Virus record (IMG/VR): IMGVR_UViG_3300035184_001394
Span: 1 to 64,000 of that record
DNA from: a virus
Lineage: Duplodnaviria > Heunggongvirae > Uroviricota > Caudoviricetes
DNA: 64,000 nucleotides
Direction: 5' to 3' (one strand)
Of this stretch, positions 1 through 64,000 are shown one piece after another. Under the pieces are notes generated by a model. The model searched no databases. It was not told the DNA's origin and was given only the letters and a program-made list of their open reading frames with translations. Position numbers and translations under genes: made by a program. Positions within the stretch are counted from its first letter, which is position 1, and every line of letters starts with the position of its first letter.

Positions 1-728
1 ATCATGTTTGCATCAATACGTTCAGCAATACGTTCTTCAGCCATTTCCATTGTAATATACAGTACGTCCTTTCCGTACATCAGATGGTTTGCAGCCATAT
101 GACATTTAATTAACGACTTACCGCCACCAGTAGTTGCTAGTAATACTGTCATTGACTTGCGAGGTAGACCACCTTTGGTAATTGTATTAAGCAAGTCAAT
201 ATCAAAGGGAACTCGTTCTTCTTTCTTATGATAGAAATCGTATCGACCTTCGTATTCTTCTAGATAATCATGACCAACGCTCGAGTCAAAACTGATACCT
301 AGTGAGTCTTGTAAAAGTTTTGGTATTGAACCCTTACCTTCTTCAGTACCATCTTTAGAGCCTTCATCATCAGCATCTAGGATATTAATTGCTTTACGAA
401 TAGAGTTATAAAGATCTTTATTCTGGCAAAACTTTTCAGTTTCATCGAATAGAAATTGAGTATTTGTATCTTTATCAACTTTCAATTCACTGATAGAACT
501 CATTATTTCAGAATAAGATGTTTCGTTTAAGTCTTTACGATTATCAATCGAGATTCGCAGAGCCTCCAATGAAGGAGGCGCCTTATATTGTTCAACATAA
601 TCGCGATAAGAATCAAAGATTTTACGGTGTGTGTTATCATCAAAATATTCGTCTTTAATAAAAGGATATACTTTTGCGTAGTATTCGTTATTATAGACTA
701 AATTAGATAGTATCGTTGTTTCCATCAT
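1..728 (-). CDS. 41: gp41 DNA primase-helicase (DnaB-like), N-terminal 242 aa; 3' end lies beyond the window start
   Basis: Reverse-complement translation from ATG at 728/725 gives MMETTILSNLVYNNEYYAKVYPFIKDEYF...GGGKSL...LYITMEMAEE...RIDANM, collinear with T4 gp41 N-terminus and the Walker A/helicase motifs. Overlaps the uvsX-C stop by about 26 nt. Confidence 0.85.
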   Translation of the reverse strand, partial: MMETTILSNLVYNNEYYAKVYPFIKDEYFDDNTHRKIFDSYRDYVEQYKAPPSLEALRISIDNRKDLNETSYSEIMSSISELKVDKDTNTQFLFDETEKFCQNKDLYNSIRKAINILDADDEGSKDGTEEGKGSIPKLLQDSLGISFDSSVGHDYLEEYEGRYDFYHKKEERVPFDIDLLNTITKGGLPRKSMTVLLATTGGGKSLIKCHMAANHLMYGKDVLYITMEMAEERIAERIDANM

Positions 729-1245
729 CTTTCATTTTTCCTGGTATAGTCAATTTATATTTACGTTCGATAAAGTTGTTAAATGTTTCGTTTTTAACAA
801 GAGCTTCGAAGAATTTATCATCAGAACCTAAGTCTTTCTGTCTACGCTTAGGTTCAACAAGCTCACCAGTTTCTTGGTCAACAACATTATACCAGCCTTG
901 AGTGGCGCCTTTTGCTATATGTCCAGATTCAATAGCTAAGTCAAACAATGCTGACCACTTTTGAATACCAGAATCATACAATACAGTGAATGGTAGTTTT
1001 GCTTTTTCACGAACAAAACGAGATTTTTCGATATTGATTGTAAATTTAAATCCTGCTAAATCAGTACCATCTTTTTCTTGAGACTTACTAATAATAAAGA
1101 TTTGATTTGCTGAATAATAGATACCAGTATTGTGTGTTACTATACCATTTTTGAGTACATAATGTTGCTCATCATAATTTTCAGTTGCTATTGATAAATC
1201 ATAAACCGGTTTTCTACCAACCTGTTTAACGTTAACTATTTTCAT
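703..1245 (-). CDS. uvsX: UvsX recombinase, C-terminal fragment. 39-aa split-intein C-half (IntC) fused to the 141-aa UvsX C-extein
   Basis: Starts MKIVNVKQVGRKPVYDLSIATENYDEQHYVLKNGIVTHN then TGIYYSANQIFIISKSQEKDGTDLAGFKF... The HN/T junction and VYDL...NGI.xHN match intein blocks F/G. The remainder aligns to T4 UvsX after its GGG|TG site. Own SD (AAGGAAAC) lies in the 53-nt gap upstream. Confidence 0.8.
   Translation of the reverse strand: MKIVNVKQVGRKPVYDLSIATENYDEQHYVLKNGIVTHNTGIYYSANQIFIISKSQEKDGTDLAGFKFTINIEKSRFVREKAKLPFTVLYDSGIQKWSALFDLAIESGHIAKGATQGWYNVVDQETGELVEPKRRQKDLGSDDKFFEALVKNETFNNFIERKYKLTIPGKMKDDGNNDTI
1129..1245 (-). other. IntC, the split-intein C-terminal half within the uvsX-C ORF
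   Basis: 39 aa ending in HN, followed by a Thr +1 extein residue. Close resemblance to DnaE-type IntC (e.g. ...VYDIGV..HNF.LKNGFIASN). Confidence 0.75.
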
Positions 1246-1298
1246 TTTGTTTCCTTATTTCATTAAGATATAGCTTTCTAGCTAGAGCAATTGTATCA

Positions 1299-2204
1299 CT
1301 AAATAACAGTACAATCCATTCCAACAACTAAATCTTTAGCTTCAACCCATTCTTCGTTAACCAAGAATTTATGTTTATCTGAAACAGTTGCTTTAAATCC
1401 ATCTTCAAATTCAACTTCATAACATTCTGGATTGCCATCTTCAAGTGTATCAGGGTTCCAAACATGACTTACAACTTTATCACCGTTTAGAGTAATAACT
1501 TTTTCGCCAACATTGAAGTCTTCAACATTCTTAAGACCATCTGGTGTTTGAATTTCTGTGCCTTCAACTACGCAACCACCAGATACAATATTCTTAGGAA
1601 ACATACCAATTTCTTGATAGATATGATTAACAGCTAAACAAGGAATGTTTCTTGTAGTTAGCTTTGGAGTTATGATGCGAAATAAAGATTTAAGTTGCTT
1701 AGCACGAGTCATATCAGCAGCTGAGTTATCTTTCATAGCATCGTCAACTTCTTTCTTAGAAGCTAAGTTACCGATAGAATCGATCATGATGAATACACGA
1801 TCTTTCTTATCAATCTGGTCTAATCGCTTAACGATATCAAATTTAAGCTGTTCAACATCTTCGATTGGAATATGTAGTACACGTGACGTATCAATATCAA
1901 AACTTTCTAAATAATCTGGTGTAATACCAAATTCTGAATCATACAACAAAGCAACACCATCTTTATATTTTTCAAGATATGCTTTCATACAATACAGTGA
2001 TAGTAGAGTTTTGAAACTTTTTGATGCACCAGCGACAACAGTTAGACCTGGGATTAAACCACCTTTAAGTGAACCACTAAAAGCGATATTCACAATTGGT
2101 AATTCAGTCTGAATTGGTTCTTTTTCGTCAAAGAAAGCAGATTTATTTACAACACCAGCTTGTTTGATTGAACCGGATTTTAACATTTTATCTAAAAGAC
2201 TCAT
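1299..2204 (-). CDS. uvsX: UvsX recombinase, N-terminal fragment. 210-aa RecA-like N-extein fused to a 91-aa split-intein N-half (IntN)
   Basis: MSLLDKMLKSG...GASKSFKT...DSEFGITP...MTRAKQLKSLFRIITP...CLAVNHIYQ...KNIVSGG is collinear with T4 UvsX. It is then followed by CVVEGTEIQT...ATVSDKHKF...DCTVI-stop, which carries intein blocks A/B. Stop codon and a 53-nt intergenic gap precede the IntC ORF. Confidence 0.8.
   Translation of the reverse strand: MSLLDKMLKSGSIKQAGVVNKSAFFDEKEPIQTELPIVNIAFSGSLKGGLIPGLTVVAGASKSFKTLLSLYCMKAYLEKYKDGVALLYDSEFGITPDYLESFDIDTSRVLHIPIEDVEQLKFDIVKRLDQIDKKDRVFIMIDSIGNLASKKEVDDAMKDNSAADMTRAKQLKSLFRIITPKLTTRNIPCLAVNHIYQEIGMFPKNIVSGGCVVEGTEIQTPDGLKNVEDFNVGEKVITLNGDKVVSHVWNPDTLEDGNPECYEVEFEDGFKATVSDKHKFLVNEEWVEAKDLVVGMDCTVI
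1302..1574 (-). other. IntN, the split-intein N-terminal half at the 3' end of the uvsX-N ORF
   Basis: Begins with Cys1 (CVVEGTEI). Block B-like T..H (ATVSDKHKF). 91 aa is typical of DnaE-type IntN. The ORF terminates immediately after it. Confidence 0.75.
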
Positions 2205-2483
2205 TTACAAATTATCTCCATTGTGTATTTTTTGTAACCTTTCTACAAAGGCATCAAGTTTTTCAGTGCGATTAGGCCAGAATATATAATCTTTTTCTGG
2301 ATTCGCTTTGAGATTTTTGATTAGTGGCATTATTGCTGCATAGAGCAATTCTGCTTTATTGTCGACAGTTTCTAGTTGAGCAGTGAGTTGTTCAGATTGC
2401 TTATTTGCAATCTGAACAACTTCCAATTCATCTTCGGAAACAGCATAAAAACCAAAATCTAATATTTCTTCAACGTTTTTCAT
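2205..2483 (-). CDS. hypothetical protein (92 aa) between gene 32 and uvsX
   Basis: Complete ORF in operon orientation, tightly packed (stop/start adjacent to uvsX-N). No recognisable motif. Confidence 0.5.
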   Translation of the reverse strand: MKNVEEILDFGFYAVSEDELEVVQIANKQSEQLTAQLETVDNKAELLYAAIMPLIKNLKANPEKDYIFWPNRTEKLDAFVERLQKIHNGDNL

Positions 2484-2498
2484 TACTGTTTCCTATTA

Positions 2499-3419
2499 TT
2501 AACCGCGAGCTAGATCCTTGAAGATTGCCAAGTCGTCGTCGTCGTCAGAGTTCATTTCACCAGCTGATTTAGATTCTTCAATTGGAGCTGAATCGGCAAT
2601 ACCGCTTAAATCTAATTCATCGCTTCCGCCAACAGGTTCTTGTTCTGCAGTTTTACCGAAGTCTTTATTATCGGCTTCGTCAAGTGCAAGTACACGGAAC
2701 AATTTAGTCTTTAACTCAGCATAAGATTTAAACTTATTAGGGTCTAACAATGACTGAAGTGAATGTTGAGTTTTCCACAATTTTTCCATTTCATCATCAT
2801 CGTCGAAAACAGAAGTAGGATCGTCAAACTCAGACTTATCATAATTAGGGTAACCTTCAACTAAACGAATTTTTAGTCGGAAGTTAGCACCTTCCCAAAA
2901 ATCAAAAGGATTTACTGGTGATTCATCTTCAAAAGATGGGTTCATCAAATCATTCAGTTTATCAAAGATTTTTTTACCATACTGATAAAGAAATACTTTG
3001 CCCTCATTTTCTGGGTTAGCTGGATCTTTAACAACTAATACGTTTGAAATATACTTAAGACGTCGTTTCTGTTTACGAGCAAGTTCTTTGTCAGAATCAA
3101 TACCAGAATTCCACAGCTTAGAGTTATATTCTGATACTGGGTCGTCGACGTTTAAAGTTGTAAGAGAACTTTCGATGTACCATAAACCAGTTGGTCCTTG
3201 GAATCCATGGTCAAACGTGCGAACAAATGGTAGTTCTTCACCTTCAACAGCAGGTAAGAAACGGATAATTGAAAAACCGTTACCAACTTTATCGCGAGTT
3301 GGTTTCCAATACTTATCAGCATCTGGATCAGCATATGACTTTTTAGTGATTTTTTCAAGCTGAGAGTTAAGCTTGTCGAGGGATTTTGTACGGTTCTTTT
3401 TTAGTGATGCAAATGACAT
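2499..3419 (-). CDS. 32: gp32 single-stranded DNA-binding protein
   Basis: GNGFSIIRFLP, WYIESS, LVVKDPANPENEGKVF.YQYGKKI.DKL, WEGANF.LK and an acidic C-terminal tail (SDDDDD) match T4 gp32. Confidence 0.9.
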   Translation of the reverse strand: MSFASLKKNRTKSLDKLNSQLEKITKKSYADPDADKYWKPTRDKVGNGFSIIRFLPAVEGEELPFVRTFDHGFQGPTGLWYIESSLTTLNVDDPVSEYNSKLWNSGIDSDKELARKQKRRLKYISNVLVVKDPANPENEGKVFLYQYGKKIFDKLNDLMNPSFEDESPVNPFDFWEGANFRLKIRLVEGYPNYDKSEFDDPTSVFDDDDEMEKLWKTQHSLQSLLDPNKFKSYAELKTKLFRVLALDEADNKDFGKTAEQEPVGGSDELDLSGIADSAPIEESKSAGEMNSDDDDDLAIFKDLARG

Positions 3420-3505
3420 ATTTAATATTCTCCTGAATATATGGCGTTTTATAGTTTAGTATAGCAATTTTTAATATAGCTTAGTATGCGTTGTTACCAA
3501 CGATA

Positions 3506-3513
3506 TATTTATA
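3506..3513 (-). promoter_or_regulatory. T4-type late promoter (TATAAATA on minus strand) upstream of gene 32
   Basis: Forward tatttata at 3506-3513, i.e. TATAAATA on the coding strand about 87 nt upstream of the gene 32 ATG. T4 gene 32 is also served by a late promoter. Confidence 0.4.
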
Positions 3514-3541
3514 ACAAGCTAGTTGTAAATTACAAATTTTT

Positions 3542-4150
3542 TTAAAAAAATTTATCTTTGACGATTTGTTTGAATCGTTGTTCATCGTATCGCAAGAAGG
3601 GTTTATACTTCTTGGATTTTATTATTATATCATAAAATATAATTTTGTCAACTACTTTTTCACTCCAATATGAATATATATTAGACATATGAGCTAACAT
3701 CGTAAATGTTTCAAGTGTTATCTTCTTTTGAAGCAATAATTTACCAATATGTGGATGTTGACCATTGTGTGATATAAAGTTAGATTGATAGTCATCTTTC
3801 AAATTACTCAAATCTGATTTGAAAACATGACCTAACGAATCTATCTTCTTTTTCCATTCAACATATATATTATAACCAGAATCATCCATAAGATCTCTTA
3901 TCCAAGCGTCTGGATTAACAACCATGTTAGCTAGTATCATATTCTCATAATCAGGTTTATTTGCAAGTTTTGCAAAAAAGTATGCGTCATTGCGAGTTCT
4001 AAAAGTTTCAAAGTTTGCTTTGACTTTGCCATTATATTTGTGAAAGTCGTAGCTTTTTGTAGTGAAATGTCTTTTATACGCAAGATATTTCACATAACTA
4101 TTGAAAGCAGTTTGGTTAATTAAATTCTGTGATGTCGATATCATCGTCAT
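3542..4150 (-). CDS. 59: gp59 helicase-loading protein
   Basis: RNDAYFFAKLANK and NPDAWIRDL match T4 gp59 (RDKYFFQKLSEK, NQDAWIGDI). Position 59 then 32 as in T4. Confidence 0.8.
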   Translation of the reverse strand: MTMISTSQNLINQTAFNSYVKYLAYKRHFTTKSYDFHKYNGKVKANFETFRTRNDAYFFAKLANKPDYENMILANMVVNPDAWIRDLMDDSGYNIYVEWKKKIDSLGHVFKSDLSNLKDDYQSNFISHNGQHPHIGKLLLQKKITLETFTMLAHMSNIYSYWSEKVVDKIIFYDIIIKSKKYKPFLRYDEQRFKQIVKDKFF

Positions 4151-4352
4151 ATACCATCCTAAGATTTATAGCTTCACTTTTAACTTTTTCGCGCAACACA
4201 GCAGATTTTTTAACTACACTAGCAACAACTTCAATTTCGATGTTGTTCTTTTCCGAATATTCAACAAGAGCTTCGATGTAAGGAATTCCACTTGCTATCA
4301 TATGGGATATTTCATGATGTATTTTTTCTGGTGTTAATGCGATTACAGTCAT
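4116..4352 (-). CDS. 33: gp33-like late transcription co-activator (78 aa, acidic C-terminus)
   Basis: Small protein directly upstream of 59-32 (T4 order 33-59-32). Acidic C-terminal tail. Sigma70-like promoter at 4400-4428. Identity rests on synteny and composition only. Confidence 0.45.
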   Translation of the reverse strand: MTVIALTPEKIHHEISHMIASGIPYIEALVEYSEKNNIEIEVVASVVKKSAVLREKVKSEAINLRMVYDDDIDITEFN

Positions 4353-4399
4353 AATATCTCCTTAGTTGTTCAAATAAGCTTTTTCCTATTTGATGTGCT

Positions 4400-4428
4400 A
4401 TTATAACACAGTTATAAATAAATGTCAA
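4400..4428 (-). promoter_or_regulatory. early sigma70-like promoter (minus strand) for the 33-59-32 transcription unit
   Basis: rc reads TTGACA, 17 nt, TATAAT. Confidence 0.5.
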
Positions 4429-4436
4429 CGTTTTAT

Positions 4437-5114
4437 TTAAATTTCTTCAAATAAAACGTTATTAATATATCTATCTTTAGCTTGTTCTGATATGCCCATA
4501 GCAAGTATAGATCTATGCAGGTGCTTATTCATCTTCTGATTTTCACAATATTTGTTAAGTTGAGTTTTAGTTGGTAAGGTAGTAATCATTTTAATATCAT
4601 TGCAAGAAGCCAAATAAGCCTTAATAAGGTTAGTAGATAAACAAATCAACTGTTCTAACTCATCACCATAAGTGATAGAACCAGCAGCAACCATGTTGTC
4701 TGAGAATATTTCAGTAGCCCATTCAGGTAAATCTCTTGGTTTATTCCATTTAATATCCTTAACAGACGCTTTAAACAGTTCGCATAATGGATGAACTTGA
4801 TCTTTTATAACAGGAGAAAAGTCAAAAAACGAACCACTTATTTTAGTTTTAGATGCAACTATATCAAAACCAAGAATAGGTAAGTTAACATTTTCTCTTG
4901 GAAATATATTGATATGTAGCAACCACATTCTACCATCGTTAATCGTTTTCAAATGACACTTTCTAATGTTATCACTACACCAGAAAGAATCAGTCCACCC
5001 ATCGAATTGCTGATCATGTTTTTCGTTTATAAACGGTTTTAAATGATTATTAAACGTTTCGCTAAGACTTGATGCAAATGTATCAAGTTTATCCCAGAGT
5101 GGATTGATATCCAT
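4437..5114 (-). CDS. ferredoxin-dependent bilin reductase (PebS/PcyA/PcyX family)
   Basis: WLLHINIFPRENVNLPILGFDIVASKTKISGSFFDFSPV matches the FDBR core (hhh.FP....d.P.fG.D.v.....i...hhD.sP). Start overlaps the heme oxygenase stop (ATGA). Confidence 0.7.
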   Translation of the reverse strand: MDINPLWDKLDTFASSLSETFNNHLKPFINEKHDQQFDGWTDSFWCSDNIRKCHLKTINDGRMWLLHINIFPRENVNLPILGFDIVASKTKISGSFFDFSPVIKDQVHPLCELFKASVKDIKWNKPRDLPEWATEIFSDNMVAAGSITYGDELEQLICLSTNLIKAYLASCNDIKMITTLPTKTQLNKYCENQKMNKHLHRSILAMGISEQAKDRYINNVLFEEI

Positions 5115-5689
5115 TATAGATCATCAACTTCAAAATCTTCACCTTCAAAATTATCAACTAATTCTAAAAATAATAGCTCTGCAAACTTAAAACAGACAAT
5201 AGCTTCTGGGGCCATATCATTATTTAACATACTACGAAGATCTGTGATCAACTGTTTGCGACCAGTAAACTCATACATTGTACCAGAACCAGGGACTCTC
5301 TTTTTGATTATTTGACCACCATGTAAATCACCAAAATGCCGAACGTACAGATGAGCTAATAGCTTATCATGTTCTCCTTTTGCGCTAAGCTCGGTTATAT
5401 GACTAATATATGAACTAACTGATTCGAGGTTTTCGGTTATTTCTTCAAGTCCATACTCATCTTCAAGTCCATGCATATCTTGCATTATATGAGAAGCTCG
5501 AAAAACAGTTTTAAGTTTTGACGGAATTGTCACTAACGACTCAAGTGCTTCATAAATCTCATACTGGGCCGAGAGATACTGGTAATATAGTAGTGGATTT
5601 ATTCTTCCGCCTAATAATATTTCAGCAAAATCTGAGCCTTCTATATTATTATGATTCTCTTTGGTCAGTTCTCTTAAGTTTAGTGTCAT
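5114..5689 (-). CDS. ho1: heme oxygenase
   Basis: AHLYVRHFGDLHGGQII is the HO signature (cf. YVRYLGDLSGGQ). Translationally coupled to the downstream bilin reductase. Confidence 0.8.
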   Translation of the reverse strand: MTLNLRELTKENHNNIEGSDFAEILLGGRINPLLYYQYLSAQYEIYEALESLVTIPSKLKTVFRASHIMQDMHGLEDEYGLEEITENLESVSSYISHITELSAKGEHDKLLAHLYVRHFGDLHGGQIIKKRVPGSGTMYEFTGRKQLITDLRSMLNNDMAPEAIVCFKFAELLFLELVDNFEGEDFEVDDL

Positions 5690-5784
5690 TGTTATTTCTA
5701 TTCCTATTTACAGTTGTATTTCATTGATAATAATCGCCATTTTTCTTTGCTTCACGTTTCCGATCAATCATAACTATAGATTTG

Positions 5785-6036
5785 TTAAACGTCCTCGCAT
5801 GCTTTGCGACTAAGTTTCTTGAGTTTGGTTTCTTTTGTTTTGTTGTATTCATCTTTAACACCTAATATAAAAAATATAACGTAAAAACACGATGGAATTG
5901 ATAAGATAACTTGTAATAATCCAGCTGCAGTATCAGTAGTTCGAACATAAGACGCTACTGATATTATTACAATTGCAACAATAAAAATTGAAAATCTAGT
6001 AACGTTAATGAATTTTGTTTTTCTTTCTGCAATCAT
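5785..6036 (-). CDS. small membrane protein (83 aa, two TM segments)
   Basis: Hydrophobic ORF downstream of early promoter 6069-6096. Confidence 0.5.
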   Translation of the reverse strand: MIAERKTKFINVTRFSIFIVAIVIISVASYVRTTDTAAGLLQVILSIPSCFYVIFFILGVKDEYNKTKETKLKKLSRKACEDV

Positions 6037-6068
6037 CTAAACTTTTCACTTTTATTATTAATATGTTA

Positions 6069-6096
6069 TTATAACACAACAAAAAGAAAATGTCAA
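6069..6096 (-). promoter_or_regulatory. early sigma70-like promoter (minus strand)
   Basis: rc TTGACA then 16-17 nt then TATAAT. Confidence 0.5.
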
Positions 6097-6105
6097 CATT
6101 TATTT

Positions 6106-6285
6106 TTAGTAACCGCCACTCTTAAACCAACCCTTACCTTTCAATTGAAATCCGCCAGTAGAGGTGATAATCTTTTTCAAATCTCCAGCGCATTCTTCAC
6201 AGTTAGTCAATGCGTCATCTGACATACGCTGAACTGTGTCAATAACTTTTTTACATTTAATACATTCATATGTATATGTAGGCAA
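6106..6285 (-). CDS. FmdB-family zinc-ribbon protein (59 aa, TTG start)
   Basis: rc translation (M/L)PTYTYECIKCKKVIDTVQRMSDDALTNCEECAGDLKKIITSTGGFQLKGKGWFKSGGY. CxxC...CxxC. GGAGG sits 7 nt upstream of TTG. Not in the ORF track (under 60 aa). Confidence 0.45.
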   Translation of the reverse strand: MPTYTYECIKCKKVIDTVQRMSDDALTNCEECAGDLKKIITSTGGFQLKGKGWFKSGGY

Positions 6286-6297
6286 ATGTCATCCTCC

Positions 6298-6552
6298 TTA
6301 GTAGATTGCTCGGATAAATTCATCGCTAACTAAGATGCACTTAACACCCTCTACTGTAACAGGTAATCCCTTAGCCCAATCAAGAGCAACTTTATTACCC
6401 TGTTCAATATCCTCAACCAATGAGCCAACTTCCAAGACTAACCCTGGTAATGCACCTGTTGTAACTCGCTGTGTTAAGATTATGCCACTTTCTGTCAACT
6501 TATCGTTTGTTTTTATTTCGGTTACTAGTACAAAATTCTTTAATGGTTTCAT
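6298..6552 (-). CDS. groES: GroES/cpn10-like co-chaperonin
   Basis: MKPLKNFVLVTEIK...SGIIL...VLEVGS...V.VGD.IL... shows GroES architecture and length (84 aa). Confidence 0.75.
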   Translation of the reverse strand: MKPLKNFVLVTEIKTNDKLTESGIILTQRVTTGALPGLVLEVGSLVEDIEQGNKVALDWAKGLPVTVEGVKCILVSDEFIRAIY

Positions 6553-6577
6553 TATAATTTCTCTTTATTGTTGTTGT

Positions 6578-7189
6578 TTAATCAACTTTGGCTTTTTTCT
6601 TAGCTTCGCGTTTTTCTAATTTGCACGAACGTTTCTCTAGGCGCAGTAAAACTTCTTTACCATCCATCCACAAATCTTTATTATTAAGCATATCTTTGAT
6701 TTCTCTTTTTGTTAAAAAACCGCAGTAAACATCTCTTAATAATTTAGCTGACCAACAGCGTTCATGAATTATTTGACTATACATTTCTCCACCTTTACCA
6801 GAGGTTTTTCCAGCATAGTTGTGGAACATAAACATTGTATGACTAGATAATTCGAATACATCAGCACTCAAGAATATCATTGTTGCCGCTGACATACAAG
6901 CGCCTTCAACTGAAGCAATTACAGTAGCCCGACACTCGCGCAAAACTCGCATCATCTGTATAGCAGCAAGTAGATCACCACCACACGAGTTAATATGTAT
7001 ATGTACTGTATCAGCTTCACTGCAGTTTCTAATTATATTAAACCATTCGACGTAATATTCTGGAGTTTCTACTGGTCCTGATAAGTAAAAATCATGAACA
7101 ACATCAGTTGATCTGGAAGTAAAGAAATCCTTAGATTTGCTTGGCTGCAGTAAATCTAAGAAGTTATTATCAAATTTATTTTTTTTCAT
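6578..7189 (-). CDS. ClpP-like serine protease subunit
   Basis: INSCGGDLLAAIQMMRVL..ATVIASVEGACMSAATMIFLSA...MFMFHNYAG matches the ClpP G-G/S-M-A/H-Q-P regions. Confidence 0.65.
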   Translation of the reverse strand: MKKNKFDNNFLDLLQPSKSKDFFTSRSTDVVHDFYLSGPVETPEYYVEWFNIIRNCSEADTVHIHINSCGGDLLAAIQMMRVLRECRATVIASVEGACMSAATMIFLSADVFELSSHTMFMFHNYAGKTSGKGGEMYSQIIHERCWSAKLLRDVYCGFLTKREIKDMLNNKDLWMDGKEVLLRLEKRSCKLEKREAKKKAKVD

Positions 7190-7206
7190 GTAGTTCCTTG
7201 TATCAA

Positions 7207-7485
7207 TTAAACTTTACGACGACAAGCTTTACCGCGGCCATCTTTAGCGTAAAATTCGTTTTTAGAATTTTCAATTGCTTCGGTTGTTTCGTATAAATCT
7301 TTTATTATTTGCTGGTCAGTTACTTGCTCACCATATTGATATGTAACGATGCCATTTCCTTGAGTCCTAAAAGCACATAGAGCTCTAAGAGAGCATTCTT
7401 TTGCGTAATTAATTGATTCTTGTGCGCTATTAAAATGTTCTTCGTTATTGTTACCGTTGTTTTTTATTACCCATACTTTATACAT
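7207..7485 (-). CDS. hypothetical protein (92 aa)
   Basis: Complete ORF on the operon strand. Confidence 0.5.
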   Translation of the reverse strand: MYKVWVIKNNGNNNEEHFNSAQESINYAKECSLRALCAFRTQGNGIVTYQYGEQVTDQQIIKDLYETTEAIENSKNEFYAKDGRGKACRRKV

Positions 7486-7510
7486 GATATATTCCGTTTA
7501 TTTATGCAAT

Positions 7511-7675
7511 TTAAATGACACTATGTGCTGCTACTGAAGCAAATATCAATAACAGTATAAAACCAACTAAAAAGTACCAAGCAAATTTAAATATAAATAA
7601 GATAATGTTTAAAAATAATTTAACCAATAAGACCATTATTACTATAATTATAAAAAATAATACAAGAACTTCCAT
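7511..7675 (-). CDS. small hydrophobic membrane protein (54 aa)
   Basis: rc ORF MEVLVLFFIIIVIMVLLVKLFLNIILFIFKFAWYFLVGFILLLIFASVAAHSVI with strong SD (AAGGAG) and promoter 7710-7738. Not in ORF track (under 60 aa). Confidence 0.4.
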   Translation of the reverse strand: MEVLVLFFIIIVIMVLLVKLFLNIILFIFKFAWYFLVGFILLLIFASVAAHSVI

Positions 7676-7709
7676 CTAACTATTACTCCTTGATTTAACT
7701 TATGAGACT

Positions 7710-7738
7710 ATTATAACACCACTAAAAGAAAATGTCAA
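7710..7738 (-). promoter_or_regulatory. early sigma70-like promoter (minus strand)
   Basis: rc TTGACA, 17 nt, TATAAT. Confidence 0.5.
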
Positions 7739-7741
7739 CTA

Positions 7742-8083
7742 TTATTTTAACAAAGATTCAAAACCTTGTTCTAAAGCAGCAGCTTCGATAATAGAGTTCA
7801 TTTCTAATTCAACTTCATCATATAAACATGATATATAACCGCTACTGTAGTTGCCATAATTGCGAGAAGGAATTCCGAATATTTTGGCAAATTGTGCTGC
7901 TCTATTACAAAGACCATTGTTATACAGGTCATAGTAACAATTTGATGCTTTGCGAAATTTCTCAAGCTTTTTGTTTTTACTACGTGGGTTATCAACACAA
8001 CCAGTAATTGGTATCAATTCGCAAAGCTCTTTTTGAGCTTTGTCATATTTTCCGTTATTGGCCCAATAAGTATTGTTGTTCAT
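7742..8083 (-). CDS. hypothetical protein (113 aa)
   Basis: ORF preceded by the conserved leader and by promoter 8133-8162. Confidence 0.5.
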   Translation of the reverse strand: MNNNTYWANNGKYDKAQKELCELIPITGCVDNPRSKNKKLEKFRKASNCYYDLYNNGLCNRAAQFAKIFGIPSRNYGNYSSGYISCLYDEVELEMNSIIEAAALEQGFESLLK

Positions 8084-8132
8084 AATTTAATTCCTAATTT
8101 AAGTTTTTTAAAGGTTTATCAATTTATGTAAC

Positions 8133-8162
8133 TATTATACTATAATCAAAGCGAAATGTCAA
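8133..8162 (-). promoter_or_regulatory. early promoter plus conserved leader cassette (minus strand)
   Basis: rc GTTGACATTTCGCTTTGATTATAGTATAAT AGTTACATAAATTGATAAACC...AGGAATTAAATT ATG. Confidence 0.5.
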
Positions 8163-8165
8163 CAG

Positions 8166-8348
8166 TTATATTGATACAAATTCGTATCTAATAAGAAGTG
8201 ACTCTACAACTAAGTAGAAAGCCCAAAACGGTATGGAAAAAGCAATGAGGGTTGACCAAAAGCCCTTAGCCAACACAATACCCCAAATCCATATGATGAA
8301 GAAAATTATTTTTACAAAAACGATTTTGTTTGTTCTCTTTGTTCTCAT
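8166..8348 (-). CDS. small membrane protein (about 60 aa, start taken at internal Met with AGGAAA SD)
   Basis: Hydrophobic ORF. The 5' extension listed in the ORF track overlaps the DUF551 gene. Confidence 0.4.
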   Translation of the reverse strand: MRTKRTNKIVFVKIIFFIIWIWGIVLAKGFWSTLIAFSIPFWAFYLVVESLLIRYEFVSI

Positions 8349-8350
8349 TA

Positions 8351-8659
8351 TTATTGTTTTTCCTGTGTTGGATCTGCTGGTAAATTCGTCCAATATGAAA
8401 TATCAGACTTATAAAATTTGTTTCCATTTGTGTCTCGAAATGTGTGAGAGTTGCGGCAAAACTCTCCTCTTAATGTACCAATATGTTTACCGGCATAAAA
8501 GAGTATTGGAGTGTGAAACGGTGGTGTATTATCTTTAACACTCAGCCATTGTGTCTTTGTTAGTGATGCTATATACTTTTTCAATACTCTTATATCTTCA
8601 TACAAGTTATATATAGAATTGCGAGACATCTCGGGCGATGTCTCGCAATTCGAAATCAT
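8351..8659 (-). CDS. DUF551-like protein
   Basis: C-terminal SYWTNLPADP resembles the DUF551 signature (THWMPLPEPP). Confidence 0.5.
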   Translation of the reverse strand: MISNCETSPEMSRNSIYNLYEDIRVLKKYIASLTKTQWLSVKDNTPPFHTPILFYAGKHIGTLRGEFCRNSHTFRDTNGNKFYKSDISYWTNLPADPTQEKQ

Positions 8660-8729
8660 GTTCGTCTGACCAAAGTTTTAAATTATCCATTTTTAGTAAT
8701 CCACGCTGTTAATATATTAAACAAATGAC

Positions 8730-9023
8730 TCAAGAACAAATCACACCAATTGCACCGCCGAGTATTAAAATATGTTGAGCTTTCTTTCTTTTTATTTTTT
8801 CAGCGGCTGTTAATACTTTTCGTTTCGGTGGGAATAATTTTCTATCTTCAATATAAGCTAAAGATTCAGCTCTACTCATATTATATAATGCAGCAGCTTG
8901 TTTTTTTCGTTGTGAGTTTGAAATTTGAACAACTTCTACTTTTGCTTCTTCTAGATAATTTTTATGTTTATTTTGAGTCATAATTATAGTTCTCTGTTTG
9001 GTGTTGTTTTTGATGTTAGCCAT
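8730..9023 (-). CDS. hypothetical protein (97 aa, basic, C-terminal hydrophobic helix)
   Basis: ORF on the operon strand. Start uncertain. Confidence 0.35.
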   Translation of the reverse strand: MANIKNNTKQRTIIMTQNKHKNYLEEAKVEVVQISNSQRKKQAAALYNMSRAESLAYIEDRKLFPPKRKVLTAAEKIKRKKAQHILILGGAIGVICS

Positions 9024-9198
9024 AGATCAGAATCAATTTATAAAATTTGTAAGTAGTACTACATATCTCGATTGTGTCCGGACATTTTGCTAAAGCTCTC
9101 TCCTCGGATTTACCGCCTACTACTAAATCAGTGCGACGCCCTGCGGTTTTACTAGTATGTGTCGAGATAGATTTATAAACAGCCTTGAATGTCATCAT
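9016..9198 (-). CDS. hypothetical protein (60 aa)
   Basis: Preceded by the leader AGTTACATAAATTGATAAAGG and promoter 9229-9257. Confidence 0.35.
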   Translation of the reverse strand: MMTFKAVYKSISTHTSKTAGRRTDLVVGGKSEERALAKCPDTIEICSTTYKFYKLILIYG

Positions 9199-9228
9199 AA
9201 TATATTACCTTTATCAATTTATGTAACT

Positions 9229-9257
9229 ATTATACTAAAATCAAAGTAAAATGTCAA
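9229..9257 (-). promoter_or_regulatory. early promoter plus conserved leader (minus strand)
   Basis: rc TTGACA, 17 nt, TATAAT, then AGTTACATAAATTGATAAAGG. Confidence 0.5.
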
Positions 9258-9264
9258 CGTTTAA

Positions 9265-9753
9265 TTAAATTTCTTCAACAGTACAACCAAAGTATTTGTT
9301 TTGTGTAACTTTAATTATGTGATTCGATCTGTTCTCGTAGATAGCCCAGAGAGGGGTTTCATTAATAACACTATGATCTTTAATTTTATAAGCATAACTA
9401 TTTAAGATACCGTTCGCATATCTAATATTTTTTGTCATAACTTGCTTAAACATCCTTTCAGTATGAGTTTCAAATTCTTTGATAACTCCGGTTATCAAAC
9501 ACCACTTATGATAAAATACAGGACAATGAACGCCATAAGAAGGAATATCATTCAAATCAAGACCTACAGTATTATCTAAGTTATCAGTAAGAACTCTTGT
9601 TTTTCTGTGTATATCATCTTCATCACCACCGTGATGTTTAACATGTATTTTCACAAGTGACTGGTGAGTAGTTGCTTTTTTACTTCCGTCTCCCATTATG
9701 TTAGTACAAGAGTCCAAATAGTCTTTGATTAATGGTAGCATTTCATTATACAT
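9265..9753 (-). CDS. hypothetical protein (162 aa)
   Basis: Complete ORF. Promoter-like TTGACA at 9808-9813. Confidence 0.55.
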   Translation of the reverse strand: MYNEMLPLIKDYLDSCTNIMGDGSKKATTHQSLVKIHVKHHGGDEDDIHRKTRVLTDNLDNTVGLDLNDIPSYGVHCPVFYHKWCLITGVIKEFETHTERMFKQVMTKNIRYANGILNSYAYKIKDHSVINETPLWAIYENRSNHIIKVTQNKYFGCTVEEI

Positions 9754-9834
9754 AGTGTAGTTTCCTTTATTAATTTATGGAATTATAATAATACAAATTA
9801 AAATAAATGTCAAAGCTTATTTTAGATTACAAAC

Positions 9835-9869
9835 AAAAAAGGTTCTCGCAATTAAGGAGAACCTTTTAA
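9835..9869 (-). terminator. rho-independent terminator (minus strand) after the SPFH gene
   Basis: aaGGTTCTC-gcaattaag-GAGAACCtt hairpin (9-11 bp stem). On the minus strand it is followed by TTTTTTGTTTG. Confidence 0.6.
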
Positions 9870-9884
9870 TTAGTTTATTTTATT

Positions 9885-10748
9885 TTAATTTGTGCGCATA
9901 TCCAATATCGGCATTCCGCCTTCACCAAGGATGGTATATGGCAATTGACCATTCCATTGTTGTGCTTCAGTTAAGTCGACAATAAGTGGATTACTTTTCA
10001 GTGCAGCAGCTTTTGCTTTAATAGCGGAAGCTTCAGCTTCACCTTTTAATCGAATTGAGTTCGCTTCAGCTTCAGCAACAAAGTTAATACCGTCAGCTTT
10101 TGCTTTTGCTATGTTAACACCCTGTTGAGCAACTAGTGCTTGCTTATCAAGATTGAATTGTTCAGCATCAGCTAAGTTTTTAGCAGTCTGTTTAGTTTCA
10201 ATTGATTGCAAGTACTTTGGTGGTAACGTAATATTCTCAATTTGAATGTTATCAACTTTGACTGGGAACGGAGTCATTTCTTCAATTAATAATGATTCAA
10301 TCAACATAATAGCAGAACTACGATCTTGTATTAACTTTTCCGCAGTAAACTTAGGAATAACATCCTTGGTAGCAGAACGGAATCGTGGATCTAATATTCG
10401 ATTTTCAAATTGTTGAAGGCCGCCGTATTGTTTAAATAATTCAAGCGCAGCAGTTTTGTCGACTGTCCAGTTAACAGACACCTTCACTGTGACTGGCATT
10501 TGTTCTGCAGTGCTTGAAGTCATTGCTTCTTCGTTTTTACGAGTACGGATTTCAATTTCTTCGACAGTATCTGCGAATGGTATTTTAAATCGCAAACCTG
10601 GGTTTTGTTGACTTTTTGCTTCAGAGAAGCGTTTAACGATTCCCACGTGTCCTTCAGATACAGTGTACCAGCTTGACCACAATAGAAGAAATATTAGTAG
10701 TCCAATGATAGATGCTACGATAGTTTTAATTGGTAATGTTTTTTGCAT
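9885..10748 (-). CDS. SPFH/band-7 (prohibitin/HflKC-like) membrane protein
   Basis: N-terminal TM helix then an SPFH domain (VSEGHVGIVKRFSE...). Ala/Glu-rich coiled-coil tail typical of HflK/C and prohibitins. Confidence 0.75.
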   Translation of the reverse strand: MQKTLPIKTIVASIIGLLIFLLLWSSWYTVSEGHVGIVKRFSEAKSQQNPGLRFKIPFADTVEEIEIRTRKNEEAMTSSTAEQMPVTVKVSVNWTVDKTAALELFKQYGGLQQFENRILDPRFRSATKDVIPKFTAEKLIQDRSSAIMLIESLLIEEMTPFPVKVDNIQIENITLPPKYLQSIETKQTAKNLADAEQFNLDKQALVAQQGVNIAKAKADGINFVAEAEANSIRLKGEAEASAIKAKAAALKSNPLIVDLTEAQQWNGQLPYTILGEGGMPILDMRTN

Positions 10749-10882
10749 TTAGTTTTTTCCTTTGGTTGTTATTATAAATTTAAGTTTGTTAATAGTTTGT
10801 TATATTTTGCATTTTCGAAAGAGTTTTTAAAATCTCCATATTTAAACGGGCTCTAATTTTATTCTAGAATCCGTGTATATCG

Positions 10883-10907
10883 ATGAGGGTGGAATTTCCA
10901 CCCTCAT
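10883..10907. repeat. perfect 11-bp stem / 3-nt loop GC-rich hairpin (ATGAGGGTGGA att TCCACCCTCAT)
   Basis: Seen directly. Lies 14 nt downstream of the stop of gene 10921-11238. No U-run on the minus strand, so possibly a 3' stabiliser or processing site. Confidence 0.5.
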
Positions 10908-10920
10908 TGTCTATATTAAT

Positions 10921-11238
10921 TTAATAATTATAATCATAAAATTTTACAGGCTTTTCAGATAACAAGTAACGAGAGCCGCCAGCATCTTGCCATCTATCAT
11001 TTGCTTTGCTATATCTGATGCGGATAACTGAAGATTCAGTATCAGGTGTTATAAACCATCTTTGATCGTTTTGATTTGAACAATTCGCAGAGAACCCACC
11101 AACATGAAATTCCAATTTAAACGTTTCATCACGTACAGAATTCATTCTACGAATATCCATAGTTTTAGCAGAAACAGCACGAACAACTTCATAAGGAGTT
11201 ACGTCAGAGTAACCGTGACAATTTGCAAAATTATACAT
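10921..11238 (-). CDS. hypothetical protein (105 aa)
   Basis: Complete ORF whose start codon lies in copy A of a tandemly duplicated leader. Confidence 0.5.
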   Translation of the reverse strand: MYNFANCHGYSDVTPYEVVRAVSAKTMDIRRMNSVRDETFKLEFHVGGFSANCSNQNDQRWFITPDTESSVIRIRYSKANDRWQDAGGSRYLLSEKPVKFYDYNY

Positions 11239-11368
11239 AATTTATTTCCTAATTCAAGTTTTTTTAAAGGTTTATCAATTTATGTAACTATTATAATTTA
11301 TTTCCACATAATTTATTTCCTAATTCAAGTTTTTTTAAAGGTTTATCAATTTATGTAACTATTATAAT
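11236..11368 (-). repeat. perfect tandem duplication (2 x 62 nt, period 71) of the early 5' leader/RBS/start region
   Basis: cataatttatttcctaattcaagtttttttaaaggtttatcaatttatgtaactattataat occurs at 11236-11297 and 11307-11368. The upstream copy yields mini-ORF ATG TGG AAA TAA (MWK). Confidence 0.85.
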
Positions 11369-11389
11369 AAAATCAAAGCGAAATGTCAA
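11361..11389 (-). promoter_or_regulatory. early promoter (minus strand) driving the duplicated leader and gene 10921-11238
   Basis: rc TTGACA, 17 nt, TATAAT. Confidence 0.5.
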
Positions 11390-11392
11390 CGT

Positions 11393-11581
11393 TTATTTTT
11401 TATTATGTGGAACGTTACTTTTTTCTAAACCGTTTTTCTTAAGCAGTAAAGCTACAGTTTCTCTCTCTGTACTAATTCCTATATCAAGAATATCTAAGAC
11501 TCTTATGTAACCATTTTGCTTTATTAATAAAGCAACTGATTTACCGCGAGTTAACGTTTGTAAGTTCCGTGCTTGTTTCAT
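11393..11581 (-). CDS. hypothetical protein (62 aa)
   Basis: Preceded by leader plus promoter 11611-11639. Confidence 0.35.
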   Translation of the reverse strand: MKQARNLQTLTRGKSVALLIKQNGYIRVLDILDIGISTERETVALLLKKNGLEKSNVPHNKK

Positions 11582-11610
11582 TTTTGATGCCTTTATTAAT
11601 TTATGTAACT

Positions 11611-11639
11611 ATTATAATAAAATCAAAGTAGAATGTCAA
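11611..11639 (-). promoter_or_regulatory. early promoter plus leader (minus strand)
   Basis: rc TTGACA, 17 nt, TATAAT, AGTTACATAAATTAATAAAGG. Confidence 0.5.
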
Positions 11640-11652
11640 CGTTTATTTTAGT

Positions 11653-11826
11653 TTATTGAAAACCGTTTTTGTAAAAATCCGACCAGATTTCACTCTTTGT
11701 TCGAGTATCAGGTTTGTTCATTGCTGATACATGCTTAAGCTGTGGTGTGCAAGACTGACACCTCGGTTGTTCATACATGCACACAGTTCGTCGACATCCA
11801 GGGCATTCTCTTTCGTCATAACGCAT
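11653..11826 (-). CDS. small Cys-rich (zinc-ribbon-like) protein, 57 aa
   Basis: rc MRYDERECPGCRRTVCMYEQPRCQSCTPQLKHV... with SD AGGAAC. Not in ORF track (under 60 aa). Confidence 0.35.
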   Translation of the reverse strand: MRYDERECPGCRRTVCMYEQPRCQSCTPQLKHVSAMNKPDTRTKSEIWSDFYKNGFQ

Positions 11827-11840
11827 ATCGTTGTTCCTTA

Positions 11841-12314
11841 TTAAGTTTTAAAAGAATCTAACTCAGTTAGCTCTTCTGGTGAAATCCAATGTAGTATCTT
11901 TGTTGTATCTTTATTAGATGGAATCCACAGATTCTTGTCGCGAGACATTTTATATTTCTTATGGTCTAGTATTTTTACTATCGAACCACCATATTCATGA
12001 TCAAACATTGTAGGAGGATTTCGTATTACGCATATAAGATGATCACACGACTTAATAGTTTCGAATGCTTTACCTGTATATCCAATATGGAATCTAAAAC
12101 TTCTCTTCGTTACAAACCGAGTGCATGTTTTTATTTGAATTGTTTGCGGCAAGGCATCTTCAATATTTTCTGTAATTCTGGTATCCCAGGTACCATATTT
12201 ATCCGGATTACTCTCAACAATAAACTTGTTCTTTTCAAAAAAACTGTTTACTAATCTTTCGCCATACTCGCCTTGAGCTTCTTCTTCAGTTATAAAAATT
12301 GACCTATCAATCAT
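11841..12314 (-). CDS. hypothetical protein (157 aa)
   Basis: Complete ORF. No motif recognised. Confidence 0.5.
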   Translation of the reverse strand: MIDRSIFITEEEAQGEYGERLVNSFFEKNKFIVESNPDKYGTWDTRITENIEDALPQTIQIKTCTRFVTKRSFRFHIGYTGKAFETIKSCDHLICVIRNPPTMFDHEYGGSIVKILDHKKYKMSRDKNLWIPSNKDTTKILHWISPEELTELDSFKT

Positions 12315-12531
12315 TTGATTCTATCGAGGAAAGTTGATTTATACTAAAAATTTTGTAAATATTGCGCAAGTAAGCTGTTTTCTTTTTATCAAACTCAATA
12401 AGCACACTGATTATAATATCTTGTTCAACTTCAGTTATTTTTACTGGAACGTCTTCCCAATTAGTATCAGCAGTGTTGCCGATTAACTCAAAATGACCTA
12501 GGTAAAAATCTTCTTCGTTTAATTCAACCAT
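12307..12531 (-). CDS. hypothetical protein (74 aa, acidic)
   Basis: Overlapping start/stop with the downstream gene. Immediately downstream of gene 43. Confidence 0.4.
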   Translation of the reverse strand: MVELNEEDFYLGHFELIGNTADTNWEDVPVKITEVEQDIIISVLIEFDKKKTAYLRNIYKIFSINQLSSIESND

Positions 12532-12597
12532 AATTTATTTCCTGTATTAATTTAAGAGAGTATTGTATCACGTCCTTGTGATAATTCAAATTTTATT

Positions 12598-15138
12598 TTA
12601 GCAAAAGAATTCATCAAGCGTGTCGCGTTTTTCAGCAGACCAACCTATTGCTTCAACAATTGCTCGAACTGGTGCAAGAAATACTTTCTCGAATTGCAGA
12701 TCGTAATCTATGTACTTGTCTAAACCCAATTCTTGTGGTAACACGCCCGGGAACGATACAATATTTTCGCGTAATGGATTTGGAACTTTCAAATACAGAA
12801 CTTTAACTTTATCTCCACCAATTATATGTTGATACTGTTTAGCTAAACCAGAATCATCTATCATCTTATTATATAGCAAAGCACCACGAACATGGAATGG
12901 ACAACCCTTTTTGTATATTGATTTTTTATCAGAATATTTACCAATATTATCAGTACCTGACGTCTTAGCTACAGAGTGAGCAGGTAACGAATAAAACTCA
13001 GATTTGAAGTCGCTAATAAACTCTTGAACATCTTCTTCACTACCATTCATAATTACTTCGAAAGACTTTTTCATTTTATCGCGACAGACTTGAGGTGTCG
13101 AAGATCGAACAGATTCTAAACCAGTCACAGAGATTTTAGGTTTATCATAATGAACACCTTCACTGTTTAACGTATTCATGATATAACGCTTCTTAGCTAT
13201 AAACACTGATTTATCTGTAATCTTTTCGCGCTTCATTACCATAGCATTACGATAGGCGCCTAAGTCTTTTGCTAAATTAACATAACCATCTTCGATTACT
13301 TTTTCAATTTTAGTACCACAAATCTTATCAAGGAACTGTTCTCCTTCATCACGAGAAATATCAGTTGTACCAAAAGCAGCTTCTATTAATGGACCAAAGT
13401 CTACATATATAGAATCCGTATCAATATAAACAATATAATCTTTGGATGTTGACTTGAGTATTTTATTCAAGTATTCATTAACTGATTTTTCAGCACAACG
13501 AATTGCCAACTGGCCTGACGTAGTAATTGCTTCAGCCATATCATTAATATAATACAAGAAGTAGATATTTGCGACAGCACCGTAAAGGCTGTTCATGGCG
13601 ATCTTTATAGCCATTTGCTGGTTATGTAATTGACTGGCTTGTTTCTTAAGTTCTTTTAGTTTAACGGGATCTTTTTCTATTTCAACTAACTTTTCAACTT
13701 CAAGCATTTCTGTCTTAATAACTTTACGATTACCATAATAAGTTGCGATTATTTCAGGGATAACACCGAGTTTATTATTATCAAAACACGAGCCATTAGC
13801 ACCAACTGACATATCTTTATTATTATTCTTATATTCACGGTTTAAAACCATTTCTTGAGTAACATATTCGTGTTCGTGTGGAAGATATGTTTCTGGTGAC
13901 ATGTTAAATTGCATCATCAAATGCGGATACAGACTGTTTAAATCGAATGATACAATCCACGGATGCATCCCAACTTTGGGATCTTTAACAAAACCACCAA
14001 CAAGATTAGAGCGAATTCCAGGGCTACCTTTAACTGGAGGTACAATCTTATCTTTAATAAGTTTGCGGTAAATTGTACTTTCCCATATACCAACAGTACC
14101 AAATGCATCATTATAGTTTACACCACCTGAATAAGCAACAGTCATAACTAATGATAGTAAACCAGTTTCTTCTTCGAATCTTTGAATAAGTCGAGTATCT
14201 TGTAAGTTATAATCTAAATATAACTGTGGATTTTGTTCATACAAATCAGTAAGAGTACCATAAGCAGAATAATCTAATTTCTTTTCACCAAGTATGACGT
14301 GAGCAATATGATCAAGTTTAAATGATTCCTGAGGACCATACTTATAACCAAACTTTTTAAACGCATCCATGTAATCAATTATTGATATACCAGATATTGA
14401 ATAAGTTGATTGTTCTTTACCAAAGAATTCGCGAGATGTCTTTTTTATTGATCTCCAAGGAGAGAAGTCACGGGCTTTTTCTTCACCAAACAGTCGCATC
14501 ACTCGAGTTACAATATACATAATATCGAAGTATTCAACATTCCAACCGGTAACTACATCAGGATAATCAGCTTTCCATAAGTCGATAAAACGAGATAACA
14601 TTGCTACTTCACTTTCGAATTTAACAAAGACAATATCAGCTGGATCAATACCGGTTATAGTCTTAGTTTTATCGAAGTCTTTACGACCTAACAGAAAATA
14701 TTTGTTAGACTTAGAAGACTTGTATGATATAGAAGTTATTTCTTTATCAGCTTCTTCAATATTTGGATAGCCATCTGATATATCAACTTCAATATCGAAT
14801 GAGCATATGTTAACTAGTGAAATATCAAAAGTAATATCGTCAGGATATTCTTCTTGAATAAACTGAGATACATAGTTAGTGTTACCGTATATTTTGAAGT
14901 TACTCACTTCCTTATAAAGTGCAATAAATTCTTTAGCGTCTCCCATTGAATCAAACTTTTGTGGATTCAATCGCTTATCGCTATATAGTGATTTGTAATC
15001 TCCTTCTGATTTCTTAGTGTGTAAATAAAGTGTTGGACCAAATGGAACACGCTCTGAAAAACGTTCGCCATCTTTGTATCCGCGCCACAGCATATTATTG
15101 CCATATCTTTCAACTGATGTATAAAAATTATTACTCAT
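12598..15138 (-). CDS. 43: gp43 family-B DNA polymerase
   Basis: Exonuclease and polymerase motifs present (YIDTDSIY, KIAMNSLYGA, KKRY). 846 aa, similar to the T4 gp43 length. Confidence 0.95.
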   Translation of the reverse strand: MSNNFYTSVERYGNNMLWRGYKDGERFSERVPFGPTLYLHTKKSEGDYKSLYSDKRLNPQKFDSMGDAKEFIALYKEVSNFKIYGNTNYVSQFIQEEYPDDITFDISLVNICSFDIEVDISDGYPNIEEADKEITSISYKSSKSNKYFLLGRKDFDKTKTITGIDPADIVFVKFESEVAMLSRFIDLWKADYPDVVTGWNVEYFDIMYIVTRVMRLFGEEKARDFSPWRSIKKTSREFFGKEQSTYSISGISIIDYMDAFKKFGYKYGPQESFKLDHIAHVILGEKKLDYSAYGTLTDLYEQNPQLYLDYNLQDTRLIQRFEEETGLLSLVMTVAYSGGVNYNDAFGTVGIWESTIYRKLIKDKIVPPVKGSPGIRSNLVGGFVKDPKVGMHPWIVSFDLNSLYPHLMMQFNMSPETYLPHEHEYVTQEMVLNREYKNNNKDMSVGANGSCFDNNKLGVIPEIIATYYGNRKVIKTEMLEVEKLVEIEKDPVKLKELKKQASQLHNQQMAIKIAMNSLYGAVANIYFLYYINDMAEAITTSGQLAIRCAEKSVNEYLNKILKSTSKDYIVYIDTDSIYVDFGPLIEAAFGTTDISRDEGEQFLDKICGTKIEKVIEDGYVNLAKDLGAYRNAMVMKREKITDKSVFIAKKRYIMNTLNSEGVHYDKPKISVTGLESVRSSTPQVCRDKMKKSFEVIMNGSEEDVQEFISDFKSEFYSLPAHSVAKTSGTDNIGKYSDKKSIYKKGCPFHVRGALLYNKMIDDSGLAKQYQHIIGGDKVKVLYLKVPNPLRENIVSFPGVLPQELGLDKYIDYDLQFEKVFLAPVRAIVEAIGWSAEKRDTLDEFFC

Positions 15139-15167
15139 TATATGCCTTTTTCATTATATTGTTTGCT

Positions 15168-15196
15168 ATTATATACAATCTAACTACAAATGTCAA
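15168..15196 (-). promoter_or_regulatory. early promoter (minus strand) upstream of gene 43
   Basis: rc TTGACA, 17 nt, TATAAT. Confidence 0.5.
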
Positions 15197-15201
15197 CTAT
15201 T

Positions 15202-16914
15202 TTATAATACAACATCACTAAAATTTTTAATTTTTTGGAATTTAATATGAGCAGCAAATTTTTCAGCAAACTGATCACCTCGATGCGATATCACAAATAT
15301 GTTATCATCGCTGTTCACACTATGTAATGTCTCTATTAGATTTTCAATACCAACACCATCTAAAGCACCGTCTAGTGTTTCATCAAGAATCAACAAATTA
15401 GTAGATACAGAATTTCTTAATTTTGCAACTGATCTCCAAGATAACATTATAGCTAAAGTGATGCGAAGTTTCTCACCTTCAGAAAAAGAAGCATAAGAGA
15501 ATTTATCACGGAATCTTGATTTTATTATTTCGTTAAAGTTCTCGTCTAATTGGAAGTCTACGAATAAATCAAACTCAGCAAGATACTTATTAATCAATTT
15601 ATTCATGACAGGAATATACTGACTAATAATGCGAGCCTTAATGCCGCCATCTTTTAATATAGTACTCACAACGCCAAGTGTATTTTTAGCTTCAAGTAGT
15701 GAGTTATGTTCGCACTGTATACTAGATAAATGATCTTTAAGTTCAATAATACTGTTACTATCAACTTCTTTCATCTCTTTTTCAGCTGAATCTAAATCTT
15801 TCTTATAACTAGCGAGAGCATTCTTCCCTATTTTTATTTCTGAGCGACACTCCATTATTTCGACGTTGTTGCTTTTAATTAAATTTTCAATCGCAAGAAT
15901 TTCTTCTAATCGATCTTCAAATTGTCTAATCTTAACATCAATATCAATTAGCGCTTGCTGTATTTCGTCTCTCTTCTTATTCTTTTCTTGAATAACATCA
16001 ACTTTAAAATCGTGATCAATTCCCTGCTTGCATACAGGACAGTTATCGTTTTCATGATAAAAACTAAGATCTCTTGTAAAATTAAGGCTAACTTTTTCAA
16101 GGTCGCGTCGTATATTTCTGGCTTTATCAAATTTAGATTTGGCGTTCTTCTTATCTTCTATTTGAGAAGCGTATCCGTTAAACACTTGTTCAAAACCATC
16201 TATTTTTACATCACAATCTTTTATATGATCCAAATGACTACGCATTTTAGATCGTATTTTTTCGACTTCAGTTTTGCGTATTTTTTGAATTGATTTGTTG
16301 TGTTCTTTCGCTGATGTTATTTTATTTTCAGTTAAATCAAGTTGATATGCATTTTCGCTAATATCTAATTTGTTCTGACTGATGCGATCTTTAGCTAACA
16401 CATTCATAGTACTAAAAACTTGTATATCTAACAAATCTTCAATGATATCACGTCGCTGTGACGGAGACAATTCCATGAAGGGAACATATGTTGCACTACC
16501 TAATACAACTATTTGATTAAATGATTTGTAATTAATACCCAGAATGTTTTGCTCTAGATACGATTGATAATCGCGCGAAGCTGCATCTTGGTCGATCAGT
16601 TTACCGTTCTTAAAAATTTCAAATATTCCAGGTTTCATCCCACGTCTAATTAAATACTCTGCACCGGTTGCATTAAACTCAACTTCAACTAACATATCTT
16701 TGTCGTTGATTGAATTTATTAATTGAGCTTTGTTGACTTTTCTAAAAGCCTTTCCATATAGACCAAATACAATCGCGTCTAATATAGTACTTTTACCACT
16801 ACCATTGGCTCCACTAATTAGTGTCGAGTTACGACGATCTAAATCAATATGAGTAAAGACGTTTCCTGTTGATAATAAATTTTTATATCTAACTTTCTTA
16901 AAATGTATCCTCAT
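15202..16914 (-). CDS. 46: gp46 recombination endonuclease ATPase subunit (SbcC/Rad50-like)
   Basis: N-terminal Walker A (GANGSGKSTILDAIVFGLYG), long coiled coil with CPVC zinc hook, C-terminal signature/Walker B (LLILDE). Confidence 0.9.
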   Translation of the reverse strand: MRIHFKKVRYKNLLSTGNVFTHIDLDRRNSTLISGANGSGKSTILDAIVFGLYGKAFRKVNKAQLINSINDKDMLVEVEFNATGAEYLIRRGMKPGIFEIFKNGKLIDQDAASRDYQSYLEQNILGINYKSFNQIVVLGSATYVPFMELSPSQRRDIIEDLLDIQVFSTMNVLAKDRISQNKLDISENAYQLDLTENKITSAKEHNKSIQKIRKTEVEKIRSKMRSHLDHIKDCDVKIDGFEQVFNGYASQIEDKKNAKSKFDKARNIRRDLEKVSLNFTRDLSFYHENDNCPVCKQGIDHDFKVDVIQEKNKKRDEIQQALIDIDVKIRQFEDRLEEILAIENLIKSNNVEIMECRSEIKIGKNALASYKKDLDSAEKEMKEVDSNSIIELKDHLSSIQCEHNSLLEAKNTLGVVSTILKDGGIKARIISQYIPVMNKLINKYLAEFDLFVDFQLDENFNEIIKSRFRDKFSYASFSEGEKLRITLAIMLSWRSVAKLRNSVSTNLLILDETLDGALDGVGIENLIETLHSVNSDDNIFVISHRGDQFAEKFAAHIKFQKIKNFSDVVL

Positions 16915-17975
16915 GGTAAATTTATTGCCTCTAAATATAGCTCGTCCATAATAGACTTAACGGTACCTGTATCAACTGAAGTTTTAATAGAATCTATATA
17001 GTTGTGTAATATTTCTTTAGTATCTTTAGATTCATCAAGAATTTCATTAACACCGGTAGATTCAAAGTTTAAAGAATCATCAATAGATTTTACGTCAGCA
17101 GCTCCAGCTTCAGTTAATCTGTTCATAAACATATCATACAAGTATGCGTTTGTTCTATGCTTAACAATTACTTTAATAAAACAATTTTTTAACGGTGCTA
17201 AATCTAGGCTAGCAACATCATCAATATTCATGTCTCTATCGTCATAATCTATTTTATGGAATATGCGATTTGGATTTTCTACTTTAACCATAGAGCGACT
17301 TTCTGTATCAAATACATGAAATCCACGACTACATTCATAATCAGACCAATTCATCTCATAAGGTGCACCTAAGTACTCAATATTTCTATATCGCGATGGA
17401 TGATGGAAATGACCAGAAAATACGTTCTCAAAATTCTTAAATACTTTCATATCTAAACCATGAACACATAACGAACCTTTCATCATTTCAAAGCCTTTCA
17501 ATTCTAGATGACCCATAACTATATTAGCATCTGTATTTTCTATGCTAGTCATAACCTGTTCGAAATTTGTTTTTGTAATCCACGGTAACATTAAGAATTT
17601 AGTTGAACCTAAAACTAATTCAGTTGCTGCAGATTCATACATATTAAAATTAGGATATTCTCGCAATAGAAGATCCATCGAATTGACTTCGTTTGTGTTA
17701 GTATAGAATGTAGTATGATTACCAACAAGCGTGTGAAATTCTATTCCACGTTTAGCTAATTGACCAAAGAAGAAATCCTTAGAGCGCTTTAAACTTAAAT
17801 AATTGATATACTTTCTTCTATCAAATGTGTCACCAAGATCAAATACGACTTTAATATCATTTGCGTCTATATACGGAAAGAACTGCTCCATAAAGAATTG
17901 TTCTTGGTGATCAAGGAATACTTTACTGTCCCCTCTTGCACCGATATGTATATCAGTAACAATAGCTATTTTCAT
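16911..17975 (-). CDS. 47: gp47 recombination endonuclease nuclease subunit (SbcD/Mre11-like)
   Basis: MKIAIVTDIHIG...GDTFD...GNHT...GHLE...GHFHH are calcineurin-like phosphoesterase motifs collinear with T4 gp47. 4-nt overlap with gene 46. Confidence 0.9.
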   Translation of the reverse strand: MKIAIVTDIHIGARGDSKVFLDHQEQFFMEQFFPYIDANDIKVVFDLGDTFDRRKYINYLSLKRSKDFFFGQLAKRGIEFHTLVGNHTTFYTNTNEVNSMDLLLREYPNFNMYESAATELVLGSTKFLMLPWITKTNFEQVMTSIENTDANIVMGHLELKGFEMMKGSLCVHGLDMKVFKNFENVFSGHFHHPSRYRNIEYLGAPYEMNWSDYECSRGFHVFDTESRSMVKVENPNRIFHKIDYDDRDMNIDDVASLDLAPLKNCFIKVIVKHRTNAYLYDMFMNRLTEAGAADVKSIDDSLNFESTGVNEILDESKDTKEILHNYIDSIKTSVDTGTVKSIMDELYLEAINLP

Positions 17976-18008
17976 TGTTTACCTCATTTATCTTGAATTT
18001 CATATGCT

Positions 18009-18037
18009 ATTATATAACAGTCAGTGACAAATGTCAA
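18009..18037 (-). promoter_or_regulatory. early promoter (minus strand) upstream of 47-46
   Basis: rc TTGACA, 17 nt, TATAAT. Confidence 0.5.
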
Positions 18038-18058
18038 CGTTATATAATAATTTGTTTA

Positions 18059-18556
18059 TTAAACTACTTGAACTTTTTTTGAATATAACTTCTGTTCAAA
18101 ATCATTAACAAATTCGCTGATATATTCTGGTGGTTCGTTAAGTGTGACCTTAGCATCGCCAGCATCAATCATAGCTAATTCAGACATCATATGCTGAGAT
18201 GATTTAAAGCGGATATACATTTGCTTTTTCTCTTTTTGGATACGGCGTAGGAACGCAAACCAGATAATTTGCGTAAAGTACGCGAAAGGATTTTCCGATT
18301 TCTCTGAATTAAAGTTACACATATATTGTAAACAGTTCTCAACACCGTCAGATACCATATCTTCTTTATATGTGTAACCAGAGAAATTCGGTTTTGTTGC
18401 AAGTCGGGTAGCTATCAGCAATATGCATTTGCCAATATAATCTGGAACCCTTGGTTTAGGATCACTACACTCTTCTGCTTCTTTCACTTTATTGTTATAT
18501 TCAACAAGAGCTGCGAATAGATCTTTGTTATTTACATAATTTTTCTTTTTAGCCAT
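18059..18556 (-). CDS. 55: gp55 late-transcription sigma factor
   Basis: From the internal Met: MAKKKNYVNNKDL...NFSGYTYKEDM...NPFAYFTQI matches T4 gp55 (NYVNNKEL, NFSGYTQ, NPHAYITQ). The ORF track extends 16 codons further upstream. Confidence 0.8.
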   Translation of the reverse strand: MAKKKNYVNNKDLFAALVEYNNKVKEAEECSDPKPRVPDYIGKCILLIATRLATKPNFSGYTYKEDMVSDGVENCLQYMCNFNSEKSENPFAYFTQIIWFAFLRRIQKEKKQMYIRFKSSQHMMSELAMIDAGDAKVTLNEPPEYISEFVNDFEQKLYSKKVQVV

Positions 18557-18594
18557 TATATTTAAACCTACAGTTAATAATTTTAATAGCATAC

Positions 18595-18623
18595 ATTGTA
18601 CCACAGTTATTATTAAATGTCAA
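18595..18623 (-). promoter_or_regulatory. sigma70-like promoter (minus strand) upstream of gene 55
   Basis: rc GTTGACA, 17 nt, TACAAT. Forms the left arm of a 24-bp perfect inverted repeat. Confidence 0.45.
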
Positions 18624-18680
18624 CGTTTATTATATTTTAATTTATCTGAAATAGTTGTTGACATTTAATAATAACTGTGG
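18601..18680. repeat. perfect 24-bp inverted repeat (CCACAGTTATTATTAAATGTCAAC / GTTGACATTTAATAATAACTGTGG) separated by 32 nt. Each arm carries a -35 box.
   Basis: Arms at 18601-18624 and 18657-18680, read directly. Confidence 0.85.
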
Positions 18681-18686
18681 TATAAT
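18658..18686 (+). promoter_or_regulatory. plus-strand sigma70-like promoter (TTGACA, 17 nt, TATAAT) firing antisense into the 3' end of uvsW
   Basis: Perfect consensus hexamers with 17-nt spacer. No plus-strand ORF follows. Confidence 0.4.
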
Positions 18687-18721
18687 AGATGTATCATCGT
18701 TAGTAATAATACTAAAAGGCT

Positions 18722-20215
18722 TTAAATATCTATATTGTATATCTTTAATTCAAATTCTTCTTGACTATACATTTCAACTCTCTTCCTAAAATGTCTTAAA
18801 GTATAATTCTCTGAACTTTCTGTTCCAAGATTATCAGCAATATCGTATAGAGTTGCTTTGTCCGACCCGTTGCCTTTCCTGAGTGATCGACCAACAGATT
18901 GTAATACTTTAATCTCAGATTTAGAACCGGACGCAAATATAACATTATCAAGTCTGCGCAAGTTCACGCCAGTTGAGAATGTGCCGTATGAAGCAAGAAT
19001 ATTATGTTTCTTTTCAGGATCATTTTCAACTAAGTGCCTGATACGTTCACGTTCTTCACCACTCACACTACCATGAATAAAATGTAATACACGGCCTTCT
19101 TTCTGTAAAATTGGCTCTAATACTTTGCCATGCTTCTCGACTAAATCAAATAATATTAAATTGTTCTGACCTTCCAATGACCATAATAAGTTACGAATAA
19201 AGATATTACGTTTAGTATGATTATTTATGAATTCGCGTTCTGCCGGATATTTACGAGTTGGCTCTTTAATAGTTTTAAGAGCTGTTCTAAACTTTTTCTT
19301 TTCTTCCTTTGAATATTCAAGTACAATACCTTTGATTTTAAAGTCAGCAACCGTGCCATCGTCAATTAGATTCTTAGTAGTCACATATTTACGAGTAGAT
19401 CCAAATGAACCTTCTAATACAAGCCTATTAGTTTTAGACTCAGAAGATTTAAGCGTACCAGTGAATCCATGTCTATAACGACAATCAGTCATTTTTTCCA
19501 TAATCGTAGTCAAAGCTTTTGCTTGGAATAAATGGGCTTCATCGCCAAGTACAACACCAAACTGACTAAACCACTCTTTTGGCATTTTTTGTAATGATTG
19601 CCAAGTACTGATAACGATTGGAGCTCGAGTATTTTTCTCGACACCACCTTTAATTGTATAAATCAATTCAGACTTACAACCATAATCAACAAAATCACCC
19701 GCCATCTGGAATACTAACGAGACAGTCGGCACAATAATGAGTGTTCGTAATTGCTCAGTTTGGTAGTAATGTTGTTGCAATAGATATATAATTAATGATT
19801 TACCAGATGAAGTTGGAGATACGTTAAGCGAACGTCTATCTCTTATTGCATTAACAATATATTTGTTTTGATAATCTCTTGGTTGAAATTTAGACTTGAC
19901 TAGTTTAGCAATATCATATCCATAATCATCCGCGCATCTATCTTTATCTTGTAATTCAGACGGCAAATTAAGTTCGTATTCTCGAACCTCACAGAACTTT
20001 TTGAGATGGTTTAACAGTCCAACTAGAAGTAATGGCTTAAATGGAGAGTACATTCGTATAACACCATCCCACATCCGGGATTTGTATTTTGGTGAGAATT
20101 GATAGCCTTCTGGTTTGAAGGAGAAATAGTCAGAAAGTTCTTGCCGTACAGATGGATCAGCAGTCACTTTCATATTAACTTCATTTATATATTCGACATT
20201 AATTATGTCAGCCAT
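18722..20215 (-). CDS. uvsW: UvsW SF2 helicase
   Basis: FSFKPEGYQF, RDYQ, SPTSSGKS, LIIVPT, WFSQFG..LGDEAH, YGTFSTG, LQSVGR are collinear with T4 UvsW. Confidence 0.9.
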   Translation of the reverse strand: MADIINVEYINEVNMKVTADPSVRQELSDYFSFKPEGYQFSPKYKSRMWDGVIRMYSPFKPLLLVGLLNHLKKFCEVREYELNLPSELQDKDRCADDYGYDIAKLVKSKFQPRDYQNKYIVNAIRDRRSLNVSPTSSGKSLIIYLLQQHYYQTEQLRTLIIVPTVSLVFQMAGDFVDYGCKSELIYTIKGGVEKNTRAPIVISTWQSLQKMPKEWFSQFGVVLGDEAHLFQAKALTTIMEKMTDCRYRHGFTGTLKSSESKTNRLVLEGSFGSTRKYVTTKNLIDDGTVADFKIKGIVLEYSKEEKKKFRTALKTIKEPTRKYPAEREFINNHTKRNIFIRNLLWSLEGQNNLILFDLVEKHGKVLEPILQKEGRVLHFIHGSVSGEERERIRHLVENDPEKKHNILASYGTFSTGVNLRRLDNVIFASGSKSEIKVLQSVGRSLRKGNGSDKATLYDIADNLGTESSENYTLRHFRKRVEMYSQEEFELKIYNIDI

Positions 20216-20245
20216 GATATACCCAATATTATTTGTTATTGAATA

Positions 20246-20253
20246 TATTTATA
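20246..20253 (-). promoter_or_regulatory. T4-type late promoter (TATAAATA, minus strand) about 30 nt upstream of uvsW
   Basis: Forward tatttata. uvsW is late-transcribed in T4. Confidence 0.45.
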
Positions 20254-20404
20254 AAAATTAATCGAAGTCGTATATGGCTATTGGGTACGGGTTTTTGTCA
20301 CACTCCCATTCACCATTTCCACGATATGTGAAGACAAATCTATCACCACACCAGAACCTTGTTACTGTTTCACCTATTGTTCGTTTCATAATATAATTCC
20401 TAAA

Positions 20405-20752
20405 TTAATTATCACTAGTAATTCCTAATAAAATATCAACAGCTTTAAATTCAGACTCATTGCAACGATCATTAAGTAGTTTAATCTTAGCATTAAGTTC
20501 TTCATTTGCATTATCTAGATCATATTTAAGTTCATCGATTAAATCGTGAAGTCTTTTTATTTCGCGTCTTTGCTCAATTGCGTTGCTGATGTCATCTAAT
20601 AGTCTAAGATTAGGAATTGTATTAACGTAGTCCCATTCGTCATCTTCGAGTAGCATATATCCATTTGAAGTATACATGTAATATAAGTTATCATCGCCAA
20701 CGTGAGTAGGACGCGTAATATGTTGGCTTAACTCTGTGTTTTTGTTATCCAT
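20405..20752 (-). CDS. hypothetical coiled-coil protein (about 115 aa from internal Met with GGAG SD)
   Basis: ATGGATAA start overlaps the stop of the upstream gene. The longer ORF-track version overlaps it. Confidence 0.45.
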   Translation of the reverse strand: MDNKNTELSQHITRPTHVGDDNLYYMYTSNGYMLLEDDEWDYVNTIPNLRLLDDISNAIEQRREIKRLHDLIDELKYDLDNANEELNAKIKLLNDRCNESEFKAVDILLGITSDN

Positions 20753-21017
20753 TGCCTTTCTCCATAACATGTTGATACAAGAGTTTAAGATCACATAAAT
20801 CGTTTATATCTTCAATATCGTAACCCCATACAAGCGAGAAGTCTTCGATAAATTCTTCAAATGTTAACTCTGAATTGACTAGAGCATGCGGAACGATATC
20901 GCTTTTTGTGCAAAAATATCGATGTCTCTTAACTTTTACAGTAGCGTATGAAACAACTGTTTGACAGAATACGCTATCGTCAATAAATAATTGATTTATA
21001 TTCTCGGTAACTTTCAT
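20745..21017 (-). CDS. hypothetical protein (90 aa)
   Basis: Complete ORF preceded by leader (AATTGATAAAGGAATTAAATT ATG). Confidence 0.45.
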   Translation of the reverse strand: MKVTENINQLFIDDSVFCQTVVSYATVKVKRHRYFCTKSDIVPHALVNSELTFEEFIEDFSLVWGYDIEDINDLCDLKLLYQHVMEKGNG

Positions 21018-21071
21018 AATTTAATTCCTTTATCAATTTATTAGACTATTATAATCAAATCAAAATGTTAA

Positions 21072-21659
21072 CTATTCAATATAGCGAACATCATCTGAAT
21101 CTACTACTAATATTTGCGGTACCAGGCCAGCAACATTAGTGTTAATTTTCCACAAACCATCGCTCTTAAGTGTATTTTTGTCAAGAATTGCAAAGAATGA
21201 TTCGCTATTCTCAGTATTACTACAATTTAACACTAATTGATTATGTGTTACTGCAGTAATAGTAATAAAGACATAATCATCGTAAATGTATCCGTGAAAT
21301 TCATCGCCTATTACAATTGGTACATCGAGATAATTACTAGTACTAACTTCTTTTTGGTATACAAATTTTGTTTTATTAATTTGACTAAAATAAACTGGTG
21401 TGTTATTTTTGCAGACTTCTATAGAAATACTATCTAATTTAATTCTGTCTTGACCACATCTTCTAAATTCTTCATTGTCTTTAATAACACTCACATTATA
21501 ACCCCAACCAACTTCCTGTATGACTAATGTACCATCTTGATTACTTAGAACTCTCCAGTCGATGGTTTGTGATTTTCTTGTAGTTTTTACTAAGGAATTT
21601 ACTTTTAGATCAATTTCCTTAGTTTTAATTACATCAACTTTAGTATTTCGTACGAACAT
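21072..21659 (-). CDS. hypothetical protein, paralog A of a duplicated early gene (195 aa)
   Basis: MFVRN...SN..V.....R.....VLSN..G.LV.QEV......V..D......CG.D......I.I......P..FS......FVYQKEV...........GDE..GY..DD........TI.AV...QLVLN.......SFFA.LDK.....DG.WKI is shared with 22015-22611. Confidence 0.55.
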   Translation of the reverse strand: MFVRNTKVDVIKTKEIDLKVNSLVKTTRKSQTIDWRVLSNQDGTLVIQEVGWGYNVSVIKDNEEFRRCGQDRIKLDSISIEVCKNNTPVYFSQINKTKFVYQKEVSTSNYLDVPIVIGDEFHGYIYDDYVFITITAVTHNQLVLNCSNTENSESFFAILDKNTLKSDGLWKINTNVAGLVPQILVVDSDDVRYIE

Positions 21660-21689
21660 AATTTATTGCCTTTATCAATTTATGTAACT

Positions 21690-21718
21690 ATAATAAAATA
21701 ATGACAGCGAAATGTCAA
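21690..21718 (-). promoter_or_regulatory. early promoter plus leader (minus strand)
   Basis: rc TTGACA, 17 nt, TATTAT, AGTTACATAAATTGATAAAGG. Confidence 0.45.
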
Positions 21719-21721
21719 CTA

Positions 21722-21994
21722 TTATTTTTTATTTCGCTGTACTTTTAATTCGTCTCTCAAAATGTCAACGCCTTGAATTTCATGAGCTGATGCTGGTCCG
21801 TCAACACCAGTCATGCATGCTACTAAACTGCATCTATGCTTATCTAGTTTATTTTTAAGATTGTCGATTTTCTTATCTTTTGCGTTTAATAAATTGCACA
21901 AGTCACTTAATTCAATTTCAACATCACCTAACATTATTCTGCTTTTTGATTCCATATCAGAATAACAAAACTTGTATACACATTCATATTTCAT
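21722..21994 (-). CDS. hypothetical Cys-containing protein (90 aa) between the two paralogs
   Basis: Complete ORF. Central coiled coil. Confidence 0.45.
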   Translation of the reverse strand: MKYECVYKFCYSDMESKSRIMLGDVEIELSDLCNLLNAKDKKIDNLKNKLDKHRCSLVACMTGVDGPASAHEIQGVDILRDELKVQRNKK

Positions 21995-22014
21995 AATATA
22001 ATTACTTTATAAGG

Positions 22015-22611
22015 TTATACTGCTTCTGTGTAACGTATATCAGATGAATCTAAGTGTAATGTGTTACCATTTTCAAGGAAGATTTTCCAATCGCCGTCAG
22101 AGATAATAGAATCTTTGTCAAGAACTGCAAAGAATGATTTATCAGTATCATTATCGTGATAATTTAGTACTAATTGTTCATCTGAAACTGCACTAATAGT
22201 AACTGCAACATGATTTTCGTCATTATCGTCATTAAGGTACCCACTTAATTCGTCACCTGTTGTAATTCGGGCATCTTGGCGTACGTGAGTAATAACTTCT
22301 TTTTGGTATACAAATCTTGATTTAGAATAATCGCAACTAAAACAGATAGGAGTTGTATTTTGATCTATCTTTATAAAAATATCTAGAATTTCAGTTTTAT
22401 CTGTACCACATTCCATATAATTATTATGGTCTTGTATGACATTAACATTACTTAGACATTTAACTTCTTGAACAACTAACACACCACCATCATTACTCAG
22501 AACATGATAGTCAGCTTGCCTTTTATTAGAATTAATTGTAACTACAGTGTTAGACTTTAAAACAATTTCCTTAGTTTCAACTTTAGGAACTGCAACATTT
22601 CGTACAAACAT
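22015..22611 (-). CDS. hypothetical protein, paralog B (198 aa)
   Basis: About 35-40% identical by eye to 21072-21659 over full length. Same leader/promoter cassette upstream (22642-22670). Confidence 0.55.
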   Translation of the reverse strand: MFVRNVAVPKVETKEIVLKSNTVVTINSNKRQADYHVLSNDGGVLVVQEVKCLSNVNVIQDHNNYMECGTDKTEILDIFIKIDQNTTPICFSCDYSKSRFVYQKEVITHVRQDARITTGDELSGYLNDDNDENHVAVTISAVSDEQLVLNYHDNDTDKSFFAVLDKDSIISDGDWKIFLENGNTLHLDSSDIRYTEAV

Positions 22612-22641
22612 AATTTATTACCTTTATCAATTTATGAGAAT

Positions 22642-22670
22642 ATTACAACACATTCAAAGCTAAATGTCAA
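22642..22670 (-). promoter_or_regulatory. early promoter plus leader (minus strand)
   Basis: rc TTGACA, 17 nt, TGTAAT, ATTCTCATAAATTGATAAAGG. Confidence 0.45.
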
Positions 22671-22673
22671 CGA

Positions 22674-23111
22674 TTAATATTCCCCAGCCTGAAATTTCAT
22701 CACATCTATAATCGACTTAATTATAAAATTGCGAGAGTGTATGGTTTTAATAATATCCTCTAGATAATTAGCTCGAGCGGAATAATAGTCAACTTTTAAA
22801 CTTTTTGCTATGATATCTTTATCAGCTTGGATGTGCTTGTCGACATCGTTGCGTAAAACTTTGAGTTGGAATGGCTTCCAACTCATTTCATTTAAGGTCT
22901 CTTCAGCCATCGAACCATCATAGTATGATCGCTTCAGGTGTTCTAAAGTTCTATATTCAGCTTTGTGTTTTTTGACCCGTAGTACTTCATTGAAGTACAT
23001 GTTATAATATTTACTATGAAGCTTAGGTATATTTTTAGATTCACTAATCAGATTGTTTTCGTCAATAGTTGAATCTTTTGCCCATATCTCGCTTAGATCA
23101 TCAATACTCAT
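22674..23111 (-). CDS. uvsY: UvsY recombination mediator
   Basis: C-terminal HSRNFIIKSIIDVMKFQAGEY matches T4 UvsY KSRGFAIKHIQDMRAFEAGK. Central VDYYSARANY matches LDYYSGRGDG. Similar length (145 vs 137 aa). Near uvsW as in T4. Confidence 0.7.
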   Translation of the reverse strand: MSIDDLSEIWAKDSTIDENNLISESKNIPKLHSKYYNMYFNEVLRVKKHKAEYRTLEHLKRSYYDGSMAEETLNEMSWKPFQLKVLRNDVDKHIQADKDIIAKSLKVDYYSARANYLEDIIKTIHSRNFIIKSIIDVMKFQAGEY

Positions 23112-23139
23112 TATGTATCCTTTATCAATTTATGCGACT

Positions 23140-23168
23140 ATCATATCACAATCATTATGAAATGTCAA
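23140..23168 (-). promoter_or_regulatory. early promoter plus leader upstream of uvsY
   Basis: rc TTGACA, 17 nt, TATGAT. Confidence 0.45.
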
Positions 23169-23171
23169 CAA

Positions 23172-23654
23172 TTATATTTTTTCTATTTTAAAATAATTAT
23201 ACTTGAAAGTTGCAGTTGCTTCTGGATATTCGATTGTTGTTGCAGTAACGTCTAGTTGAATATCAGATAAACTTATTGGAAAACAGTCAACGAAAGTAAT
23301 TCTTAAGTGTGGGTTTTTGTGACTATTCGTAATAAGGATAATTATGTCAGCTTTTTCAGTAAGTCCGTTTGGAAATTTACCATATTGAGAGCTTTCTTGT
23401 GGAGCACTTATTCCTATAAGCCAATTTGTTATTTCTAAATAATTGTCCATAGTCTCATTAACTATAAACGATAAAATTAGATCATCATATTCTAATCTAT
23501 CACCAACATTAAAAATATTACCAAGCGGAGAGCCAGTATTGATATTACCAGATGATATAGAAGGAATGTTTATTTTTTGAGTATTAAATTCAACATTAGG
23601 CAAACGATCAATCGATATAGAAAAACTCGCCGTTGATAAATAATTAGTATCCAT
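23172..23654 (-). CDS. late structural protein with tail-tube-like C-terminus (candidate gp3 tail completion/sheath stabiliser)
   Basis: C-terminal PISLSDIQLDVTATTIEYPEATATFKYNYFKI resembles the gp19-family C-terminus (GELQLDWDSNNEIQTFEVTLALDYWE). Late promoter 23693-23700. Position upstream of uvsY as gp3 in T4-like cyanophages, recalled from memory. Confidence 0.4.
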   Translation of the reverse strand: MDTNYLSTASFSISIDRLPNVEFNTQKINIPSISSGNINTGSPLGNIFNVGDRLEYDDLILSFIVNETMDNYLEITNWLIGISAPQESSQYGKFPNGLTEKADIIILITNSHKNPHLRITFVDCFPISLSDIQLDVTATTIEYPEATATFKYNYFKIEKI

Positions 23655-23692
23655 TTGTTTAACCTATAAAATATTAATGAAAGTAATACTCT

Positions 23693-23700
23693 TATTTATA
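23693..23700 (-). promoter_or_regulatory. T4-type late promoter (TATAAATA, minus strand)
   Basis: Forward tatttata, 39 nt upstream of the 23654 start. Confidence 0.45.
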
Positions 23701-23721
23701 CAAGCTTCCAAGGAGTTCAAA

Positions 23722-23940
23722 ATGTCAGATTTAGTACACAACATAATAGATGATATCGAGTCAGAAATAAGCGAGATACAAATTATGTATCTCGATGGTT
23801 CTATATCTCTTGCTGAGCTTAACGATATGTGTGATTACCATACAGATTTAGAAAAGATTAATTTTAAGTTAGAAACGCGGAGTGATAAGGAATTGGCGGA
23901 GAAATTAATCACCGCCATACTTGAAGTTTACAATTTATAG
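23722..23940 (+). CDS. hypothetical acidic protein (72 aa), lone plus-strand gene in the minus block
   Basis: ATG at 23722 with AAGGAG SD 7 nt upstream. ORF track lists a longer version from 23677. Confidence 0.4.
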   Translation: MSDLVHNIIDDIESEISEIQIMYLDGSISLAELNDMCDYHTDLEKINFKLETRSDKELAEKLITAILEVYNL

Positions 23941-25299
23941 TTTATCAATATCTGTTGTGAATTGGTTACTAGGTGTTGTTGTTTTCCAGAATTTTAGTTC
24001 AGCTTGAGCTTCTTTAATTTCTTTTGCTAGGCTTTTAACCATTTCGTCTGTTAAGCTCATAATGTTAATACGAAGCAAACGTTCAGAATCATCGTTACAA
24101 AGCGGAATTAAAGCATTAATCATTTGGTCTACAACTTGAGCTTTTTTCTTATTCTTAAATACGATATTATCGTCTAATACAGCTTGGATAAAATTCATTT
24201 TGACATTTAACCATCTGGCTTTTTCTGATATGTCACTAATTTGTATATCGATACGTTTTTGTAAGATACCCAACCTAAAATCACAGAAGTCTTTAATAAG
24301 CTGTCGCGCATCATCGTATTCGCGCAACTTACCATTGTAGTCGATTACAGTCAAGTTTTCAGATATTGATTTAGTAAGTTTAAACTTTTGTAATATTTTC
24401 GCATCGTTCCAGCTTGACGCTGTATTTAGTTTTAATTTAACTTCAAAGCAAAAACCAGTCTTGTCGCATAAATCATCATAACCAACAATATCTCCATCAT
24501 CTTCCAGTTTGTCTAATACTTTAACATAAGACTCACGATCGAATCCATATGGTACTTCAGTAATAGCCAGTTGTGTTTTACTCTTCCTATTATAAAGACC
24601 ACACACATTATATTTGTTAGGTTCGTCGCCATTAACGACGGTGCCTTTAAAGTCTGGAAATTTAATTTTAGGTTGTCTTGTGATTTTACCCTTTGTTAAA
24701 TATTCTCTACATGCTTTAATAACACTATTAGGATCGCGGGGCACGACGTTTGTAGCGAAACCAGTTGCGATACCTTTGGTGCCATTCACGAGAACTAACG
24801 GAATAACTGGTAAATAGAATGACGGCGGTTCATGCTCAGGATCGTCGTGAACCGGAGCTAAATTGATGTCTTTAATATATTTGTTGAAATTATCGTGCAA
24901 CTTGGTGTAAACATATCTTGGAGCACCAGCTTCTTGTATTAAGCGAGTACCAAATGAACCACGACCTTCGATTAAACAAAGATTGTTATTCCACTCAGCT
25001 GCCATTAACACACCTGCACCTGCAGCAGAGGATTCTCCGTGGTTATAACCATAATCTGATATGATACCTGAAACAGCTGATACTTTCTTGAACGTAGATT
25101 TCGAATTCATAATAGATGAATATAGATAAAACCGCTGTACAGGTTTCATACCATCTATCATATTTGGAATAGCTCGTGACTCTACAGTATACATCGCGAA
25201 TGATTTCCATTCGTTAGCAGCAACTTTAGAAATTGGATACATATTGTCATTCGATACTACAGTATTATCGTCATTTGTAAAACTTGTTAAATCAACCAT
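23935..25299 (-). CDS. 52: gp52 DNA topoisomerase II medium subunit (GyrA-like)
   Basis: MIDGMKPVQR..LY is the GyrA/ParC N-terminal signature. Length 454 aa like T4 gp52. Confidence 0.9.
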   Translation of the reverse strand: MVDLTSFTNDDNTVVSNDNMYPISKVAANEWKSFAMYTVESRAIPNMIDGMKPVQRFYLYSSIMNSKSTFKKVSAVSGIISDYGYNHGESSAAGAGVLMAAEWNNNLCLIEGRGSFGTRLIQEAGAPRYVYTKLHDNFNKYIKDINLAPVHDDPEHEPPSFYLPVIPLVLVNGTKGIATGFATNVVPRDPNSVIKACREYLTKGKITRQPKIKFPDFKGTVVNGDEPNKYNVCGLYNRKSKTQLAITEVPYGFDRESYVKVLDKLEDDGDIVGYDDLCDKTGFCFEVKLKLNTASSWNDAKILQKFKLTKSISENLTVIDYNGKLREYDDARQLIKDFCDFRLGILQKRIDIQISDISEKARWLNVKMNFIQAVLDDNIVFKNKKKAQVVDQMINALIPLCNDDSERLLRINIMSLTDEMVKSLAKEIKEAQAELKFWKTTTPSNQFTTDIDKL

Positions 25300-25326
25300 A
25301 ATCTACCTTATTTAATTTATGATACT

Positions 25327-25355
25327 ATTATATCGCATTCATTATGAAATGTCAA
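25327..25355 (-). promoter_or_regulatory. early promoter (minus strand) upstream of gene 52
   Basis: rc TTGACA, 17 nt, TATAAT. Confidence 0.5.
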
Positions 25356-25509
25356 CGTTTATTTTTGAATTATATAATGATGCAGCATAATCATCAAGCT
25401 GCTCAAATTTGATAATGTCTTCTTCATAAGCAAGCTGAGATTTAGCTAAACATTCGTCCCACAGTTTCCAATCGAGATTGTTTGTATCTTTATCAATTCG
25501 TTTAACCAT
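25342..25509 (-). CDS. hypothetical small protein (55 aa, from internal Met with AGGAA SD)
   Basis: Trimmed from ORF-track 25342-25581 to the SD-supported start. Confidence 0.3.
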   Translation of the reverse strand: MVKRIDKDTNNLDWKLWDECLAKSQLAYEEDIIKFEQLDDYAASLYNSKINVDIS

Positions 25510-25520
25510 AATATTATTCC

Positions 25521-25661
25521 TTACTGTAAATGTGTTGGATAAAATTCCCACTCTTGTCCGTCTGAGTCCTTTCTTTTCCACCCTACATGAATACCCTTAC
25601 TATCAAAAATAGGTTTGCAATCTGGTGGAGCCATTTGCTTTAACTCGTATGGTCTAGTCAT
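25521..25661 (-). CDS. hypothetical small protein (46 aa)
   Basis: MTRPYELKQMAPPDCKPIF... with GAGGAA SD overlapping the gp39 stop. Confidence 0.3.
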   Translation of the reverse strand: MTRPYELKQMAPPDCKPIFDSKGIHVGWKRKDSDGQEWEFYPTHLQ

Positions 25662-25665
25662 AGTA

Positions 25666-27492
25666 TTATTCCTCGAACATAAACTCTTTACGTAATCCAG
25701 CATCTTTACCAAACATCATTTCAAAATATTTAGCATCATCAACAGTGACAGTATCGTATACAGGTTTGTTAATAATGGTATCATACTCTTGTTCGTTAAG
25801 ACTTCCCAAGCCTTTGATATACCTATGATACCAACTCTTAGATTCTGTTTTGAAATCATTTGCTTCCTCGTATGTATAGAACCACTTGACTTCGTTTTTA
25901 ATTGTTGAAATCATAATCGGTGTTCTTGTAATTTTAACTCTATGTTCAGTTAAAAGTCTTGGCCAGAATTTGTAGAAGAATGTAATAAGAAGTGGGCAAA
26001 TATGTCCAATTCCATCATGATCGGCGTCTGTTAGTATTGCAATATTTTTGTATGTCATATTGACAACACTATTTGGATCGTTTATATCAAGACCTAGTAT
26101 AGCTGTTAATTCGCTAAGTTCTTTATTCTTTAATACGTCAGCAGGTTTCATATCCCAAGTATTCATGATAACACCACGAAGAGGATAAGCACCGACTTTG
26201 TTTGCATCGCGTACTTTAAGTAAGAAACCCATTGCAGAATCGCCTTCTACAATCTTTAAAGTTGCATCAGATCTGTTTGCAGATATGTGTTTTGCAACTT
26301 TAATTTTCTTTAATTTCTTTTGAGCCATCGTTGCAGCTCGTCTATCAGCAGCTATTTTTTTAGCTAATTGAGCTTCAATTATAGGATCGATAATTTCTGG
26401 AGTATCCATGATTTTACGAGCATAATAAGCATGATCTTTAGCACTAGTAGTAGCAAAATGATTTCTTACATCAGACATAGAATTAGTTAGACGTTCTTTT
26501 GTTTGGCTGTCAAATTTTGGATTTGTAAAGTTACGAGCAAATAATACGAAAGTTATTCCAGCTTTAATAGTGGTTTTAACGACTTCTATTTTATGTTTTC
26601 TTTTGACTAATTTGACTAGCTCATCAACAACACCGTTCATCACATAATCTATGTATGTTCCGCCTTGTCTAGTATTCACTCCGTTTATATAACTTGTTGT
26701 CCGGAAACCATCTTCAGAAGGACCAAAGAAAAACGATAAATTATCATCTTTCTCAACAATATTATTATTACTAAACATTTCAGAATATTTCTTAAGGTTA
26801 CTAACTTTAATTCGTTTCTTATTGAATGAAAAAGCAATCTCAGGAAACGCCATTTGTAATCCAATTAATCGGTCTTCGATTAACTCAACAGTATCTAAGT
26901 CTTGTAAGTTGTCGACTTCAAACAAGCTAAAGTCTGCAGTAAAAGCAACTTCAGTTCCATTGCCTTCTTTTTGATATTCGCTGACTTTAAGTTCTTCACC
27001 ACCATCTTTACAATCAACTTCGATCATTTTTCCATTTGACCAAGTTCTTCCTAAAAATTTAGATGAAAGGAAATTAGTTGCAGAGGAACCAACTCCGTTG
27101 GTTCCTATAGTGACTCGATTGTCATCGAAACTTGTACCTGCATTGACTTTTGTCCAAGCAGCAACAGGTCTATAGATGTTAGCTCCCGTGACCTCGTCAT
27201 ATATCTCGTCTTGCGGTATACCTCTACCGTTATCAGAAACAGTTACAGAATCACCATCAACAGAAACATTAATTTTGTTTCCATATTTGAAGTTTGTTCT
27301 AATTGCCTCATCAATTGAATTATCAAGAATTTCATCAACCATTTTAGATAAAGCAGGAACATACAAAGTTTTTTTCCAAGTACCTAGAACAAATCTTTCG
27401 ACTTCTTCTTTAGAACTCGAACCCATATACATACCGATACGAGCACGAATGTGCTGCCGCGGTGTTAAAATCTTAAATTCTTCACTCATCAT
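25666..27492 (-). CDS. 39: gp39 DNA topoisomerase II large subunit (GyrB-like ATPase plus Toprim; covers the T4 gp39+gp60 equivalent)
   Basis: GHKL ATPase motifs (DNGRGIP, GTNGVGSSA) and Toprim (KIVEGDSAMG, DADHDG). 608 aa. Confidence 0.9.
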   Translation of the reverse strand: MMSEEFKILTPRQHIRARIGMYMGSSSKEEVERFVLGTWKKTLYVPALSKMVDEILDNSIDEAIRTNFKYGNKINVSVDGDSVTVSDNGRGIPQDEIYDEVTGANIYRPVAAWTKVNAGTSFDDNRVTIGTNGVGSSATNFLSSKFLGRTWSNGKMIEVDCKDGGEELKVSEYQKEGNGTEVAFTADFSLFEVDNLQDLDTVELIEDRLIGLQMAFPEIAFSFNKKRIKVSNLKKYSEMFSNNNIVEKDDNLSFFFGPSEDGFRTTSYINGVNTRQGGTYIDYVMNGVVDELVKLVKRKHKIEVVKTTIKAGITFVLFARNFTNPKFDSQTKERLTNSMSDVRNHFATTSAKDHAYYARKIMDTPEIIDPIIEAQLAKKIAADRRAATMAQKKLKKIKVAKHISANRSDATLKIVEGDSAMGFLLKVRDANKVGAYPLRGVIMNTWDMKPADVLKNKELSELTAILGLDINDPNSVVNMTYKNIAILTDADHDGIGHICPLLITFFYKFWPRLLTEHRVKITRTPIMISTIKNEVKWFYTYEEANDFKTESKSWYHRYIKGLGSLNEQEYDTIINKPVYDTVTVDDAKYFEMMFGKDAGLRKEFMFEE

Positions 27493-27517
27493 TTATCCTT
27501 TATCAGTTTATGTAACT

Positions 27518-27546
27518 ATTATATCATAGCGAGAACGAAATGTTAA
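27518..27546 (-). promoter_or_regulatory. early promoter plus leader (minus strand) upstream of gene 39
   Basis: rc TTAACA, 17 nt, TATAAT, AGTTACATAAACTGATAAAGG. Confidence 0.45.
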
Positions 27547-27644
27547 CGTTTATTTAAATATAATTTGTTATTAATCTTTTGACTGACATCTTATTATTTC
27601 AAATATATATTTATCGTCAGTTTCGTGATGTCCACCTGTGCTTC

Positions 27645-27908
27645 CTACCATTTCAATCGGCCCAGATGTACTATTATAAATTCTAAATTCTGACCCAACT
27701 TGCGATGCGCTAAATTCATATTGTGGATATATTCCAGTACATTTAATATATTTACCCTAACACCTTTCATTTTTGGATTTATAATATAGTGTTTTTTCTC
27801 ACTGAGATTATATTCTCTACAAAATACTTTTTGATAGTTAGTTATAATCTCGTTAAATGTACCTATAAATCCTACAGAACTTGGTTGCTTTATCATTTTA
27901 CTTCTCAT
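27645..27908 (-). CDS. hypothetical protein (87 aa), possibly truncated by a frameshift
   Basis: The ORF stops at 27645. A second short frame (MVGSTGGHHETDDKYIFEIIRCQSKD) continues to about 27568. Confidence 0.3.
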   Translation of the reverse strand: MRSKMIKQPSSVGFIGTFNEIITNYQKVFCREYNLSEKKHYIINPKMKGVRVNILNVLEYIHNMNLAHRKLGQNLEFIIVHLGRLKW

Positions 27909-27922
27909 TTTAAATAAAAATA

Positions 27923-28465
27923 TTACATATCCAACATTTTCTCAACTTGTTCAATAGTTTTGTTTAGACTTTCTTCATCATTAGTATCAATATAAACCAT
28001 TGCACCAGATTTGCGTTTCATTACTCTAATTTTAATTCCTGTTTTTGCATTGTGTAATTTTTTCTTGATTTCAGCACCCATCTCATCACTTGTTGTAATT
28101 ATAGCTCTTGTATCAGATTTAATATCTACTATTGGTTTAGGTTGTTTAGGAGCAAACGCAGCTGCGTTTGCTTTAGTCCATTTTTCTATTTGTGCTGCCA
28201 AATCAGCAAGTGTATTATCTTTACGTATAGTACCCATTGTTGAGTCAGTTTTACTGTTAACAAAGTCTGCATCATCTATATACGAAGTTTTCATTGCTTT
28301 TTTAGCATCATCACTTAATATTTTAATAAGTGCTTTTTTGATTTGTCTAGGATCAAATTGCAATGTTTGCCGTTGAACGTCTGGGTCAAGGCGACTTCTA
28401 TCCATTTTTATTAAAACTGAGTTTGGTTTAATTGATTCGTTTATGTAACTTTTAAATGATTTCAT
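27923..28465 (-). CDS. hypothetical protein (180 aa), first gene of the minus-strand early block
   Basis: Complete ORF with promoter 28488-28516. Confidence 0.5.
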   Translation of the reverse strand: MKSFKSYINESIKPNSVLIKMDRSRLDPDVQRQTLQFDPRQIKKALIKILSDDAKKAMKTSYIDDADFVNSKTDSTMGTIRKDNTLADLAAQIEKWTKANAAAFAPKQPKPIVDIKSDTRAIITTSDEMGAEIKKKLHNAKTGIKIRVMKRKSGAMVYIDTNDEESLNKTIEQVEKMLDM

Positions 28466-28487
28466 GTTTATTCCTTTTTATGAGTTT

Positions 28488-28516
28488 ATTATAAACTCGT
28501 TTAAATTAAATGTCAA
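28488..28516 (-). promoter_or_regulatory. early promoter (minus strand) at the divergent hub
   Basis: rc TATTGACATTT, 17 nt, TATAAT. Confidence 0.5.
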
Positions 28517-28594
28517 TATTAAAAATATTTATTTACATCGTTATTAAATTGTGTTATAATAAGTTTATCGGTTATTATTTATAACAATTATTTA

Positions 28595-28625
28595 TTGACA
28601 TTTAGTTAAAATATGTTATTATAGT
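28595..28625 (+). promoter_or_regulatory. early promoter (plus strand) at the divergent hub
   Basis: TTGACA, 16-19 nt, TATTAT/TATAGT, then AAGGAA SD and ATG 28654. Confidence 0.45.
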
Positions 28626-28653
28626 ATTATCAAATAAGTTAAGGAAATAAATT

Positions 28654-29007
28654 ATGAAAGTGCTTGATCTTAAAATAGATAGTTTGTATAAATTTAAATA
28701 TGATGAAAATATATTTAGATATGTTGGTTATAACTTGAGTGGTAATGGTGTCTGGCATCAGTTTACAAAAGATGTCAATCACGATGTTTGTGTTGAATTG
28801 TTAGATTCTGATATTGAGCTTATTGAACCATATTACGATAGTGTTTCAATTGGTACTAGAACTAGTACAAGAGAATATTTCGTATTCAAAAATGATCAGC
28901 AACATATGAAAAAAGAAAATCAAAACTTTGATACTTATATAAGCATGCATAAACCAAAGTGGCCTGTTCCTCGAAAAAATAAAAAAGCTCGATTTGCTAA
29001 AGGTTAA
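28654..29007 (+). CDS. hypothetical protein (117 aa)
   Basis: First plus-strand early gene. Confidence 0.5.
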   Translation: MKVLDLKIDSLYKFKYDENIFRYVGYNLSGNGVWHQFTKDVNHDVCVELLDSDIELIEPYYDSVSIGTRTSTREYFVFKNDQQHMKKENQNFDTYISMHKPKWPVPRKNKKARFAKG

Positions 29008-29038
29008 ATTTAAAATTTTACTAACTGGGATTAAATAA

Positions 29039-29212
29039 ATGAATTATAAATTGGGATCTACTGTTCAAACAGGAGAAAAAATAAAAACATCTAAAGGATG
29101 GAGAAAAATCATAAGTGTGTTAGAGACGGGTGTAACTATTAAAGGTGATTTTATCTCATTTGGCGAAACTATATATGGATGGAAAGCAAAGCATATTGCT
29201 TCTAAGAAATAG
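29039..29212 (+). CDS. hypothetical small protein (57 aa)
   Basis: MNYKLGSTVQTGEKIKTSKGWRKII... with weak SD. Not in ORF track. Confidence 0.3.
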   Translation: MNYKLGSTVQTGEKIKTSKGWRKIISVLETGVTIKGDFISFGETIYGWKAKHIASKK

Positions 29213-29226
29213 CATTATCTATTAAT

Positions 29227-29550
29227 TTACCATTTTTCTTTGTCAGCCCAATATGCGCCAGACATTTTACCTTTTTTTATATTCTTAGCGTGTCTGGCTT
29301 TGAATGATTTACGCTTTGCTTTCATATTATCAGATTCACCTTTTTTAGGTTCTCCTGCAGTTGAAGAACCTTGCTCACCAAAGCGTATTGTTTTGATTTT
29401 ATCGCCTTCTTTGGCTACAACAATATGACTCTTGGTTGGATGACTTGGTGTTTTCTTTGGTTTATTATAACCTTTTACTCCAGCCCTTTTTAATCGAGAA
29501 TCATTTTCTTCAGTGATGCATTCTGTAATAAATGCAGCGAAAGTTTTCAT
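29227..29550 (-). CDS. hypothetical basic protein (107 aa), minus strand within the plus block
   Basis: AGGAA SD 5 nt upstream. Lys-rich. Confidence 0.45.
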   Translation of the reverse strand: MKTFAAFITECITEENDSRLKRAGVKGYNKPKKTPSHPTKSHIVVAKEGDKIKTIRFGEQGSSTAGEPKKGESDNMKAKRKSFKARHAKNIKKGKMSGAYWADKEKW

Positions 29551-29687
29551 TTGTATTCCTTTGTATGTAATATTATATGTTCTTATTATACAGCTATCTT
29601 ATTTATAATAGTTAATATGTGTGATCTTTAAACACACTCATCGAAGCTTATAAATGTTAATAAAGTCTTATATGATTAAAATAAACG

Positions 29688-29716
29688 TTGACATTAACAT
29701 TCAACTGTTGTATAAT
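29688..29716 (+). promoter_or_regulatory. early promoter P1 (plus), upstream member of a tandem promoter pair
   Basis: ATTAAAATAAACGTTGACATT...17 nt...TATAAT. Confidence 0.5.
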
Positions 29717-29788
29717 GGATATATAATCGATAATAATACTATATGTTTAAACGATGCAAGTAGGTACTTGATATAATTAAAATAAACG

Positions 29789-29816
29789 TTGACATTTATT
29801 TTTATTGTGTTATAAT
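29789..29816 (+). promoter_or_regulatory. early promoter P2 (plus), downstream member of the tandem pair
   Basis: The same 21-nt -35 context (ATTAAAATAAACGTTGACATT) is repeated 101 nt downstream. TATAAT, AGGAA and ATG 29846 follow. Confidence 0.5.
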
Positions 29817-29845
29817 AGTCTCGTAAATTTATTAGGAATTAACTC

Positions 29846-30589
29846 ATGCTTATTTTAAGTAAAACCCACGATTATTATGATTGCGTGTCGCAACACGGTA
29901 TCGACAAAACTATTATCTATAAGAGAAAAGATTCTGAAATAGAATTTAACTCAAATGAATTAAATTTTAAAATACATGATGTTTATCGAGATAGATGTTC
30001 TAGTGTATTAACTGTACGTTTATATTATATCTATTTTTGTGGTAAATTTTACCCAGGAGCTAAAATATCATGGTCACGCGACAGTCCATCTTTAGCAAAT
30101 AATTATAATATGAAAGATCCAGTTTATCATTGCTATTCAATGTATGAATACTTAGCTATCGTTGATCTATATAATAATACACATAATTATAATCAGTTTA
30201 AGATCTTAAAAGATTCAAAAAGAACTGCATATGTTAGCGCGCTTCGTTCACATAAAAAAATGAATTCATTCTTTTCTGATGAAGTAAAAATATCGCATGA
30301 TTTGATTCATAAAATTGGAACTCCAGTTGGCATGGTTGGTATGCGCATACCACGCCCTTTAAATAGTAATATTAAGTCAAATAACATTATTTTTTATAAA
30401 GACATAAATCTAAAGCAATTTGAGTTTTTTAGAGTTAAAGACACTTATATTGCGTTTAGTGAAATTGCTCAATTTATATCTGGTGTGCTTGGTGGTAACA
30501 GTCCACCTCTTATTGAAATAGAAGATAAACACAGAATCACTGGTCGCGGTTTTGACAATATGAGTTTTCGAAAACGCAAAGTAATATAA
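29846..30589 (+). CDS. hypothetical protein (247 aa)
   Basis: Complete ORF. No motif recognised. Confidence 0.55.
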   Translation: MLILSKTHDYYDCVSQHGIDKTIIYKRKDSEIEFNSNELNFKIHDVYRDRCSSVLTVRLYYIYFCGKFYPGAKISWSRDSPSLANNYNMKDPVYHCYSMYEYLAIVDLYNNTHNYNQFKILKDSKRTAYVSALRSHKKMNSFFSDEVKISHDLIHKIGTPVGMVGMRIPRPLNSNIKSNNIIFYKDINLKQFEFFRVKDTYIAFSEIAQFISGVLGGNSPPLIEIEDKHRITGRGFDNMSFRKRKVI

Positions 30590-30669
30590 AAAAATTATTG
30601 ACACCCATTTTTTATTATATTACAGTAGTCTTGTAAATTAATAAAACAACTTGAATTAGGAAATACACA

Positions 30670-30921
30670 ATGTTTAATTTTACACTAGGTAACGACAAGT
30701 TTTTAATAGAAATTAATTACATTTCAGGTATACAGAAGCGCTTTTGGGTATACAGTTTTAATATGAGTAATGGAAATGTAAATAATTGCAACTATGTCTC
30801 TGACTTAAACAGACCAATAGATATTTTTGCTGGTGATAAATACGAAAATAAAATAGAATCAATATATCAAATTGGTTATAAACGCGGCCTATTAAGTTTT
30901 TTAAAAGGGAAAAATAAATGA
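30670..30921 (+). CDS. hypothetical protein (83 aa)
   Basis: AGGAA SD. Overlaps the next gene start (ATGA). Confidence 0.45.
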   Translation: MFNFTLGNDKFLIEINYISGIQKRFWVYSFNMSNGNVNNCNYVSDLNRPIDIFAGDKYENKIESIYQIGYKRGLLSFLKGKNK

Positions 30922-31403
30922 GTAATGATTTAGTAAAAGACATTAGTGAAATGCACCAAAAGTTTGGTGTAAACGACTGGTTTGAAAAGAATAAACACGA
31001 CAAAGTATTAATGAAAGAATTCCTTAGATTCCGTATTAACATGTGTCTTGAAGAATTGCTTGAAACAGCAACTGCAGCCAACTTAGTGCTACATACTGAT
31101 ATTCAAGAAGGTCTAGTGTTTAAAGAATCTCAAAACAACGATTTGTGTATTGATTCTGAAGAAGTAGTAGATGGCTTAATCGATCTTTCTGTGTTCGCTA
31201 TTGGTACATTAGACGTGTTTAATGCTGATGCAAACAAAGCTTGGGATGCTGTATACGATGCGAATATGGTTAAAGAATCTGGTGTTAAACCTGGTCGCCC
31301 AAATAAATGGGGTCTTCCTGATATGATAAAACCGAAAATGGAAACACATGGCTACGACTGGGTAGCTCCATCTCATGAAGGTAATCACGGAGATTTTAAA
31401 TGA
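30918..31403 (+). CDS. MazG-like all-alpha nucleoside triphosphate pyrophosphohydrolase (candidate dCTPase, gp56 analogue)
   Basis: LEELLETATAANLV...VVDGLIDLSVFAIGTLDVF...NKAWDAVYDANMVK shows the MazG/NTP-PPase helix pattern. Confidence 0.55.
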   Translation: MSNDLVKDISEMHQKFGVNDWFEKNKHDKVLMKEFLRFRINMCLEELLETATAANLVLHTDIQEGLVFKESQNNDLCIDSEEVVDGLIDLSVFAIGTLDVFNADANKAWDAVYDANMVKESGVKPGRPNKWGLPDMIKPKMETHGYDWVAPSHEGNHGDFK

Positions 31404-31600
31404 GAAAGGAAATTATAGAAACACTAAAATCTCATGCTATTGGCCATATCAATAAACATAAGATGAACGTCGAGATTTACCTCGCAAACCCAGTTGGTAT
31501 CGGTGAGCATTCAGACGTCATTGAAACTATTGAACTAGAACTTAAACAAATTGCAGAGTATCAAGATCAACTCGAAGTTTTAGAAAAATACTTTAGTTAA
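31400..31600 (+). CDS. hypothetical protein (66 aa)
   Basis: Translationally coupled (ATGA overlap). Confidence 0.4.
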   Translation: MRKEIIETLKSHAIGHINKHKMNVEIYLANPVGIGEHSDVIETIELELKQIAEYQDQLEVLEKYFS

Positions 31601-31609
31601 AAATAACAA

Positions 31610-31638
31610 TTGACATTCCTTTTATTTTAATATATAAT
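31610..31638 (+). promoter_or_regulatory. early promoter (plus)
   Basis: TTGACA, 17 nt, TATAAT. Confidence 0.5.
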
Positions 31639-31681
31639 AGTTGTATATTAATTTAGAAGGTTTTCTAGTACAGGAGTTTAA

Positions 31682-32101
31682 ATGAAATACGATAACGGTA
31701 AAACAGATTTATCATTGATACCACCAGAAGTCTTAGTTGACATTGCGTGTGTATTAGGCTTTGGTGCAAAGAAATATGGTAGGGATAATCACCGCTTTGA
31801 TGCTGGAGAAACTGAATGGAGTAGAGTATATGCTTCAGCCCAACGCCACTTGCATGATTTTTGGTCAGGTGAAGATTTTGACCCAGAATCTGGTCAGAAA
31901 CATATAACACACGCAATTACCCAATTGATTATTCTTGCAACTGCAATTAACGATGGCCATACGAATATGGATGACCGGTTTTTTACAAAATTAAAACAGT
32001 TAAGCACTACAGAAAAACCAAAACCCGACAGTCTCTTAGATACTAAAGCAACTAAACATGCACCCTATGTATATTTAAAGTCTCGGGAGATTATTGAATA
32101 A
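31682..32101 (+). CDS. dNTP pyrophosphohydrolase of the MazZ / dATP-dGTP diphosphohydrolase N-domain type (DUF5664-like)
   Basis: MKYDNGKTDLSLIPPEVLVDIACVLGFGAKKYGRDN...WSRVYASAQRHLHDFWSGEDFDPESGQKHITHAITQLIIL matches the family consensus (KYD.GK...LIPPEAL..LA.VLTFGA.KY...W....W.R...A..RHL..........D.ESG..HLAHA). Confidence 0.6.
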   Translation: MKYDNGKTDLSLIPPEVLVDIACVLGFGAKKYGRDNHRFDAGETEWSRVYASAQRHLHDFWSGEDFDPESGQKHITHAITQLIILATAINDGHTNMDDRFFTKLKQLSTTEKPKPDSLLDTKATKHAPYVYLKSREIIE

Positions 32102-32850
32102 TGATAGTTGAAGATATACGTAAATACTTTAAAGAAGAACTTGCTGCAGAACGTTTCACTATTGATAAAACTGGTGCTAAAACGATCGAGTTGTTAGGTG
32201 CTAGCTTTATTGCTGATGAACCTGCTATTTTTGGTATTCCTAATCAAGAATATATTGATGCTGAAATAAAATGGTACAATAGTTGTTCTACTAATATTAA
32301 TACATTAGAAAAAATTTATGGTAAGAAACCAGCTGCGTGGGCTTACTCAGCAAATTCTTATGGCGAAATCAATTCGAATTATGGTCATCTTTTGTTTGAA
32401 CCAAAGTACTATAATCAATTTGAAAATGCTGTAAAAGAACTAATCAATAACCCTGATAGTAGACGTGCTCAACTAACATACACTAGACCTTCTGTATGGG
32501 TTGATTTTAACGAAAGCGGCAAAAACGATTTCATATGTACTTTAGGTCAACTGTTTTATATACGTGATAATAAATTACATATGGTAAGCATGATGCGAAG
32601 CAACGACTCTTGGGCTGGTTATCGCAATGATTATGCTTGGGCTAAATATCTTATGGAACTCGCTGTTAACGAATACAATGTTGGATGTGAAAATACTCCT
32701 ATTGCTATTGGTAATCTGTATTGGCAAGTAGCCAATATGCACATATATGAAAGAAATTTCTATTTAGTTGATTATTATTCAAAAACAGGTAAATTTCATA
32801 TTTCTAAACCCGACTATGCTGCAAAATATCCGAATAGTCAATATAATTAA
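32101..32850 (+). CDS. 42: gp42 deoxycytidylate 5-hydroxymethyltransferase
   Basis: Nearly collinear with T4 gp42: VDKTGAKTIELLGASFIADEP, GEINSNYG, NPDSRRAQLTYTRPS, MRSNDSWAGYRNDYAW (Asp retained, so cytosine-specific), HIYERNFYLVDYY, HISK.DY..KY. Confidence 0.9.
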   Translation: MIVEDIRKYFKEELAAERFTIDKTGAKTIELLGASFIADEPAIFGIPNQEYIDAEIKWYNSCSTNINTLEKIYGKKPAAWAYSANSYGEINSNYGHLLFEPKYYNQFENAVKELINNPDSRRAQLTYTRPSVWVDFNESGKNDFICTLGQLFYIRDNKLHMVSMMRSNDSWAGYRNDYAWAKYLMELAVNEYNVGCENTPIAIGNLYWQVANMHIYERNFYLVDYYSKTGKFHISKPDYAAKYPNSQYN

Positions 32851-32853
32851 CTG

Positions 32854-32882
32854 TTGACATTTCGGTTTAAGCTTGTTATAAT
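32854..32882 (+). promoter_or_regulatory. early promoter plus leader (plus)
   Basis: GTTGACATTT, 17 nt, TATAAT, AGTTACATAAATTTATTAGGAA ATG. Confidence 0.5.
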
Positions 32883-32911
32883 AGTTACATAAATTTATTA
32901 GGAAATATATT

Positions 32912-33364
32912 ATGTGTGATAAGTGGCATAAACGTTACCTTCATTTAGCAAAGAATATTGCTTCATGGAGCAGAGATCCTTCTCGTAAAATCGGAGCAGT
33001 TGCTATTGGTTCTAAAGGTCAGGTATTAGCTCAAGGTTTCAATGGATTCCCTCGGGGTATTCGAGATACTGAAGAAAGATATAATGACCGCGAGACTAAG
33101 TATAAATATGTCGTACACGCTGAAATGAACTGTATATATAACGCTACGTATAGTGGTGTTAGCCTTGATGGTAGTTCATTATATGTGCATGGTTTACCAG
33201 TTTGTTCTGAATGCGCTAAAGGTATTATTCAAACTGGAATCAAAGAAGTATTTTGGTCTGCTGATGAAGAAATACCAGTAAGATGGTGTGATGCTTATAA
33301 GATAACAAAGAATATGCTTCTAGAAGCTGGCATAAATATAACATATGTAAACATAGGAGAATAA
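32912..33364 (+). CDS. cd: dCMP deaminase
   Basis: Zinc-binding HAEMNC...PCSECAK motifs. Confidence 0.85.
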   Translation: MCDKWHKRYLHLAKNIASWSRDPSRKIGAVAIGSKGQVLAQGFNGFPRGIRDTEERYNDRETKYKYVVHAEMNCIYNATYSGVSLDGSSLYVHGLPVCSECAKGIIQTGIKEVFWSADEEIPVRWCDAYKITKNMLLEAGINITYVNIGE

Positions 33365-33367
33365 AAA

Positions 33368-33730
33368 TTGGAAGATGATTTATTACCAACAATAAGTGCG
33401 GTTATATTACTACCAGAGAGTAGATCTGACGTAACAAGATATGTGTTGATTGGAGATTTTAAATATGCTGGATTTGAAGTTCCAAGTGGGTTTGTGACTG
33501 ACGGTTTGACTATACCAAGGATATTTTGGAGCATACTACCACCCATTCACAGATACTTTCCTGCAGCCATAATTCATGATTATCTATTAACACAAGTATC
33601 TCGCGTAGAAGCTGACAGAGAGTTTAAGATTGTACTGAAAAAGCTAAATATATCTAGAGTGCGTAGATTTTTAATGGCTGCCGCAGTAAGATTATATTCA
33701 ACAATACTAAAAATATTAAATAAAAGTTGA
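33368..33730 (+). CDS. DUF1353 family protein (TTG start)
   Basis: FVTDGLTIPRIFWSILPP...AAIIHDYLL matches the DUF1353 signature. AGGAGA SD 8 nt before TTG. Confidence 0.6.
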   Translation: MEDDLLPTISAVILLPESRSDVTRYVLIGDFKYAGFEVPSGFVTDGLTIPRIFWSILPPIHRYFPAAIIHDYLLTQVSRVEADREFKIVLKKLNISRVRRFLMAAAVRLYSTILKILNKS

Positions 33731-33755
33731 CATTATAATCAACTTGTGATATAGT
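33727..33755 (+). promoter_or_regulatory. early promoter (plus) with an unusually long (about 80 nt) leader before the MIPS gene
   Basis: TTGACA, 17 nt, TATAGT. Confidence 0.45.
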
Positions 33756-33837
33756 AGTATCAATTAAACAACTGTGGGCTACTCTGCTTAAACCCAGCCA
33801 ATCCCACATTAATAAACTGAAATAATAGAGGAAGAAA

Positions 33838-35118
33838 ATGTCTAAAATTAATATCGCTATTGCCGGCGTCGGTAATTGCTCATCAGCACTTATTCAAGGT
33901 GTAGAATACTATAAAGAAAATCCAGAAGATACCATAGGTCTTATGTTTGAAGACATCGGTGGTTTTTCTGCTAAAAACTTTAATTTTGTTGTTGGATTTG
34001 ATGTCGATGCCCGTAAAGTTGGCCAACGATTAAATAACTCAATCTATGCTAAACCAAATTGTAACATGGAAGTATATCCTCCAAGTCATAATTTGACTTG
34101 TATAGCATCTAAATCGACAGTATACAGATCGCCAACATTTGATGGTATAGCACCTCACATGCACGATTTACATCCTGATATATCCTTCGTAGAAGATACA
34201 GAAACTCTGGCTATCACGGCTAATGAATACATTCAAATTCTTAAAGATAACAAAGTTGATGTATTACTTAACTATATGCCAGTTGGTTCTGAAACAGCAG
34301 CTCGTTGGCACATTGAAAATGCTATTCGCGCAGGTGTCCATATTGTTAACTGTATGCCAACATATATATCTACTAAAGATGCAATGGAACTTGAGAGACT
34401 TGCTATCGAACATGGCGTAACAGTTGTTGGTTCTGACATGCGTTCTGATTACGGCGCGTCACGTTTATCTGAGGTGTTACAAGGTTCAATTATGGATTCT
34501 GGATTGTTGGTTACTCAACACATCCAAGAAAACAAAGCTTGTGGAACTACTCAAGGTGATATGCGCCGTACTGGTCGTACTGCAAATACTGACTTCTTAA
34601 ACATGGCAACTAAAGATCGTTTAAAAAATAAACATATCTCTAAAGAAAATGTTTTAAATGGTCAAGCTGCTGTACGTGGTAAAGATATTGCTGGTCTTAC
34701 AATGTATGCTGGTCCGTCACTTACAGTTTTCCAAAAACCAGGTGATGAATACATTGGTTCAGATAATAAGATTGCTAATATTGATATGGTATTCTGGGGA
34801 TGGGCTGGGGCTCGCTATGAATTGACTGCTCGTTTATCTGTTCAAGATTCTCCTAATAGTGCTGGAATTGTATTTGATGCAGTTCGTTTTTGCAAAGTTG
34901 CTGCTGAGATGGGTATTGTTGGTTACTTACGTGGTCCATCGGCACACTCTCAAAAGACACCACCAACTCAGCTAAAAACTGCTGATTCAAAATTCGAATG
35001 CGAAGCATTAGCTCGTAGGATTTTAACTGATCTTACTCGTCCGCAACTCGCCGAAAATTACCCACAAGTTGAAGATTTGCTTTATACATTCCAAGCTGAT
35101 ACTTCAGATTACGAATAA
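33838..35118 (+). CDS. myo-inositol-1-phosphate synthase (MIPS/Ino1 family, bacterial-actinobacterial type)
   Basis: Collinear with mycobacterial Ino1, recalled from memory. INIAIAGVGNCSSALIQGVEYYK matches VAIVGVGNCASSLVQGVEYYY. KVDVLLNYMPVGSE matches KVDVLVSYLPVGSE. LSVQDSPNSAGIVFDAVRFCKVA matches [23 protein letters not shown]. Confidence 0.85.
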   Translation: MSKINIAIAGVGNCSSALIQGVEYYKENPEDTIGLMFEDIGGFSAKNFNFVVGFDVDARKVGQRLNNSIYAKPNCNMEVYPPSHNLTCIASKSTVYRSPTFDGIAPHMHDLHPDISFVEDTETLAITANEYIQILKDNKVDVLLNYMPVGSETAARWHIENAIRAGVHIVNCMPTYISTKDAMELERLAIEHGVTVVGSDMRSDYGASRLSEVLQGSIMDSGLLVTQHIQENKACGTTQGDMRRTGRTANTDFLNMATKDRLKNKHISKENVLNGQAAVRGKDIAGLTMYAGPSLTVFQKPGDEYIGSDNKIANIDMVFWGWAGARYELTARLSVQDSPNSAGIVFDAVRFCKVAAEMGIVGYLRGPSAHSQKTPPTQLKTADSKFECEALARRILTDLTRPQLAENYPQVEDLLYTFQADTSDYE

Positions 35119-35132
35119 AGGAAAAATATATT

Positions 35133-35510
35133 ATGAATACTTTTGATATTGATGGTGTGATTTATATGGGTAAAGACCATGACGGCGTTTACCCTGGGCC
35201 GAACGACTTGATTATTACTGGTCGTTCTATTGAAGAAAAACCAGAAACTATTAGGATGCTGCAGCAGAAAGGGATTAATAATAAAGTTTATTTTAATCCC
35301 TTACCATTTAAACAAAAGACCAGAGAAAGTTCTGGTCACCATAAAGCAGACATCATTTCAGCTCTTATTACATTAGGTTGTCCTATAGATATCCACTTTG
35401 AAGATGATCCAATACAAGCTGATATAATCAAAAAGGTTACATCAATTCACGTTGTATTATTAAACCACAACTTAACTGAAAAGGAGAATATGCGCCATGG
35501 GGGATACTGA
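35133..35510 (+). CDS. small HAD-superfamily phosphatase (125 aa)
   Basis: N-terminal FDIDGVIY (HAD motif I DxDGV) and C-terminal IHFEDD (motif IV). Confidence 0.5.
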   Translation: MNTFDIDGVIYMGKDHDGVYPGPNDLIITGRSIEEKPETIRMLQQKGINNKVYFNPLPFKQKTRESSGHHKADIISALITLGCPIDIHFEDDPIQADIIKKVTSIHVVLLNHNLTEKENMRHGGY

Positions 35511-36240
35511 AATGTATAAAGGCTATAAAATTAGAACAGGCCCGGGTATTGATCGTGATATGATTCGCGATTCACTAAAACATTATAGCCACTTCTCACT
35601 TGATAAAAAATCAGTAGTGCTTGATCTTGGTTCTAATATTGGTGGATTTACTAGGATGGCAAACGAAAAAGAAGTTAAACAATACATAGCAGTAGAACCA
35701 GATCCAGAAAATATGGAATTAACAACTGTTAATTCCATAGACGGAAGTAATAACTTATATTTGTTGGGTGTAGCCTCTATTTCTGAATCAGAACATTTAA
35801 CGTTTTTTCAATCTAATGCTGTAAGATCAAAATGCTCTGGAACTATTAATAGTAAAAGTCAAACAGCTACTAGAAAGAATGGCACTGCATACGATGTTGT
35901 TAATTATAATGTGTATGAACTGTTGGAAAAATATAAACCTACTCATGTCAAATGTGATATAGAAGGAGCAGAAATTGATTGGTTAGCTGATTGCGAAGGT
36001 ATATTTCCAGACTATATTCAGGAGTTGGCGTTTGAGTTGCATGGTAGAGCTGGTATAGTAGAACTCGAGCGATATTACGATAATATAATTGAACATTTTG
36101 AAATAGTTAGTTTTGTTCCATCTGTTGGGTTTAAAGGCAGTTTTAATAAAAAAGACGCTGTACTGTATGAAAAAGTTGGATATACAACAGAAGGTACTTT
36201 GTGGAGCATAGACTTATTCTTGCGTAGAAGAGTAAAATAA
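35497..36240 (+). CDS. FkbM-family SAM-dependent methyltransferase
   Basis: VVLDLGSNIGGFT is the FkbM motif (D.GAN.G.F). Confidence 0.65.
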   Translation: MGDTEMYKGYKIRTGPGIDRDMIRDSLKHYSHFSLDKKSVVLDLGSNIGGFTRMANEKEVKQYIAVEPDPENMELTTVNSIDGSNNLYLLGVASISESEHLTFFQSNAVRSKCSGTINSKSQTATRKNGTAYDVVNYNVYELLEKYKPTHVKCDIEGAEIDWLADCEGIFPDYIQELAFELHGRAGIVELERYYDNIIEHFEIVSFVPSVGFKGSFNKKDAVLYEKVGYTTEGTLWSIDLFLRRRVK

Positions 36241-37406
36241 TGATTGATGGTACACATAAATCATACGAAGTACCTAAAGGATTTAAATCTGCTGACTCAA
36301 ATTATCCACTGGATAAATATTTTGATTTGTGCGACGTTGAGAAATTTCTTGACTTTAAATATTTTGTATGCGAAGTTAATAAGAGATCGGAATGGCAAAG
36401 GGGTCTTATTACAACATACGATTATAAAGAGTATGCTCTTAATCCAAATACAGAATACTTTCATCCGATGATTACATACGACGATCGTATGGTTTATATC
36501 GCTGAAAATATAGTAGGATTATCAAGCGACACTTTATCTCTACACAATAAGATTGGTAACACAATTATATCTCACTTCTATGGAGCTAGAGGTATTCACC
36601 AGATTGCCACTCGTAATAATGACGTTAAAACTGCTCATGTTGATTTTGAAAACTATTTTACTACTGACGAGCGCTCTCGTATACGAGAAAATTTAAAACT
36701 TTCAAAAATTGCTGGTTTGCCTATATATGGTTCTACTGAATTGCGTACTTCTCTCTGGGGTGCTGCAAACAAATATCAACAAAGCCGTTTTAATGTTACA
36801 ACCGAAGAAGAAAGAAAGCACCCTGGAAATATTATGGATTGGGTAGCTGGTTTATGCGAAGATGGAACTTTTGATCGTTTAATTAGTTGTAATTCTATTA
36901 AAGAAGCATTTAATGAACTCACTTCTAACGCTGGTATTGGAAGTTATTATGGATTCCATTGTGCTACTTCAAATTCAGTAAACCCTGAGTTGAACTGGAC
37001 TAATGATGATAACTTCGTTAAACCTGGACCTGGTGCTCAATATACTTTAAAGTTGATGTTTCCAAACGCAACAAATAAGTTAATTAACAGTGGCGATCTT
37101 GTTATATGGTTTAGACACAATCAAAAGTTCTTTGGTTTTGGCGATATTGAAATCCATGAATCTGCTCATAATATTTTAAATTTTGAAGGCAAAAAGATTC
37201 TTGAAAAAGATCAAACCGAAATGATGACTTATGGTTCTGAGGTTGCTATGTGCCAATATGGTATTTTTTGTAAGTTGCGCGAAGATAAAAAAGCTTGCGA
37301 TAGACGTAAAGTTGCCCGTATAGGAGATAGAAACATTGAAAAAATGCTAAATATGGCTGAGCAAGAACAAATTTCTCAAGCAGCATTTCAACAATTTTTT
37401 ACATGA
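36240..37406 (+). CDS. hypothetical protein (388 aa) within the modification module
   Basis: Translationally coupled to FkbM (ATGA). No motif recognised. Confidence 0.5.
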   Translation: MIDGTHKSYEVPKGFKSADSNYPLDKYFDLCDVEKFLDFKYFVCEVNKRSEWQRGLITTYDYKEYALNPNTEYFHPMITYDDRMVYIAENIVGLSSDTLSLHNKIGNTIISHFYGARGIHQIATRNNDVKTAHVDFENYFTTDERSRIRENLKLSKIAGLPIYGSTELRTSLWGAANKYQQSRFNVTTEEERKHPGNIMDWVAGLCEDGTFDRLISCNSIKEAFNELTSNAGIGSYYGFHCATSNSVNPELNWTNDDNFVKPGPGAQYTLKLMFPNATNKLINSGDLVIWFRHNQKFFGFGDIEIHESAHNILNFEGKKILEKDQTEMMTYGSEVAMCQYGIFCKLREDKKACDRRKVARIGDRNIEKMLNMAEQEQISQAAFQQFFT

Positions 37407-37413
37407 GGTAAAT

Positions 37414-38517
37414 ATGAAAACAATTATAGCAGCACCATTCATCCCTATGTCGTTTCAGATAACGAGTCATAGGGCAGCACAAGGAATTATATATGCTGAT
37501 TTGCTTAAACACTATCACACAGACGATATTTCAGTAAGCTTATCTAGACCAAGCGTACAAGGTCCCGAAGCTAAAGAATCAAACAAAACAGAAGATTTTA
37601 ACGAATATGATAGATTATATATCTATCATGGTAATGATCGTAAAGCAGACGCTGGTGATCTAAACTTTTTTGGTGGAACTCGAAATTTCCCTCATGCTTA
37701 CAATATTAGAAATATTTCTAAATTTAAAGGTGAAGTTTATTCTATTGGATATGATATGCCTGATTATGCTACTATGTTAGAGCACAAGATTACTGGCCAT
37801 GAAAAGCGAGATGGTACACTTGACACAATGGTTCCTGAATTTCTCGAAGTTGATATTGATAATTTAAGAGCAATGCAAGAAAGAGCGATCACAATTATAC
37901 CACAACATCCTAGTTGGAGCGGTTTAGTGATCGGTGATAGTCATGCTATTTGTATGTATCGTGAAGGATATAATGTTAATTCAGTTCCGTTTAAAACTTT
38001 GTATGGAGCCTTAGAATTAGGCTTAAAAAGTTTCATAAATAAAAATGACATTAAGGATATTGAATGTTACTTTGGTAACATTGATATACGTCATCACATT
38101 TGTAGACAGGACGATCATAAACAAGCTATTAGAGATCTTGTTGATCGTTATGTCGACCAAGTCGATTCTTTGGATATGGAAAGTAAAGTGATCTATGAAC
38201 TATTACCTATCGAAAACGAACGCAGAAATCTTCCAAAAAGCGGATGGTATCTTGGTGAGAAATTTCATGGTACGTGGGCTGAGCGTAACGCAGCAAGACT
38301 TTACTTTAAAGAATACTCAATGAAAAGAGTTCAAGGAACGAGTGTTGAATTTCGTGAATGGCTCACTCCATCGTATTATAATGAATTAGGTGAACTTGAT
38401 TTTAAAGCTATGGAGCGACCAAAATCAGTTCATTTATCTCGTGAATACTATCCTCATTGGCAAGGACTTGAATACAATAAAATTAATAAAACAACAATTG
38501 AGGATTTTTTTCAATGA
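37414..38517 (+). CDS. T4 beta-glucosyltransferase-like DNA glycosyltransferase (GT-B)
   Basis: MKTIIA... and NEYDRLYIYHG...DLNFFGGTRNF parallel T4 beta-gt MKIAIINMG... and NDYDRLIVVNSSINFFGGK. Similar length (367 vs 351 aa). Confidence 0.5.
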   Translation: MKTIIAAPFIPMSFQITSHRAAQGIIYADLLKHYHTDDISVSLSRPSVQGPEAKESNKTEDFNEYDRLYIYHGNDRKADAGDLNFFGGTRNFPHAYNIRNISKFKGEVYSIGYDMPDYATMLEHKITGHEKRDGTLDTMVPEFLEVDIDNLRAMQERAITIIPQHPSWSGLVIGDSHAICMYREGYNVNSVPFKTLYGALELGLKSFINKNDIKDIECYFGNIDIRHHICRQDDHKQAIRDLVDRYVDQVDSLDMESKVIYELLPIENERRNLPKSGWYLGEKFHGTWAERNAARLYFKEYSMKRVQGTSVEFREWLTPSYYNELGELDFKAMERPKSVHLSREYYPHWQGLEYNKINKTTIEDFFQ

Positions 38518-39740
38518 AGCACGCAACGATCATACCACTTATAGGAGGCGAAGCACTAGCATCTACTGAAGTATTTGGAACTAAACCAGAATACATTTTG
38601 TCTTATAAAGGATTTGAAAACAATGAAAAACACTTACTAAACTATTGGAATAACGAAGTACCCTATCATGTACTTGACGATGAGAACAGTATTGCTCCTA
38701 AAAATATTAATGAGAAAGTTGATGTTATATCGAGTGTCTGTCCTTGTGCTGGATTAAGTCAATATCATTCTAAACACGGAGCTGAAAATCAAAATAACCA
38801 ATGGATGGAGAAAACAGCCAAGCATATTCTAGAAACCGTACAACCGAGTGTATTTTGGGGAGAAAATGCTCCTGCTCTTGTTGGTAAGATCGGTGAGTTT
38901 ATGTTAACTAAACTACGTAAAATTGGCCTCGATAATGGATACTCTATGGGTCTATATCTTACTAAGAATATTAAACATGGTATTCCACAATTTCGTAAAC
39001 GCACTTTCTATTTCTTCTGGAAGAAAAGCGAGTTTGGTGATACTGCACCAATGCTTAAATTTATTAACAAAGAACACACAAAAATTGAAGATGTAATTAT
39101 GAGCGCTACTGGTAGTACACAGTTAGAACCAATTAATTCTAAAATTCCAAGCAAAGACGATCCTTACTATAGATATCTTCTTGAAGTAATTCATGGTGGT
39201 ATTACGCATAGAGAATATTTTGAGTTATTAAAAACTAAAAATGTTCGAGGCAACGATGTAGAATCTATTATTATAAATTCAGGTCACGATTATATGATGG
39301 TTGGTGAATGGATGGAAAAAAATGGATACGACAGAGAAGTTCCAAAATGTGAACGAAAATATCATAAGCTAAAAGATGGTGGCAATATAATGCGACGTGG
39401 CACTATTATTCCTAAAGATTATATTGGAGCTTTTGTTGGTCATTATCCGACAGTTCTTACTCATCCATATGAAGATCGTTATATTAATTATCGCGAAGCA
39501 ATGACTATTATGGGATTACCACAAGATTACGAATTGTTAGACCCTAAAAAATCTGCTAATCATATTTGTCAGAATGTTCCATTACAAACTGCTAAAGATA
39601 TGGTGTTAGAAATTAAAGCTGTTTTCGAAGGAAAGCGCCAATTTTCTGATACTGATTTTTTATTACAATCTAACATAAACGAAACATCCAGAACTTTGAA
39701 TATACCAGATAAAGAGCAAAGTTTAGAATCATTTTTCTGA
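38514..39740 (+). CDS. C5-cytosine methyltransferase-like protein
   Basis: Motif I IIPLIGGEA, motif IV SSVCPCAGLS (Pro-Cys), motif VI FWGENAPAL (ENV), motif VIII QFRKR, motif X REAMTIMGLPQDY. Last gene of the module. Confidence 0.65.
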   Translation: MKHATIIPLIGGEALASTEVFGTKPEYILSYKGFENNEKHLLNYWNNEVPYHVLDDENSIAPKNINEKVDVISSVCPCAGLSQYHSKHGAENQNNQWMEKTAKHILETVQPSVFWGENAPALVGKIGEFMLTKLRKIGLDNGYSMGLYLTKNIKHGIPQFRKRTFYFFWKKSEFGDTAPMLKFINKEHTKIEDVIMSATGSTQLEPINSKIPSKDDPYYRYLLEVIHGGITHREYFELLKTKNVRGNDVESIIINSGHDYMMVGEWMEKNGYDREVPKCERKYHKLKDGGNIMRRGTIIPKDYIGAFVGHYPTVLTHPYEDRYINYREAMTIMGLPQDYELLDPKKSANHICQNVPLQTAKDMVLEIKAVFEGKRQFSDTDFLLQSNINETSRTLNIPDKEQSLESFF

Positions 39741-39748
39741 AATGATTG

Positions 39749-39777
39749 TTGACATTTAAACACAAACATGTTATAAT
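39749..39777 (+). promoter_or_regulatory. early promoter (plus) upstream of dexA
   Basis: GTTGACATTT, 17 nt, TATAAT. Confidence 0.5.
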
Positions 39778-39805
39778 ATGGAACATTAGTTAATTGGGGT
39801 AGTAA

Positions 39806-40438
39806 ATGAAAAAAGAATTATTAATAGATTTCGAAACATTAGGAATAAATCCTGAAAATTGCGTAGTACTCGACTGCTCGATTATTATCTTCGACAGAGA
39901 GAGATTCACATCTGATAAACCGTACACAGTAGCGGATATTACTGAAACTAAAACATTTAAAATATCTGTTACTGATCAGGTTAACAATTACAATTATGCT
40001 GTTGAAAACAGTGTTATTGAATTTTGGTCTAAACAAGATAAAGAAGTGCGAGCAAAAATTAAGCCGCTACCAACTGATCTTACTGTTAAGGAATTTACTG
40101 ATCAGTTTCTCAACTTAGTTTCTCAGCACAAAATTAGTTATTGGTGGTCTCGTGGAAACACGTTTGATCCACCTATTCTAACTAGAATTTTTGATGATCA
40201 AGGTAAGAAAAATGAATTAAATAAGAATTTAAAATATTGGGCAGTAAGAGATATGCGCACGTTTATTGACGCAAAACTCGATTTCCCGAAAGAAAATGGT
40301 TTTTCTCCTTTTGAAGATGAAGTAAAATGGGGGAAAATATTTAAAAAGCATGATAGCTCTTGGGATGTTTTAGCTGATGTTTTAAGATTACAAGCGATCG
40401 CGAGAGCCGAAGATGATTTGGAACAAGTGAAATTATGA
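39806..40438 (+). CDS. dexA: DexA exonuclease A (DEDD 3'-5' exonuclease)
   Basis: LLIDFETLG (Exo I), WSRGNTFDPPIL matches T4 CRGMSFDFPIL, and WAVRDMRTFIDA. Confidence 0.8.
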   Translation: MKKELLIDFETLGINPENCVVLDCSIIIFDRERFTSDKPYTVADITETKTFKISVTDQVNNYNYAVENSVIEFWSKQDKEVRAKIKPLPTDLTVKEFTDQFLNLVSQHKISYWWSRGNTFDPPILTRIFDDQGKKNELNKNLKYWAVRDMRTFIDAKLDFPKENGFSPFEDEVKWGKIFKKHDSSWDVLADVLRLQAIARAEDDLEQVKL

Positions 40439-41286
40439 AGATAGAAGCGACAATTGAACAATTAAGAGGAGCATCACTTTTTATTGGCGCACCAATGTAT
40501 GGAGGTAATTGCTCTGGTTTATTCACTAAATCTTGTACTGACTTATCTTCAATATGCGCGCTTAACGGAATTAAATTACAATACTATTTCTTATTCAACG
40601 AAAGTTTAGTTCAAAGAGCGCGAAATTACGTTACTGACGAATTTATGCGTTCTGGTTGTACTCATCTAATGTTTATAGACTCAGACATTGGTTTCGATGC
40701 TAGAGATGTTCTACACTTATTAAGCCTTCAGATATTAGATCCCAAGTATGATGTAATAACTGGACCTTATCCTAAGAAAACAATAGCTTGGGAAAAAGTT
40801 AGTAAAGCAGCTAAACTCGGCCATGGCGCAGAAAACCCCTTTGAATTAGAGAAATTTACAGCTGATTTCGTATTCAACCCAGAAGACAATAAAAATAGTT
40901 TTAATCTCGGTGAACCAATTAAAGTTAAAGAAGCAGGAACTGGTTTCATGTTAATTCCTCGCGTAACTCTTGAAAAATATCAAGAAGCTTATCCTGAAAT
41001 GAATTACAAACCAGACCACTTGCGATCTGAATCTTTTGACGGAGCTCGTAATATTACAGCATTTTTTGATTGTATTATAGACCCTAAGACGAAACGTTAT
41101 TTGTCTGAAGATTATTTCTTTTGTCATAAGACTCGTGAAGCTGGGATGAGTGTTTGGATGTGCCCTTGGATGCAAATCAACCATGTTGGTTCTTATATAT
41201 TTAGAGGCAATATGGCTGCGATTACTCAGTTGGGTGTTACTGCAACAGCAGACAATTCTGGTCAAAAGAAGAATTATAAAAAATAA
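40435..41286 (+). CDS. putative GT-A-type glycosyltransferase (DxD-like LMFIDSDIGF)
   Basis: A hydrophobic stretch followed by DSD, typical of GT-A DXD. Otherwise unknown. Confidence 0.35.
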   Translation: MKIEATIEQLRGASLFIGAPMYGGNCSGLFTKSCTDLSSICALNGIKLQYYFLFNESLVQRARNYVTDEFMRSGCTHLMFIDSDIGFDARDVLHLLSLQILDPKYDVITGPYPKKTIAWEKVSKAAKLGHGAENPFELEKFTADFVFNPEDNKNSFNLGEPIKVKEAGTGFMLIPRVTLEKYQEAYPEMNYKPDHLRSESFDGARNITAFFDCIIDPKTKRYLSEDYFFCHKTREAGMSVWMCPWMQINHVGSYIFRGNMAAITQLGVTATADNSGQKKNYKK

Positions 41287-41302
41287 TTCATAAATAAAAA
41301 CG

Positions 41303-41331
41303 TTGACATGTACATAAATGTGTTATATAAT
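41303..41331 (+). promoter_or_regulatory. early promoter (plus) upstream of gene 45
   Basis: TTGACA, 17 nt, TATAAT, AGGAA. Confidence 0.5.
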
Positions 41332-41364
41332 ATCTAACTAATAAACAAATAGGAATACAATATC

Positions 41365-42027
41365 ATGAAATTTTCTGAAAGAACTATCACGATCCTTAAA
41401 AGTTTTTCTTCTATTAATAAGTCAATATTAATGCAAGAAGGTCAAACTATTAAAACGATTACTCCTGAAAAGACACTTATCGCAAGTGCCAATATTCCTG
41501 AGACAATTCCATCTCAAGCTTGCATATACGACTTATCAAGATTCTTGTCAATCTTGAGTTTGTATAGCGATCCGGATGTTAAGTTTAATGATACTCACTT
41601 TATTATATCGGAAGGTAAGCGCAGAACAAAATATATATATGCTGATGTTTCGATGATTCACACGCCACCAGCTAAAGAAATCAAGATTCCAACACAAGAC
41701 GTCGTTGTTGATGTTAAATGGGACGATCTTCAATCTGTTCTTAAGGCAGCTGGTGTTTTGCAGTTCTCTGAAGTTGCATTTGTCGGAGATGGCGACAAAT
41801 GTTATCTTAAAGCAATTGATAGTTCAACCGAAGGTGCAGACGATTATGGAGTTGAAATCGGCGAGACTGGCGACACGTTTAAGATTATAGTTAAAACAGA
41901 TAACCTTAAATTATTACCGCAAGATTACAGCGTTACTATTTGTGCTAAGGGTATATCTGAATTTAAAGGTAATGAAGTTACGTATTTCGTTGCTATTGAT
42001 TCTAAGTCAACTTACATTAAAGGATAA
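41365..42027 (+). CDS. 45: gp45 sliding clamp
   Basis: MKFSERTITILKSFSSINKSILMQEGQ matches T4 MKLSKDTTALLKNFATINSGIMLKSGQ. Similar length (220 vs 228 aa). Confidence 0.85.
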   Translation: MKFSERTITILKSFSSINKSILMQEGQTIKTITPEKTLIASANIPETIPSQACIYDLSRFLSILSLYSDPDVKFNDTHFIISEGKRRTKYIYADVSMIHTPPAKEIKIPTQDVVVDVKWDDLQSVLKAAGVLQFSEVAFVGDGDKCYLKAIDSSTEGADDYGVEIGETGDTFKIIVKTDNLKLLPQDYSVTICAKGISEFKGNEVTYFVAIDSKSTYIKG

Positions 42028-42035
42028 AAACTATT

Positions 42036-42278
42036 ATGGATGAACAACATCAAGAGCCGGTATCTGTATCTTTGGCTGATATCGCATCGTTAGTACAAAT
42101 CATCGACATAGTATCACTTCGTGGTGGAATTCAAGGCAACGAAATGGCCAATGTTGGTATGCTTCGCAACAAATTAGAGTTATTCTTAAAACAAAATGAC
42201 GTTAAAACTCAAGAAGATGCACAGCGCGAAGCTAAAGTTGATACTATCGGTCCAATGCGTTCTAAGCTAGTTAGTTAA
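42036..42278 (+). CDS. hypothetical protein (80 aa) between 45 and 44
   Basis: Complete ORF. Followed by T-rich sequence. Confidence 0.45.
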   Translation: MDEQHQEPVSVSLADIASLVQIIDIVSLRGGIQGNEMANVGMLRNKLELFLKQNDVKTQEDAQREAKVDTIGPMRSKLVS

Positions 42279-42356
42279 TTAATATGATATAACTATATTT
42301 GACTGGGGAGTCATTCTCCCCTTTATTTTTTATTTTACTATGATGGGTACATTATT

Positions 42357-43310
42357 ATGACAATTACAACTAAATCAAACGAAGTATTGTGGGTTGAGCG
42401 ATATAGACCAACAGTTATTGCCGACACAATACTACCTCAAAAAACTAAAGATGTATTCAAAAAATTCGTTTCTGACAGCACTATTCCAAACTTATTACTG
42501 TCTGGAGGTCCAGGTTGCGGTAAGACTACAGTCGCAAAGGCAATGCTTGACGAATTGGGTTGTGACTATATCGTAAAGAATGGTTCACTAAACGTAAATA
42601 TCGATACTATCCGACATGATATATCAACATATGCATCATCTGTATCTCTTACTGGTGGTCGCAAGTATGTAATCTTTGATGAAGCAGATTACCTTAACGC
42701 AGCATCTGTTCAACCTGCACTTCGTAACTTTATTGAAGAATACTCAAGTAACTGTGGTTTTATCTTTACTTGTAACTTTAAAAATCGTATCATATCGCCA
42801 CTTCGTTCTCGTTTATCTGAAATCGACTTTTCTATTGAAAGTAAAGATAGACCTAAACTTGCTATGCAATTCTTTAAACGTGTTACTGCTATTCTTGAAC
42901 AAGAAAAAGTACCATTTGAAAAAGCAGTTGTTGCTAAGGTTATTGAAAAGCATTTCCCAGACTTCCGTCGCGTATTAACTGAACTTCAATCATACGCAGC
43001 TTCTGGTAAGATTGATGAAGGTATTTTCATTAATCTTAAGCAAGAATCTATTGATGCGTTGTTCAAATTTCTTAAGGAAAAGAACTTTACTCAAATGCGC
43101 AAATGGGTTGGAAACAACTCCGACCAAGATATGAATGAAATGTTTCGTAGAATATATGATCTTTCAACTGACAAGGTTGAATTCCGAAGCCAACCTGGCT
43201 TTGTAGTCACACTTGCTGATTATATGTATAAAGCTAATTTTGTTGCTGATTTAGAAGTTAACATGGTTGCTTTCCTTACTGAAGTTATGATTGAATGTGA
43301 GTTCAAATAA
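42357..43310 (+). CDS. 44: gp44 clamp-loader large subunit (AAA+)
   Basis: WVERYRP...LLLSGGPGCGKTT...VIFDEAD shows the RFC box/Walker A/B. Confidence 0.9.
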   Translation: MTITTKSNEVLWVERYRPTVIADTILPQKTKDVFKKFVSDSTIPNLLLSGGPGCGKTTVAKAMLDELGCDYIVKNGSLNVNIDTIRHDISTYASSVSLTGGRKYVIFDEADYLNAASVQPALRNFIEEYSSNCGFIFTCNFKNRIISPLRSRLSEIDFSIESKDRPKLAMQFFKRVTAILEQEKVPFEKAVVAKVIEKHFPDFRRVLTELQSYAASGKIDEGIFINLKQESIDALFKFLKEKNFTQMRKWVGNNSDQDMNEMFRRIYDLSTDKVEFRSQPGFVVTLADYMYKANFVADLEVNMVAFLTEVMIECEFK

Positions 43311-43501
43311 TGTTAAGCTTTGGTCGGTTAAAATGTTTTTATTGTAAAACGAAGGTTAAGAAAAAGCTTGTGTTTACTACAATAATCACGACAGCAGAAG
43401 GCGATCTTTCATTACAATTGTGCCCGTTGTGTGGTGAACAATTAGATGAAATACTTAAAGATATTGAACTAGTTAAAATGGAAAGAGAAAAAAATGGCTA
43501 A
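43310..43501 (+). CDS. small C4 zinc-ribbon protein (63 aa)
   Basis: CFYC...CPLC. Coupled between 44 and 62. Confidence 0.45.
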   Translation: MLSFGRLKCFYCKTKVKKKLVFTTIITTAEGDLSLQLCPLCGEQLDEILKDIELVKMEREKNG

Positions 43502-43892
43502 AGAATTAACACCATTTGATTTTATGACAGCTGCGTCGTATTCGAAAGTTGACTTGATTGGAGATAATGAAAATCCAGATCATATAGAAAAATTGTATAG
43601 CCCATATATGGTTAATCGGGGTTTTTCAAATTTCCAAGATACAATTCTACACGCAAATGAAATGAATCAAAGACCTGCTTTATTCTATCGTGCTCAATTT
43701 GATTATTATCGTTCAGTGTTAAGGAAAGGCAAGAGGTTTTCTAAATGGGCAAAACCATCTAAAGATAAAGATTTAGATGCGATACAGCAAGTATATCAAT
43801 GTAGTAGAATAGTAGCACAACAATATTTTAAAGCACTATCTAAAGATGATATGAAGACAGTGCACAACAAACTGATAACGGGTGGAGCTTAA
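43494..43892 (+). CDS. 62: gp62 clamp-loader small subunit
   Basis: LRKGKRFSKWAKP matches T4 gp62 VPRGKRYGKWAKL. Adjacent to 44. Confidence 0.7.
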   Translation: MAKELTPFDFMTAASYSKVDLIGDNENPDHIEKLYSPYMVNRGFSNFQDTILHANEMNQRPALFYRAQFDYYRSVLRKGKRFSKWAKPSKDKDLDAIQQVYQCSRIVAQQYFKALSKDDMKTVHNKLITGGA

Positions 43893-43963
43893 CTTATTAT
43901 AAATAATTTCATAGCTAACTTTGGCTTTATGAAAATAATAATAATAAAAGGTGAATATGTATT

Positions 43964-44368
43964 ATGAACTCAGAAGATATTTTTAAAGGGGTCGGTGTAG
44001 AGATAACTTTACCAACCGATGATAGTTTCTTAAAAATAAAGGAAACTCTAACTAGAATTGGTATATCAGCAAGAAAGGAAAAGAAATTATTTCAATCTTG
44101 TCATATACTTCATAAACAAGGTCGATATTCAATTCTTCATTTTAAAGAGTTGTTTGTATTAGACGGCAAAATTGATACATTCGCTACAGAAGATATGGCT
44201 CGTAGAAATACAATAGTCAATCTGCTAGATGAGTGGGAATTGCTTAAAATTGTTGATAAAGAACGAGCTTCAGCTCCCCGCGCATCACTAAATCAGGTTA
44301 AGATTATTTCTTATAAAGATAAAGCTGACTGGGAACTTTGTGTTAAATATAATATAGGTAAAAAATAG
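43964..44368 (+). CDS. regA: RegA translational repressor
   Basis: FLKIKETLTRIGI...KLFQSCHILHKQGRYSILHFKELF matches T4 RegA FLKVKETLTRMGI...VLYQSCHILQKKGLYYIVHFKEML. Confidence 0.85.
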   Translation: MNSEDIFKGVGVEITLPTDDSFLKIKETLTRIGISARKEKKLFQSCHILHKQGRYSILHFKELFVLDGKIDTFATEDMARRNTIVNLLDEWELLKIVDKERASAPRASLNQVKIISYKDKADWELCVKYNIGKK

Positions 44369-44373
44369 GTGAG

Positions 44374-44868
44374 ATGTTAATTATGAATGAACTAAAGTTT
44401 TATAAAAATAAGGAATACGCGTATTCTCCTAAACTACATGAAGTGGATTCAATAGAGTTTGATATTCAAGCTGCATTTCAAATGGGCGATAAGATTAGAA
44501 CATACAATCCATGGAATAAAGAATGTTTAATACCAGTTAAAAATATTGGTGGAAAAGTTGGTTTTCAGTTACATCCAGAAAACCGTGCACAAGTACCGAC
44601 TGGTTTGATATTTGATATACCAGAAGGATACAGTCTAAAAATGTATATGAAACCCGAAGTTGCTCTTAAAAAAGGATTAGTCTTAGCGAATGGTACTACT
44701 ATTATAAGCTATGATCTTCATCGTAGACCAAATGATGAATTGTATATGGTATTATACAATGTTTCTGATAGCTTAGTTGTAGTAAACGAAGGCGAAATAC
44801 TTACAGCAATTTCCATGGAATTAGCCTGCGAATATTCTCTTTCAGAATCTGTTAAAGTACCAGTATAA
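44374..44868 (+). CDS. dUTPase/dCTP-deaminase-fold protein (divergent)
   Basis: GLVLANGTTIISYDLHRRPNDELYMVLYNVSD resembles dUTPase motif 3 (G....G.IDSDYRG...V.L.N.S). Low similarity. Confidence 0.4.
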   Translation: MLIMNELKFYKNKEYAYSPKLHEVDSIEFDIQAAFQMGDKIRTYNPWNKECLIPVKNIGGKVGFQLHPENRAQVPTGLIFDIPEGYSLKMYMKPEVALKKGLVLANGTTIISYDLHRRPNDELYMVLYNVSDSLVVVNEGEILTAISMELACEYSLSESVKVPV

Positions 44869-44907
44869 AAAAAGTTAAAAAAAGTTTTATACATCGAGTT
44901 TTTTGTG

Positions 44908-44915
44908 TATAAATA
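44908..44915 (+). promoter_or_regulatory. T4-type late promoter TATAAATA upstream of hsp20
   Basis: Exact TATAAATA, about 100 nt upstream of ATG 45014. Confidence 0.5.
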
Positions 44916-44918
44916 GAA

Positions 44919-44953
44919 ATGTTAGCATGATGCCGAAAGGGTTTTGCTAACAT
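44919..44953 (+). other. stable hairpin in the predicted hsp20 5' leader (9-bp stem ATGTTAGCA/TGCTAACAT, 17-nt loop)
   Basis: Read directly. Begins at about the expected late-transcript +1. Confidence 0.45.
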
Positions 44954-45013
44954 AACAACAATGCTAGTTATAATTATAACAGCAAATTAATCTTGCTCAA
45001 AGAGGAGAAAACA

Positions 45014-45481
45014 ATGAGAAATCTACAAGTTAACACTGATCACCTAAAACCATTCACCGTTGGATTTGATAACATACTAAATCGTTTATTTGAAAATGAA
45101 AATTGTGCAACACGAAGTACTGGGTTTCCACCCTACAACATCAGAAAGCGTTCAGACACAGAATTCCATATAGATCTAGCAGTAGCTGGCTTAGATATTA
45201 ATGATGTTGATATAGAAGTATCAGATGGTCAGTTAGTTGTGCGTTCAGCATTCGACGACAAAGCAAAAGTATTTAATGGTGAATTTATTCATCGCGGTAT
45301 TTCGTTTAAGAAATTTACGAGACCATTTACTCTTGCCGATGATATCGAAGTTACTGGTGCAAATTTGAAAAATGGATTGCTTACAATCGATTTAACTCGT
45401 ATAGTACCAGAAGAGAAAAAACCAAAGAAGATTACAATTGAATGTGGTTCGCCCAATGATAAACAGTTCTTGGCTGGTTGA
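45014..45481 (+). CDS. Hsp20/alpha-crystallin small heat-shock protein
   Basis: P.YNIRKRSDTEFHIDLAVAGLDINDVDIEV.DGQLVVRS...GEFIHRGISFKKFTRPFTLADDIEVTGANLKNGLLTIDL matches the alpha-crystallin domain. ATG at 45014 has a GAGGAG SD. ORF track begins at an upstream TTG. Confidence 0.8.
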   Translation: MRNLQVNTDHLKPFTVGFDNILNRLFENENCATRSTGFPPYNIRKRSDTEFHIDLAVAGLDINDVDIEVSDGQLVVRSAFDDKAKVFNGEFIHRGISFKKFTRPFTLADDIEVTGANLKNGLLTIDLTRIVPEEKKPKKITIECGSPNDKQFLAG

Positions 45482-45510
45482 ATAAAGAATATATTTAAAT
45501 AGTTATATAT

Positions 45511-45545
45511 AAGGAAACTCGATATTGAGTTTCCTTTTTAGTTTT
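45511..45545 (+). terminator. rho-independent terminator after hsp20
   Basis: AAGGAAACTC-gatatt-GAGTTTCCTT followed by TTTTAGTTTTT. Confidence 0.65.
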
Positions 45546-45561
45546 TAAAGATAGGAAAGTT

Positions 45562-45714
45562 ATGAAAATGTTAAAGATGTTAAATAAAAATGCGAAAGCT
45601 TGGTTAAATACTTGGTTTAAATACACTTGCCATACACAAATTATGGCTCCTTATCAAATTACGTGTAACGCAAATTCATTCATAAACAAAATAAAAACAG
45701 AAAAAGAGGCTTAA
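45562..45714 (+). CDS. possible small protein (50 aa)
   Basis: MKMLKMLNKNAKAWLNTWFKYTCHTQ... with AGGAAAG SD. Speculative. Confidence 0.25.
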   Translation: MKMLKMLNKNAKAWLNTWFKYTCHTQIMAPYQITCNANSFINKIKTEKEA

Positions 45715-45848
45715 TAATAGTAATGGAAAAGTATAAGTTAAAGGTAGTGGTGAATTGTATATCAACAATGATATTAATAGTATCACTACCAATTTTTGTT
45801 ATTTTGCTACACATGTAATAGTTAGTGGTTGGGAAAACTCGGCCACTA

Positions 45849-47597
45849 TCATCCAGCCCAGTTTGGATCTAGCGAATTTCCACCGCCATGGCCAAATAAA
45901 ACTGATTGTGAATTACTATTAATATCACCTTCTTTTATATTAGTTGATCCTTCTAATTTATTATAAACATTAGTAACCCCACCTCCAACATTTTCTTTTA
46001 CGGTGTCAATAGTTTTAAGCTTATTATCTCCTTCTGTTTGTCTTTTAATTGATCTTCTAAGCCTAGCAACTTGCATTTTTGTTCTTCTGTTTTGTTTAGT
46101 CGTTACAGATCTAACTTCTTGTACAAGAGACACTTCGGGTATAAACGTTCCATCATCTACCGATGAAGCTAATTGCTCGAGTTTATTGAAACTATCTTCT
46201 AAAATTACTTTTTGCTCTTCTATTCGTTCTAATTCTGCTTTGCCGCTTGCTATTATTCCTTTATTACTACGACCGCCTGCCGTACTTTTTGATTTAGCAA
46301 GAGCTGCTTCTTCCTGAGCTAGAAGTTCATCGTTAATTTTATTAAGCTCGCTTCTAGCTTTTAATATTGCTTCACGTTTTTCTTTTTCTGTTTTTGCTAG
46401 AGATAAATCTGTGTTAACAAGATAAAAATTATTATCCATATCAGCAACCAATTTTGATCTACTTTTTTCAACTTCACCTTTTATATAATCGGCTGCAACA
46501 CCACCTAAAGTATAAACAGCGCCGCCAACAGCACCAACTAGCGCTCCAACTGGGCCAAACATTGCACCTATTGCTGCGCCTTTTAGAGCAGTTTCACCAA
46601 GATTGACGAGATTAAGTTCAGCTTCACCAATTTTAACAGCACTATTAATACTGTTTTTCTCAAAATTATCTCTAACCATATCAGCTGCAACATCAACTAC
46701 TATTGTTGCAACCGATGCAAGACCAACTCCACGAACAATTGATCCTTTTAATCCAAATGGCAGTTTTCCTGCACCTATAGGAGGTGTTGCTGTTGTAGGG
46801 CTTGCTGCTGTAGGAAGAGTGTTTGTCAATTTACCTAATCCGAGAGCTTTCAATACTGATCCACCGGCAGCAAACATATTTTTTACAAGTCCAGCTGCTA
46901 TTCCAATAGCACCACTGAGTAATTTAAAATTGTTTCTTAAACCAAGAACAACAACAGAACTTCCAACTAACCAAGTTAATGGATTTGTGATTATCTCTGA
47001 AAAACTTGATAAACTTTCACTCACTTTAAAAATCCAATCTTTGAATTTTGTTTCATATTCTGTGAACTTTCCACCGGTCATCTTGTTAACCATACCTTTT
47101 ATCAAGTTATAGCTAAAAAATACACCACCAGCTACTTTAGCAAACGTTTTAATGAAGTCAAATCCAGCTTTAGCACCACTTTTAAGTTTATCACCTAGCA
47201 CTGGTTTTGTTTTTTTAGGTTTTGTTTTTTCTGGTTTTGTTAGATCTTCTACGTCATCAATAGCTTGTCGTCTTTCTGCTGCTTCTTTATCTTGAATTTC
47301 AGTTAACTCAAGAGATTTAGCAAGTAAACTGGTTTGTTCAATTAAACTAGTTGATATAGTTTGAAATACATTGTCAAATTTACTCAGTTGTATTTTAACT
47401 TGTCTTATAGAATTTGGACTACTGTTTCGATTTAATAAACCTTCTGCCTTCAACCTATCTATAATAGCTTGTGTATCATCAGACACTCTAGCCTTTTTAG
47501 ATTTCTTTTCACTTTTTTGTGATGGTTGATCTTTCGCGCTTTTTTGTTGTCCGACTATACTCGGTAGTGTTTGATTTTTTTCTGGTTTATCAGCCAT
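45849..47597 (-). CDS. 29: gp29-like baseplate hub / tail-length tape-measure protein
   Basis: 582 aa (T4 gp29 590 aa). Lys-rich coiled-coil N-terminal half, Gly/Ala-rich hydrophobic middle, in the baseplate block. Confidence 0.45.
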   Translation of the reverse strand: MADKPEKNQTLPSIVGQQKSAKDQPSQKSEKKSKKARVSDDTQAIIDRLKAEGLLNRNSSPNSIRQVKIQLSKFDNVFQTISTSLIEQTSLLAKSLELTEIQDKEAAERRQAIDDVEDLTKPEKTKPKKTKPVLGDKLKSGAKAGFDFIKTFAKVAGGVFFSYNLIKGMVNKMTGGKFTEYETKFKDWIFKVSESLSSFSEIITNPLTWLVGSSVVVLGLRNNFKLLSGAIGIAAGLVKNMFAAGGSVLKALGLGKLTNTLPTAASPTTATPPIGAGKLPFGLKGSIVRGVGLASVATIVVDVAADMVRDNFEKNSINSAVKIGEAELNLVNLGETALKGAAIGAMFGPVGALVGAVGGAVYTLGGVAADYIKGEVEKSRSKLVADMDNNFYLVNTDLSLAKTEKEKREAILKARSELNKINDELLAQEEAALAKSKSTAGGRSNKGIIASGKAELERIEEQKVILEDSFNKLEQLASSVDDGTFIPEVSLVQEVRSVTTKQNRRTKMQVARLRRSIKRQTEGDNKLKTIDTVKENVGGGVTNVYNKLEGSTNIKEGDINSNSQSVLFGHGGGNSLDPNWAG

Positions 47598-47769
47598 TTT
47601 TAATTTTCGCTCTTATCTTTTTGTTGTTCGAGATAGTTTACCAGCATTCCAAAATATAAGTCGCGTTCATATGGCAACATGTGTTCTATATCATGTATTG
47701 AGTATTTGTGGTGCTGAGCTAACGAAAATATCATTTGATAGTACGCAGATAAATCAATGTGGCTCAGCA

Positions 47770-48471
47770 CTAGATAAAAAAACTTCGCATTCCTTCTATA
47801 ATAAATGTTTTATCAACACCATCTTTATTTTTGTATTTTAATTCGTGTCTAACTTTTGGCATAGTCTCAAAGAATTCTTTTATTCCTTTAATGACGTCGC
47901 CCGTCATATTATCCATGAATTCATCAATCTGCTCATCGCTATATTCTTTAAAATCAAAAACTTCATCATTTGATACTAATTTGTCTAAACACGAAGTCAT
48001 AACAAAATAGTTAACAAGTGGATCATTTGGATCCATATCAATAATACTGGCAAACTCGTCTATTGTTGGGTATTTTAACATTATAGTGTATTCGTCATTG
48101 ATTTTTATTTTGTTTGTGTGGTTTTCATCTTTGCTTATTTGAACCTTATCTATATCAATAGACAATTCAATTGTTTCTTTTGTATCTGGATCTTTAATAG
48201 TAAATTCTAGAGAGTTATCAACAGATCTAGCACGTATAACTAAAATTATATATTCTAAGTCAAACATTGCAAATTTAGAAACATCCGAATCTAATAGACA
48301 GTTATTAACTATCTGTTTTGTCGCTAGTAATTCCTGTGTTGCATCATCTGACTCTTGTGCGACTAATAAGATCTTCTCTTCTTTTACTGTAAAAGGTCGA
48401 TACTTAATTTTCTCACCAGTTGAAGGTAAGATCATCTCTGATATTGGCAAATCGATTTTTGGTAACGACAT
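47770..48471 (-). CDS. late structural protein (233 aa), possibly a baseplate hub assembly component
   Basis: Acidic protein between gp29-like and tube-fold genes. No motif recognised. Confidence 0.3.
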   Translation of the reverse strand: MSLPKIDLPISEMILPSTGEKIKYRPFTVKEEKILLVAQESDDATQELLATKQIVNNCLLDSDVSKFAMFDLEYIILVIRARSVDNSLEFTIKDPDTKETIELSIDIDKVQISKDENHTNKIKINDEYTIMLKYPTIDEFASIIDMDPNDPLVNYFVMTSCLDKLVSNDEVFDFKEYSDEQIDEFMDNMTGDVIKGIKEFFETMPKVRHELKYKNKDGVDKTFIIEGMRSFFI

Positions 48472-48485
48472 TATGTAAATCTCCT

Positions 48486-49274
48486 TTAGATTCTATTACT
48501 GATATTGTCAAATGAATTTCTTGTTCGCGATATTCTATTAATCGCATCTTGTATACTGTCGAATTTAACACCTTGGTCTATTGTTTGTTTTACTACTCCC
48601 GCAAATCCTGCAACTGCTCCTAATCTATCAAGTAGTCCATTTCCTCTACTGTTTCTAGCAGTTGGAGTTCCCGACTTTGTGCCTGAATAAGATATTTTGT
48701 CGTACACAAAGGCAACAGGCAGAGTAAGGAATGTATTATTATTAGCCCAACCCAAATCCAGATCACCAAGAGTTATAGGATATGCGTTGTGCAGTTTAAC
48801 TTCATAATATTTATTTTCAAAACATTCAGATGAATAATGTCGTATTGTTATATTTGTTGCGTATTCATCTTTATATCCAAACTCGTATGGTAATTTACCA
48901 TCAACTTCATTAAATGCACCAGCATCAGACGCACCATGATTAACTATCTTTTGGATCCAATTATGAAAATAGTTTAAAATATTATGATCAGAGTCGACCA
49001 TAAAAACAGCGCTAACTGGTTGATTAACAACCGACATTGGAAATACTGTCGTTAATTGACCAACAGCCTGGTATGGTATCGCGTTAATATTAACACCTGG
49101 GATGTTAGCTGTCATACAAAAGAAAGAAAATATTCTTGAATCTATTTTTGTACCTTTATCTAACTCAGTTACACCATCTTGTATAGGAGATATTATAATC
49201 TCAAAAAGTGACGACCTTGCCGGACCGCCTCTACTATCAATTTCAGATTTAAACCTACTGATGTCGAAAGCCAT
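48486..49274 (-). CDS. tail-tube-fold baseplate protein (gp19/gp48/gp54 family)
   Basis: N-terminal ...GPARSSLFEIIISPIQ... and C-terminal YPITLGDLDLGWANNNTFLTLPVAFVYDKI parallel T4 gp19 (RPNLFQVEISYLG... and LWPTNVGELQLDWDSNNEIQTFEVTLALDYWE). Confidence 0.45.
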   Translation of the reverse strand: MAFDISRFKSEIDSRGGPARSSLFEIIISPIQDGVTELDKGTKIDSRIFSFFCMTANIPGVNINAIPYQAVGQLTTVFPMSVVNQPVSAVFMVDSDHNILNYFHNWIQKIVNHGASDAGAFNEVDGKLPYEFGYKDEYATNITIRHYSSECFENKYYEVKLHNAYPITLGDLDLGWANNNTFLTLPVAFVYDKISYSGTKSGTPTARNSRGNGLLDRLGAVAGFAGVVKQTIDQGVKFDSIQDAINRISRTRNSFDNISNRI

Positions 49275-49279
49275 TTAAT

Positions 49280-49885
49280 TTACCTTTTATTAATAATTTT
49301 ACGTGAATCAGCGTAAACTTTTTGTTTAGATGCACCGATAAATTTACCAGCTGGTAGGAATAGAGCAATGTCCCATTCTGATGGTGTTATGTAAATAAAC
49401 CTTGATTTAATTTGTTTATTAAGGTAATGTTTAATACATGGCGCAAATTCTTTAAATTTAGCAGCTCCGTTTAATAAATCATAAGATATTTTTGCTCTAG
49501 TATTTTCGTCGTATCGATCATTAGTTACAGTCTTATATATTTCATCCATTAAAACTGCACGTAATTGTGGAGGCAAATAGTGCATATTAATTCCTAAAAA
49601 TCCACCTTTTGCTAGACTAATTGGAAATATTAATGGAAACGCATCATAGTAAGGTAACGTATCTTTGTGTTTAGCGACGTATGAAAACATATACATATTT
49701 CCGAACCTAATTTTAGATTCTGCACTTGACTTCTTTTCTTGCATTATTTTCTTTTGTACAATATCAGGACCTTTCTTTATTTTTCTGGCCTGATCGCGAT
49801 ACCAATTTCTGGCTTCGTCAGTTCTGGCTGGTACTTGTCCACCTCTTATACCTTTGAGTAATATGTTTGCAAATAAAGTAGCCAT
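49280..49885 (-). CDS. 2: gp2-like DNA end-protector protein
   Basis: Position directly downstream of gene 4 (T4 order 4-2-3). Motif YYDAFPLIFP...INMHYLPP recalled as gp2-like. Identity not verified. Confidence 0.4.
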   Translation of the reverse strand: MATLFANILLKGIRGGQVPARTDEARNWYRDQARKIKKGPDIVQKKIMQEKKSSAESKIRFGNMYMFSYVAKHKDTLPYYDAFPLIFPISLAKGGFLGINMHYLPPQLRAVLMDEIYKTVTNDRYDENTRAKISYDLLNGAAKFKEFAPCIKHYLNKQIKSRFIYITPSEWDIALFLPAGKFIGASKQKVYADSRKIINKR

Positions 49886-49995
49886 TTATTTAATTCCTAG
49901 TTCGTATTTTCTTTCAGTTACAGCTTTCTGCAACTTTACTTTATTTTTATAAGAATTATCAGTAGGTTCGTTACAATTAATACAACTATTATACA

Positions 49996-50454
49996 TTATT
50001 TAATTCCCAACTCTTTTTCAGTCATAATAATAAATTCCCAAGCTCGATCTTGACAATATATTCGAGCCGCTTTCCACTTAGCTTCATTAACACCATATGT
50101 TTTAACTTCATTCAGATATCTTCGTGATACTCTACCGGTAGGTGTAGAATTCTTTTTCTTTATGTTTGGTGGTAATGTTTGAGCATAAGGTTTAATTTCA
50201 ATCATTGTTGTAATCTTTCTACCATCTGGCATATTCTTGTGTACAACAACGTCAGGATAATATCTGTGCATCTTACCATCAATTGGAGATCTATAAGGAA
50301 CTATATGTTCTTCTGATGCCCACCAAATTACGTCATTATGCTTATCAACAAATCTAAAAAATTTTAGTTCCCACAGAGATCTATACGTGATCTTAGAATA
50401 ATCACCTTTATATTTGGCTGGGTTTGTCGGTCTAAATTTACCTCGATATGCCAA
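49996..50454 (-). CDS. 4: gp4 head completion protein
   Basis: YRSLWELKFFRFVD...VIWWASEEHIVPYRSPIDGKMHRYYPD matches the gp4 family pattern. Diverges from gp53 as in T4. Confidence 0.7.
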   Translation of the reverse strand: MAYRGKFRPTNPAKYKGDYSKITYRSLWELKFFRFVDKHNDVIWWASEEHIVPYRSPIDGKMHRYYPDVVVHKNMPDGRKITTMIEIKPYAQTLPPNIKKKNSTPTGRVSRRYLNEVKTYGVNEAKWKAARIYCQDRAWEFIIMTEKELGIK

Positions 50455-50470
50455 TTATATATTCCTTTTG

Positions 50471-50478
50471 TATAAATA
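50471..50478 (+). promoter_or_regulatory. late promoter TATAAATA (plus) for the baseplate operon starting at 50534
   Basis: Exact TATAAATA. Confidence 0.5.
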
Positions 50479-50498
50479 ATAGTTAATAGTATATTGTT

Positions 50499-50506
50499 TA
50501 TTTATA
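50499..50506 (-). promoter_or_regulatory. late promoter TATAAATA (minus) for the gene 4 operon
   Basis: Forward tatttata, 45 nt upstream of the gene 4 ATG. Divergent with the plus-strand late promoter. Confidence 0.5.
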
Positions 50507-50533
50507 CAATATTAGAAAATAACAGAGGCAAAT

Positions 50534-51496
50534 ATGGCATCTAATACATCAACTCGCCCGGAACGAGCGCGCAAAGCAAAAGAATTTAAGAATAGCAATA
50601 AGATACATTCTTTTCCTGCTAAGCCAATGCCACATTCTATGATGTTGACATTTAAAAAATATGATTACTCAAACTTATACAGTAAAATAAATACGACAAC
50701 TACAAGCAGTAACAATTCCGGCGTTCAAAAATCTGAAGAAGTAATAATAGAATTACCTTTCCCTACAAATTTATCAGATGTAACTTCTTTAAGAGTTGAA
50801 ACTTTTGGTCGATCGGCTGCATCTTCAGCTTTCGCTTCTAGTTTGTCTGGTGCACAGTCTGCAGGTACAAGCGGAAATGCAATGCTTGATAATGCATCAA
50901 CAGCAATTGGTAATATTGCTAAAGGAATACAGAAAACTGGTGTTTCAATAGTTGATCAATCTAATGCAGGTAGACAAGATATGGCAGCATTTCTGAGTCA
51001 GTCTGCTGCTAAATTATACAAAAATGATTTTTCGACAACATTAGATAGCGTTGTCGGTCGTGCGTCTAACCCGAAAGAAACTTTATCTTTTAATGGTGTT
51101 AATTTAAAATCATACACGTTTACTTGGAGATTATTTCCAAGTAATATACAAGATTCAGAATCTATTAAGAATATAGTAAAAACAATAAAATCTCAGATAT
51201 TACCATCAACTAGAGATTTTTTAGCATTTGAAAAGGTATTTTTAACTTATCCCAGTACAGTAGACATACAATTGCTTGGTGTTGATGAATCGCATTTCTT
51301 TAAATTTAAAACTTCAATGGTATCTAGTTTTAATGTTAATTACGGCTCCGGTGATGACATACCACTTATTTCTGGTGGAAAGCCAGCTCATGTGACAATA
51401 GATATAGGATTTTCTGAATTAGAAGCTCACACTGCCGGACACGAAGATAATCTAGATGAAGTTGTTAGTAGCAGTGATAGTGGAGGTCAAGGATAA
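50534..51496 (+). CDS. 48: gp48-like baseplate tail-tube cap (tube-fold family)
   Basis: FTWRLFP...NVNYGSG is tube-like. 320 aa. Adjacent to gp53. Confidence 0.4.
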   Translation: MASNTSTRPERARKAKEFKNSNKIHSFPAKPMPHSMMLTFKKYDYSNLYSKINTTTTSSNNSGVQKSEEVIIELPFPTNLSDVTSLRVETFGRSAASSAFASSLSGAQSAGTSGNAMLDNASTAIGNIAKGIQKTGVSIVDQSNAGRQDMAAFLSQSAAKLYKNDFSTTLDSVVGRASNPKETLSFNGVNLKSYTFTWRLFPSNIQDSESIKNIVKTIKSQILPSTRDFLAFEKVFLTYPSTVDIQLLGVDESHFFKFKTSMVSSFNVNYGSGDDIPLISGGKPAHVTIDIGFSELEAHTAGHEDNLDEVVSSSDSGGQG

Positions 51497-51873
51497 TGAC
51501 TAAGTATTTTGAGAATTTTCCAACAATAGAATATAACGGTAGACGAGTTAAAGATATTACACGGCGAAATAACTTTGCTCGTAATATATCTAACAACCCA
51601 TATTTATTTATGCCTTACACTGTTAAACAAGGTGAAAGAGCAGAAGACATAGCTGAATTCTATTATGGTTCAGTTGATTATATTTGGTTGGTTTATTTAG
51701 CTAATAACATTATAGACCCTTATCATGAATGGCCATTTGATGAATATAATTTTAACCAATATATCATGAAAAAGTACGAAAAAGAATCCGGTGAAATTGG
51801 TGAAGATATTGTAGCTTGGACACAATCTGAAGAAAACGAAGAAAACGTACTTTATTATTACAGGGAGGTATAA
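51496..51873 (+). CDS. 53: gp53 baseplate wedge protein
   Basis: IAEFYYGSVDYIWLVYLANNIIDPYHEW matches T4 gp53 LANAIYGNPQLYWVLLMCNDNYDPYYGW. Confidence 0.65.
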   Translation: MTKYFENFPTIEYNGRRVKDITRRNNFARNISNNPYLFMPYTVKQGERAEDIAEFYYGSVDYIWLVYLANNIIDPYHEWPFDEYNFNQYIMKKYEKESGEIGEDIVAWTQSEENEENVLYYYREV

Positions 51874-51876
51874 CTA

Positions 51877-52134
51877 ATGGCTGTTGATATAATCAAATTA
51901 ACACCAGAATCTTTTGAGACTATTTATTTGCGTGGCGAAGACCGTGTTATATTAAGAACAGAACAAGGCAGAAAGATTATAATTAAACGTATCATTCCGG
52001 AAGAATGGACTCCATATAGAATATACGACTTTGAACGGGCGTTAAACGATAATAAAAAAGAAATATTCTTATTTGATAGTAAGTACATTAACAAAATTTC
52101 TAAAGATTTTGTTAACAGTGTAAGAGATGACTAA
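51877..52134 (+). CDS. hypothetical late protein (85 aa)
   Basis: GGAGG SD. Coupled in the baseplate operon. Confidence 0.45.
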   Translation: MAVDIIKLTPESFETIYLRGEDRVILRTEQGRKIIIKRIIPEEWTPYRIYDFERALNDNKKEIFLFDSKYINKISKDFVNSVRDD

Positions 52135-53492
52135 TGGCTGAATTTAATCCATCAAACTGCCAAATATTAGAAGCGTCAATTAGGTCTCATGGCAAACCGA
52201 AAGGGACTAATATTAATGGAATGATCGGTAATATAAGCTTCACTCAATCAATTAATATGACTTCATGGATGGGATCTATTACTGTACATGACAACTCTGG
52301 ATTTTTAGAAAACTATCCATTGAGAGGTGAAGAGGAATTAATTCTAAAATTAAATAGTCTTGATTTAAATTACGAAATTGATTTAAATGCACAAATATAT
52401 AAAATAAATAACATGTCTACTACAGAAAATAACGATGGTGTAGTATATACTCTGCATTTTATGTCAAAGGCTAGTTACGCTGCTGGTACTCGCAGAATTA
52501 TTAAATCATTTAAAGATCAATCAGCTTCTGAAATAGTCGGTTCGTTATTTAAAGAGTATGTTTCAAACTATTCTCAACAAAAGAGAGTTGATGAAGAGTT
52601 ACCGTTTTCAACTAAAAAATATAATCTAATTGGTGACGATAACAGAGGTCGTCGATTATATATCCAACCAACAAACGGTTATCTTAGAGCAATAATACCA
52701 AATTACGGAACAAATCAGGCAATGCGATTTATTTCTTCTAAATCGTTTAGTGTCAACGCTCAATCAAGTTCTTATAGGTTTTTCGAAACATTTGAGGGTT
52801 ATTATTTTGTTACTGACGAGTTTTTAATTAAGAGTGCCATTAGTAATAACGACAAGGTAATTAATCTTTTTTATGACTCATTCGTAAGTTTAGACCCTAA
52901 AAAAATGTCTGATCAAATTAGAACAATAGAGACACTTTCTAATACGAAACGTGTTGATGTCGGATTTGATACTCATGGCGGTGGGTATGTGAATAAAGTA
53001 ATAGAAATAGATTATGTTCGCAGAAAGGTAAACGAAAACGTATTCGATTATACTAAAGACGCGAAATATATTGACACTACTGGAAATATACCAAAAATAT
53101 CATCTGATATACATTCTCCTGAGTTTATAAAAGACACATTTAATGAGGAAAACGCAAAAAGATTTTTGGTATTTAAAGATTATAGTCAAGAAGGTGATAT
53201 GGCTAGTAATTTAAGGGCTGATCAATATTATAGTGAAATAATATCAAGAAGAACATCTCAACAACATCATATGAGTAGTATAGAAATTAGTATTGGTTTA
53301 AAAGGTCGATTAGACATATCAGCTGGATCTATTATTAATATTAATGCCACTGGTTTTTCTGGTAGTAATGATAAAAAACCAAATAAACAGATATCTGGAA
53401 ATTACTTAGTTTATTCTGTAAGCCATGATATTAACAAAGATATATTGAAAACAAGTGCTAATTTAATTAAATACGACTGGAGTACTACATAA
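52134..53492 (+). CDS. 27: gp27-like baseplate hub protein
   Basis: Immediately upstream of, and coupled to, gp5 (gp27-gp5 pairing as in VgrG). 452 aa. No strong motif seen. Confidence 0.4.
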   Translation: MAEFNPSNCQILEASIRSHGKPKGTNINGMIGNISFTQSINMTSWMGSITVHDNSGFLENYPLRGEEELILKLNSLDLNYEIDLNAQIYKINNMSTTENNDGVVYTLHFMSKASYAAGTRRIIKSFKDQSASEIVGSLFKEYVSNYSQQKRVDEELPFSTKKYNLIGDDNRGRRLYIQPTNGYLRAIIPNYGTNQAMRFISSKSFSVNAQSSSYRFFETFEGYYFVTDEFLIKSAISNNDKVINLFYDSFVSLDPKKMSDQIRTIETLSNTKRVDVGFDTHGGGYVNKVIEIDYVRRKVNENVFDYTKDAKYIDTTGNIPKISSDIHSPEFIKDTFNEENAKRFLVFKDYSQEGDMASNLRADQYYSEIISRRTSQQHHMSSIEISIGLKGRLDISAGSIININATGFSGSNDKKPNKQISGNYLVYSVSHDINKDILKTSANLIKYDWSTT

Positions 53493-54907
53493 TGATTGAA
53501 TCTGGAATTGGAATACGTAATCCACTTTTTTTTATGGGTGTTGTTGAGCGTAATGATGATCCAAGACTCGAAGGAAGAGTTCAAGTACGTGCGTTTAGTG
53601 TTCATGGAAAAAACCATCAAAACGAAGTACCTACCACTGATCTTCCGTGGGCTGTGTGTGTAGCTGGTAATTACAGTCCAAACAACCCACCACCAAAGCT
53701 AAATTCGTTTGTTTATGGAATGTTTTTAGATGGAAGAGATGCTCAGCACCCTCTTATACTTGGTTTAATACCAACACAATTTGCAGAAGTTATTGATCCA
53801 GCAAAAAATGGTTGGGGAGTAATACCCGATAAAGATGGTAATGTTTCAGCGCATGGTTCTTCTCCTAGGGATTTTGGTAGTCCACAGAATTCAAATCTAG
53901 CACGTGGCGAAAATCTTAATGATACATATATAGAATCGCAAGAATTAAATAGAGTATTAGGATCGAGGATTGCTGGTACAGATGAAACTTGGGACGAACC
54001 TCCTACGGCGTATGCTGCACAATATCCTTATAATAAAGTTGTTGAAACTGCTAAACATTCAGTAGAGATTGATGATACACCAGGTGCTGAAAGAATCATG
54101 ATTCATCATGATTCAGGTTCGTATATTCAAATGGATTCATCTGGCAGTGTATCATATAAATCAATGAAAGATACCTCAGATGTTCGTCTTGAAAATGAAA
54201 GTATATATGTTGGTGGAAAAAGTATTGTCCATATAAACGGCGACAGCCACGTATACGTACATGGAAATAAAACAGAAGAAGTTAACGGTGATTATCGTTT
54301 ATTAGTGAAAGGTAACGCCGAATTTGGCGTTGGTGGTCAAATGAACTTAAACGCTGGCGATCAGATTCAGGCTCGTGCTGCTGATATTAAATTAGATGCT
54401 AATGTATCAACACTAACAATTAAAGCAAAAAAGAATATTCATATCGGATCTGATGAAACAATATTAATGCACACAAATTTCATGAATCAAACAGCACTTC
54501 TCAATTTTGACACGTTTGTGGGTTTTGATTATAATTTAACATCAGGTAGAGATTGTATAACATCATCAAGTAATATATTTGCGACTGCCAATGGATCAAT
54601 GCCGAGTGAAACTATTGCTGGCAGTGTTGGTATTCATCTAAAAAGCTTAACAGCACCAATAAATTTAGATTCTAGTACAGTTGTAAGCATGAAAGCTCCA
54701 ACTGTTAATATGGATAGTGTAATTAATCTTGCAAGTGGGTTTAGTTCATCAGCAAGTGCAGCAATACAAATATTACCAACTTTTAAACCAAGTCCAGCTA
54801 TTATGCCTCAGCCACCAACAAAATCAACATCATTAACACAGCACAAGAAATCGGGTACTTCGTCAGTTAGCGGTTTAAGCGGCGTGTTTGATGATAAATT
54901 AAAATAG
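53492..54907 (+). CDS. 5: gp5 baseplate central spike (OB-fold N-domain plus beta-helix; no lysozyme domain)
   Basis: FFMGVVERNDDPRLEGRVQVRAFSVHG is the gp5/VgrG OB-fold signature. C-terminal repetitive beta-helix-like region rich in G/S/N/V. Confidence 0.7.
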   Translation: MIESGIGIRNPLFFMGVVERNDDPRLEGRVQVRAFSVHGKNHQNEVPTTDLPWAVCVAGNYSPNNPPPKLNSFVYGMFLDGRDAQHPLILGLIPTQFAEVIDPAKNGWGVIPDKDGNVSAHGSSPRDFGSPQNSNLARGENLNDTYIESQELNRVLGSRIAGTDETWDEPPTAYAAQYPYNKVVETAKHSVEIDDTPGAERIMIHHDSGSYIQMDSSGSVSYKSMKDTSDVRLENESIYVGGKSIVHINGDSHVYVHGNKTEEVNGDYRLLVKGNAEFGVGGQMNLNAGDQIQARAADIKLDANVSTLTIKAKKNIHIGSDETILMHTNFMNQTALLNFDTFVGFDYNLTSGRDCITSSSNIFATANGSMPSETIAGSVGIHLKSLTAPINLDSSTVVSMKAPTVNMDSVINLASGFSSSASAAIQILPTFKPSPAIMPQPPTKSTSLTQHKKSGTSSVSGLSGVFDDKLK

Positions 54908-54916
54908 GATAATAAG

Positions 54917-56491
54917 ATGGCTTCTACTTGCATAGACAAAAATGATCAAACAACAATTAATGGGTTGAGCGTAAGTTCTAGTCCAACTACTAATTCTAAT
55001 GGTGAATATACATTAAATCAAATAAGCTTGTTTGCAAAAGAACTTGCTGATAATATTGTAGCAGAAAAAGAATCTAACCCAATATTAATTGCTCAAAATA
55101 AGTATGGCGATTCTTTCTATAAATCTGTAAACTACACAAACAAAGAGTTTCTTGTTAACAAAGATTTAACTAAATATCCAAAATTACAAGAAAGATTAAA
55201 TCAAGGGCAAATTACACCAATTGAATTGGCCGACTTTCTCACTCTTTTTAATCTTACACCTAATGGCGTAATCGCAAAAGGTACATTATGGCCAGATAAT
55301 TTATTATTTGAACTTGAGCGATATTATGCTAATGATATTAAGTTTGGCTCTCTCGGTGGGATTTGCTCAATTTTTGAAAGTGTATTCGTGAATGTAGACG
55401 GATTTTTTAACGCAATTGGAGTGATTCAAGGTTTTATTAACGATGCATTCACATTCATAGCTAAAATAAAAAGTTACTCCAATAGTCCAGAAGATCGTGC
55501 TGTAGCTGCTGCTGAAGCAATTACAGTTCAAGAGTTAATAACGAAGATTGGAGAATTCATTAGCGATGAAGTAGATCAAATGCTTAAAGCTGTAAGTTTA
55601 ATGTTTGAAAATTTTAGTATTTCTGATATCATAGGTAATGTTAATCACAGAATTAAATTATCAACTATCAGAACTATAATGAAGTGCAAAGACGAAGCAT
55701 GCCTTTTGACATCTGAAGAAAACAAACAAACTATTAGAAATAAAATAAATGGATTGTTTAGTTACGCAGTAGGCTTATATGAAAATCCAGGCGTTGCCGA
55801 AATACAATTTCTAATTACACGAGTTTGCGCTCTTATTTCTAATGTTAGAGCATTATTACTAGATTTTAAATCCCCTATGGATCAATTTGAATTCAAATAT
55901 AAAAGAATATCAAATAGATTAAAAACAATTTCCAACATAACATCTTCAACTGCGATTAGAAATGGTGCCATAAGATTCTCAGAAGACGCCAAGTTAGAAA
56001 ATATAAATAGTATAAACACCAGCTGGGAAGATAACGGTGATGTTAGTTATACACCTACTGGTAAAAAAGCAAACAATGTGAAAGAACCAAATATACAAGA
56101 ATATTCAGACTTGCCATCATGCAGCGATGTTAGAAATGGAAAAGATTCAAGAATAGAAGTTGATAGTAATAGTTTTTGGGTTAAAGATTTTGGCATGGAA
56201 GGTTGGACCGGATTAGATTTTGATTTAAGAGTATATCTCATGAGATTTTCTGATTTAGTCGGTGTTAAACTTATTCTTAAAAGAGGATGGATAAGCCAAC
56301 AGTATAACTCAAAAATTGGTGGTGATCCGGATTCAATTTATATGAGTGGGAAGACAGTTAGTATTTCAACTGAAAATATTTTTTATCTTGATACAATACC
56401 AGACTATGCAATCAGAAGCGGTTTTAAATTTGTTAAAATAGACAAAGTTAATAATCTCATTCACTTAGATACAAGGCCACTAATCGGTTAA
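54917..56491 (+). CDS. baseplate-associated structural protein (524 aa) with a possibly degenerate M15-peptidase-like C-terminus
   Basis: C-terminal GDPDSIYMSGKTVSIS...NLIHLDTR weakly recalls S.H..G.A.D...H.D of VanY/M15 peptidases, but the His and Asp are replaced. Confidence 0.4.
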   Translation: MASTCIDKNDQTTINGLSVSSSPTTNSNGEYTLNQISLFAKELADNIVAEKESNPILIAQNKYGDSFYKSVNYTNKEFLVNKDLTKYPKLQERLNQGQITPIELADFLTLFNLTPNGVIAKGTLWPDNLLFELERYYANDIKFGSLGGICSIFESVFVNVDGFFNAIGVIQGFINDAFTFIAKIKSYSNSPEDRAVAAAEAITVQELITKIGEFISDEVDQMLKAVSLMFENFSISDIIGNVNHRIKLSTIRTIMKCKDEACLLTSEENKQTIRNKINGLFSYAVGLYENPGVAEIQFLITRVCALISNVRALLLDFKSPMDQFEFKYKRISNRLKTISNITSSTAIRNGAIRFSEDAKLENINSINTSWEDNGDVSYTPTGKKANNVKEPNIQEYSDLPSCSDVRNGKDSRIEVDSNSFWVKDFGMEGWTGLDFDLRVYLMRFSDLVGVKLILKRGWISQQYNSKIGGDPDSIYMSGKTVSISTENIFYLDTIPDYAIRSGFKFVKIDKVNNLIHLDTRPLIG

Positions 56492-56496
56492 CTAAT

Positions 56497-56913
56497 ATGA
56501 CTATAAACGTTTTTACAAATAGAAGCAAAACTCCAGATTTATTTTCAGACTTACGAAAAGATTTAGTATTGAGTCCGTTATCAGAAGATCTTGCTGTTCT
56601 CAAGAATGAGAACGCTGTGAAAGAATCAATTAAAAATCTGATATTAACAGATCGCGGTGAAAGGCTCATGCAACCATTTTTGGGTGGTGGCATAAGAGAA
56701 TTGCTTTTTGAAAACCTTATACCAAGAACAGTTAAATCAATAGAAAACCGAGTGAGAGATACAATTGAGTTGCATGAACCAAGATGTGAATTGATAGATG
56801 TATCGGTATCAGCTAACTTAGATGAAAATTCAGTTAGAGTTATAATACAATTTTACGTATCAAACGTCGATCAACCGACTTCTCTTGATATTATTTTAGA
56901 AAGGATAAGATAA
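56497..56913 (+). CDS. 25: gp25 baseplate wedge protein (GPW/gp25 lysozyme-like fold)
   Basis: SIKNLILTDRGERLMQPFLGGGIRELLFEN...IQFYVSNVD parallels T4 gp25 SLLGIITTRKGSRPFDPEFGCDLSDQLFEN...IRFSVIDNPD. Confidence 0.75.
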   Translation: MTINVFTNRSKTPDLFSDLRKDLVLSPLSEDLAVLKNENAVKESIKNLILTDRGERLMQPFLGGGIRELLFENLIPRTVKSIENRVRDTIELHEPRCELIDVSVSANLDENSVRVIIQFYVSNVDQPTSLDIILERIR

Positions 56914-56914
56914 G

Positions 56915-58732
56915 ATGACACAACCAACAACACCAATTGTAGAATTGGATTTTGAAGGTATAAAAGAACAGCTTAAAACGTTTTTGCAAGGTCAAACTCA
57001 GTTTAAAGATTATAATTTTGACGGTTCAAACTTGAGTGTCCTTCTTGATGTTCTTGCATATAACACTTTTCAAAATAACTTTTATACTAACATGGCAATT
57101 AATGAAATGTTTCTTGACTCTGCTCAGATTAAAAACTCAGTAGTTTCTCATGCAAAAGAATTAAACTATTTGCCACGATCAAGAAAATCAGCAAGAGCAA
57201 TTGTTCAATTAACAATAACTGATGTGACAGAAACAAATTCAACTATAGTAATACCAAAGTATAGTGAATTTACTACAAGGTATCAGGGCGATACATTTTC
57301 ATTTGTAACTAATAAGACATATATTGCACGAAAAACCGGCAAAGACGGCACGTTCACAACAGATAACATTGAGATATTCGAAGGTCAGATGCTAGCAACA
57401 TTTGAAAGAGAAGGTTATTTTATAGATGATGACGGTAAATTGCGCATTGCTATTACTAATGATACTGTTGATACTGATTCAATTGGTGTTTTCATAGACT
57501 CAGAACAAACTGATGATCAGAATCAATTTACATATGCTAGTGGTATTTTTGGAATCAAACCCGAAGATAAAGTATTCTATGTTGAACCATATTTTGATGA
57601 CAAATATTCAATTTATTTTGGTCGCAATGTTTTTGGCGTTCAACCAACCGAAGTTGAAGATGTTCGCGTACTATATCGTATTACAAGTGGAGCAGAAGCA
57701 AACGGGGCTGTTAAATTTGATGCGACGTTTATTAGTGGTGCATCGATTAGTGTTGCAACAATAACAAAAGCTTATGGTGGCGCTGAGCGTGAAGATTTAG
57801 CATCTATAAGATATTTTGCTCCAAAGTCGATTCAAATACAAGAAAGAGCGATTACAACAAGCGATTACGAAATATTATTGAAACAAGCTTTCCCGGAAAT
57901 TAGTGCTGTATCTGCATATAGTGGAGATCAGTTAGATCCTCCTCAATTTGGTAAAGTTGCTATAGCTGTTTATTTAAGAGATAATACCCAATTGATATCT
58001 ACTACAGTATCAAATGAATATCTTCAATTTCTAAGTGATCGAAGCCCATTAAGTGTTGAACCAATATTTGTTTCAACTGACTTTGTATATTCTGACCTAG
58101 ACATTAAAATATATTATACAACAAAGTTAACTGAAAAATCAGTTGATGAAATTGAAGCGCTCGCAAGAGCTGCAATACAGTCATATTCTGATGATAACCT
58201 AGAACAATTTAACAAGTCATTAAGACTATCTAAATTATCTTCTATTATTGATAATCTTGATCAATCTATACAGAGTAATAATATTGAAGCTTATCCAGTT
58301 ATTGAATATTCACCACCATTAAATGTTAAAGTAAATCCAACATTTAAGTTTGAAGCTGAATTGACTAAACCTTATCCATTCAAAGAATCAAATGGTTTTT
58401 CTGATTATAAACCAGCAATTAAGAGTGGCGTGTTTGATGTTGACGGTGTTTGTGTATTTCTACAAGATGATGGTATGGGTAATATTCAAATTGTTACTGA
58501 TGACGCAACAAATCCACAAGTTATAAATCCAGCTGCTGGAACAGTTGATTATGTTACTGGTACAGTAAGATTAGTAAAATTAACAGTTGAAGATTTTCCA
58601 AACTCGGCTATTAAAATTATAGCAAGAACAGTTAAAAACGATATCAAATCTCCACAAGGTAGAGTATTCATTTTAAGAGATGATGATGTTAAAATTAACG
58701 TAATAGTTGAAGATGAAAGATCTTCTCAATAA
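56915..58732 (+). CDS. 6: gp6 baseplate wedge protein (Baseplate_J family)
   Basis: ERAITTSDYEILLKQAFPEISAVSAY...GKVAIAV matches the Baseplate-J core (RAVT..DYE.LA....GV.RV). Follows gp25. Confidence 0.65.
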   Translation: MTQPTTPIVELDFEGIKEQLKTFLQGQTQFKDYNFDGSNLSVLLDVLAYNTFQNNFYTNMAINEMFLDSAQIKNSVVSHAKELNYLPRSRKSARAIVQLTITDVTETNSTIVIPKYSEFTTRYQGDTFSFVTNKTYIARKTGKDGTFTTDNIEIFEGQMLATFEREGYFIDDDGKLRIAITNDTVDTDSIGVFIDSEQTDDQNQFTYASGIFGIKPEDKVFYVEPYFDDKYSIYFGRNVFGVQPTEVEDVRVLYRITSGAEANGAVKFDATFISGASISVATITKAYGGAEREDLASIRYFAPKSIQIQERAITTSDYEILLKQAFPEISAVSAYSGDQLDPPQFGKVAIAVYLRDNTQLISTTVSNEYLQFLSDRSPLSVEPIFVSTDFVYSDLDIKIYYTTKLTEKSVDEIEALARAAIQSYSDDNLEQFNKSLRLSKLSSIIDNLDQSIQSNNIEAYPVIEYSPPLNVKVNPTFKFEAELTKPYPFKESNGFSDYKPAIKSGVFDVDGVCVFLQDDGMGNIQIVTDDATNPQVINPAAGTVDYVTGTVRLVKLTVEDFPNSAIKIIARTVKNDIKSPQGRVFILRDDDVKINVIVEDERSSQ

Positions 58733-58744
58733 CAGGATAGTGTA

Positions 58745-60910
58745 ATGCAAATAGAAAAGAACATTGCGTTTCTGGTAAATCAGCAATTTCCTGCTATATA
58801 TCGCGAGAGTGGTCCAGAGCTAGTAAATTTAGTTGAAGAGTATTACAACTTTTTAGAAACAGATACGAAGCAAAGTAATTACGTTGGTAGGCGGTTGTTT
58901 GAATATAAAGATATAGCAACAACTGTTTCGAGTATGATAGTATTCTTTCAAAAGAAATATATGGCAGACTTGCCATTTAAAGAAGAGTCTGTTAGATTTA
59001 TATCAAGAAACATAATGGAATTGTATCGTCGCAAAGGAACAAAGGCAGGTATAGAATTATTTTTTAGTGCGTTTTATAACGAAGAAATTGATATATTTTA
59101 TCCGGCTATTAAAATGTTTAAACCATCTGATTCTAAATGGAAGACTGGTATATATTTGCAGATGTTTGTAAATTCAAATTTCTTCGAATCTAATTCTGGG
59201 TTATCATATAATTATAATGATTTGTTAGGTAGAAATATAAAAGGTACGTCGTCTAATGCTAAAGCAGTCGTCGACAAGATAAATTTTGTTGTATTGAATG
59301 GTATAAGCACTGCTATAATTTATATAGAAAAAGTTCAAGGAACTTTCAAGCGTTTTGACGATATCCAAACAAGCATATTAGGTGAAGTTGTTACGTTCGG
59401 CAGAGTAAACGGATCTTTAAGTTCTTTTTTAGTTGACGATGATTTCAACAGTACGTCTGGAAATTCGGTTGGCGATATATTCGATGTTCAGTCTGAATTT
59501 GGTTTTGGTGGTACTGCAATTGTAACAAAAGTATCAGAAGAATTTACAGGTGAAATTAATTATAAAGTAGAAGATGGCGGTTTTGGATACTCAATAGAAA
59601 ATACAAAATTAATAGTATCAGATCAAGTTATTGTATTAGATAATATAGATCTTAGCTTCGTTGTTGGTGAAACTTTGACTGATACTGTTGGTAACACTGG
59701 AACAGTCGTTGGTCAAAATACTAACATCGTTGGTGTTAAAATGATTGCTAATAATGATTTTAGTATTGCTGAAACAATAAGCACTGTTAACAGAACTATT
59801 AACATAGATTTAGATATTTCAGATGTAACAGTCAAAAATTTAACATCACCTGGTCCAATGTTTGCTGATACAGGTGATGCTAATAATGTTATAGTTGAAT
59901 CACTATCAAATCAAGAAGTGATTCAAATTATAACTGATATCATCGAACCATATATAGACGTAGATATTAACAGCCTAGATTACGGGCTTGATGCAAATAA
60001 CAACATGTCTGGAACTGCTGGACAAGTTAATCTCACAACGGTAATTCAAGACGCGTTTGATTTAACTCCTTTTACTATCGGAACAATTGATTCATTTGCT
60101 AACATAAACCCTGGAACTGGTTACGAAAATGATGCGTTTACTATTGCAGTTGACAGCGTAATTCACACGCTAGAACGATATAATCAAATAGTAACATTGT
60201 CTGAACCCTTAGATGCCGCAACGTTTGTAGTAGGTGAGATTATAACAGAAGAAACAACAGGTAAGACTGGAAAAGTTAGATCTGTTAACTCTCAAGACGG
60301 ATTTATTATAATAACTCCATTTTCATATTATGGATTCAGTGGTAGCTATAATGTACTAAAAGAAAATGCAGCGCCTGGCGATGTTAAAATAGTAGAAAGA
60401 GTCGATACAGATTATACATCTGAAGTACACGGTAATAACGCAAAAATAAAAAGTATAACTGAGTTTGCTGTTGGTGCCATTTCAGAAGTTGCAATTAGTG
60501 ACTCTGGATTTGGTTATGTTGATGAGTCAGAAGCTTTCCTATTAGATGGTAATAATAATATAGTAGTAAAAGGAATAATTGAGTCTGATACTCAAGGCAA
60601 AACAGCGGGTTTCTGGTCTTCACTTTCTTCTCACATAAACGGTTATAAGGAATCTGCGAACACTATATCATATTACGATTCTGGAATGAGAATACAAGAT
60701 AGCGATTATTATCAAGAATACTCATATGAAATAAAATCGACTATTGGTATTGAACGATACGAAACACTAGTAAGAGATAATGTACACTTAGCAGGTACTA
60801 AAATGTTTAGTAAATTCTCATACAAGAATAAAACTGGCGGTGGAAACAAACCACGATTTATAAGATTATTTAACGACCAAGGTACAGGTTCACCACTAGA
60901 AGTTGTATAA
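58745..60910 (+). CDS. large baseplate/tail structural protein (721 aa; gp7-like position)
   Basis: Late operon position after gp6. Repetitive G/T/V-rich segments. Confidence 0.5.
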   Translation: MQIEKNIAFLVNQQFPAIYRESGPELVNLVEEYYNFLETDTKQSNYVGRRLFEYKDIATTVSSMIVFFQKKYMADLPFKEESVRFISRNIMELYRRKGTKAGIELFFSAFYNEEIDIFYPAIKMFKPSDSKWKTGIYLQMFVNSNFFESNSGLSYNYNDLLGRNIKGTSSNAKAVVDKINFVVLNGISTAIIYIEKVQGTFKRFDDIQTSILGEVVTFGRVNGSLSSFLVDDDFNSTSGNSVGDIFDVQSEFGFGGTAIVTKVSEEFTGEINYKVEDGGFGYSIENTKLIVSDQVIVLDNIDLSFVVGETLTDTVGNTGTVVGQNTNIVGVKMIANNDFSIAETISTVNRTINIDLDISDVTVKNLTSPGPMFADTGDANNVIVESLSNQEVIQIITDIIEPYIDVDINSLDYGLDANNNMSGTAGQVNLTTVIQDAFDLTPFTIGTIDSFANINPGTGYENDAFTIAVDSVIHTLERYNQIVTLSEPLDAATFVVGEIITEETTGKTGKVRSVNSQDGFIIITPFSYYGFSGSYNVLKENAAPGDVKIVERVDTDYTSEVHGNNAKIKSITEFAVGAISEVAISDSGFGYVDESEAFLLDGNNNIVVKGIIESDTQGKTAGFWSSLSSHINGYKESANTISYYDSGMRIQDSDYYQEYSYEIKSTIGIERYETLVRDNVHLAGTKMFSKFSYKNKTGGGNKPRFIRLFNDQGTGSPLEVV

Positions 60911-60926
60911 ATAAACAAAAATGTAA

Positions 60927-62558
60927 TTGGAATTCGAGCGAATCATGGCAGAAATATTAACAACTAATTTTAAAACTGATACTACTAAATTATTTACTGC
61001 GAGCGCGCTTAGTAGTGAATATTACCTGTTTGCTTCTAGTATAAATGCTACTGTATCAAATAATGGAATGCGATCAACAAACAACTTTCTAGAGAACACG
61101 TTGTTTGGTAAGAAAGTATTAAACGAAAATAAGTTATTTATGATTAAATATTATCCATGGCAAAGCGGCTTGGTTTATACTCAATACGACGACATAGAAG
61201 ATTTAGAAGATGTTAATTTCTATAGTGTTGTCGGACCAAACAGTAATGATACAGGTGATTATAGAGTATACAAATGTTTAAATAACAATTTTGGTGCAAA
61301 AGTTTCAAGTCCCCCAAATTATAGCGGAGTTACAGTAGATCAAATATATAGAACCGCTGATGGTTATGTTTGGAAGCACATGTATGCGTTAACTGAAATT
61401 GAATTTGACGCGTATAACGCTATCGGATATATTCCAATAATTGGCTCTTTTGATATTTCACCACAACATATAACCAACGGATCTCCGATATCAGACATAA
61501 TTGTGGAAAACATAGATTCTAATAATGGATATACTGTAGATACTGGAACTATAGAAACGGTATACGCCGCCGGTAGCGCTAAACAAGACGAAATGCAAAT
61601 GCGACCTACAACTGAGTTAAATCAAACATTAAATTATTATGTCGGCCAGAGTATCTATATAACAAATACTAGTGGTGTATCGTTTCTTTTTGAAGTTACA
61701 TATTATTCATACGGTGTTGGTGGTTTACCAGTTATTAGTGTAGATGTAACTAACGGAACACCAAACTCGCTTGGGATTCTTAGAGGAGCAACTTTTAGCT
61801 TCTTACCAAGAATAGAAATATTGGGTGACGGTACTGGTGCTCAGGCTGTACCTAACATATCAAACAGCAAAATAAATTCAATCAGTATACTAAATAGTGG
61901 TACTGGTTATAACAATTTATCAGTCAGAGTTGTTGATCCAGAATTTAACTTCGATCCTGAAAATGCTAACACTGTTGAGATAAGCGCTGAAGTAAGAGGA
62001 ATACTTGCACCAAAAGATGGTCATGCTTATAACTTATTAGAAGAATTTAAATGCAGACACATGTTATTATATGCATATATTACAGCGGATAATAACAATA
62101 ATATTGGTGCGACAAACACATATGGTACCGTGGGATTTGTGAAGAATCCAGAGTTTGCAAATACATCACCAGCTGTGTTTGATAATAGAATAGCAGTTAC
62201 TACAGACGATATTGGATCTGTATTAGTAAACACAATAATAACTCAAGTTGACAATAACAATAAAACTATTTTTTCCGGCAAAGTTCACGAAGTTAATCTA
62301 TCGACTAATACGATGTACATCGCTGAGCATTGCGGTCCATACCAAAATGTTGGCAATACAAGCATATCATTTAGTGAAGATTATCCATTTAGATCTGAAA
62401 CAGGTCAAACAATTAATATAAATACACCTATAAATACAAATGTAATAACACCAGAATACACACAAAGAACCGGTGAAGTATACTTTATGGAAGATTTCTT
62501 CCCACTGGATAGAAACATTTTATCAAGAGAAGAGTTTAAACTTGTTCTGGAATTTTAA
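60927..62558 (+). CDS. baseplate/tail structural protein (543 aa)
   Basis: Late operon. Ig-like repetitive segments. Confidence 0.5.
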   Translation: MEFERIMAEILTTNFKTDTTKLFTASALSSEYYLFASSINATVSNNGMRSTNNFLENTLFGKKVLNENKLFMIKYYPWQSGLVYTQYDDIEDLEDVNFYSVVGPNSNDTGDYRVYKCLNNNFGAKVSSPPNYSGVTVDQIYRTADGYVWKHMYALTEIEFDAYNAIGYIPIIGSFDISPQHITNGSPISDIIVENIDSNNGYTVDTGTIETVYAAGSAKQDEMQMRPTTELNQTLNYYVGQSIYITNTSGVSFLFEVTYYSYGVGGLPVISVDVTNGTPNSLGILRGATFSFLPRIEILGDGTGAQAVPNISNSKINSISILNSGTGYNNLSVRVVDPEFNFDPENANTVEISAEVRGILAPKDGHAYNLLEEFKCRHMLLYAYITADNNNNIGATNTYGTVGFVKNPEFANTSPAVFDNRIAVTTDDIGSVLVNTIITQVDNNNKTIFSGKVHEVNLSTNTMYIAEHCGPYQNVGNTSISFSEDYPFRSETGQTININTPINTNVITPEYTQRTGEVYFMEDFFPLDRNILSREEFKLVLEF

Positions 62559-62572
62559 AGGAAGCAATCTAA

Positions 62573-64000
62573 ATGCCTATTAACACAGATCTTAATACTG
62601 CACCGTATTTCGACGATTTCGACATAGCAAATCAATATCATAAGATATTGTTCAAGCCTGGGTATGCAGTTCAAGCCCGTGAACTAACACAACTTCAGAC
62701 TATTTTGCAAAGTCAGATAGAGCAGTTTGGAGATAATATCTTTAAAGAAGGTAGCATAGTTAAAGGTTGTAACTTTACAACGCTAGGTGATTTGCAATTT
62801 GTTAAAGTTATTAATGATATTATACCAGCATCACCCGGTGATCCAACTGATATTTTATCATATGTAAGCAAGCGCGTAGTTGAACAAGTCGTAGGTGGAA
62901 ATGATATTGAAGTAGATTATGTGTATGAAATAGTTGGTACAACTTCTGGATTACGAGCAAGTATATTATCTTCTGCTCGTGGTTTTGAATCACGCCCACC
63001 AGATTTAAATACTTTTTACATAAACTATTTAACAACAAACGAAGACAACAATTATAAAGTCTTTCAAGGCGGCGAAGCTTTAACTATAAATTTGTATAAG
63101 TTTAAAGTGGGAACTACTGAAACAGCTTTCCCGCCTGAATTAGGAAAGGCAACAACGAGTGTAACACTATTTAATAATCCTACCGGTCATGCTTATGGAA
63201 TTCAATCTTCACCCGGAATAGTTTTTCAAAAAGGTCATTTCCTGTTCGCAGAAGAACAAACATTGGTGGTTGCAAAATATTCAAATTTACCTGATAGTGT
63301 TGCTGTTGGTTATACAGTACAAGAAAGACTTACTTCTGCACTAACTGATAATTCTTTGTATGATAATGCAAACGGTTCTAATAACGAAAATGCTCCTGGT
63401 GCTGATAGATTAAAATTACAACCTTTACTTACTGTTTTAAGTACTGGCGCTGCTGACTCAGATCCAACGTTCTTTGCTTTAATTAGGTATCAAAACGGAA
63501 ACGAAATTGCTTTGCGCGATGTATCGCAATATAATGTATTAGGCGAAGAACTTGCCAAGAGAACATTCGAAGAATCCGGTAATTACATTTTAAATGATTT
63601 CAAAATAAAGACAGATCGACGTGATAGTGTCGTCAAAGCGCTTGTTGGTACAGGTACTGCATATGTTAAAGGTTTTCGTGTTGAAAATACAGGCGAGCGT
63701 TCATATACGATAGATCAAATCACTGGTACCGAAATTCACAACAGTCAGCCAGTATCATTTAATTATGGATCATACGTTGATGTCGTATCTTATAATGGAC
63801 AGTTTGATATTGATGTTCCAACTCCGGTTCCATTACTAAACGCAAACACTGTTCAAATTGGTACAACTTACGTATCAAATTTAACACCAACTAAATTATT
63901 TTTACATGGTACTCGATTCGATGTCGGTGAAAGATTCGCAAACGTCGCCAAAATAGACGGACCATATGGTGAAGTTACTGTCGGTAATATATTAAAAGAC
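62573..64000 (+). CDS. structural protein, N-terminal 476 aa; continues beyond the window end
   Basis: ATG 62573 with AAGGAAG SD. Open to the last base. N-terminus MPINTDLNTAPYFDDFDIANQYHKILFKPGYAVQARELTQLQ is a conserved structural-protein N-terminus. Confidence 0.5.
   Translation, partial: MPINTDLNTAPYFDDFDIANQYHKILFKPGYAVQARELTQLQTILQSQIEQFGDNIFKEGSIVKGCNFTTLGDLQFVKVINDIIPASPGDPTDILSYVSKRVVEQVVGGNDIEVDYVYEIVGTTSGLRASILSSARGFESRPPDLNTFYINYLTTNEDNNYKVFQGGEALTINLYKFKVGTTETAFPPELGKATTSVTLFNNPTGHAYGIQSSPGIVFQKGHFLFAEEQTLVVAKYSNLPDSVAVGYTVQERLTSALTDNSLYDNANGSNNENAPGADRLKLQPLLTVLSTGAADSDPTFFALIRYQNGNEIALRDVSQYNVLGEELAKRTFEESGNYILNDFKIKTDRRDSVVKALVGTGTAYVKGFRVENTGERSYTIDQITGTEIHNSQPVSFNYGSYVDVVSYNGQFDIDVPTPVPLLNANTVQIGTTYVSNLTPTKLFLHGTRFDVGERFANVAKIDGPYGEVTVGNILKD

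Follow-up and report, generated by a model that had tools for sequence, protein, structure and literature searches.

The uvsX gene of an uncultured T4-like phage lies in two ORFs whose facing ends encode the two halves of an intein. We conclude, with a probability of about 0.85, that the element is a class-1 mini-intein, genuine and naturally split, at the conserved GG/TG site of uvsX (the slash marks the insertion point), and a member of the phage "fractured gene" family. The window is the whole stretch of DNA that was analysed, 64,000 nucleotides of IMG/VR record IMGVR_UViG_3300035184_001394.

Architecture of the uvsX locus

Both ORFs are on the minus strand, within 703..2204. The first (2204..1299) codes for the N-extein, UvsX residues 1-210 (2204..1575), which comprises the RecA-fold ATPase core down to ..NIVSGG and matches Pfam RecA (PF00154) at residues 52-203. 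It then runs into IntN, a segment of 91 aa (CVVEGTEI...DCTVI; 1574..1302) with Hint_2 and intein_Nterm matches, and ends at a TAG stop (1301..1299) directly followed by an in-frame TGA. A 53-nt spacer (1298..1246) separates it from the second ORF (1245..703) and contains a Shine-Dalgarno sequence, AAGGAAAC (1256..1249), 6 nt upstream of the ATG at 1245. The second ORF starts with a 39-aa IntC (MKIV...IVTHN; 1245..1129) and continues with Thr+1 and the 141-aa C-extein (UvsX residues 211-351; 1128..706), which includes the T4_UVSX_C domain of Pfam and matches NCBIfam RecA at positions 213-296; its stop codon is at 705..703. Gene halves that are adjacent, on the same strand, and end or start in split-intein halves are the "fractured gene" arrangement. 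The two pieces of uvsX, with the coordinates and lengths proposed in a sequence-only reading of this DNA, were confirmed to the base, and so were the 53-nt gap with its own ribosome-binding site and the absence of a homing endonuclease gene (HEG) between the halves, the spacer containing no ORF. A scan of the spacer (1246..1298) for promoter-like or terminator-like sites, as a sign of separate transcription, found none.

Excision of the 446-nt element restores a gapless UvsX. The conceptually spliced protein of 351 aa aligns with T4 UvsX (3io5) with E=7e-95 and free of gaps over the junction, where ..fpknivsgg/tgiyysan.. of the window is paired with ..fsktvmggg/tgpmysad.. of T4; the insertion point had thus been placed correctly, VSGG/TGIYYS corresponding to MGGG/TGPMYS. 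Both the RecA ATPase core and the T4 UvsX C-terminal domain are present (Pfam), and the host protein is a UvsX/RecA-family recombinase. The neighbours of uvsX are gp32 and gp59, and gp43, a gp46-like protein, UvsW and topoisomerase II are encoded elsewhere in the window, together a T4-like replication/recombination module. An intein-free allele (L131/P0063) lacks precisely the 446 nt of the element. Its locus is syntenic (bilin reductase, gp33-like, gp59, gp32, a small ORF, uvsX), and its nucleotide identity with the window is 91-98% in the flanks up to 180 nt from the junction and 90% for the gene in full; the N-exteins are 98% identical. The nearest cultured UvsX is 54% identical to that of the window, and the phage collection held no record near-identical to the window. 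By manual alignment to E. coli RecA, the GG/TG motif adjoins the DNA-binding loop L2.

Features of the intein and its relation to known inteins

The intein signal is far beyond chance. IntC scores 24.2 bits against the NCBIfam model intein_Cterm (TIGR01443; cutoff 15.6), the Hint and intein_Nterm scores of IntN are slightly under their cutoffs, and the fused intein of 130 aa matches the gp41-1 intein structure over residues 6-130 (phmmer, E=2.4e-5, 27.8 bits). Modelled with AF2 (pLDDT 85.5), the fused halves adopt the HINT fold, with IntN as its N-terminal part. The top 50 Foldseek matches of the model in the PDB consist entirely of inteins and further domains of the HINT superfamily, and the gp41-1 intein is again the best (E=1.7e-8, TM 0.79/0.80, rmsd 2.4 A). 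A check of the ten largest ORFs of the window for other inteins found no further Hint match.

Cys1, Ser65 and His68 of IntN are invariant in 110 homologues. Block A with Cys1 is therefore as first described; block B, which had been given as T..H, is S65-D-K-H68, with Ser at the usual Thr position, and the Thr noted earlier lies two residues further upstream. IntN also has two non-catalytic cysteines, Cys51 (invariant) and Cys88 (mostly conserved), and a conserved loop specific to the family, W39-N-P-x-T-L-E-x-G-x-P-E-C51. Its net charge is -14 (pI 4.2). IntC begins with a basic stretch, MKIVNVKQVGRKPV (charge +4), and has VYDLS as block F and the terminal His-Asn of block G (..THN), which bears out the earlier description of a 39-aa IntC with these blocks. 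The family consensus of IntC ends in ..NGvvtHN, with the terminal His-Asn in at least 90% of the sequences, and Thr+1, which follows ..THN in the window, is found in all 72 homologues in which it could be determined. As a +1 nucleophile, Thr is rarer than Cys or Ser and often slower. The majority form of IntC has 35 aa; that of the window carries a 4-residue insertion (..ATENYDEQ..), a region that is also the one modelled with the lowest confidence (pLDDT 67-73). The Msm DnaB class 3 intein is a good match by structure, but assignment to class 3, in which the nucleophile is an internal Cys of block F, was rejected, since VYDLS has no internal Cys and Cys1 does not vary among the homologues.

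"Fractured gene" split inteins are known from T4-like cyanophage metagenomic loci, usually with an HEG between the halves and with gp41-7 as the single locus that lacks one (Dassa et al. 2009, PMC2677866); the HEG-less arrangement of the window corresponds to that of gp41-7. As in the gp41-1 type, a phage replication/recombination gene is cut into adjacent ORFs on the same strand by a canonically split mini-intein, and the fragments are of similar size (about 88-91 aa and 37-39 aa). The gp41-1 intein is the best match both by sequence and by structure, yet it shares only about 22% identity with the window intein. It interrupts the gp41 helicase instead of uvsX, and its alignment to the window intein shows a 5-residue gap at the W39..C51 loop of the present family. 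The +1 residue of gp41-1 is Ser, as opposed to Thr+1 in the window.

The intein had been described as DnaE-type and close to Npu, which did not hold: the nearest relative is gp41-1. The cyanobacterial DnaE split inteins (Npu/Ssp) resemble that of the window in the canonical split, the short IntC ending in ..N, the lack of an HEG, the HINT fold, and the combination of an acidic IntN with a basic start of IntC. However, the sequence of Npu DnaE is only weakly similar (phmmer E=0.004-0.05, 17-20.5 bits, compared with 27.8 for gp41-1), only IntN 45-91 and IntC align, and DnaE ranks 11 among the structural matches (TM 0.70). The cyanobacterial intein resides in dnaE, with its halves at distant loci and Cys+1, whereas in the window the host is uvsX, the halves are 53 nt apart and +1 is Thr. 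Two inteins of RecA-family recombinases, M. tuberculosis RecA and P. horikoshii RadA, are structural matches at ranks 14 and 41; both are contiguous, not split, and their sequences are unrelated to that of the window beyond the fold. We take the Mtu RecA site to be about 40 residues more C-terminal than that of the window, and the Pho RadA site to lie in the P-loop. VidaL (PDB 6vgv; rank 17), a naturally split phage-type metagenomic intein, is split atypically, with an IntN of 16 aa, in contrast to the canonical 91/39 of the window, and it had no detectable sequence similarity to the window intein (not in the phmmer list at E up to 1). One VidaL intein is probably named after a UvsX host gene.

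Distribution of the intein and origin of the spacer

Of the 120 best database (metagenomic) relatives, 118 have the same intein at this uvsX site, and so do about 19 cultured Straboviridae phages, among them phages HY03/ELT1/SYGD1 of E. coli, PM2/Pm5461 of Proteus, TG1 of Yersinia, Lion_ER11 of Klebsiella, PspYZU05 of Pseudomonas, Thanatos-1 of Shewanella and vB_VmeM-32/EniLVp02 of Vibrio. The cultured carriers are annotated as having two "recombination protein" genes that flank an HEG, and their GenBank records have no intein annotation except for a "HintC" note in vB_VmeM-32. They share with the window the insertion site, Thr+1 and a homologous IntN (48-62% identity) and IntC, and in the UvsX exteins their identity with the window is about 45-52%. 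All of them, however, have a gap of 514-1082 nt that holds a GIY-YIG/Seg-like or other HEG, and in some cases a small extra ORF, where the window has 53 nt. A search of the accessible literature for a named UvsX split intein turned up only Dassa 2009 (PMC2677866), which does not have one; in its loci UvsX is merely a neighbouring gene. The earlier reading was aware of no split intein in UvsX; for the literature "undescribed" may be fair, but for the databases it is not. Public phage genomes already contain a large family of such inteins, among which that of the window stands out mainly by the loss of the HEG.

A sample of 77 distinct inteins comprised 63 with an HEG-sized gap that holds HNH-like, GIY-YIG-like or NUMOD-bearing ORFs, six with an intermediate gap, in some cases with a truncated HEG remnant, three contiguous ones, and five, including that of the window, in which the gap is short and an HEG is lacking. 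Short-gap versions lacking an HEG occur in at least four other phage lineages. The contiguous relatives (P0029, P0041, P0043; L013, L110, L121) have a linker of 3-7 aa at the split point, and it is at this same point, the canonical split site, at which bifunctional inteins have their endonuclease domain, that the HEG ORFs of other relatives are found. Empty, contiguous, HEG-bearing and remnant alleles thus all exist alongside the split form of the window.

The spacer is identical at 45 of its 53 nt to positions 6746-6798 of one near relative (L009) and at 44 of 53 to positions 4606-4658 of another (L130). In both, a 54-aa ORF located downstream of the HEG ends with the matching stretch. Because this tail of the HEG cassette is found in the nearest relatives, the spacer is most likely a deletion remnant of the cassette's 3' end. 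Probably, a free-standing HEG first inserted into a contiguous uvsX mini-intein and broke it, which is the state of most relatives, and in the lineage of the window about 0.85 kb with the endonuclease was later deleted; the last 53 nt would have been left, carrying the ribosome-binding site of the IntC ORF. On grounds of parsimony we infer the direction of the event, a deletion in the window as opposed to an insertion in the relatives. The reverse order, in which the HEG-less split is the older form and the HEG, with the 54-aa ORF, entered the spacer later in the L009 and L130 lineages, would leave the splicing mechanism the same. The left end of the indel, exactly at the IntN stop codon, would suit such an insertion, and free-standing HEGs are known invaders of intergenic spacers (PMC2988022). 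Nevertheless, this order seems unlikely: read-through into a spacer that was already there would have to have created the 54-aa ORF of L009 and L130, how the gene came to be split would not be explained, HEG coding remnants are recognisable in other short or intermediate gaps (L068, L025, L070, L081), and loci with an HEG are the large majority and spread over the whole diversity of the family.

Proposed trans-splicing of UvsX

Whichever way the HEG moved, uvsX is in two ORFs, and what bridges them is a canonical split intein of class-1 type, and in this respect the suggestion that a full-length recombinase would need trans-splicing holds. In the mechanism that we propose, the adjacent ORFs share a transcript but are each translated on their own, which would give UvsX(1-210)-IntN (33.5 kDa) and IntC-UvsX(211-351) (20.6 kDa). 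A single HINT fold would then form as the acidic IntN associates with IntC through the basic N-terminal stretch of the latter. By class-1 chemistry, an N-S acyl shift at Cys1 would be followed by transesterification through attack of Thr+1, after which the terminal Asn of IntC would cyclise and an O-N shift would link Gly210 to Thr211. The outcome would be a UvsX of 351 aa and 39.4 kDa, with the intein halves set free.

It may be asked whether the intein halves serve only as a dimerisation handle, UvsX being a two-chain protein that is never spliced, as with the intein-less, HEG-split NrdA of phage Aeh1. Gene fracture by an HEG with functional two-chain products is documented (PMC2677866), experimental evidence for trans-splicing by any member of the UvsX split intein family was not found in the literature, and Thr+1 may be a poor nucleophile. 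We nevertheless regard such reassembly as very unlikely. Across lineages with only 42-60% identity in their exteins, there is little or no variation at the residues required for the chemistry but not for association (Cys1, Ser65/His68, the terminal His-Asn and Thr+1), and an unspliced complex would keep a domain of 130 aa at GG/TG, beside loop L2.

Phages HY03, PM2, TG1, Thanatos-1 and others are cultured, viable carriers of the same split uvsX. The uvsX gene of T4 is not strictly essential, being dispensable under laboratory conditions, so the existence of viable phages with a split gene is not in itself proof of splicing. This dispensability would also allow uvsX and its intein to have been decaying in the window phage since the HEG cassette was deleted, and the IntN segment is a mosaic patch relative to the nearest relatives. 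That they form a pseudogene is nonetheless only remotely likely: neither ORF is broken, their start, stop and Shine-Dalgarno sequence are in order, the catalytic residues are all present, and the same architecture is kept in at least four independent lineages that lack an HEG. Moreover, the two exteins and the two intein halves alike have dN/dS values of about 0.04-0.15. For IntC, dN is 0.05 and dS 1.2 relative to L009, which is similar to the exteins (0.06/0.79 and 0.09/1.4), and for IntN, pN is 0.105 and pS 0.75 relative to L050. These values indicate that both intein halves are under purifying selection.

Least credible of all is an assembly or sequencing artefact, in which the true gene would have a contiguous cis mini-intein, as is real in the relatives with a short linker, and the stop and spacer would be errors: IntC is in a different frame from IntN, the IntN frame is closed by five stops ahead of the IntC ATG, the spacer has another two in the frame of IntC, the identical split sequence is also on an independent 2.3-kb contig, genuine sequence homologous to the 53 nt exists in L009 and L130, and IntN is 91-94 aa long in 108 of 110 split homologues, so that the succession of stop, Shine-Dalgarno sequence and ATG represents a true split and not a frameshift, as had been argued.

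It could be imagined that the UvsX split intein, once free of its HEG, has become more than a selfish remnant and is retained to act as a post-translational switch, whose conditional trans-splicing times recombination-dependent replication during infection. The condition sensed could be the redox state, via Cys51 and Cys88 of IntN, or else ssDNA or partner proteins, which have been reported to act in this way on archaeal RadA and mycobacterial RecA inteins; we consider such a role quite unlikely.

The family brings together in one gene all the proposed stages of a split-intein life cycle (empty site, contiguous mini-intein, HEG-invaded split, decaying HEG and HEG-free split), sometimes among closely related genomes. 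Its presence in cultured coliphages makes the "gene-breaking" model experimentally testable, and also the question of why split inteins persist after loss of the endonuclease. It also provides dozens of natural variants of a compact split intein (91 + 35/39 aa) with a Thr+1 junction, which could be screened as orthogonal trans-splicing tools. A cultured example lacking the HEG was sought in Paraglaciecola Antarctic GD virus 1, which was rejected, its uvsX being uninterrupted. The pairs of "recombination protein" genes in Straboviridae would be better annotated as a single, intein-split uvsX.

A two-part uvsX gene with a split intein

The window carries uvsX on the minus strand as two ORFs, whose coordinates and lengths agree exactly with those of the sequence-only reading. 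ORF1 (2204..1299) codes for 301 residues, UvsX residues 1-210 followed by 91 residues (CVVEGTEI...DCTVI; IntN, the N-terminal intein half) and a TAG stop. ORF2 (1245..703) codes for 180 residues, of which the first 39 (MKIV...IVTHN; IntC, the C-terminal half) are followed by Thr and 140 more residues of UvsX. The two are separated by a 53-nt spacer, also read on the minus strand, in which AAGGAAAC sits 6 nt before the ATG. With Pfam and NCBIfam profiles, ORF1 showed RecA and Hint/intein_Nterm domains, the latter just under the cutoff, and ORF2 showed intein_Cterm (24.2 bits, cutoff 15.6) and RecA/T4_UVSX_C domains. The alignment of the conceptually spliced 351-residue UvsX with the sequence of the T4 UvsX crystal structure (3io5; E=7e-95) runs through the junction uninterrupted (..nivsgg|tgiyysan.. 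in the window, ..tvmggg|tgpmysad.. in 3io5). A simple sequencing error does not account for the split, because the frame of IntN has five stops ahead of the IntC ATG, IntC lies in a different frame with two stops of its own within the spacer, and the identical split-uvsX sequence is also found on an independent 2.3-kb contig; the earlier view of a true split rather than a frameshift thus stands. No promoter-like or terminator-like site was found in the 53-nt spacer, so that co-transcription of ORF1 and ORF2 is the default.

In a sequence search, the fused 130-residue IntN and IntC matched the gp41-1 intein (6qaz) across residues 6-130 (E=2.4e-5), and matched the Npu DnaE inteins far more weakly (E=0.004-0.05), over IntN residues 45-91 and IntC only. 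The fused halves, modelled with AlphaFold2 from an alignment of three contiguous homologues, were predicted to be all-beta (mean pLDDT 85.5). All 50 of the best Foldseek matches in the PDB were inteins or other HINT domains, with gp41-1 at rank 1 (E=1.7e-8, TM 0.79/0.80, rmsd 2.4 A) and Npu DnaE at rank 11. The assignment to the DnaE type made from the sequence alone is therefore not upheld: gp41-1 is nearest by both sequence and fold, and the host gene, the locus arrangement and the +1 residue also differ from those of DnaE inteins.

The class-1 catalytic set is complete, with Cys1, block B (S65-D-K-H68), block F (VYDLS), the terminal His-Asn and Thr+1, the first residue of the C-extein. The block B histidine motif had been read as T..H; the histidine is there, but Ser occupies the canonical Thr position, as it does in the gp41-1 intein. 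Cys1, Ser65 and His68 are invariant among 110 homologous IntN; at least 90% of IntC sequences end in His-Asn, and the +1 residue is Thr in all 72 homologues in which it could be determined. A loop of IntN (W39-N-P-x-T-L-E-x-G-x-P-E-C51), which is interrupted by a 5-residue gap when aligned with gp41-1, is specific to the UvsX intein family; W39, P41, T43 and L44 are invariant. Its Cys51 is non-catalytic, and Cys88 of IntN is conserved at 76%. Possibly, the loop is a redox or structural feature.

Relative to locus L009, dN and dS were 0.05 and 1.2 for IntC, 0.06 and 0.79 for the N-extein, and 0.09 and 1.4 for the C-extein; for IntN, compared with L050, pN was 0.105 and pS 0.75. Both intein halves are thus under purifying selection similar to that on the exteins. 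IntN is strongly acidic (net charge -14, pI 4.2) and the N-terminal 14 residues of IntC have a charge of +4, which fits the electrostatic association established for the halves of other split inteins (discussed in PMC2677866). Because of the purifying selection on the halves, their opposite charges and the default of co-transcription, we consider trans-splicing of the ORF1 and ORF2 products, which would yield a 39.4-kDa UvsX, to be the most likely mechanism, with a probability of about 85%. The earlier prediction of a split intein requiring trans-splicing is likewise supported by its anatomy, catalytic residues, HINT fold and selection. In the literature, we found no demonstrated expression, association or splicing for any member of the UvsX split-intein family.

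A family of UvsX inteins and probable repeated loss of the endonuclease

Contrary to what had been supposed, the intein is not unprecedented. Among the 120 top database matches to ORF1, 118 have it at the same uvsX site, as split forms of about 301-305 residues (115) or contiguous forms of 485-492 residues (three; P0029, P0041 and P0043). The other two are intein-free 351-residue UvsX proteins, one of which (P0063) is 98% identical to the N-extein of the window. Its contig, L131, shares the gene order of the window (bilin reductase, gp33-like, gp59, gp32, a small ORF and uvsX), and the two uvsX genes differ by exactly a 446-nt element (273 + 3 + 53 + 117 nt), with nucleotide identities of 91-98% up to 180 nt from the junction and 90% across the whole gene.

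In a curated phage collection, about 19 distinct cultured Straboviridae proved to have this IntN and IntC in uvsX, including phages of E. coli (HY03, ELT1, SYGD1, BYEP01, RPN226), Proteus (PM2, Pm5461), Yersinia (TG1), Klebsiella (Lion_ER11), Salmonella (SEA1, CF-SP2, pSe_SNUABM_01), Enterobacter (UFV01, EnC07), Shigella (SP21535), Pseudomonas (PspYZU05), Shewanella (Thanatos-1) and Vibrio (vB_VmeM-32, EniLVp02). Gaps of 514-1082 nt separate the halves in every one of them, and in the seven examined the gap holds a homing endonuclease ORF. UvsX of the window is at most 54% identical to that of any cultured phage. Their records name the uvsX pieces "RecA-like recombination protein" or "recombinase", and only that of vB_VmeM-32 notes a HintC domain. 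Current annotation pipelines evidently miss the split. In GenBank and JGI, ORFs joining IntC to the UvsX C-terminus appear variously as "hypothetical protein", "portal protein" (SYGD1) or "poly-D-alanine transfer protein DltD" (P0134).

The positions of exteins and intein halves were determined for 41 viral and 80 metagenomic loci, among which we counted 77 distinct inteins. In 63 the halves are separated by at least 600 nt; the ORF in the gap resembles HNH enzymes in 29 of them and GIY-YIG enzymes in 25, and is of another kind in 9. Representative ORFs carry NUMOD3, NUMOD1, I-TevI DNA-binding or HNH signatures. Six have gaps of 150-600 nt, in some cases with truncated endonuclease remnants (e.g. 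L025, L070, L081), and three are contiguous (L013/L014/L063, L110, L121). The remaining five, with gaps below 150 nt and no ORF, are the window (53 nt), L058 (93), L059 (80), L068 (126) and L078 (113); L061 is another short-gap locus (63 nt). Since the short spacers are unrelated to one another, L058/L059/L061 excepted, and the gap of L068 still codes for the C-terminal motif of an HNH enzyme, we count at least four apparently independent losses of the endonuclease.

The arrangement in the window is the "fractured gene" of Dassa et al. 2009 (PMC2677866), who described one locus, gp41-7, without an endonuclease, and proposed that a mini-intein was invaded by an endonuclease gene whose later loss left free split inteins. 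Host gene and sequence family are new relative to the described gp41, NrdA, NrdJ, IMPDH and DnaE examples. Colonisation of uvsX is unsurprising, since free-standing homing endonucleases are known to target this gene in T4 (SegA; PMC2988022). A literature search for a UvsX split intein by name returned no such paper. One of the VidaL inteins, which are split atypically, reportedly stems from a UvsX gene; its split site is unlike that of the window and sequence similarity is undetectable. Although the split intein of the window would not surprise a specialist, its family provides abundant, partly culturable material for work on the split-intein life cycle, and new parts for trans-splicing.

An intein profile search of 1.84 billion representatives gave 252 proteins at E<=1e-10. 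Nine top-ranking matches (P0244-P0271) were scanned and were mostly UvsX-like; P0250, P0271 and P0268 have two inteins, so that UvsX has at least two or three insertion sites. In P0250 a complete intein starts near residue 200, about 10 residues ahead of the IntN at the GG|TG site, and in P0271 and P0268 the additional intein lies within the N-terminal part. P0244 was grouped with these three as metagenomic UvsX proteins.

Origin of the spacer and of IntN

The nearest relatives of the window are L009/L010 (a 137-kb IMG/VR contig) and L130; in L009 the N-extein is 90% identical, and IntC with the adjacent extein 91%. Between their halves lie a 229-237-aa endonuclease and a 54-aa ORF. Over its whole length, the spacer of the window matches the 53 nt directly preceding IntC in L009 at 45 positions and those in L130 at 44. 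In these loci the stretch comprises the tail of the 54-aa ORF and a Shine-Dalgarno site, so that the window spacer corresponds to the 3' part of that ORF. The 842-853 nt absent from the window begin directly after the IntN stop. Nucleotide identity to L009/L130 is about 85% in the N-extein, falls to 44-73% over IntN codons ~16-91 (window 1302-1530) and then recovers to 82-98% along the spacer, IntC and the C-extein, the overall range for flanking extein, spacer and IntC being 76-98%. IntN itself is 80% identical to the L050/L053 type. This drop between conserved flanks marks codons ~16-91 as a patch swapped in from another lineage, and indicates that the IntN segment was exchanged laterally, independently of the host gene. 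The change from a locus with to one without the endonuclease coincides with the right edge of the patch. The most economical reading is that recombination or deletion took out the endonuclease and kept the translation signals of the IntC ORF. The reverse, insertion of a cassette into an older spacer in the relatives, is a less likely possibility.

Small ORFs of 54-61 residues between endonuclease and IntC were seen at several loci (L009 6648-6812, L130 4508-4672, L001 3433-3600, L002 3679-3864), including those of cultured Thanatos-1 and PspYZU05. They had no Pfam match; the product might be a small protein in its own right, or a DNA-binding tail that became detached from the endonuclease.

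Genes around uvsX

The window (G+C 33%) is a T4-like replication/recombination and baseplate region, coding for gp43 polymerase, a gp46-like SMC ATPase, UvsW, topoisomerase II subunits, gp59, gp32 and gp6. Adjoining the upstream side of the gp59-gp32-uvsX block are genes for a heme oxygenase (5114-5689, minus strand; PF01126) and a ferredoxin-dependent bilin reductase (4437-5114, minus strand; PF05996), a pair (4437-5689) that looks like an auxiliary pigment-metabolism cassette; L131 has a bilin reductase gene at the same place. On the other side, an ORF (1-725, minus strand) begins about 20 nt before the stop of the C-terminal uvsX piece and runs off the left end, with partial counterparts of 233 residues in L008 and 309 in L131. 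In the cultured phage records examined, uvsX is followed by a small head-vertex/capsid-assembly gene and a gp41-type helicase. Two minus-strand genes separated by a few kb code for a ClpP/NfeD-like serine protease homologue (6578-7189) and a protein of the SPFH/Band-7 type (9885-10748). Such genes are typically paired in the NfeD-stomatin operons of bacteria, and their pairing within a phage replication module was unexpected.

Follow-up and report, generated by a model that had tools for sequence, protein, structure and literature searches.

A repeated module in the early region of an uncultured T4-like phage resembles a sigma70-type early promoter with a T5-like leader

In an uncultured T4-like phage of 33% G+C (IMGVR_UViG_3300035184_001394, positions 1-64,000; this 64,000-nt stretch is hereafter the window), the module repeated through the early region is very likely an early promoter read by the primary (sigma70-type) RNA polymerase of the host, with a core that was inherited and a T5-like leader that was copied or homogenised. 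Promoter activity, start site and timing are read here from sequence and by analogy. The repeat is real but of a familiar kind, a phage regulatory repeat whose element type is already well described.

Number and placement of the promoter modules

The window contains 20 perfect TTGACA-N16-18-TATAAT pairs where 0.10 were expected from Markov simulations. These, together with nine further sites matching 11/12 or 10/12 hexamer bases, give 29 full copies, to which a decayed copy and a partial duplicate are added. Full copies run from 3651 to 41303, inside the replication/early region (3.6-41.3 kb), and the sole other match with ≤1 mismatch (54507) falls within a structural-region gene. The hexamers lie 16-18 bp apart (17 bp in 25/29), a same-strand ATG follows 22-53 nt past the -10 in 24 copies, and module orientation equals gene orientation except for two copies without an ORF. 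The initial annotation had counted about 25 copies, in good agreement with the 17 full minus-strand copies found within 4400-28516 and with its eight plus-strand positions (28595, 29688, 29789, 31610, 32854, 33727, 39749 and 41303), all of which were recovered; further plus-strand copies were found at 18658, 28532 and 30598. It had also placed the module upstream of most small early genes, which is an overstatement, the module standing immediately before only about a third of the genes, and its spacing of 17 nt is right between TTGACA and TATAAT but is 14 nt when measured from GTTGACATTT (22 matches to GTTGACATTT..TATAAT vs 3.6 expected).

The 21-nt leader, AGTTACATAAATTGATAAAGG, has 11 matches at ≤3 mismatches, all on the minus strand, against 0.01 expected:

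8113-8133, 9208-9228, 9764-9784, 11269-11289, 11340-11360, 11590-11610 (minus)
21027-21047, 21669-21689, 22621-22641, 23119-23139, 27497-27517 (minus)

Chance or compositional similarity with no shared function might be suspected in an AT-rich genome of this G+C content, in which weak sigma70-like matches are about as common as in shuffled sequence (129 vs 104, 107 vs 101). The counts of hexamer pairs and of 21-mers refute this explanation, to which we give practically no credence; the strictly intergenic position of the copies, their gene-matching orientation, their set distance to the ATG and the retention of their positions in relatives also speak against it. The individual modules (hexamer matches out of 12 bases where given) are as follows, and provide a map of early-region promoters and transcription units in an uncultured aquatic T4-like clade seen in about 280 IMG/VR contigs.

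3603..3661, minus: gp32 promoter, inside the gp59 3' end; 12/12, 16-bp spacer, TGn, own leader; same position in relatives L072 and L052, with an RB49 early promoter annotated at the equivalent place
4379..4438, minus: module for 78-aa ORF 4116-4352 and gp59; 12/12; AT-rich 13-bp hairpin in the upstream A-tract (MFE -16.1, z -3.2)
6047..6106, minus: module for ORF 5785-6036, then heme oxygenase and bilin reductase; 12/12, own leader
7689..7748, minus: module; 12/12, relaxed leader AGTCTCATAAGTT
8113..8172, minus: module before ORF 7742-8083; long leader variant ..GATAAACC plus AACTTAAATTAGGAAT
9208..9267, minus: module before ORF 9016-9198; perfect 21-nt leader
9764..9890, minus: terminator-plus-promoter composite; TTGACA T at 9813, leader with 3 mismatches; hairpin AAAAGGUUCUC..GAGAACCUUUUUU at about 9835-9867 (MFE -17.8, z -5.6), the only full composite of this kind
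11235..11399, minus: module with tandemly duplicated -10-to-ATG part; TTGACA T at 11389
11590..11649, minus: module before ORF 11393-11581; leader with 1 mismatch
15147..15206, minus: gp43 (DNA polymerase) promoter; 12/12, own leader; position shared by all relatives examined
17988..18047, minus: gp47 promoter; 12/12, own leader
18574..18633, minus: gp55 (late sigma) promoter; one arm of an inverted repeat
18648..18715, plus: divergent promoter without ORF, antisense into the uvsW 3' end; other arm of the inverted repeat, followed by small palindrome GATGtatCATC and AATAATACTA
21027..21071, minus: decayed copy before ORF 20745-21017; TTAACA, 12-nt spacer, TATAAT, intact leader
21669..21728, minus: module before paralogue ORF 21072-21659; perfect leader
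22621..22680, minus: module before paralogue ORF 22015-22611; begins 3 nt past the uvsY stop codon and marks the start of an insertion of six ORFs, specific to the window, between uvsY and uvsW
23119..23178, minus: uvsY promoter; leader with 2 mismatches; position kept in relatives
25306..25365, minus: gp52 topoisomerase promoter; relaxed leader AGTATCATAAATTAAATAAGG; relatives L060, L072 and L066 have promoters with a similar start sequence before a gp52-like start
27497..27556, minus: gp39 topoisomerase promoter; leader with 1 mismatch
28467..28526, minus: leftward promoter at the transcription divergence point, before ORF 27923-28465
28522..28643, plus: two tandem rightward promoters (28532, 28595) before ORF 28654-29007
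29678..29742, plus: second promoter without ORF, then GATatataATC and AATAATACTA; paralogue of the 18658 element
29779..29837, plus: module before ORF 29846-30589; 16-bp spacer, relaxed leader
30588..30647, plus: weaker promoter (TTGACA / TACAGT) before ORF 30670-30921; long leader variant
31600..31659, plus: module before ORF 31682-32101; 12/12, own leader
32844..32903, plus: module before ORF 32912-33364, which we take from its sequence, with no family search, to be a dCMP deaminase; leader AGTTACATAAATTTATTAGGA
33717..33776, plus: promoter with 82-nt leader before inositol-3-phosphate-synthase-like gene 33838-35118
39739..39798, plus: module before ORF 39806-40438; 12/12, own leader
41293..41352, plus: gp45 sliding-clamp promoter; 12/12, own leader; position kept in relatives

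Architecture and proposed function

The modules share one order of parts, and the conserved alignment columns coincide with known promoter elements. Each opens with an A-rich tract upstream of the -35 in which the preceding gene usually ends, its stop codon lying 3-13 nt ahead of the -35 in most copies; the proximal stretch, AAAATAAACG (about -45 to -36), takes in the final codons and stop of that gene and would be UP-like. There follow the TTGACA -35, a 17-bp spacer opening with TTT and often closing with TGn, the TATAAT -10, a 6-nt discriminator (AGTTAC, with G at -5), a CAT start, the AT-rich initial transcribed sequence ATAAATTGA and the Shine-Dalgarno sequence AAGG. The sigma70 geometry called textbook in the initial annotation belongs to what appears to be a complete sigma70-type early promoter with its 5' leader, and the contrast drawn there with T4's own early promoters holds, as the hexamers match those of RB49/phi1 PeSL promoters and not the TTTACW of T4 (PMC4122927). 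The expected start about 7 nt after the -10 agrees with our predicted +1 and with the geometry of the experimentally studied T5 promoter PN25.

We propose that the primary sigma70-type holoenzyme of the host would use these modules right after infection, initiating at the A of CAT, 7 nt past the -10. In about half of the copies the first transcribed bases would be ATAAATTGATAAAGG, AT-rich and unstructured, leading directly into AAGG 9 nt ahead of the ATG; by analogy with PN25, such a leader would aid open-complex stability, promoter escape and ribosome loading. Overlapping transcripts would add up along the early region, because terminators are nearly absent between modules. That the host polymerase apparently reads a full E. 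coli-type consensus steers guesses about the host away from cyanobacteria- or Bacteroidota-style promoters.

The 21-nt leader had been described as nearly invariant, and the repeated cassettes as homology tracts. Its 11 matches bear out the repetition, but it is recognisable in only about half of the promoters, and it consists of discriminator, start, initial transcribed sequence and Shine-Dalgarno sequence. It is common to T5-family promoters and would be a functional part of the promoter, more than a tract of homology. A structured RNA was considered and discarded, as Rfam gave no match in the window and the leader RNA is unstructured (MFE about 0 kcal/mol). The hairpin AGTCTC..GAGACT, found in a single-copy version in other phages, is not conserved in the window copies, and no link of the modules to tRNA or tmRNA was found. 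A late promoter was likewise rejected: the leader CATAAATT resembles TATAAATA, yet genuine TATAAATA boxes precede uvsW, regA, 23172-23654, 49996/50534 and 60945, including structural genes, and since these late promoters sit elsewhere the module belongs to a different temporal class.

Comparison with T5-family early promoters

From the -10 to the Shine-Dalgarno sequence the module nearly matches PN25, BF23 P15c and T5 PH207, early promoters of T5 and its relatives (annotated in NC_005859 and AJ604530). Our comparison set comprised PN25, BF23 P15c and 27 annotated T5 promoters. PN25 reads TATAATAGATTCATAAATTTGAGAGAGGAG in primer and template sequences, and an oligonucleotide covering its -12 to +2, TATAATAGATTCAT, fixes the start (PMC7472727); P15c, an annotated promoter, reads TATAATAGTTATATAAATTGATGAAGGAG and PH207 ..CATAAATTGATAAAC. 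When the cassette was compared with cultured phages by blastn, 774 records were returned; the matches listed came chiefly from T5-like phages and fell for the most part in annotated promoters or in stretches with no annotation. Gentz and Bujard reportedly noted a motif shared by T5 early promoters around +7, and our own alignment of annotated T5 promoters agrees.

As in T5, strong sigma70 promoters crowd the early region of the window by the dozen, each set right behind the preceding gene, with an A-rich tract before the -35, a TATAAT -10, a 6-nt discriminator, a CAT start and a near-identical initial transcribed sequence, ATAAATTGAT(G/A)A(G/A)AGG, running into the Shine-Dalgarno sequence. The T5-type start CATAAATTGA.. 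with a purine-rich Shine-Dalgarno sequence is present in 14/29 copies. The two differ in the -35 (TTGCTT in T5 vs TTGACA here; PMC7472727) and in the discriminator (ATATTC vs AGTTAC), and T5 promoters (Gentz & Bujard, 1985, cited in PMC7472727) are often paired with annotated terminators, unlike those of the window. T5 is an enterobacterial siphovirus with no detected protein kinship to the window phage in the region studied, and functional convergence is therefore the likeliest source of the similarity. Such near-identity of start and leader hints that very strong promoters of phages have a sequence optimum in common, and the cassette may therefore serve as a strong promoter/5'UTR part.

Inheritance of positions and copying of the leader

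The cassette had been called mobile; however, the promoters of uvsY, gp55, gp43, gp45, gp32, gp39 and gp52 occupy the same positions in relatives with 63-80% protein identity, and the array as a whole was therefore inherited. The leader has a different distribution. ATAAATT at the start site occurs in 14/29 window promoters, 25/287 in clade relatives and 17/27 in T5; most promoters of the clade relatives do not have this leader, which is therefore not required for promoter function and whose benefit is putative. As judged from these counts, the shared leader is lineage-specific. In our model the core replication and recombination promoters would have been inherited in place, and the T5-like start and leader copied or homogenised among many promoters, mostly before accessory ORFs, with recombination or gene conversion between copies as the likely route.

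Rearrangement activity had been suggested on the basis of two duplications. The tandem duplication is confirmed (TRF 11235-11368, period 71, 1.9 copies, 100% identical); the mini-ORF ATG TGG AAA TAA closes its first copy, and its second drives ORF 10921-11238. The inverted duplication described as perfect at 18601-18680 is real, but its 42-nt arms (18590-18631 / 18650-18691) are 86% complementary and perfect only in a 26-nt core (18599-18624 / 18657-18682). Moreover, the divergent promoter at 18658 keeps its position in 23 relatives, with covarying hairpin arms, from which the pair at 18.6 kb is judged ancestral to the clade and only its sequence homogenisation specific to this phage. Evidence of exchange otherwise stands: the divergent pair has identical spacers, sub-families of copies likewise share spacer sequence, and the tandem duplication, the homogenised pair and the decayed copy appear to show copying between sites. 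Spacer similarity correlates with leader similarity across copies (r 0.31), and the paralogue ORFs 21072-21659 and 22015-22611 (44% protein identity) have near-identical leaders. Leader pairs ≥70% identical make up 16.6% in the window vs 0.4% in relatives, whilst for spacers the excess is only moderate (6.8% vs 2.9%), and part of the resemblance among copies could reflect convergent selection rather than copying. The array also lends itself naturally to work on how regulatory repeats evolve in concert.

Alternative roles of the repeat

PeSLs are known from RB49/phi1, PST/T4 and nt-1/KVP40 (Arbiol et al., 2010, PMC2839356; Comeau et al., 2014, PMC4122927), and the initial annotation considered the modules comparable to them. 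Should this apply in full, the modules would be mobile cassettes whose main role is to supply homology for ORF excision, insertion and swapping (mini-circle shuffling) as in RB49/phi1, a role that we regard as possible but doubtful. The likeness in promoter architecture is genuine: both belong to T4-like phages and combine TTGACA-N17-TATAAT hexamers with an upstream stop in an AT-rich tract and a 3' Shine-Dalgarno sequence and ATG (PMC2839356), and both occur in many copies among small ORFs, with a conserved, genome-specific leader and degraded 'half' copies. T4 early promoters are of the same temporal class and phage group and likewise have A-rich sequence upstream and a -10 close to TATAAT, but the T4/PST consensus is TTTACW-N17-TAYWAT (PMC4122927) against the full E. 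coli consensus -35 of the window. The G+C stem-loop that defines a PeSL, however, is missing from most copies. No G+C-rich hairpins were found in the module spacers, terminator scans beside the promoters found none except at 9813, and a fold better than that of shuffled sequence (z<-2) was obtained for the -65..+12 stretch of 5/29 copies, against 9/16 RB49 PeSLs under the same test; clear stem-loops are confined to 9813 (terminator upstream) and 4428 (AT-rich hairpin), with a weak one at 18658. Hardly any terminators lie between the modules, unlike between PeSLs. Recombination between copies was shown by inverse PCR in RB49/phi1 and is deduced from sequence in the window, where the copies are direct repeats sharing identical stretches of a few dozen bases, and where signs of exchange between them come from the tandem duplication, the decayed copy and the homogenisation of the divergent pair. 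The six-ORF uvsY-uvsW insertion starts exactly at a cassette, but wherever a phage has a promoter for every 1-3 early genes, indels beside promoters are to be expected, so that this association is weak evidence, and the core-gene promoters hold position across a clade differing by 20-37% in those proteins. Joint travel of cassette and ORF was considered and rejected, as the 21072-21659 paralogue family has no relative in IMG/VR and 11 other contigs carry homologues of ORF 10921-11238 without the cassette; the occurrence of such a homologue in unrelated phages that lack the cassette would instead fit resident cassettes receiving incoming genes.

The leader itself might have a reader. It is improbable, in our estimate, that the 15-nt (C)ATAAATTGATAAAGG forms a discrete cis-element, convergent in T5-like siphoviruses and this T4-like lineage, that is read by a specific factor and was spread by gene conversion to build a co-regulated early regulon; among the candidate readers are region 1.2 of the polymerase together with its active-site cleft (during escape), ribosomal protein S1 and phage shut-off proteins, RegA for example. 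That the conserved leader is mainly the binding site of a trans-acting factor for joint shut-off of the early genes, either RegA on the mRNA or a polymerase binder acting at the discriminator as proposed for T5 gp026, seems to us hardly likely. A regA gene does follow gp62 directly (43964-44368; PHROG 6e-52, Pfam 2e-41), RegA sites are unstructured and lie on or directly 5' of the AUG, and the unstructured leader AUAAAUUGAUAAAGGnAAUAAAUUAUG holds AAAUUG and three UAA triplets as a putative site, the T4 SELEX consensus being aaAAUUGUUAUGUAA and RB69 RegA selecting UAA triplets (PMC3014915). For the discriminator variant, the T5 discriminator varies by temporal class, and polymerase contacts at -5/+2 are weaker with gp026 (PMC7472727). 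The likeness to RegA sites, however, carries little information in a 33% G+C genome. T5-family phages have the same start sequence and, to our knowledge, no RegA, which is therefore not needed to explain the leader. Furthermore, RegA classically acts in T4 on the genes for the clamp and clamp loader, whose leaders in the window are different.

Related sequences

Megablast against cultured phages gave no match to the window, a scan for the cassette pattern recovered the source of the window neither among IMG/VR nor among metagenome contigs, and the closest sequences are about 70-71% identical in DNA, allowing only a coarse comparison of synteny. The module also occurs in multiple copies in IMGVR_UViG_3300035184_000978, which has no genes in common with the window over the ∼38 of 65 kb compared. 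The compared part encodes gp23, gp22, NAMPT, PNK and RNA ligase, and this contig is either another part of the same genome or a sister genome.

Features of the repeated early promoter array

The window originates from an uncultured T4-like myovirus, and encodes gp32, gp59, gp43, gp46, gp47, gp55, UvsW, UvsY and UvsX, topoisomerase gp39/gp52, gp45, gp44, gp62 and RegA, as well as a heme oxygenase, a PcyA-like bilin reductase, GroES, a ClpP-like protease and an SPFH protein. The DNA polymerase shares 44 % identity with that of the best-matching cultured phage, which falls among the cyanomyoviruses, and 68–80 % with those of about 280 IMG/VR contigs. At the DNA level, no sequence in any collection searched exceeded about 71 % identity to the window.

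The promoter-plus-leader repeat described in the initial annotation is real and far above chance. The promoter pattern matched 22 times against an expectation of 3.6, perfect TTGACA-N16–18-TATAAT pairs occurred 20 times compared with 0.10 in simulations, and the 21-nt leader following the − 10 was matched 11 times with at most three mismatches (0.01 expected); chance similarity is thereby excluded as the source of the repeats. Also as described there, the window has a tandem duplication and, at 18.6 kb, an inverted repeat. In total, 29 full modules were found, and the array comprises the following features:

3651–28516 (−), 18 full modules
18658–41303 (+), 11 full modules
11235–11368, tandem duplication, period 71, 100 % identical
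11235–11305, partial tandem copy
21027–21071, decayed copy

Outside the array there is a single match with no more than one mismatch (54507), located within a structural-region gene.

Column conservation was read from an alignment of all copies, anchored on the − 10. Immediately 5′ of TTGACA lies a conserved tAAAATAAacG, followed by a conserved TTT 3′ of the − 35 and, in about half of the copies, TGn 5′ of the − 10. After TATAAT, the conserved order is A-G-T, then C-A-T at positions 6–8 past the − 10, then AAATTnATAAAGG. The '21-nt leader' can be resolved into four elements already known: the 6-nt discriminator carrying G at − 5, the CAT start, an initial transcribed sequence rich in A+T, a role in which ATAAATTGATAAAGG is proposed to act, and a Shine–Dalgarno sequence. 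In most copies the stop codon of the upstream gene, often the TAA within AAATAAACG, is 3–13 nt 5′ of the − 35, therefore leaving no intergenic room, and terminator scans identified no terminators in the tract between this stop codon and the − 35. An ATG follows 22–53 nt past the − 10 in 24 copies, and the predicted 5′ UTR is unstructured.

Comparison with PeSLs and T5-family early promoters

The cassettes had been likened to the promoter-early stem-loops (PeSLs) of T4-type phages, which consist of the stop codon of the upstream gene within AT-rich sequence, a promoter resembling those of sigma70, a stem-loop that can take any of five positions, and a 3′ Shine–Dalgarno sequence with ATG (PMC4122927, PMC2839356). 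Using RB49 as a positive control, we found that 9 of 16 PeSLs folded at z < − 2, compared with 5 of the 29 window modules. Many RB49 PeSLs carry a GGGGATC..GATCCCC palindrome as spacer and a conserved leader of their own, whereas no G+C-rich hairpins were found in the spacers of the window. With so few folding modules and spacers lacking G+C-rich hairpins, the likeness holds for the promoter half of a PeSL only, which the module resembles in its predicted role; as a family, the modules lack the stem-loop.

The window leader nearly coincides with that of T5-family early promoters. The T5 promoter PN25 reads TATAATAGATTCATAAATTTGAGAGAGGAG, with its +1 fixed by the − 12/+2 oligonucleotide TATAATAGATTCAT (PMC7472727), whilst BF23 promoter P15c reads TATAATAGTTATATAAATTGATGAAGGAG and T5 PH207 includes CATAAATTGATAAAC. 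TATAATAGTCTAGTAAATTAAT is likewise read in the early promoter that the RB49 record annotates for gene 32. When a 72-nt cassette was compared by blastn with 50 697 cultured phage records, 774 matched; among the matches listed, most were to T5-like phages, and mostly in unannotated stretches or annotated promoters. The motif ATAAATT is present at the start site in 17 of 27 annotated T5 promoters, 14 of 29 in the window and 5 of 9 on a second contig (3300035184_000978), compared with just 25 of 287 promoters in clade relatives. Studies of N25 show that this AT-rich initial transcribed sequence has a strong effect on productive initiation (PMC12464699).

A possible alternative is that the leader serves as a RegA operator, as regA is encoded in the window (43964–44368) and the leader is RegA-site-like. 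RegA is, however, not needed to explain the leader, because the sequence is common to T5-family phages, which are not known to encode RegA. A late promoter was also considered as the identity of the module, and was excluded. Overall, this is a real and well-formed array of predicted early promoters of high strength whose start and leader are T5-like, with T5-like and T4-like phages most likely having converged on one start sequence. It also provides a predicted map of early transcription for an uncultured phage clade.

Single leader copies were additionally observed in four loci of another T4-like clade of about 30 % G+C (L084, L089, L090 and L098), behind a T4-style GTTTACA − 35 and before a 671–712-aa gene that follows gp46. 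The leader ends pair in these loci (AGTCTC..GAGACT) and are unpaired in the window.

Inheritance and probable homogenization of promoter copies

Synteny was compared across eight relatives, with 8–22 kb of sequence each. Promoters before uvsY, gp55, gp43, gp45, gp39 and gp52, the gp32 promoter inside gp59 and an antisense promoter just after uvsW occupy the same position in many of them, and were therefore inherited in place. The core-gene promoters are thus not mobile; the array is partly inherited and partly, in all probability, homogenized in the lineage of this phage. Window promoters resemble each other more than those of relatives do: across the 21 nt that follow the − 10, identity reaches 70 % or more in 16.6 % of promoter pairs, compared with 0.4 % among relatives. 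The spacers, too, are more alike (6.8 vs 2.9 %), and their similarity correlates with that of the leaders. Sub-families are apparent (8162/9257/11389/11639/21718/22670, 23168/25355 and 18623/18658/4428), and at 18.6 kb the two arms of the divergent pair, itself ancestral, share identical spacers in this phage only. About 11 more promoters with the leader or close variants, some sharing spacers with window copies, are found on contig 3300035184_000978, which is T4-like and encodes gp23 and gp22.

Relatives have at most one small ORF separating uvsY from uvsW; in the window a specific six-ORF block (20258–22611, −) occupies this interval, with a cassette exactly at its start. Within the block, the tandem paralogous ORFs 21072–21659 and 22015–22611 (195 and 198 aa), for which no relatives were found in IMG/VR, specify proteins only 44 % identical behind nearly identical leaders, suggesting that the leader has been under selection or subject to conversion. 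One cassette-driven ORF has homologues in other phages without the cassette.

Promoters without an ORF and additional hairpins

The promoter antisense to the uvsW 3′ end (18648–18721, +) is a perfect sigma70 promoter without an ORF, and is also found in 23 distinct relatives (loci among L005–L081). Directly 3′ of its − 10 is a 4–6-bp palindrome, followed by A-rich sequence and an ATAYTA box. The arms vary between phages with pairing kept (AAGGTT/AACCTT, AGGCT/AGCCT, AGAACT/GGTTCT, TCGA/TCGA, GATG/CATC), and stems of at least 5 bp occur in 56 % of uvsW-antisense promoters compared with 14 % of others. The element may represent an antisense RNA, a primer promoter of the origin type or the 3′ hairpin of the uvsW mRNA. 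A second ORF-less promoter (29678–29790, +) has the same downstream element (GATatataATC, AATAATACTA) as the promoter at 18658, and the promoter at 29789 lies 100 nt past this second one; similar elements are present on contig 3300035184_000978 (L001 promoter 3287 and L091 promoter 4422, both minus strand).

Strong terminator-like hairpins are few in the early region: 10881–10909, after ORF 10921–11238 (z − 5.0); 9835–9867, after the Band-7 gene (z − 5.6); and 42305–42321, between gp45/ORF 42036–42278 and gp44. The gp32 leader contains a hairpin (3593–3614, CAAGAAGGGTTTATACTTCTTG) just 3′ of the promoter inside gp59, which, by analogy with T4, may relate to gp32 autoregulation. An inositol-3-phosphate-synthase-like gene (33756–35118, +; TIGR03450, 2e-58, below cut-off) has an unusually long leader of 82 nt with a possible GUGGG..CCCAC hairpin, not significant compared with shuffles.

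Other genes of the window

UvsX is split over two ORFs (703–2204, −). The first has the RecA domain, then about 90 aa starting CVVEGTEI with weak Hint_2/Intein_splicing matches; the second opens with a stretch of about 40 aa that ends in ..GIVTHN and leads into the C-terminal domain of UvsX. The 53 nt between them contain stop codons and a fresh Shine–Dalgarno sequence, and the arrangement looks like a naturally split intein. In this T4-type, non-cyanophage-like phage, heme oxygenase adjoins the PcyA-like ferredoxin-dependent bilin reductase (4437–5689, −), as also in L072 and L052; the pair is reminiscent of PcyX/HemO pairs noted for phages in the literature. The ClpP/NfeD-like serine protease and SPFH/Band-7 genes (6578–7189 and 9885–10748, −), 2.7 kb apart, echo bacterial NfeD–stomatin pairs. 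Finally, a gene with a 5-hmdU DNA kinase helical domain (36240–37406, +; Pfam PF18723, 2e-12) shares a plus-strand block with a likely methyltransferase (38514–39740), and has a likely dCMP deaminase (32912–33364) about 3 kb upstream, the latter two being read from sequence; together, these genes hint at hypermodified thymidine in the phage DNA.

Follow-up and report, generated by a model that had tools for sequence, protein, structure and literature searches.

The window analyzed here, a 64-kb stretch of phage DNA, carries two adjacent genes encoding a heme oxygenase (HO) and a bilin reductase dependent on ferredoxin (FDBR), which together form a hemO-FDBR cassette (Table 1). The initial annotation had placed both open reading frames (ORFs) at 4437-5689 and had named a motif in each; the two ORFs are present there on the minus strand, and the motifs (LYVRHFGDLHGGQ in HO and IFPRENVNLPILGFDIVASKTKISGSFFDFSPV in FDBR) were found as well. 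The overlap, which had been described as ATGA, is in fact a TAATG junction whose central base is common to the TAA of HO and the ATG of FDBR. By direct reading of the sequence, no clear Shine-Dalgarno motif precedes the FDBR start, and this, together with the TAATG junction, fits termination-reinitiation. The translational coupling proposed earlier thus stands as a local feature of the window junction but not as a property of the cassette, because overlap of HO and FDBR is rare among relatives, whose estimated HO-FDBR spacing ranges from -43 to +1081 nt and is mostly 100-900 nt. This spacing rules out coupling as a conserved trait.

Table 1. Features of the hemO-FDBR locus and its immediate surroundings in the 64-kb window.
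Feature	Position	Strand	Basis or remark
sigma-70-type promoter, predicted transcription-unit start	6068..6096	-	perfect TTGACA-N17-TATAAT, TG-extended -10
83-aa ORF (orf83), hydrophobic	5785..6036	-	between promoter and HO
HO (HemO-type, 191 aa)	5114..5689	-	ORF, Pfam PF01126, AF2 fold
TAATG stop/start junction	5112..5116	-	1-nt overlap at base 5114
FDBR, PcyX-like radiation, Lys-type clade (225 aa)	4437..5114	-	ORF, Pfam PF05996, AF2 fold
next sigma-70-type promoter	4400..4428	-	perfect; 9 nt past FDBR stop
gp33-like late-transcription coactivator gene	4116..4352		Pfam Trans_coact match; downstream of the 4400..4428 promoter

The window contains 20 perfect TTGACA-N16-18-TATAAT sites, where chance would give 0.13. 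Between the promoter upstream of orf83 and the HO gene there is no terminator-like site. The orf83 product has no Pfam or PHROG family; it is identical in one relative (L007), and more distant relatives have no detectable homologue. This ORF is probably co-transcribed with HO-FDBR, and the promoter that follows the FDBR gene is predicted from its sequence to serve the gp33-like gene and to end the cassette. Since a perfect sigma-70-type promoter is located upstream, early expression of the cassette is predicted from this consensus match. T4-type late promoters (TATAAATA) were also sought; their 16 sites show no enrichment over the 14.9 expected, and the region upstream of hemO has none.

The HO protein scores 74.8 bits against the Pfam Heme_oxygenase family (PF01126; cut-off 23) and matches heme oxygenases of the PDB with E-values down to 2.4e-10. 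Its AF2 model (pLDDT 92.8) has the all-helical HO fold and aligns over its full length (~200 columns) with HmuO and HO-1 at Foldseek TM-scores of 0.79-0.80. Among 122 sequences, conservation reaches 95% or more at His13, Glu17, Tyr115, Arg117, Gly120, Asp121, Gly124, Gly125 and Gln126. The score and the fold are those of canonical HO (HO-1/HmuO type), as are the proximal His13 and the G-D-x-x-G-G of the distal helix, and the protein is a canonical-family heme oxygenase.

The FDBR is a member of the Pfam family Fe_bilin_red (PF05996; 70.2 bits, cut-off 31), and its AF2 model (pLDDT 94.5) shows the alpha/beta/alpha FDBR fold. The model gave TM-scores of 0.78 to PcyA (the best Foldseek match), 0.84 to PcyX (target-normalized) and 0.65 to PebS, and its 46 PDB matches at E<=0.001 comprise FDBRs and red chlorophyll catabolite reductase, which has the same fold. 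The nearest solved relative in sequence is PcyX_EBK42635 (5OWG; E 1.6e-31 for a single-sequence search and 1.2e-53 for a profile search), followed by PcyA (2e-13 and 8e-21, respectively), while in the PDB profile search PebB reached only 3.5e-06 and neither PebS nor PebA matched at E<=1. The top NCBIfam match is the PcyA equivalog NF002760, at 95.3 bits vs. a cut-off of 206; the PebA and PebB equivalogs gave 23-24 bits vs. cut-offs of 263-327. Residues His67 and Asp84, invariant in 121 sequences, align with His69/Asp86 of PcyX and His88/Asp105 of PcyA (5OWG and 2D1E-type chains), and His54 is the equivalent of PcyA His74. The initial annotation had held that loss of the catalytic Asp/His pair would speak against an FDBR, and this objection falls because the pair is present and invariant. 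Across the clade of close relatives described below, Asp98, an R-x-L-P-x-W motif and a large number of pocket residues likewise do not vary.

A neighbor-joining tree (Poisson distance, bootstrap, 149 columns only) places the window FDBR as a separate clade (97% bootstrap) inside a PcyX-like radiation (84%) and outside either PcyA clade (one of which, cyanobacterial plus cyanophage PcyA, has 88%); the tree leaves the order of branches inside the radiation open, and PebS, PebA and PebB sequences form its outgroup. Membership in PebS, PebA or PebB is contradicted by this outgroup position, the lack of matches to PebS or PebA at E<=1 and the low equivalog scores, and membership in PcyA by a lysine at the Glu76 position and an NF002760 score below its cut-off. 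A cyanophage PebS or PcyA reading is therefore rejected on sequence, thresholds and phylogeny, and the protein is assigned, by sequence comparison, to the PcyA/PcyX lineage and not to PebS, PebA or PebB. The suggestion that the enzyme is PcyX-like and not of the PebS type is borne out by 5OWG as its closest relative, the equivalog scores far under their cut-offs and the retained His/Asp pair. It is not a canonical PcyX, however, because it carries Lys where all PcyX enzymes of known product carry Asp.

This residue, Lys56, aligns without gaps to Asp55 of PcyX (5OWG chain residue 63) and to residue 76 of PcyA. It is invariant in the window FDBR and its 120 closest database homologues, in alignment A1 and in 80 of the 80 IMG/VR loci examined. 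The corresponding position is Asp in PcyX_EBK42635, PcyX_actino and Mosig, and in all full-length phage FDBRs taken from the 2024 phage survey, and the supplementary FASTA with the FDBR set of that survey contains no HLK-type FDBR (PMC11480375). Asp at the Glu76 position has also been tabulated for PcyX members (PMC13446030, Table 2), and Asp55 has been termed a PcyX-specific catalytic residue (PMC11480375). The acidic site (Glu76 in PcyA, Asp55 in PcyX) helps to set regiospecificity in enzymes whose product is known, and its role in PcyX is uncertain. Invariant substitutions peculiar to the Lys clade are Asp42, Asn69, Leu199 and His200; the changes relative to PcyX are N to D42, M to L65, C to N69, T to L199 and P to H200. 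In total, ~30 clade-specific substitutions are near-invariant, and several of them adjoin catalytic residues. From the beta-hairpin register of the predicted secondary structure it can be deduced that Asp42 would lie close to Lys56, on the neighboring strand. Most members of the clade have a PcyX-type Pro at the position of PcyA Asp220.

At least 347 IMG/VR contigs, the largest of ~200-220 kb, carry a relative of this FDBR, and at 90% identity the lineage comprises more than 120 clusters. The gene order in the Lys clade is fixed (hemO-FDBR-gp33-like-gp59-gp32-UvsX): HO lies upstream of FDBR in 74 of the 77 IMG/VR loci with enough upstream sequence, the gp33-like gene follows FDBR in 76 of the 79 with enough downstream sequence, and on long contigs the synteny takes in gp59, gp32 and UvsX. 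A search of 185,579 species genomes gave only five hits, all on contigs of metagenome-assembled genomes (MAGs) with the same phage synteny, and three of these contigs belong to one 'Rhodobacteraceae' bin, where their coverage is 5x, 61x and 86x. We regard the five contigs as phage DNA that was binned wrongly, which says nothing about the host, and a cellular origin of the Lys-type FDBR is rejected. The gene was found only on phage contigs. The Lys-type FDBRs are thus a large, uncharacterized, phage-only branch, and its new element is the Lys at the acidic site.

The carrier of the cassette is an uncultured marine T4-like phage (myovirus). The window has a GC content of 33% and contains no tRNAs; its DNA polymerase is at most ~44% identical to those of cyanomyophages, and its gp32 is 50-59% identical alike to those of cyanophages and of OM43 phage Melnitz. 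In agreement with the lack of photosystem genes noted earlier, no photosynthetic reaction-centre family was found among the window ORFs put to Pfam, including all of at least 283 aa, and a motif scan of all window ORFs of at least 40 aa detected neither hli-type nor plant-type 2Fe-2S ferredoxin motifs. No aminotransferase family, as expected for alaS (5-aminolevulinate synthase), occurs among the scanned ORFs of the window (including all of at least 283 aa), and the genome is probably far longer than these 64 kb; within them, the three-gene hemO-pcyA/X-alaS cassette is not present.

Cassettes of hemO and FDBR genes in non-cyanophage marine T4-like phages have been published since 2016 and are hence already known; phage hemO-pcyX cassettes make biliverdin and phycoerythrobilin (PEB) (PMC11480375). 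The window cassette resembles that of PcyX (5OWG and its orthologue of Pelagibacter phage Mosig) in lineage, fold and His/Asp pair, as well as in the order of hemO and FDBR, the marine T4-like carrier, which differs from typical cyanophages, and the restriction of the gene to phages. It differs in (i) the identity of only 30.7% to Mosig PcyX, with Lys56 for Asp55 and the further clade-specific changes; (ii) its genomic place, in the replication module before gp33-like/gp59/gp32, whereas the Mosig cassette lies before neck genes; and (iii) alaS, which was not found in the 64-kb window. With PcyA (of cyanobacteria, cyanophages, Bradyrhizobium ORS278 and freshwater phage CB_2) the window FDBR shares the fold and the equivalents of His74, His88 and Asp105 (His54, His67 and Asp84), but it has Lys for Glu76, an equivalog score of 95 vs. 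206 and a place in another clade. The system is like PebS with cyanophage ho1 in that a single phage enzyme, with an HO partner, would lead from biliverdin to a phycobilin. PebS, in contrast, belongs to another FDBR lineage, has Asn at the His88 position (His67 in the window FDBR) and uses Asp206, and is encoded by cyanophages with photosystem genes. The pre-PcyA enzymes Pre-1 to Pre-3 of heterotrophic bacteria are similar in their non-photosynthetic context, HO association and absence of Glu76. They are, however, cellular, are clustered with Fe-S, V4R and globin-like proteins, which do not neighbor the phage-only window FDBR, and have Asn or Thr instead of the His88 equivalent (PMC13446030).

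We consider it likely that orf83-hemO-FDBR is an auxiliary metabolic cassette, transcribed early, in which HO provides biliverdin and the Lys-type FDBR reduces it. Host RNA polymerase would transcribe the three genes from the consensus sigma-70 promoter. HO would then open host heme to biliverdin, iron and CO, a step suggested by the fact that the fold is intact and that both the proximal His13 and GDxxGGQ of the distal helix are present; the biliverdin is assumed to be the IX-alpha isomer by analogy with a characterized phage HemO (PMC11480375). The FDBR would reduce this biliverdin using His67/Asp84 and electrons from host ferredoxin, which is assumed as the source because the window encodes no ferredoxin. 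The phage may benefit through the release of iron, through a bilin acting as a signal or through an antioxidant. The product is most likely an A-ring-reduced bilin, and the most likely single candidate, by analogy with PcyX, would be PEB. The earlier caution that the identity of the bilin cannot be read from the sequence is upheld, as the regiospecificity of FDBRs is not reliably predictable (PMC13193486).

Several readings of the FDBR itself have to be weighed. The one to which we give the most room, at somewhat less than an even chance, is a plain PcyX orthologue, i.e. a four-electron PEB synthase acting via 15,16-dihydrobiliverdin, in which Lys56 has no functional effect. In its favor, PcyX catalysis reportedly does not require Asp55. 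No solved structure is closer than that of PcyX, the clade has kept the His/Asp pair and, in most members, the PcyX-type Pro, and the hemO partner and the type of phage are also the same (PMC11480375). The low identity to Mosig PcyX argues against this reading, as do the well-supported separation of the Lys clade, its many near-invariant substitutions close to catalytic residues and a freshwater phage FDBR without Asp55 that yields phycocyanobilin (PCB) instead (PMC11480375). It is tentatively possible, and doubtful on balance, that the Lys clade represents a new functional class with rewired proton donors (Asp42 paired with Lys56, and a new His200), expressed early and widespread in large marine phages. 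The carboxylate would then no longer sit on the Glu76/Asp55 strand but be supplied by Asp42 of the neighboring one, and the product or the order of reductions would be unlike those of PcyX and PcyA, e.g. phytochromobilin, 15,16-dihydrobiliverdin or PEB by another route; the hosts of these phages may not be photosynthetic.

A two-electron reductase that has lost its second proton donor, and forms phytochromobilin (A ring only) or 15,16-dihydrobiliverdin, is rather unlikely. The reduction of the 18-vinyl group by PcyA needs Glu76 (PMC13446030, PMC10151467), pre-PcyA enzymes without it reduce the A ring to phytochromobilin (PMC10151467), and all members of the Lys clade have Lys in place of the acid. 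The window FDBR nevertheless has His67, which those enzymes do not, PcyX performs four-electron chemistry without Glu76, and the invariant Asp42 and His200 could donate protons. That the enzyme is a true PcyA forming PCB is highly improbable: the PcyA equivalog tops the NCBIfam matches, PcyA structures come first in the Foldseek ranking and the FDBR of phage CB_2 resembled PcyX yet is a PcyA (PMC11480375), but the score is under half of the equivalog cut-off, the PcyA-specific Glu76 needed for vinyl reduction is replaced by Lys and the protein groups with the PcyX-like radiation. We give least credence to a non-catalytic FDBR that binds or sequesters bilin in a cassette whose purpose is the release of iron from heme by HO. 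An iron-supply role has been discussed for such cassettes (PMC11480375) and the pocket is heavily remodelled; the clade-wide invariance of His67, Asp84, Asp98, R-x-L-P-x-W and many pocket residues, however, points to selection on catalysis, and hemO and FDBR stay paired in nearly all loci.

As to why heme-to-bilin genes occur in phages whose marine bacterial hosts are apparently non-photosynthetic, the authors of the 2024 survey say that they can do no more than speculate, and the enzymes tested so far are a handful of Asp-type PcyX and one PcyA. The present analysis reveals a second, abundant FDBR lineage with an invariant, chemically opposite Lys at the position by which PcyA and PcyX are told apart and with a fixed place in an early replication module. 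If its members are plain PEB synthases, the Glu76/Asp55 position tolerates charge reversal. The Lys clade is a well-defined target for studying how FDBR regiospecificity is set, and, with it, a broader range of phages would remodel host heme.

The heme oxygenase (HO; gene hemO) and ferredoxin-dependent bilin reductase (FDBR) whose genes together form the cassette were both found where the initial annotation had placed them, and both proteins carry the sequence motifs it cited and score above the Pfam cut-offs. The coding-strand junction is TAATG, in which base 5114 is common to the HO stop codon (TAA) and the FDBR start codon (ATG); the overlap is therefore a single base and not ATGA, as had been proposed. 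In relatives, estimates of the HO-FDBR spacing vary between about -43 and +1081 nt, and small ORFs are often inserted; the close coupling in the window is thus an exception. The window had been said to lack a photosystem gene, and indeed none of the ORFs run against Pfam (all of those of at least 283 aa included) matched a family of photosynthetic reaction centres or of aminotransferases (alaS), and no plant-type 2Fe-2S or hli motif occurred in any window ORF of at least 40 aa.

Coordinates of the features discussed, in the window and in two relative loci (L004 and L008)
Feature	Sequence	Position	Strand	Description
HO	window	5114-5689	minus	191 aa; Pfam Heme_oxygenase 74.8 bits (cut-off 23)
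FDBR	window	4437-5114	minus	225 aa; Pfam Fe_bilin_red 70.2 bits (cut-off 31); adjoins HO
Asp42 of FDBR	window	4989-4991		FDBR alignment position 42
Lys56 of FDBR	window	4947-4949		FDBR alignment position 56
Perfect promoter	window	6096-6068	minus	upstream of an 83-aa hydrophobic ORF, hemO and FDBR
Perfect promoter	window	4400-4428		next perfect promoter; 9 nt past the FDBR stop, ahead of the gp33-like gene
Perfect promoter	window	7710-7738
Perfect promoter	window	9229-9257
Perfect promoter	window	11361-11389
UvsX	window	703-2204	minus	fractured gene, two ORFs
Gene cluster	window	32101-39740	plus	resembles thymidine hypermodification systems
Secreted protein	L004	8256-9113		upstream of hemO
Secreted protein	L008	3627-4427		upstream of hemO
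Cys-rich protein	L004	10690-11040		downstream of FDBR
Cys-rich protein	L008	6685-7044		downstream of FDBR

The window HO, identical to one JGI metagenome protein, matched solved heme oxygenases with E-values down to 2.4e-10. Its AlphaFold2 model (80 homologues as input; mean pLDDT 92.8) superposed on HmuO, HO-1 and HO-2 over ~200 columns with TM-scores of 0.75-0.80, and the HO fold is therefore complete despite the short protein. Residues at least 95% conserved among 122 sequences include His13 (proximal ligand), Glu17 and a distal-helix stretch, Tyr115-x-Arg117-His118-Phe-Gly120-Asp121-x-x-Gly124-Gly125-Gln126, which aligns to the ...R-Y-[ML]-G-D-L-S-G-G-Q conserved in solved heme oxygenases; the roles of single residues are assigned from established knowledge of HO-1. 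Because of its full fold and conserved residues, HO is expected to be an active enzyme forming biliverdin. Phage HemO enzymes have been assayed (PMC11480375), and by likeness to them the product is assumed to have IX-alpha regiochemistry.

The reductase had been likened to PcyX rather than to PebS. Among solved proteins, PcyX_EBK42635 (5OWG) comes closest, with E-values of 1.6e-31 for the single sequence and 1.2e-53 for a profile built from 104 sequences, followed by PcyA (2e-13 and 8e-21, respectively); in the same PDB search the match to PebB was marginal, and PebS and PebA gave none even at E<=1. The AlphaFold2 model (pLDDT 94.5, pTM 0.91) has the FDBR fold, with TM-scores of 0.78 to PcyA, 0.84 to the ordered portion of PcyX (target-normalised), and lower values to PebA, PebS and HY2. 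The NCBI PcyA equivalog gave 95.3 bits (cut-off 206) and those of PebA and PebB 23-24 bits (cut-offs 263-327), all below threshold. Among cultured phages, Pelagibacter phage Mosig has the best-matching FDBR (30.7% identity), which groups with the crystallised PcyX (100% bootstrap) and whose gene is likewise preceded by hemO. The proposed kinship with PcyX and not PebS is borne out by these searches; at position 56 the window FDBR has Lys where PcyX has Asp55.

The catalytic Asp/His pair, whose loss the initial annotation had named as evidence against its reading, is present, since His67 and Asp84 align to His69/Asp86 of PcyX and His88/Asp105 of PcyA and do not vary across 121 sequences. Lys56, part of the motif C-H-L-K-T-I, aligns gap-free to PcyA Glu76 and PcyX Asp55 (residue 63 by 5OWG chain numbering), and is invariant in the window FDBR and its 120 closest database homologues, in FDBR alignment A1 and in 80/80 IMG/VR loci examined. 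The protein thus lacks one defining feature of PcyX, Asp55, and two that define PcyA: Glu76 and a passing equivalog score. In work by Ledermann from 2018, Asp55 of PcyX was reportedly not involved in catalysis, and its D55E variant is said not to have been turned into PcyA. Asp55 has been termed catalytic elsewhere (PMC11480375), and its role in PcyX is uncertain. The PcyA-specific Glu76 is needed for 18-vinyl reduction (PMC13446030, PMC10151467), and a freshwater phage FDBR without Asp55 turned out to be PcyA (PMC11480375). In the FASTA set of this 2024 phage survey (PMC11480375), Asp occurs in all full-length phage FDBRs inspected and in the PcyX_actino and GOS PcyX sequences, and the whole FDBR set contains no HLK-type protein.

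When 1.84 billion cluster representatives were searched, 217 FDBR relatives emerged. In a neighbour-joining tree (149 columns, 100 bootstrap replicates, published reference sequences included, Peb enzymes as outgroup), the FDBRs with Lys at position 56 form one clade (97% support), referred to as the Lys clade. It is nested in a PcyX-like radiation (84%) that has no supported internal branching order and stands apart from Bradyrhizobium-type PcyA and from cyanobacterial and cyanophage PcyA (88%). Near-invariant in the Lys clade are Asp42, Lys52, Thr57, Leu65, Asn69, His200 and Glu223 (in Asp-type PcyX Asn, Arg, Val, Met, Cys, Pro and Pro, respectively), together with Leu199, which replaces a Thr conserved across nearly all PcyA and PcyX. 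Across the radiation, position 56 is occupied by Asp, Ser, Asn, Gln or Lys, and an acid at position 42 without one at 56 is seen in several branches of the PcyA/PcyX lineage (Lys, Ser, Asn and Gln types).

The FDBR model has a beta hairpin made up of residues 40-46 and 50-59, from whose register Asp42 would face His54 (PcyA His74), diagonal to Lys56 on the same sheet face. Among representatives, with kinship ignored, an acid at position 42 occurs in 20 of the 38 without an acid at 56 vs 1 of the 74 with one. Alignment and model suggest that the carboxylate may have moved from position 56 to the neighbouring strand (position 42).

At least 347 IMG/VR viral contigs, some of them 200-220 kb long, carry a relative of the FDBR, as do Tara and JGI contigs. 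Of the best 80 IMG/VR loci, 77 have sufficient upstream sequence, and in 74 of these HO lies upstream of the FDBR; 79 have sufficient downstream sequence, and 76 of these have a gp33-like gene downstream; longer contigs keep the order hemO-FDBR-gp33-like-gp59-gp32-UvsX. Scanning 185,579 species, each represented by one genome, gave five loci, all of them on MAG contigs that share this phage synteny. The MAG 'Rhodobacteraceae bacterium Water_Bin34' holds three different T4-like phage contigs with the cassette (GenBank FZLS01000023, FZLS01000007 and FZLS01000045, i.e., loci L008, L009 and L010, at 5x, 86x and 61x coverage, respectively), and a Saprospiraceae MAG and a Glaciecola MAG hold one each. 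These five are probably mis-binned phage DNA, which could mislead host prediction, and since they are the sole species-genome loci, the Lys clade appears restricted to phages. In its main branch (about 50% identical) the cassette is flanked by genes that are all absent from the window: upstream of hemO, one for a secreted ~265-285 aa protein ending ...F-x-F and resembling an outer-membrane beta-barrel; downstream of FDBR, one for a conserved Cys-rich protein (116-119 aa); and between the two, a small basic 55-aa ORF.

The window (33% GC, no tRNA genes) belongs to a T4-like phage genome, with genes for replication and repair (gp32, gp59, UvsX, UvsW, gp43 polymerase, gp46/47, topoisomerase II, the gp45/gp44 clamp and loader), a gp33-like late coactivator and baseplate genes. 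No close cultured phage was found for it; the identity of its DNA polymerase to those of cyanomyophages does not exceed about 44%, that of its gp32 is 50-59% both to cyanophages and to OM43 phage Melnitz, and significant nucleotide similarity was detected only at the recA-like gene. The hypermodification-like cluster encodes proteins resembling thymidylate synthase (phrog_160) and inositol-1-phosphate synthase (phrog_33138), an FkbM-type methyltransferase, a protein with a 5-hmdU DNA kinase domain, a phrog_13881 protein without assigned function and a C5 cytosine DNA methylase. UvsX looks split by a naturally split intein: its N half stops at ...NIVSGG, after which comes CVVEGTEIQ..., an N-intein of roughly 91 aa (Pfam Hint_2), and its C half opens with 39 residues that end in ...GIVTHN, after which come TGIYYSANQ and the C-terminal domain of UvsX. 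The gap between the halves is 53 nt in the window and about 900 nt, with extra ORFs, in the relative locus L002; in L004 UvsX is one uninterrupted ORF, and the same apparently holds for L008-L011, which the halves match contiguously.

Perfect TTGACA-N16-18-TATAAT sites number 20 in the window (0.13 expected by chance). Most start TTGACATTT, several have a TG-extended -10, and on both strands they precede early genes and genes for replication, as an unusually uniform early set. The window shows no enrichment of the T4 late motif TATAAATA, and the motif does not occur upstream of hemO. No terminator-like site lies between the promoter preceding the cassette and hemO, and we infer that orf83, hemO and FDBR would share one early, host polymerase-dependent transcript.

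In the proposed pathway, the cassette would be transcribed early, HO would cleave heme to biliverdin IX-alpha, and the FDBR, with electrons from host ferredoxin, would reduce biliverdin at the A ring and possibly at a second site. Specialists hold that FDBR regiospecificity cannot be predicted reliably (PMC13193486). PEB, which PcyX makes, is our tentative choice as the likeliest single product, and a two-electron product, e.g., phytochromobilin or 15,16-DHBV, seems rather unlikely. PCB is improbable, since the window FDBR lacks the residue required to reduce the vinyl group and falls short of the PcyA model, and a non-catalytic protein is likewise improbable given the invariant pocket.

The phage hemO-FDBR cassette was reportedly also published by Ledermann in 2016 and 2018. 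Its occurrence in phages, including marine T4-like non-cyanophages, has been described and its role termed a puzzle (PMC11480375); to that extent the present finding is a further example. The Lys clade is well supported, abundant and apparently phage-only, and neither a description nor an assay of it was found in the available papers; it may possibly, if doubtfully, constitute a functional class that is new and whose network of proton donors has been rewired.
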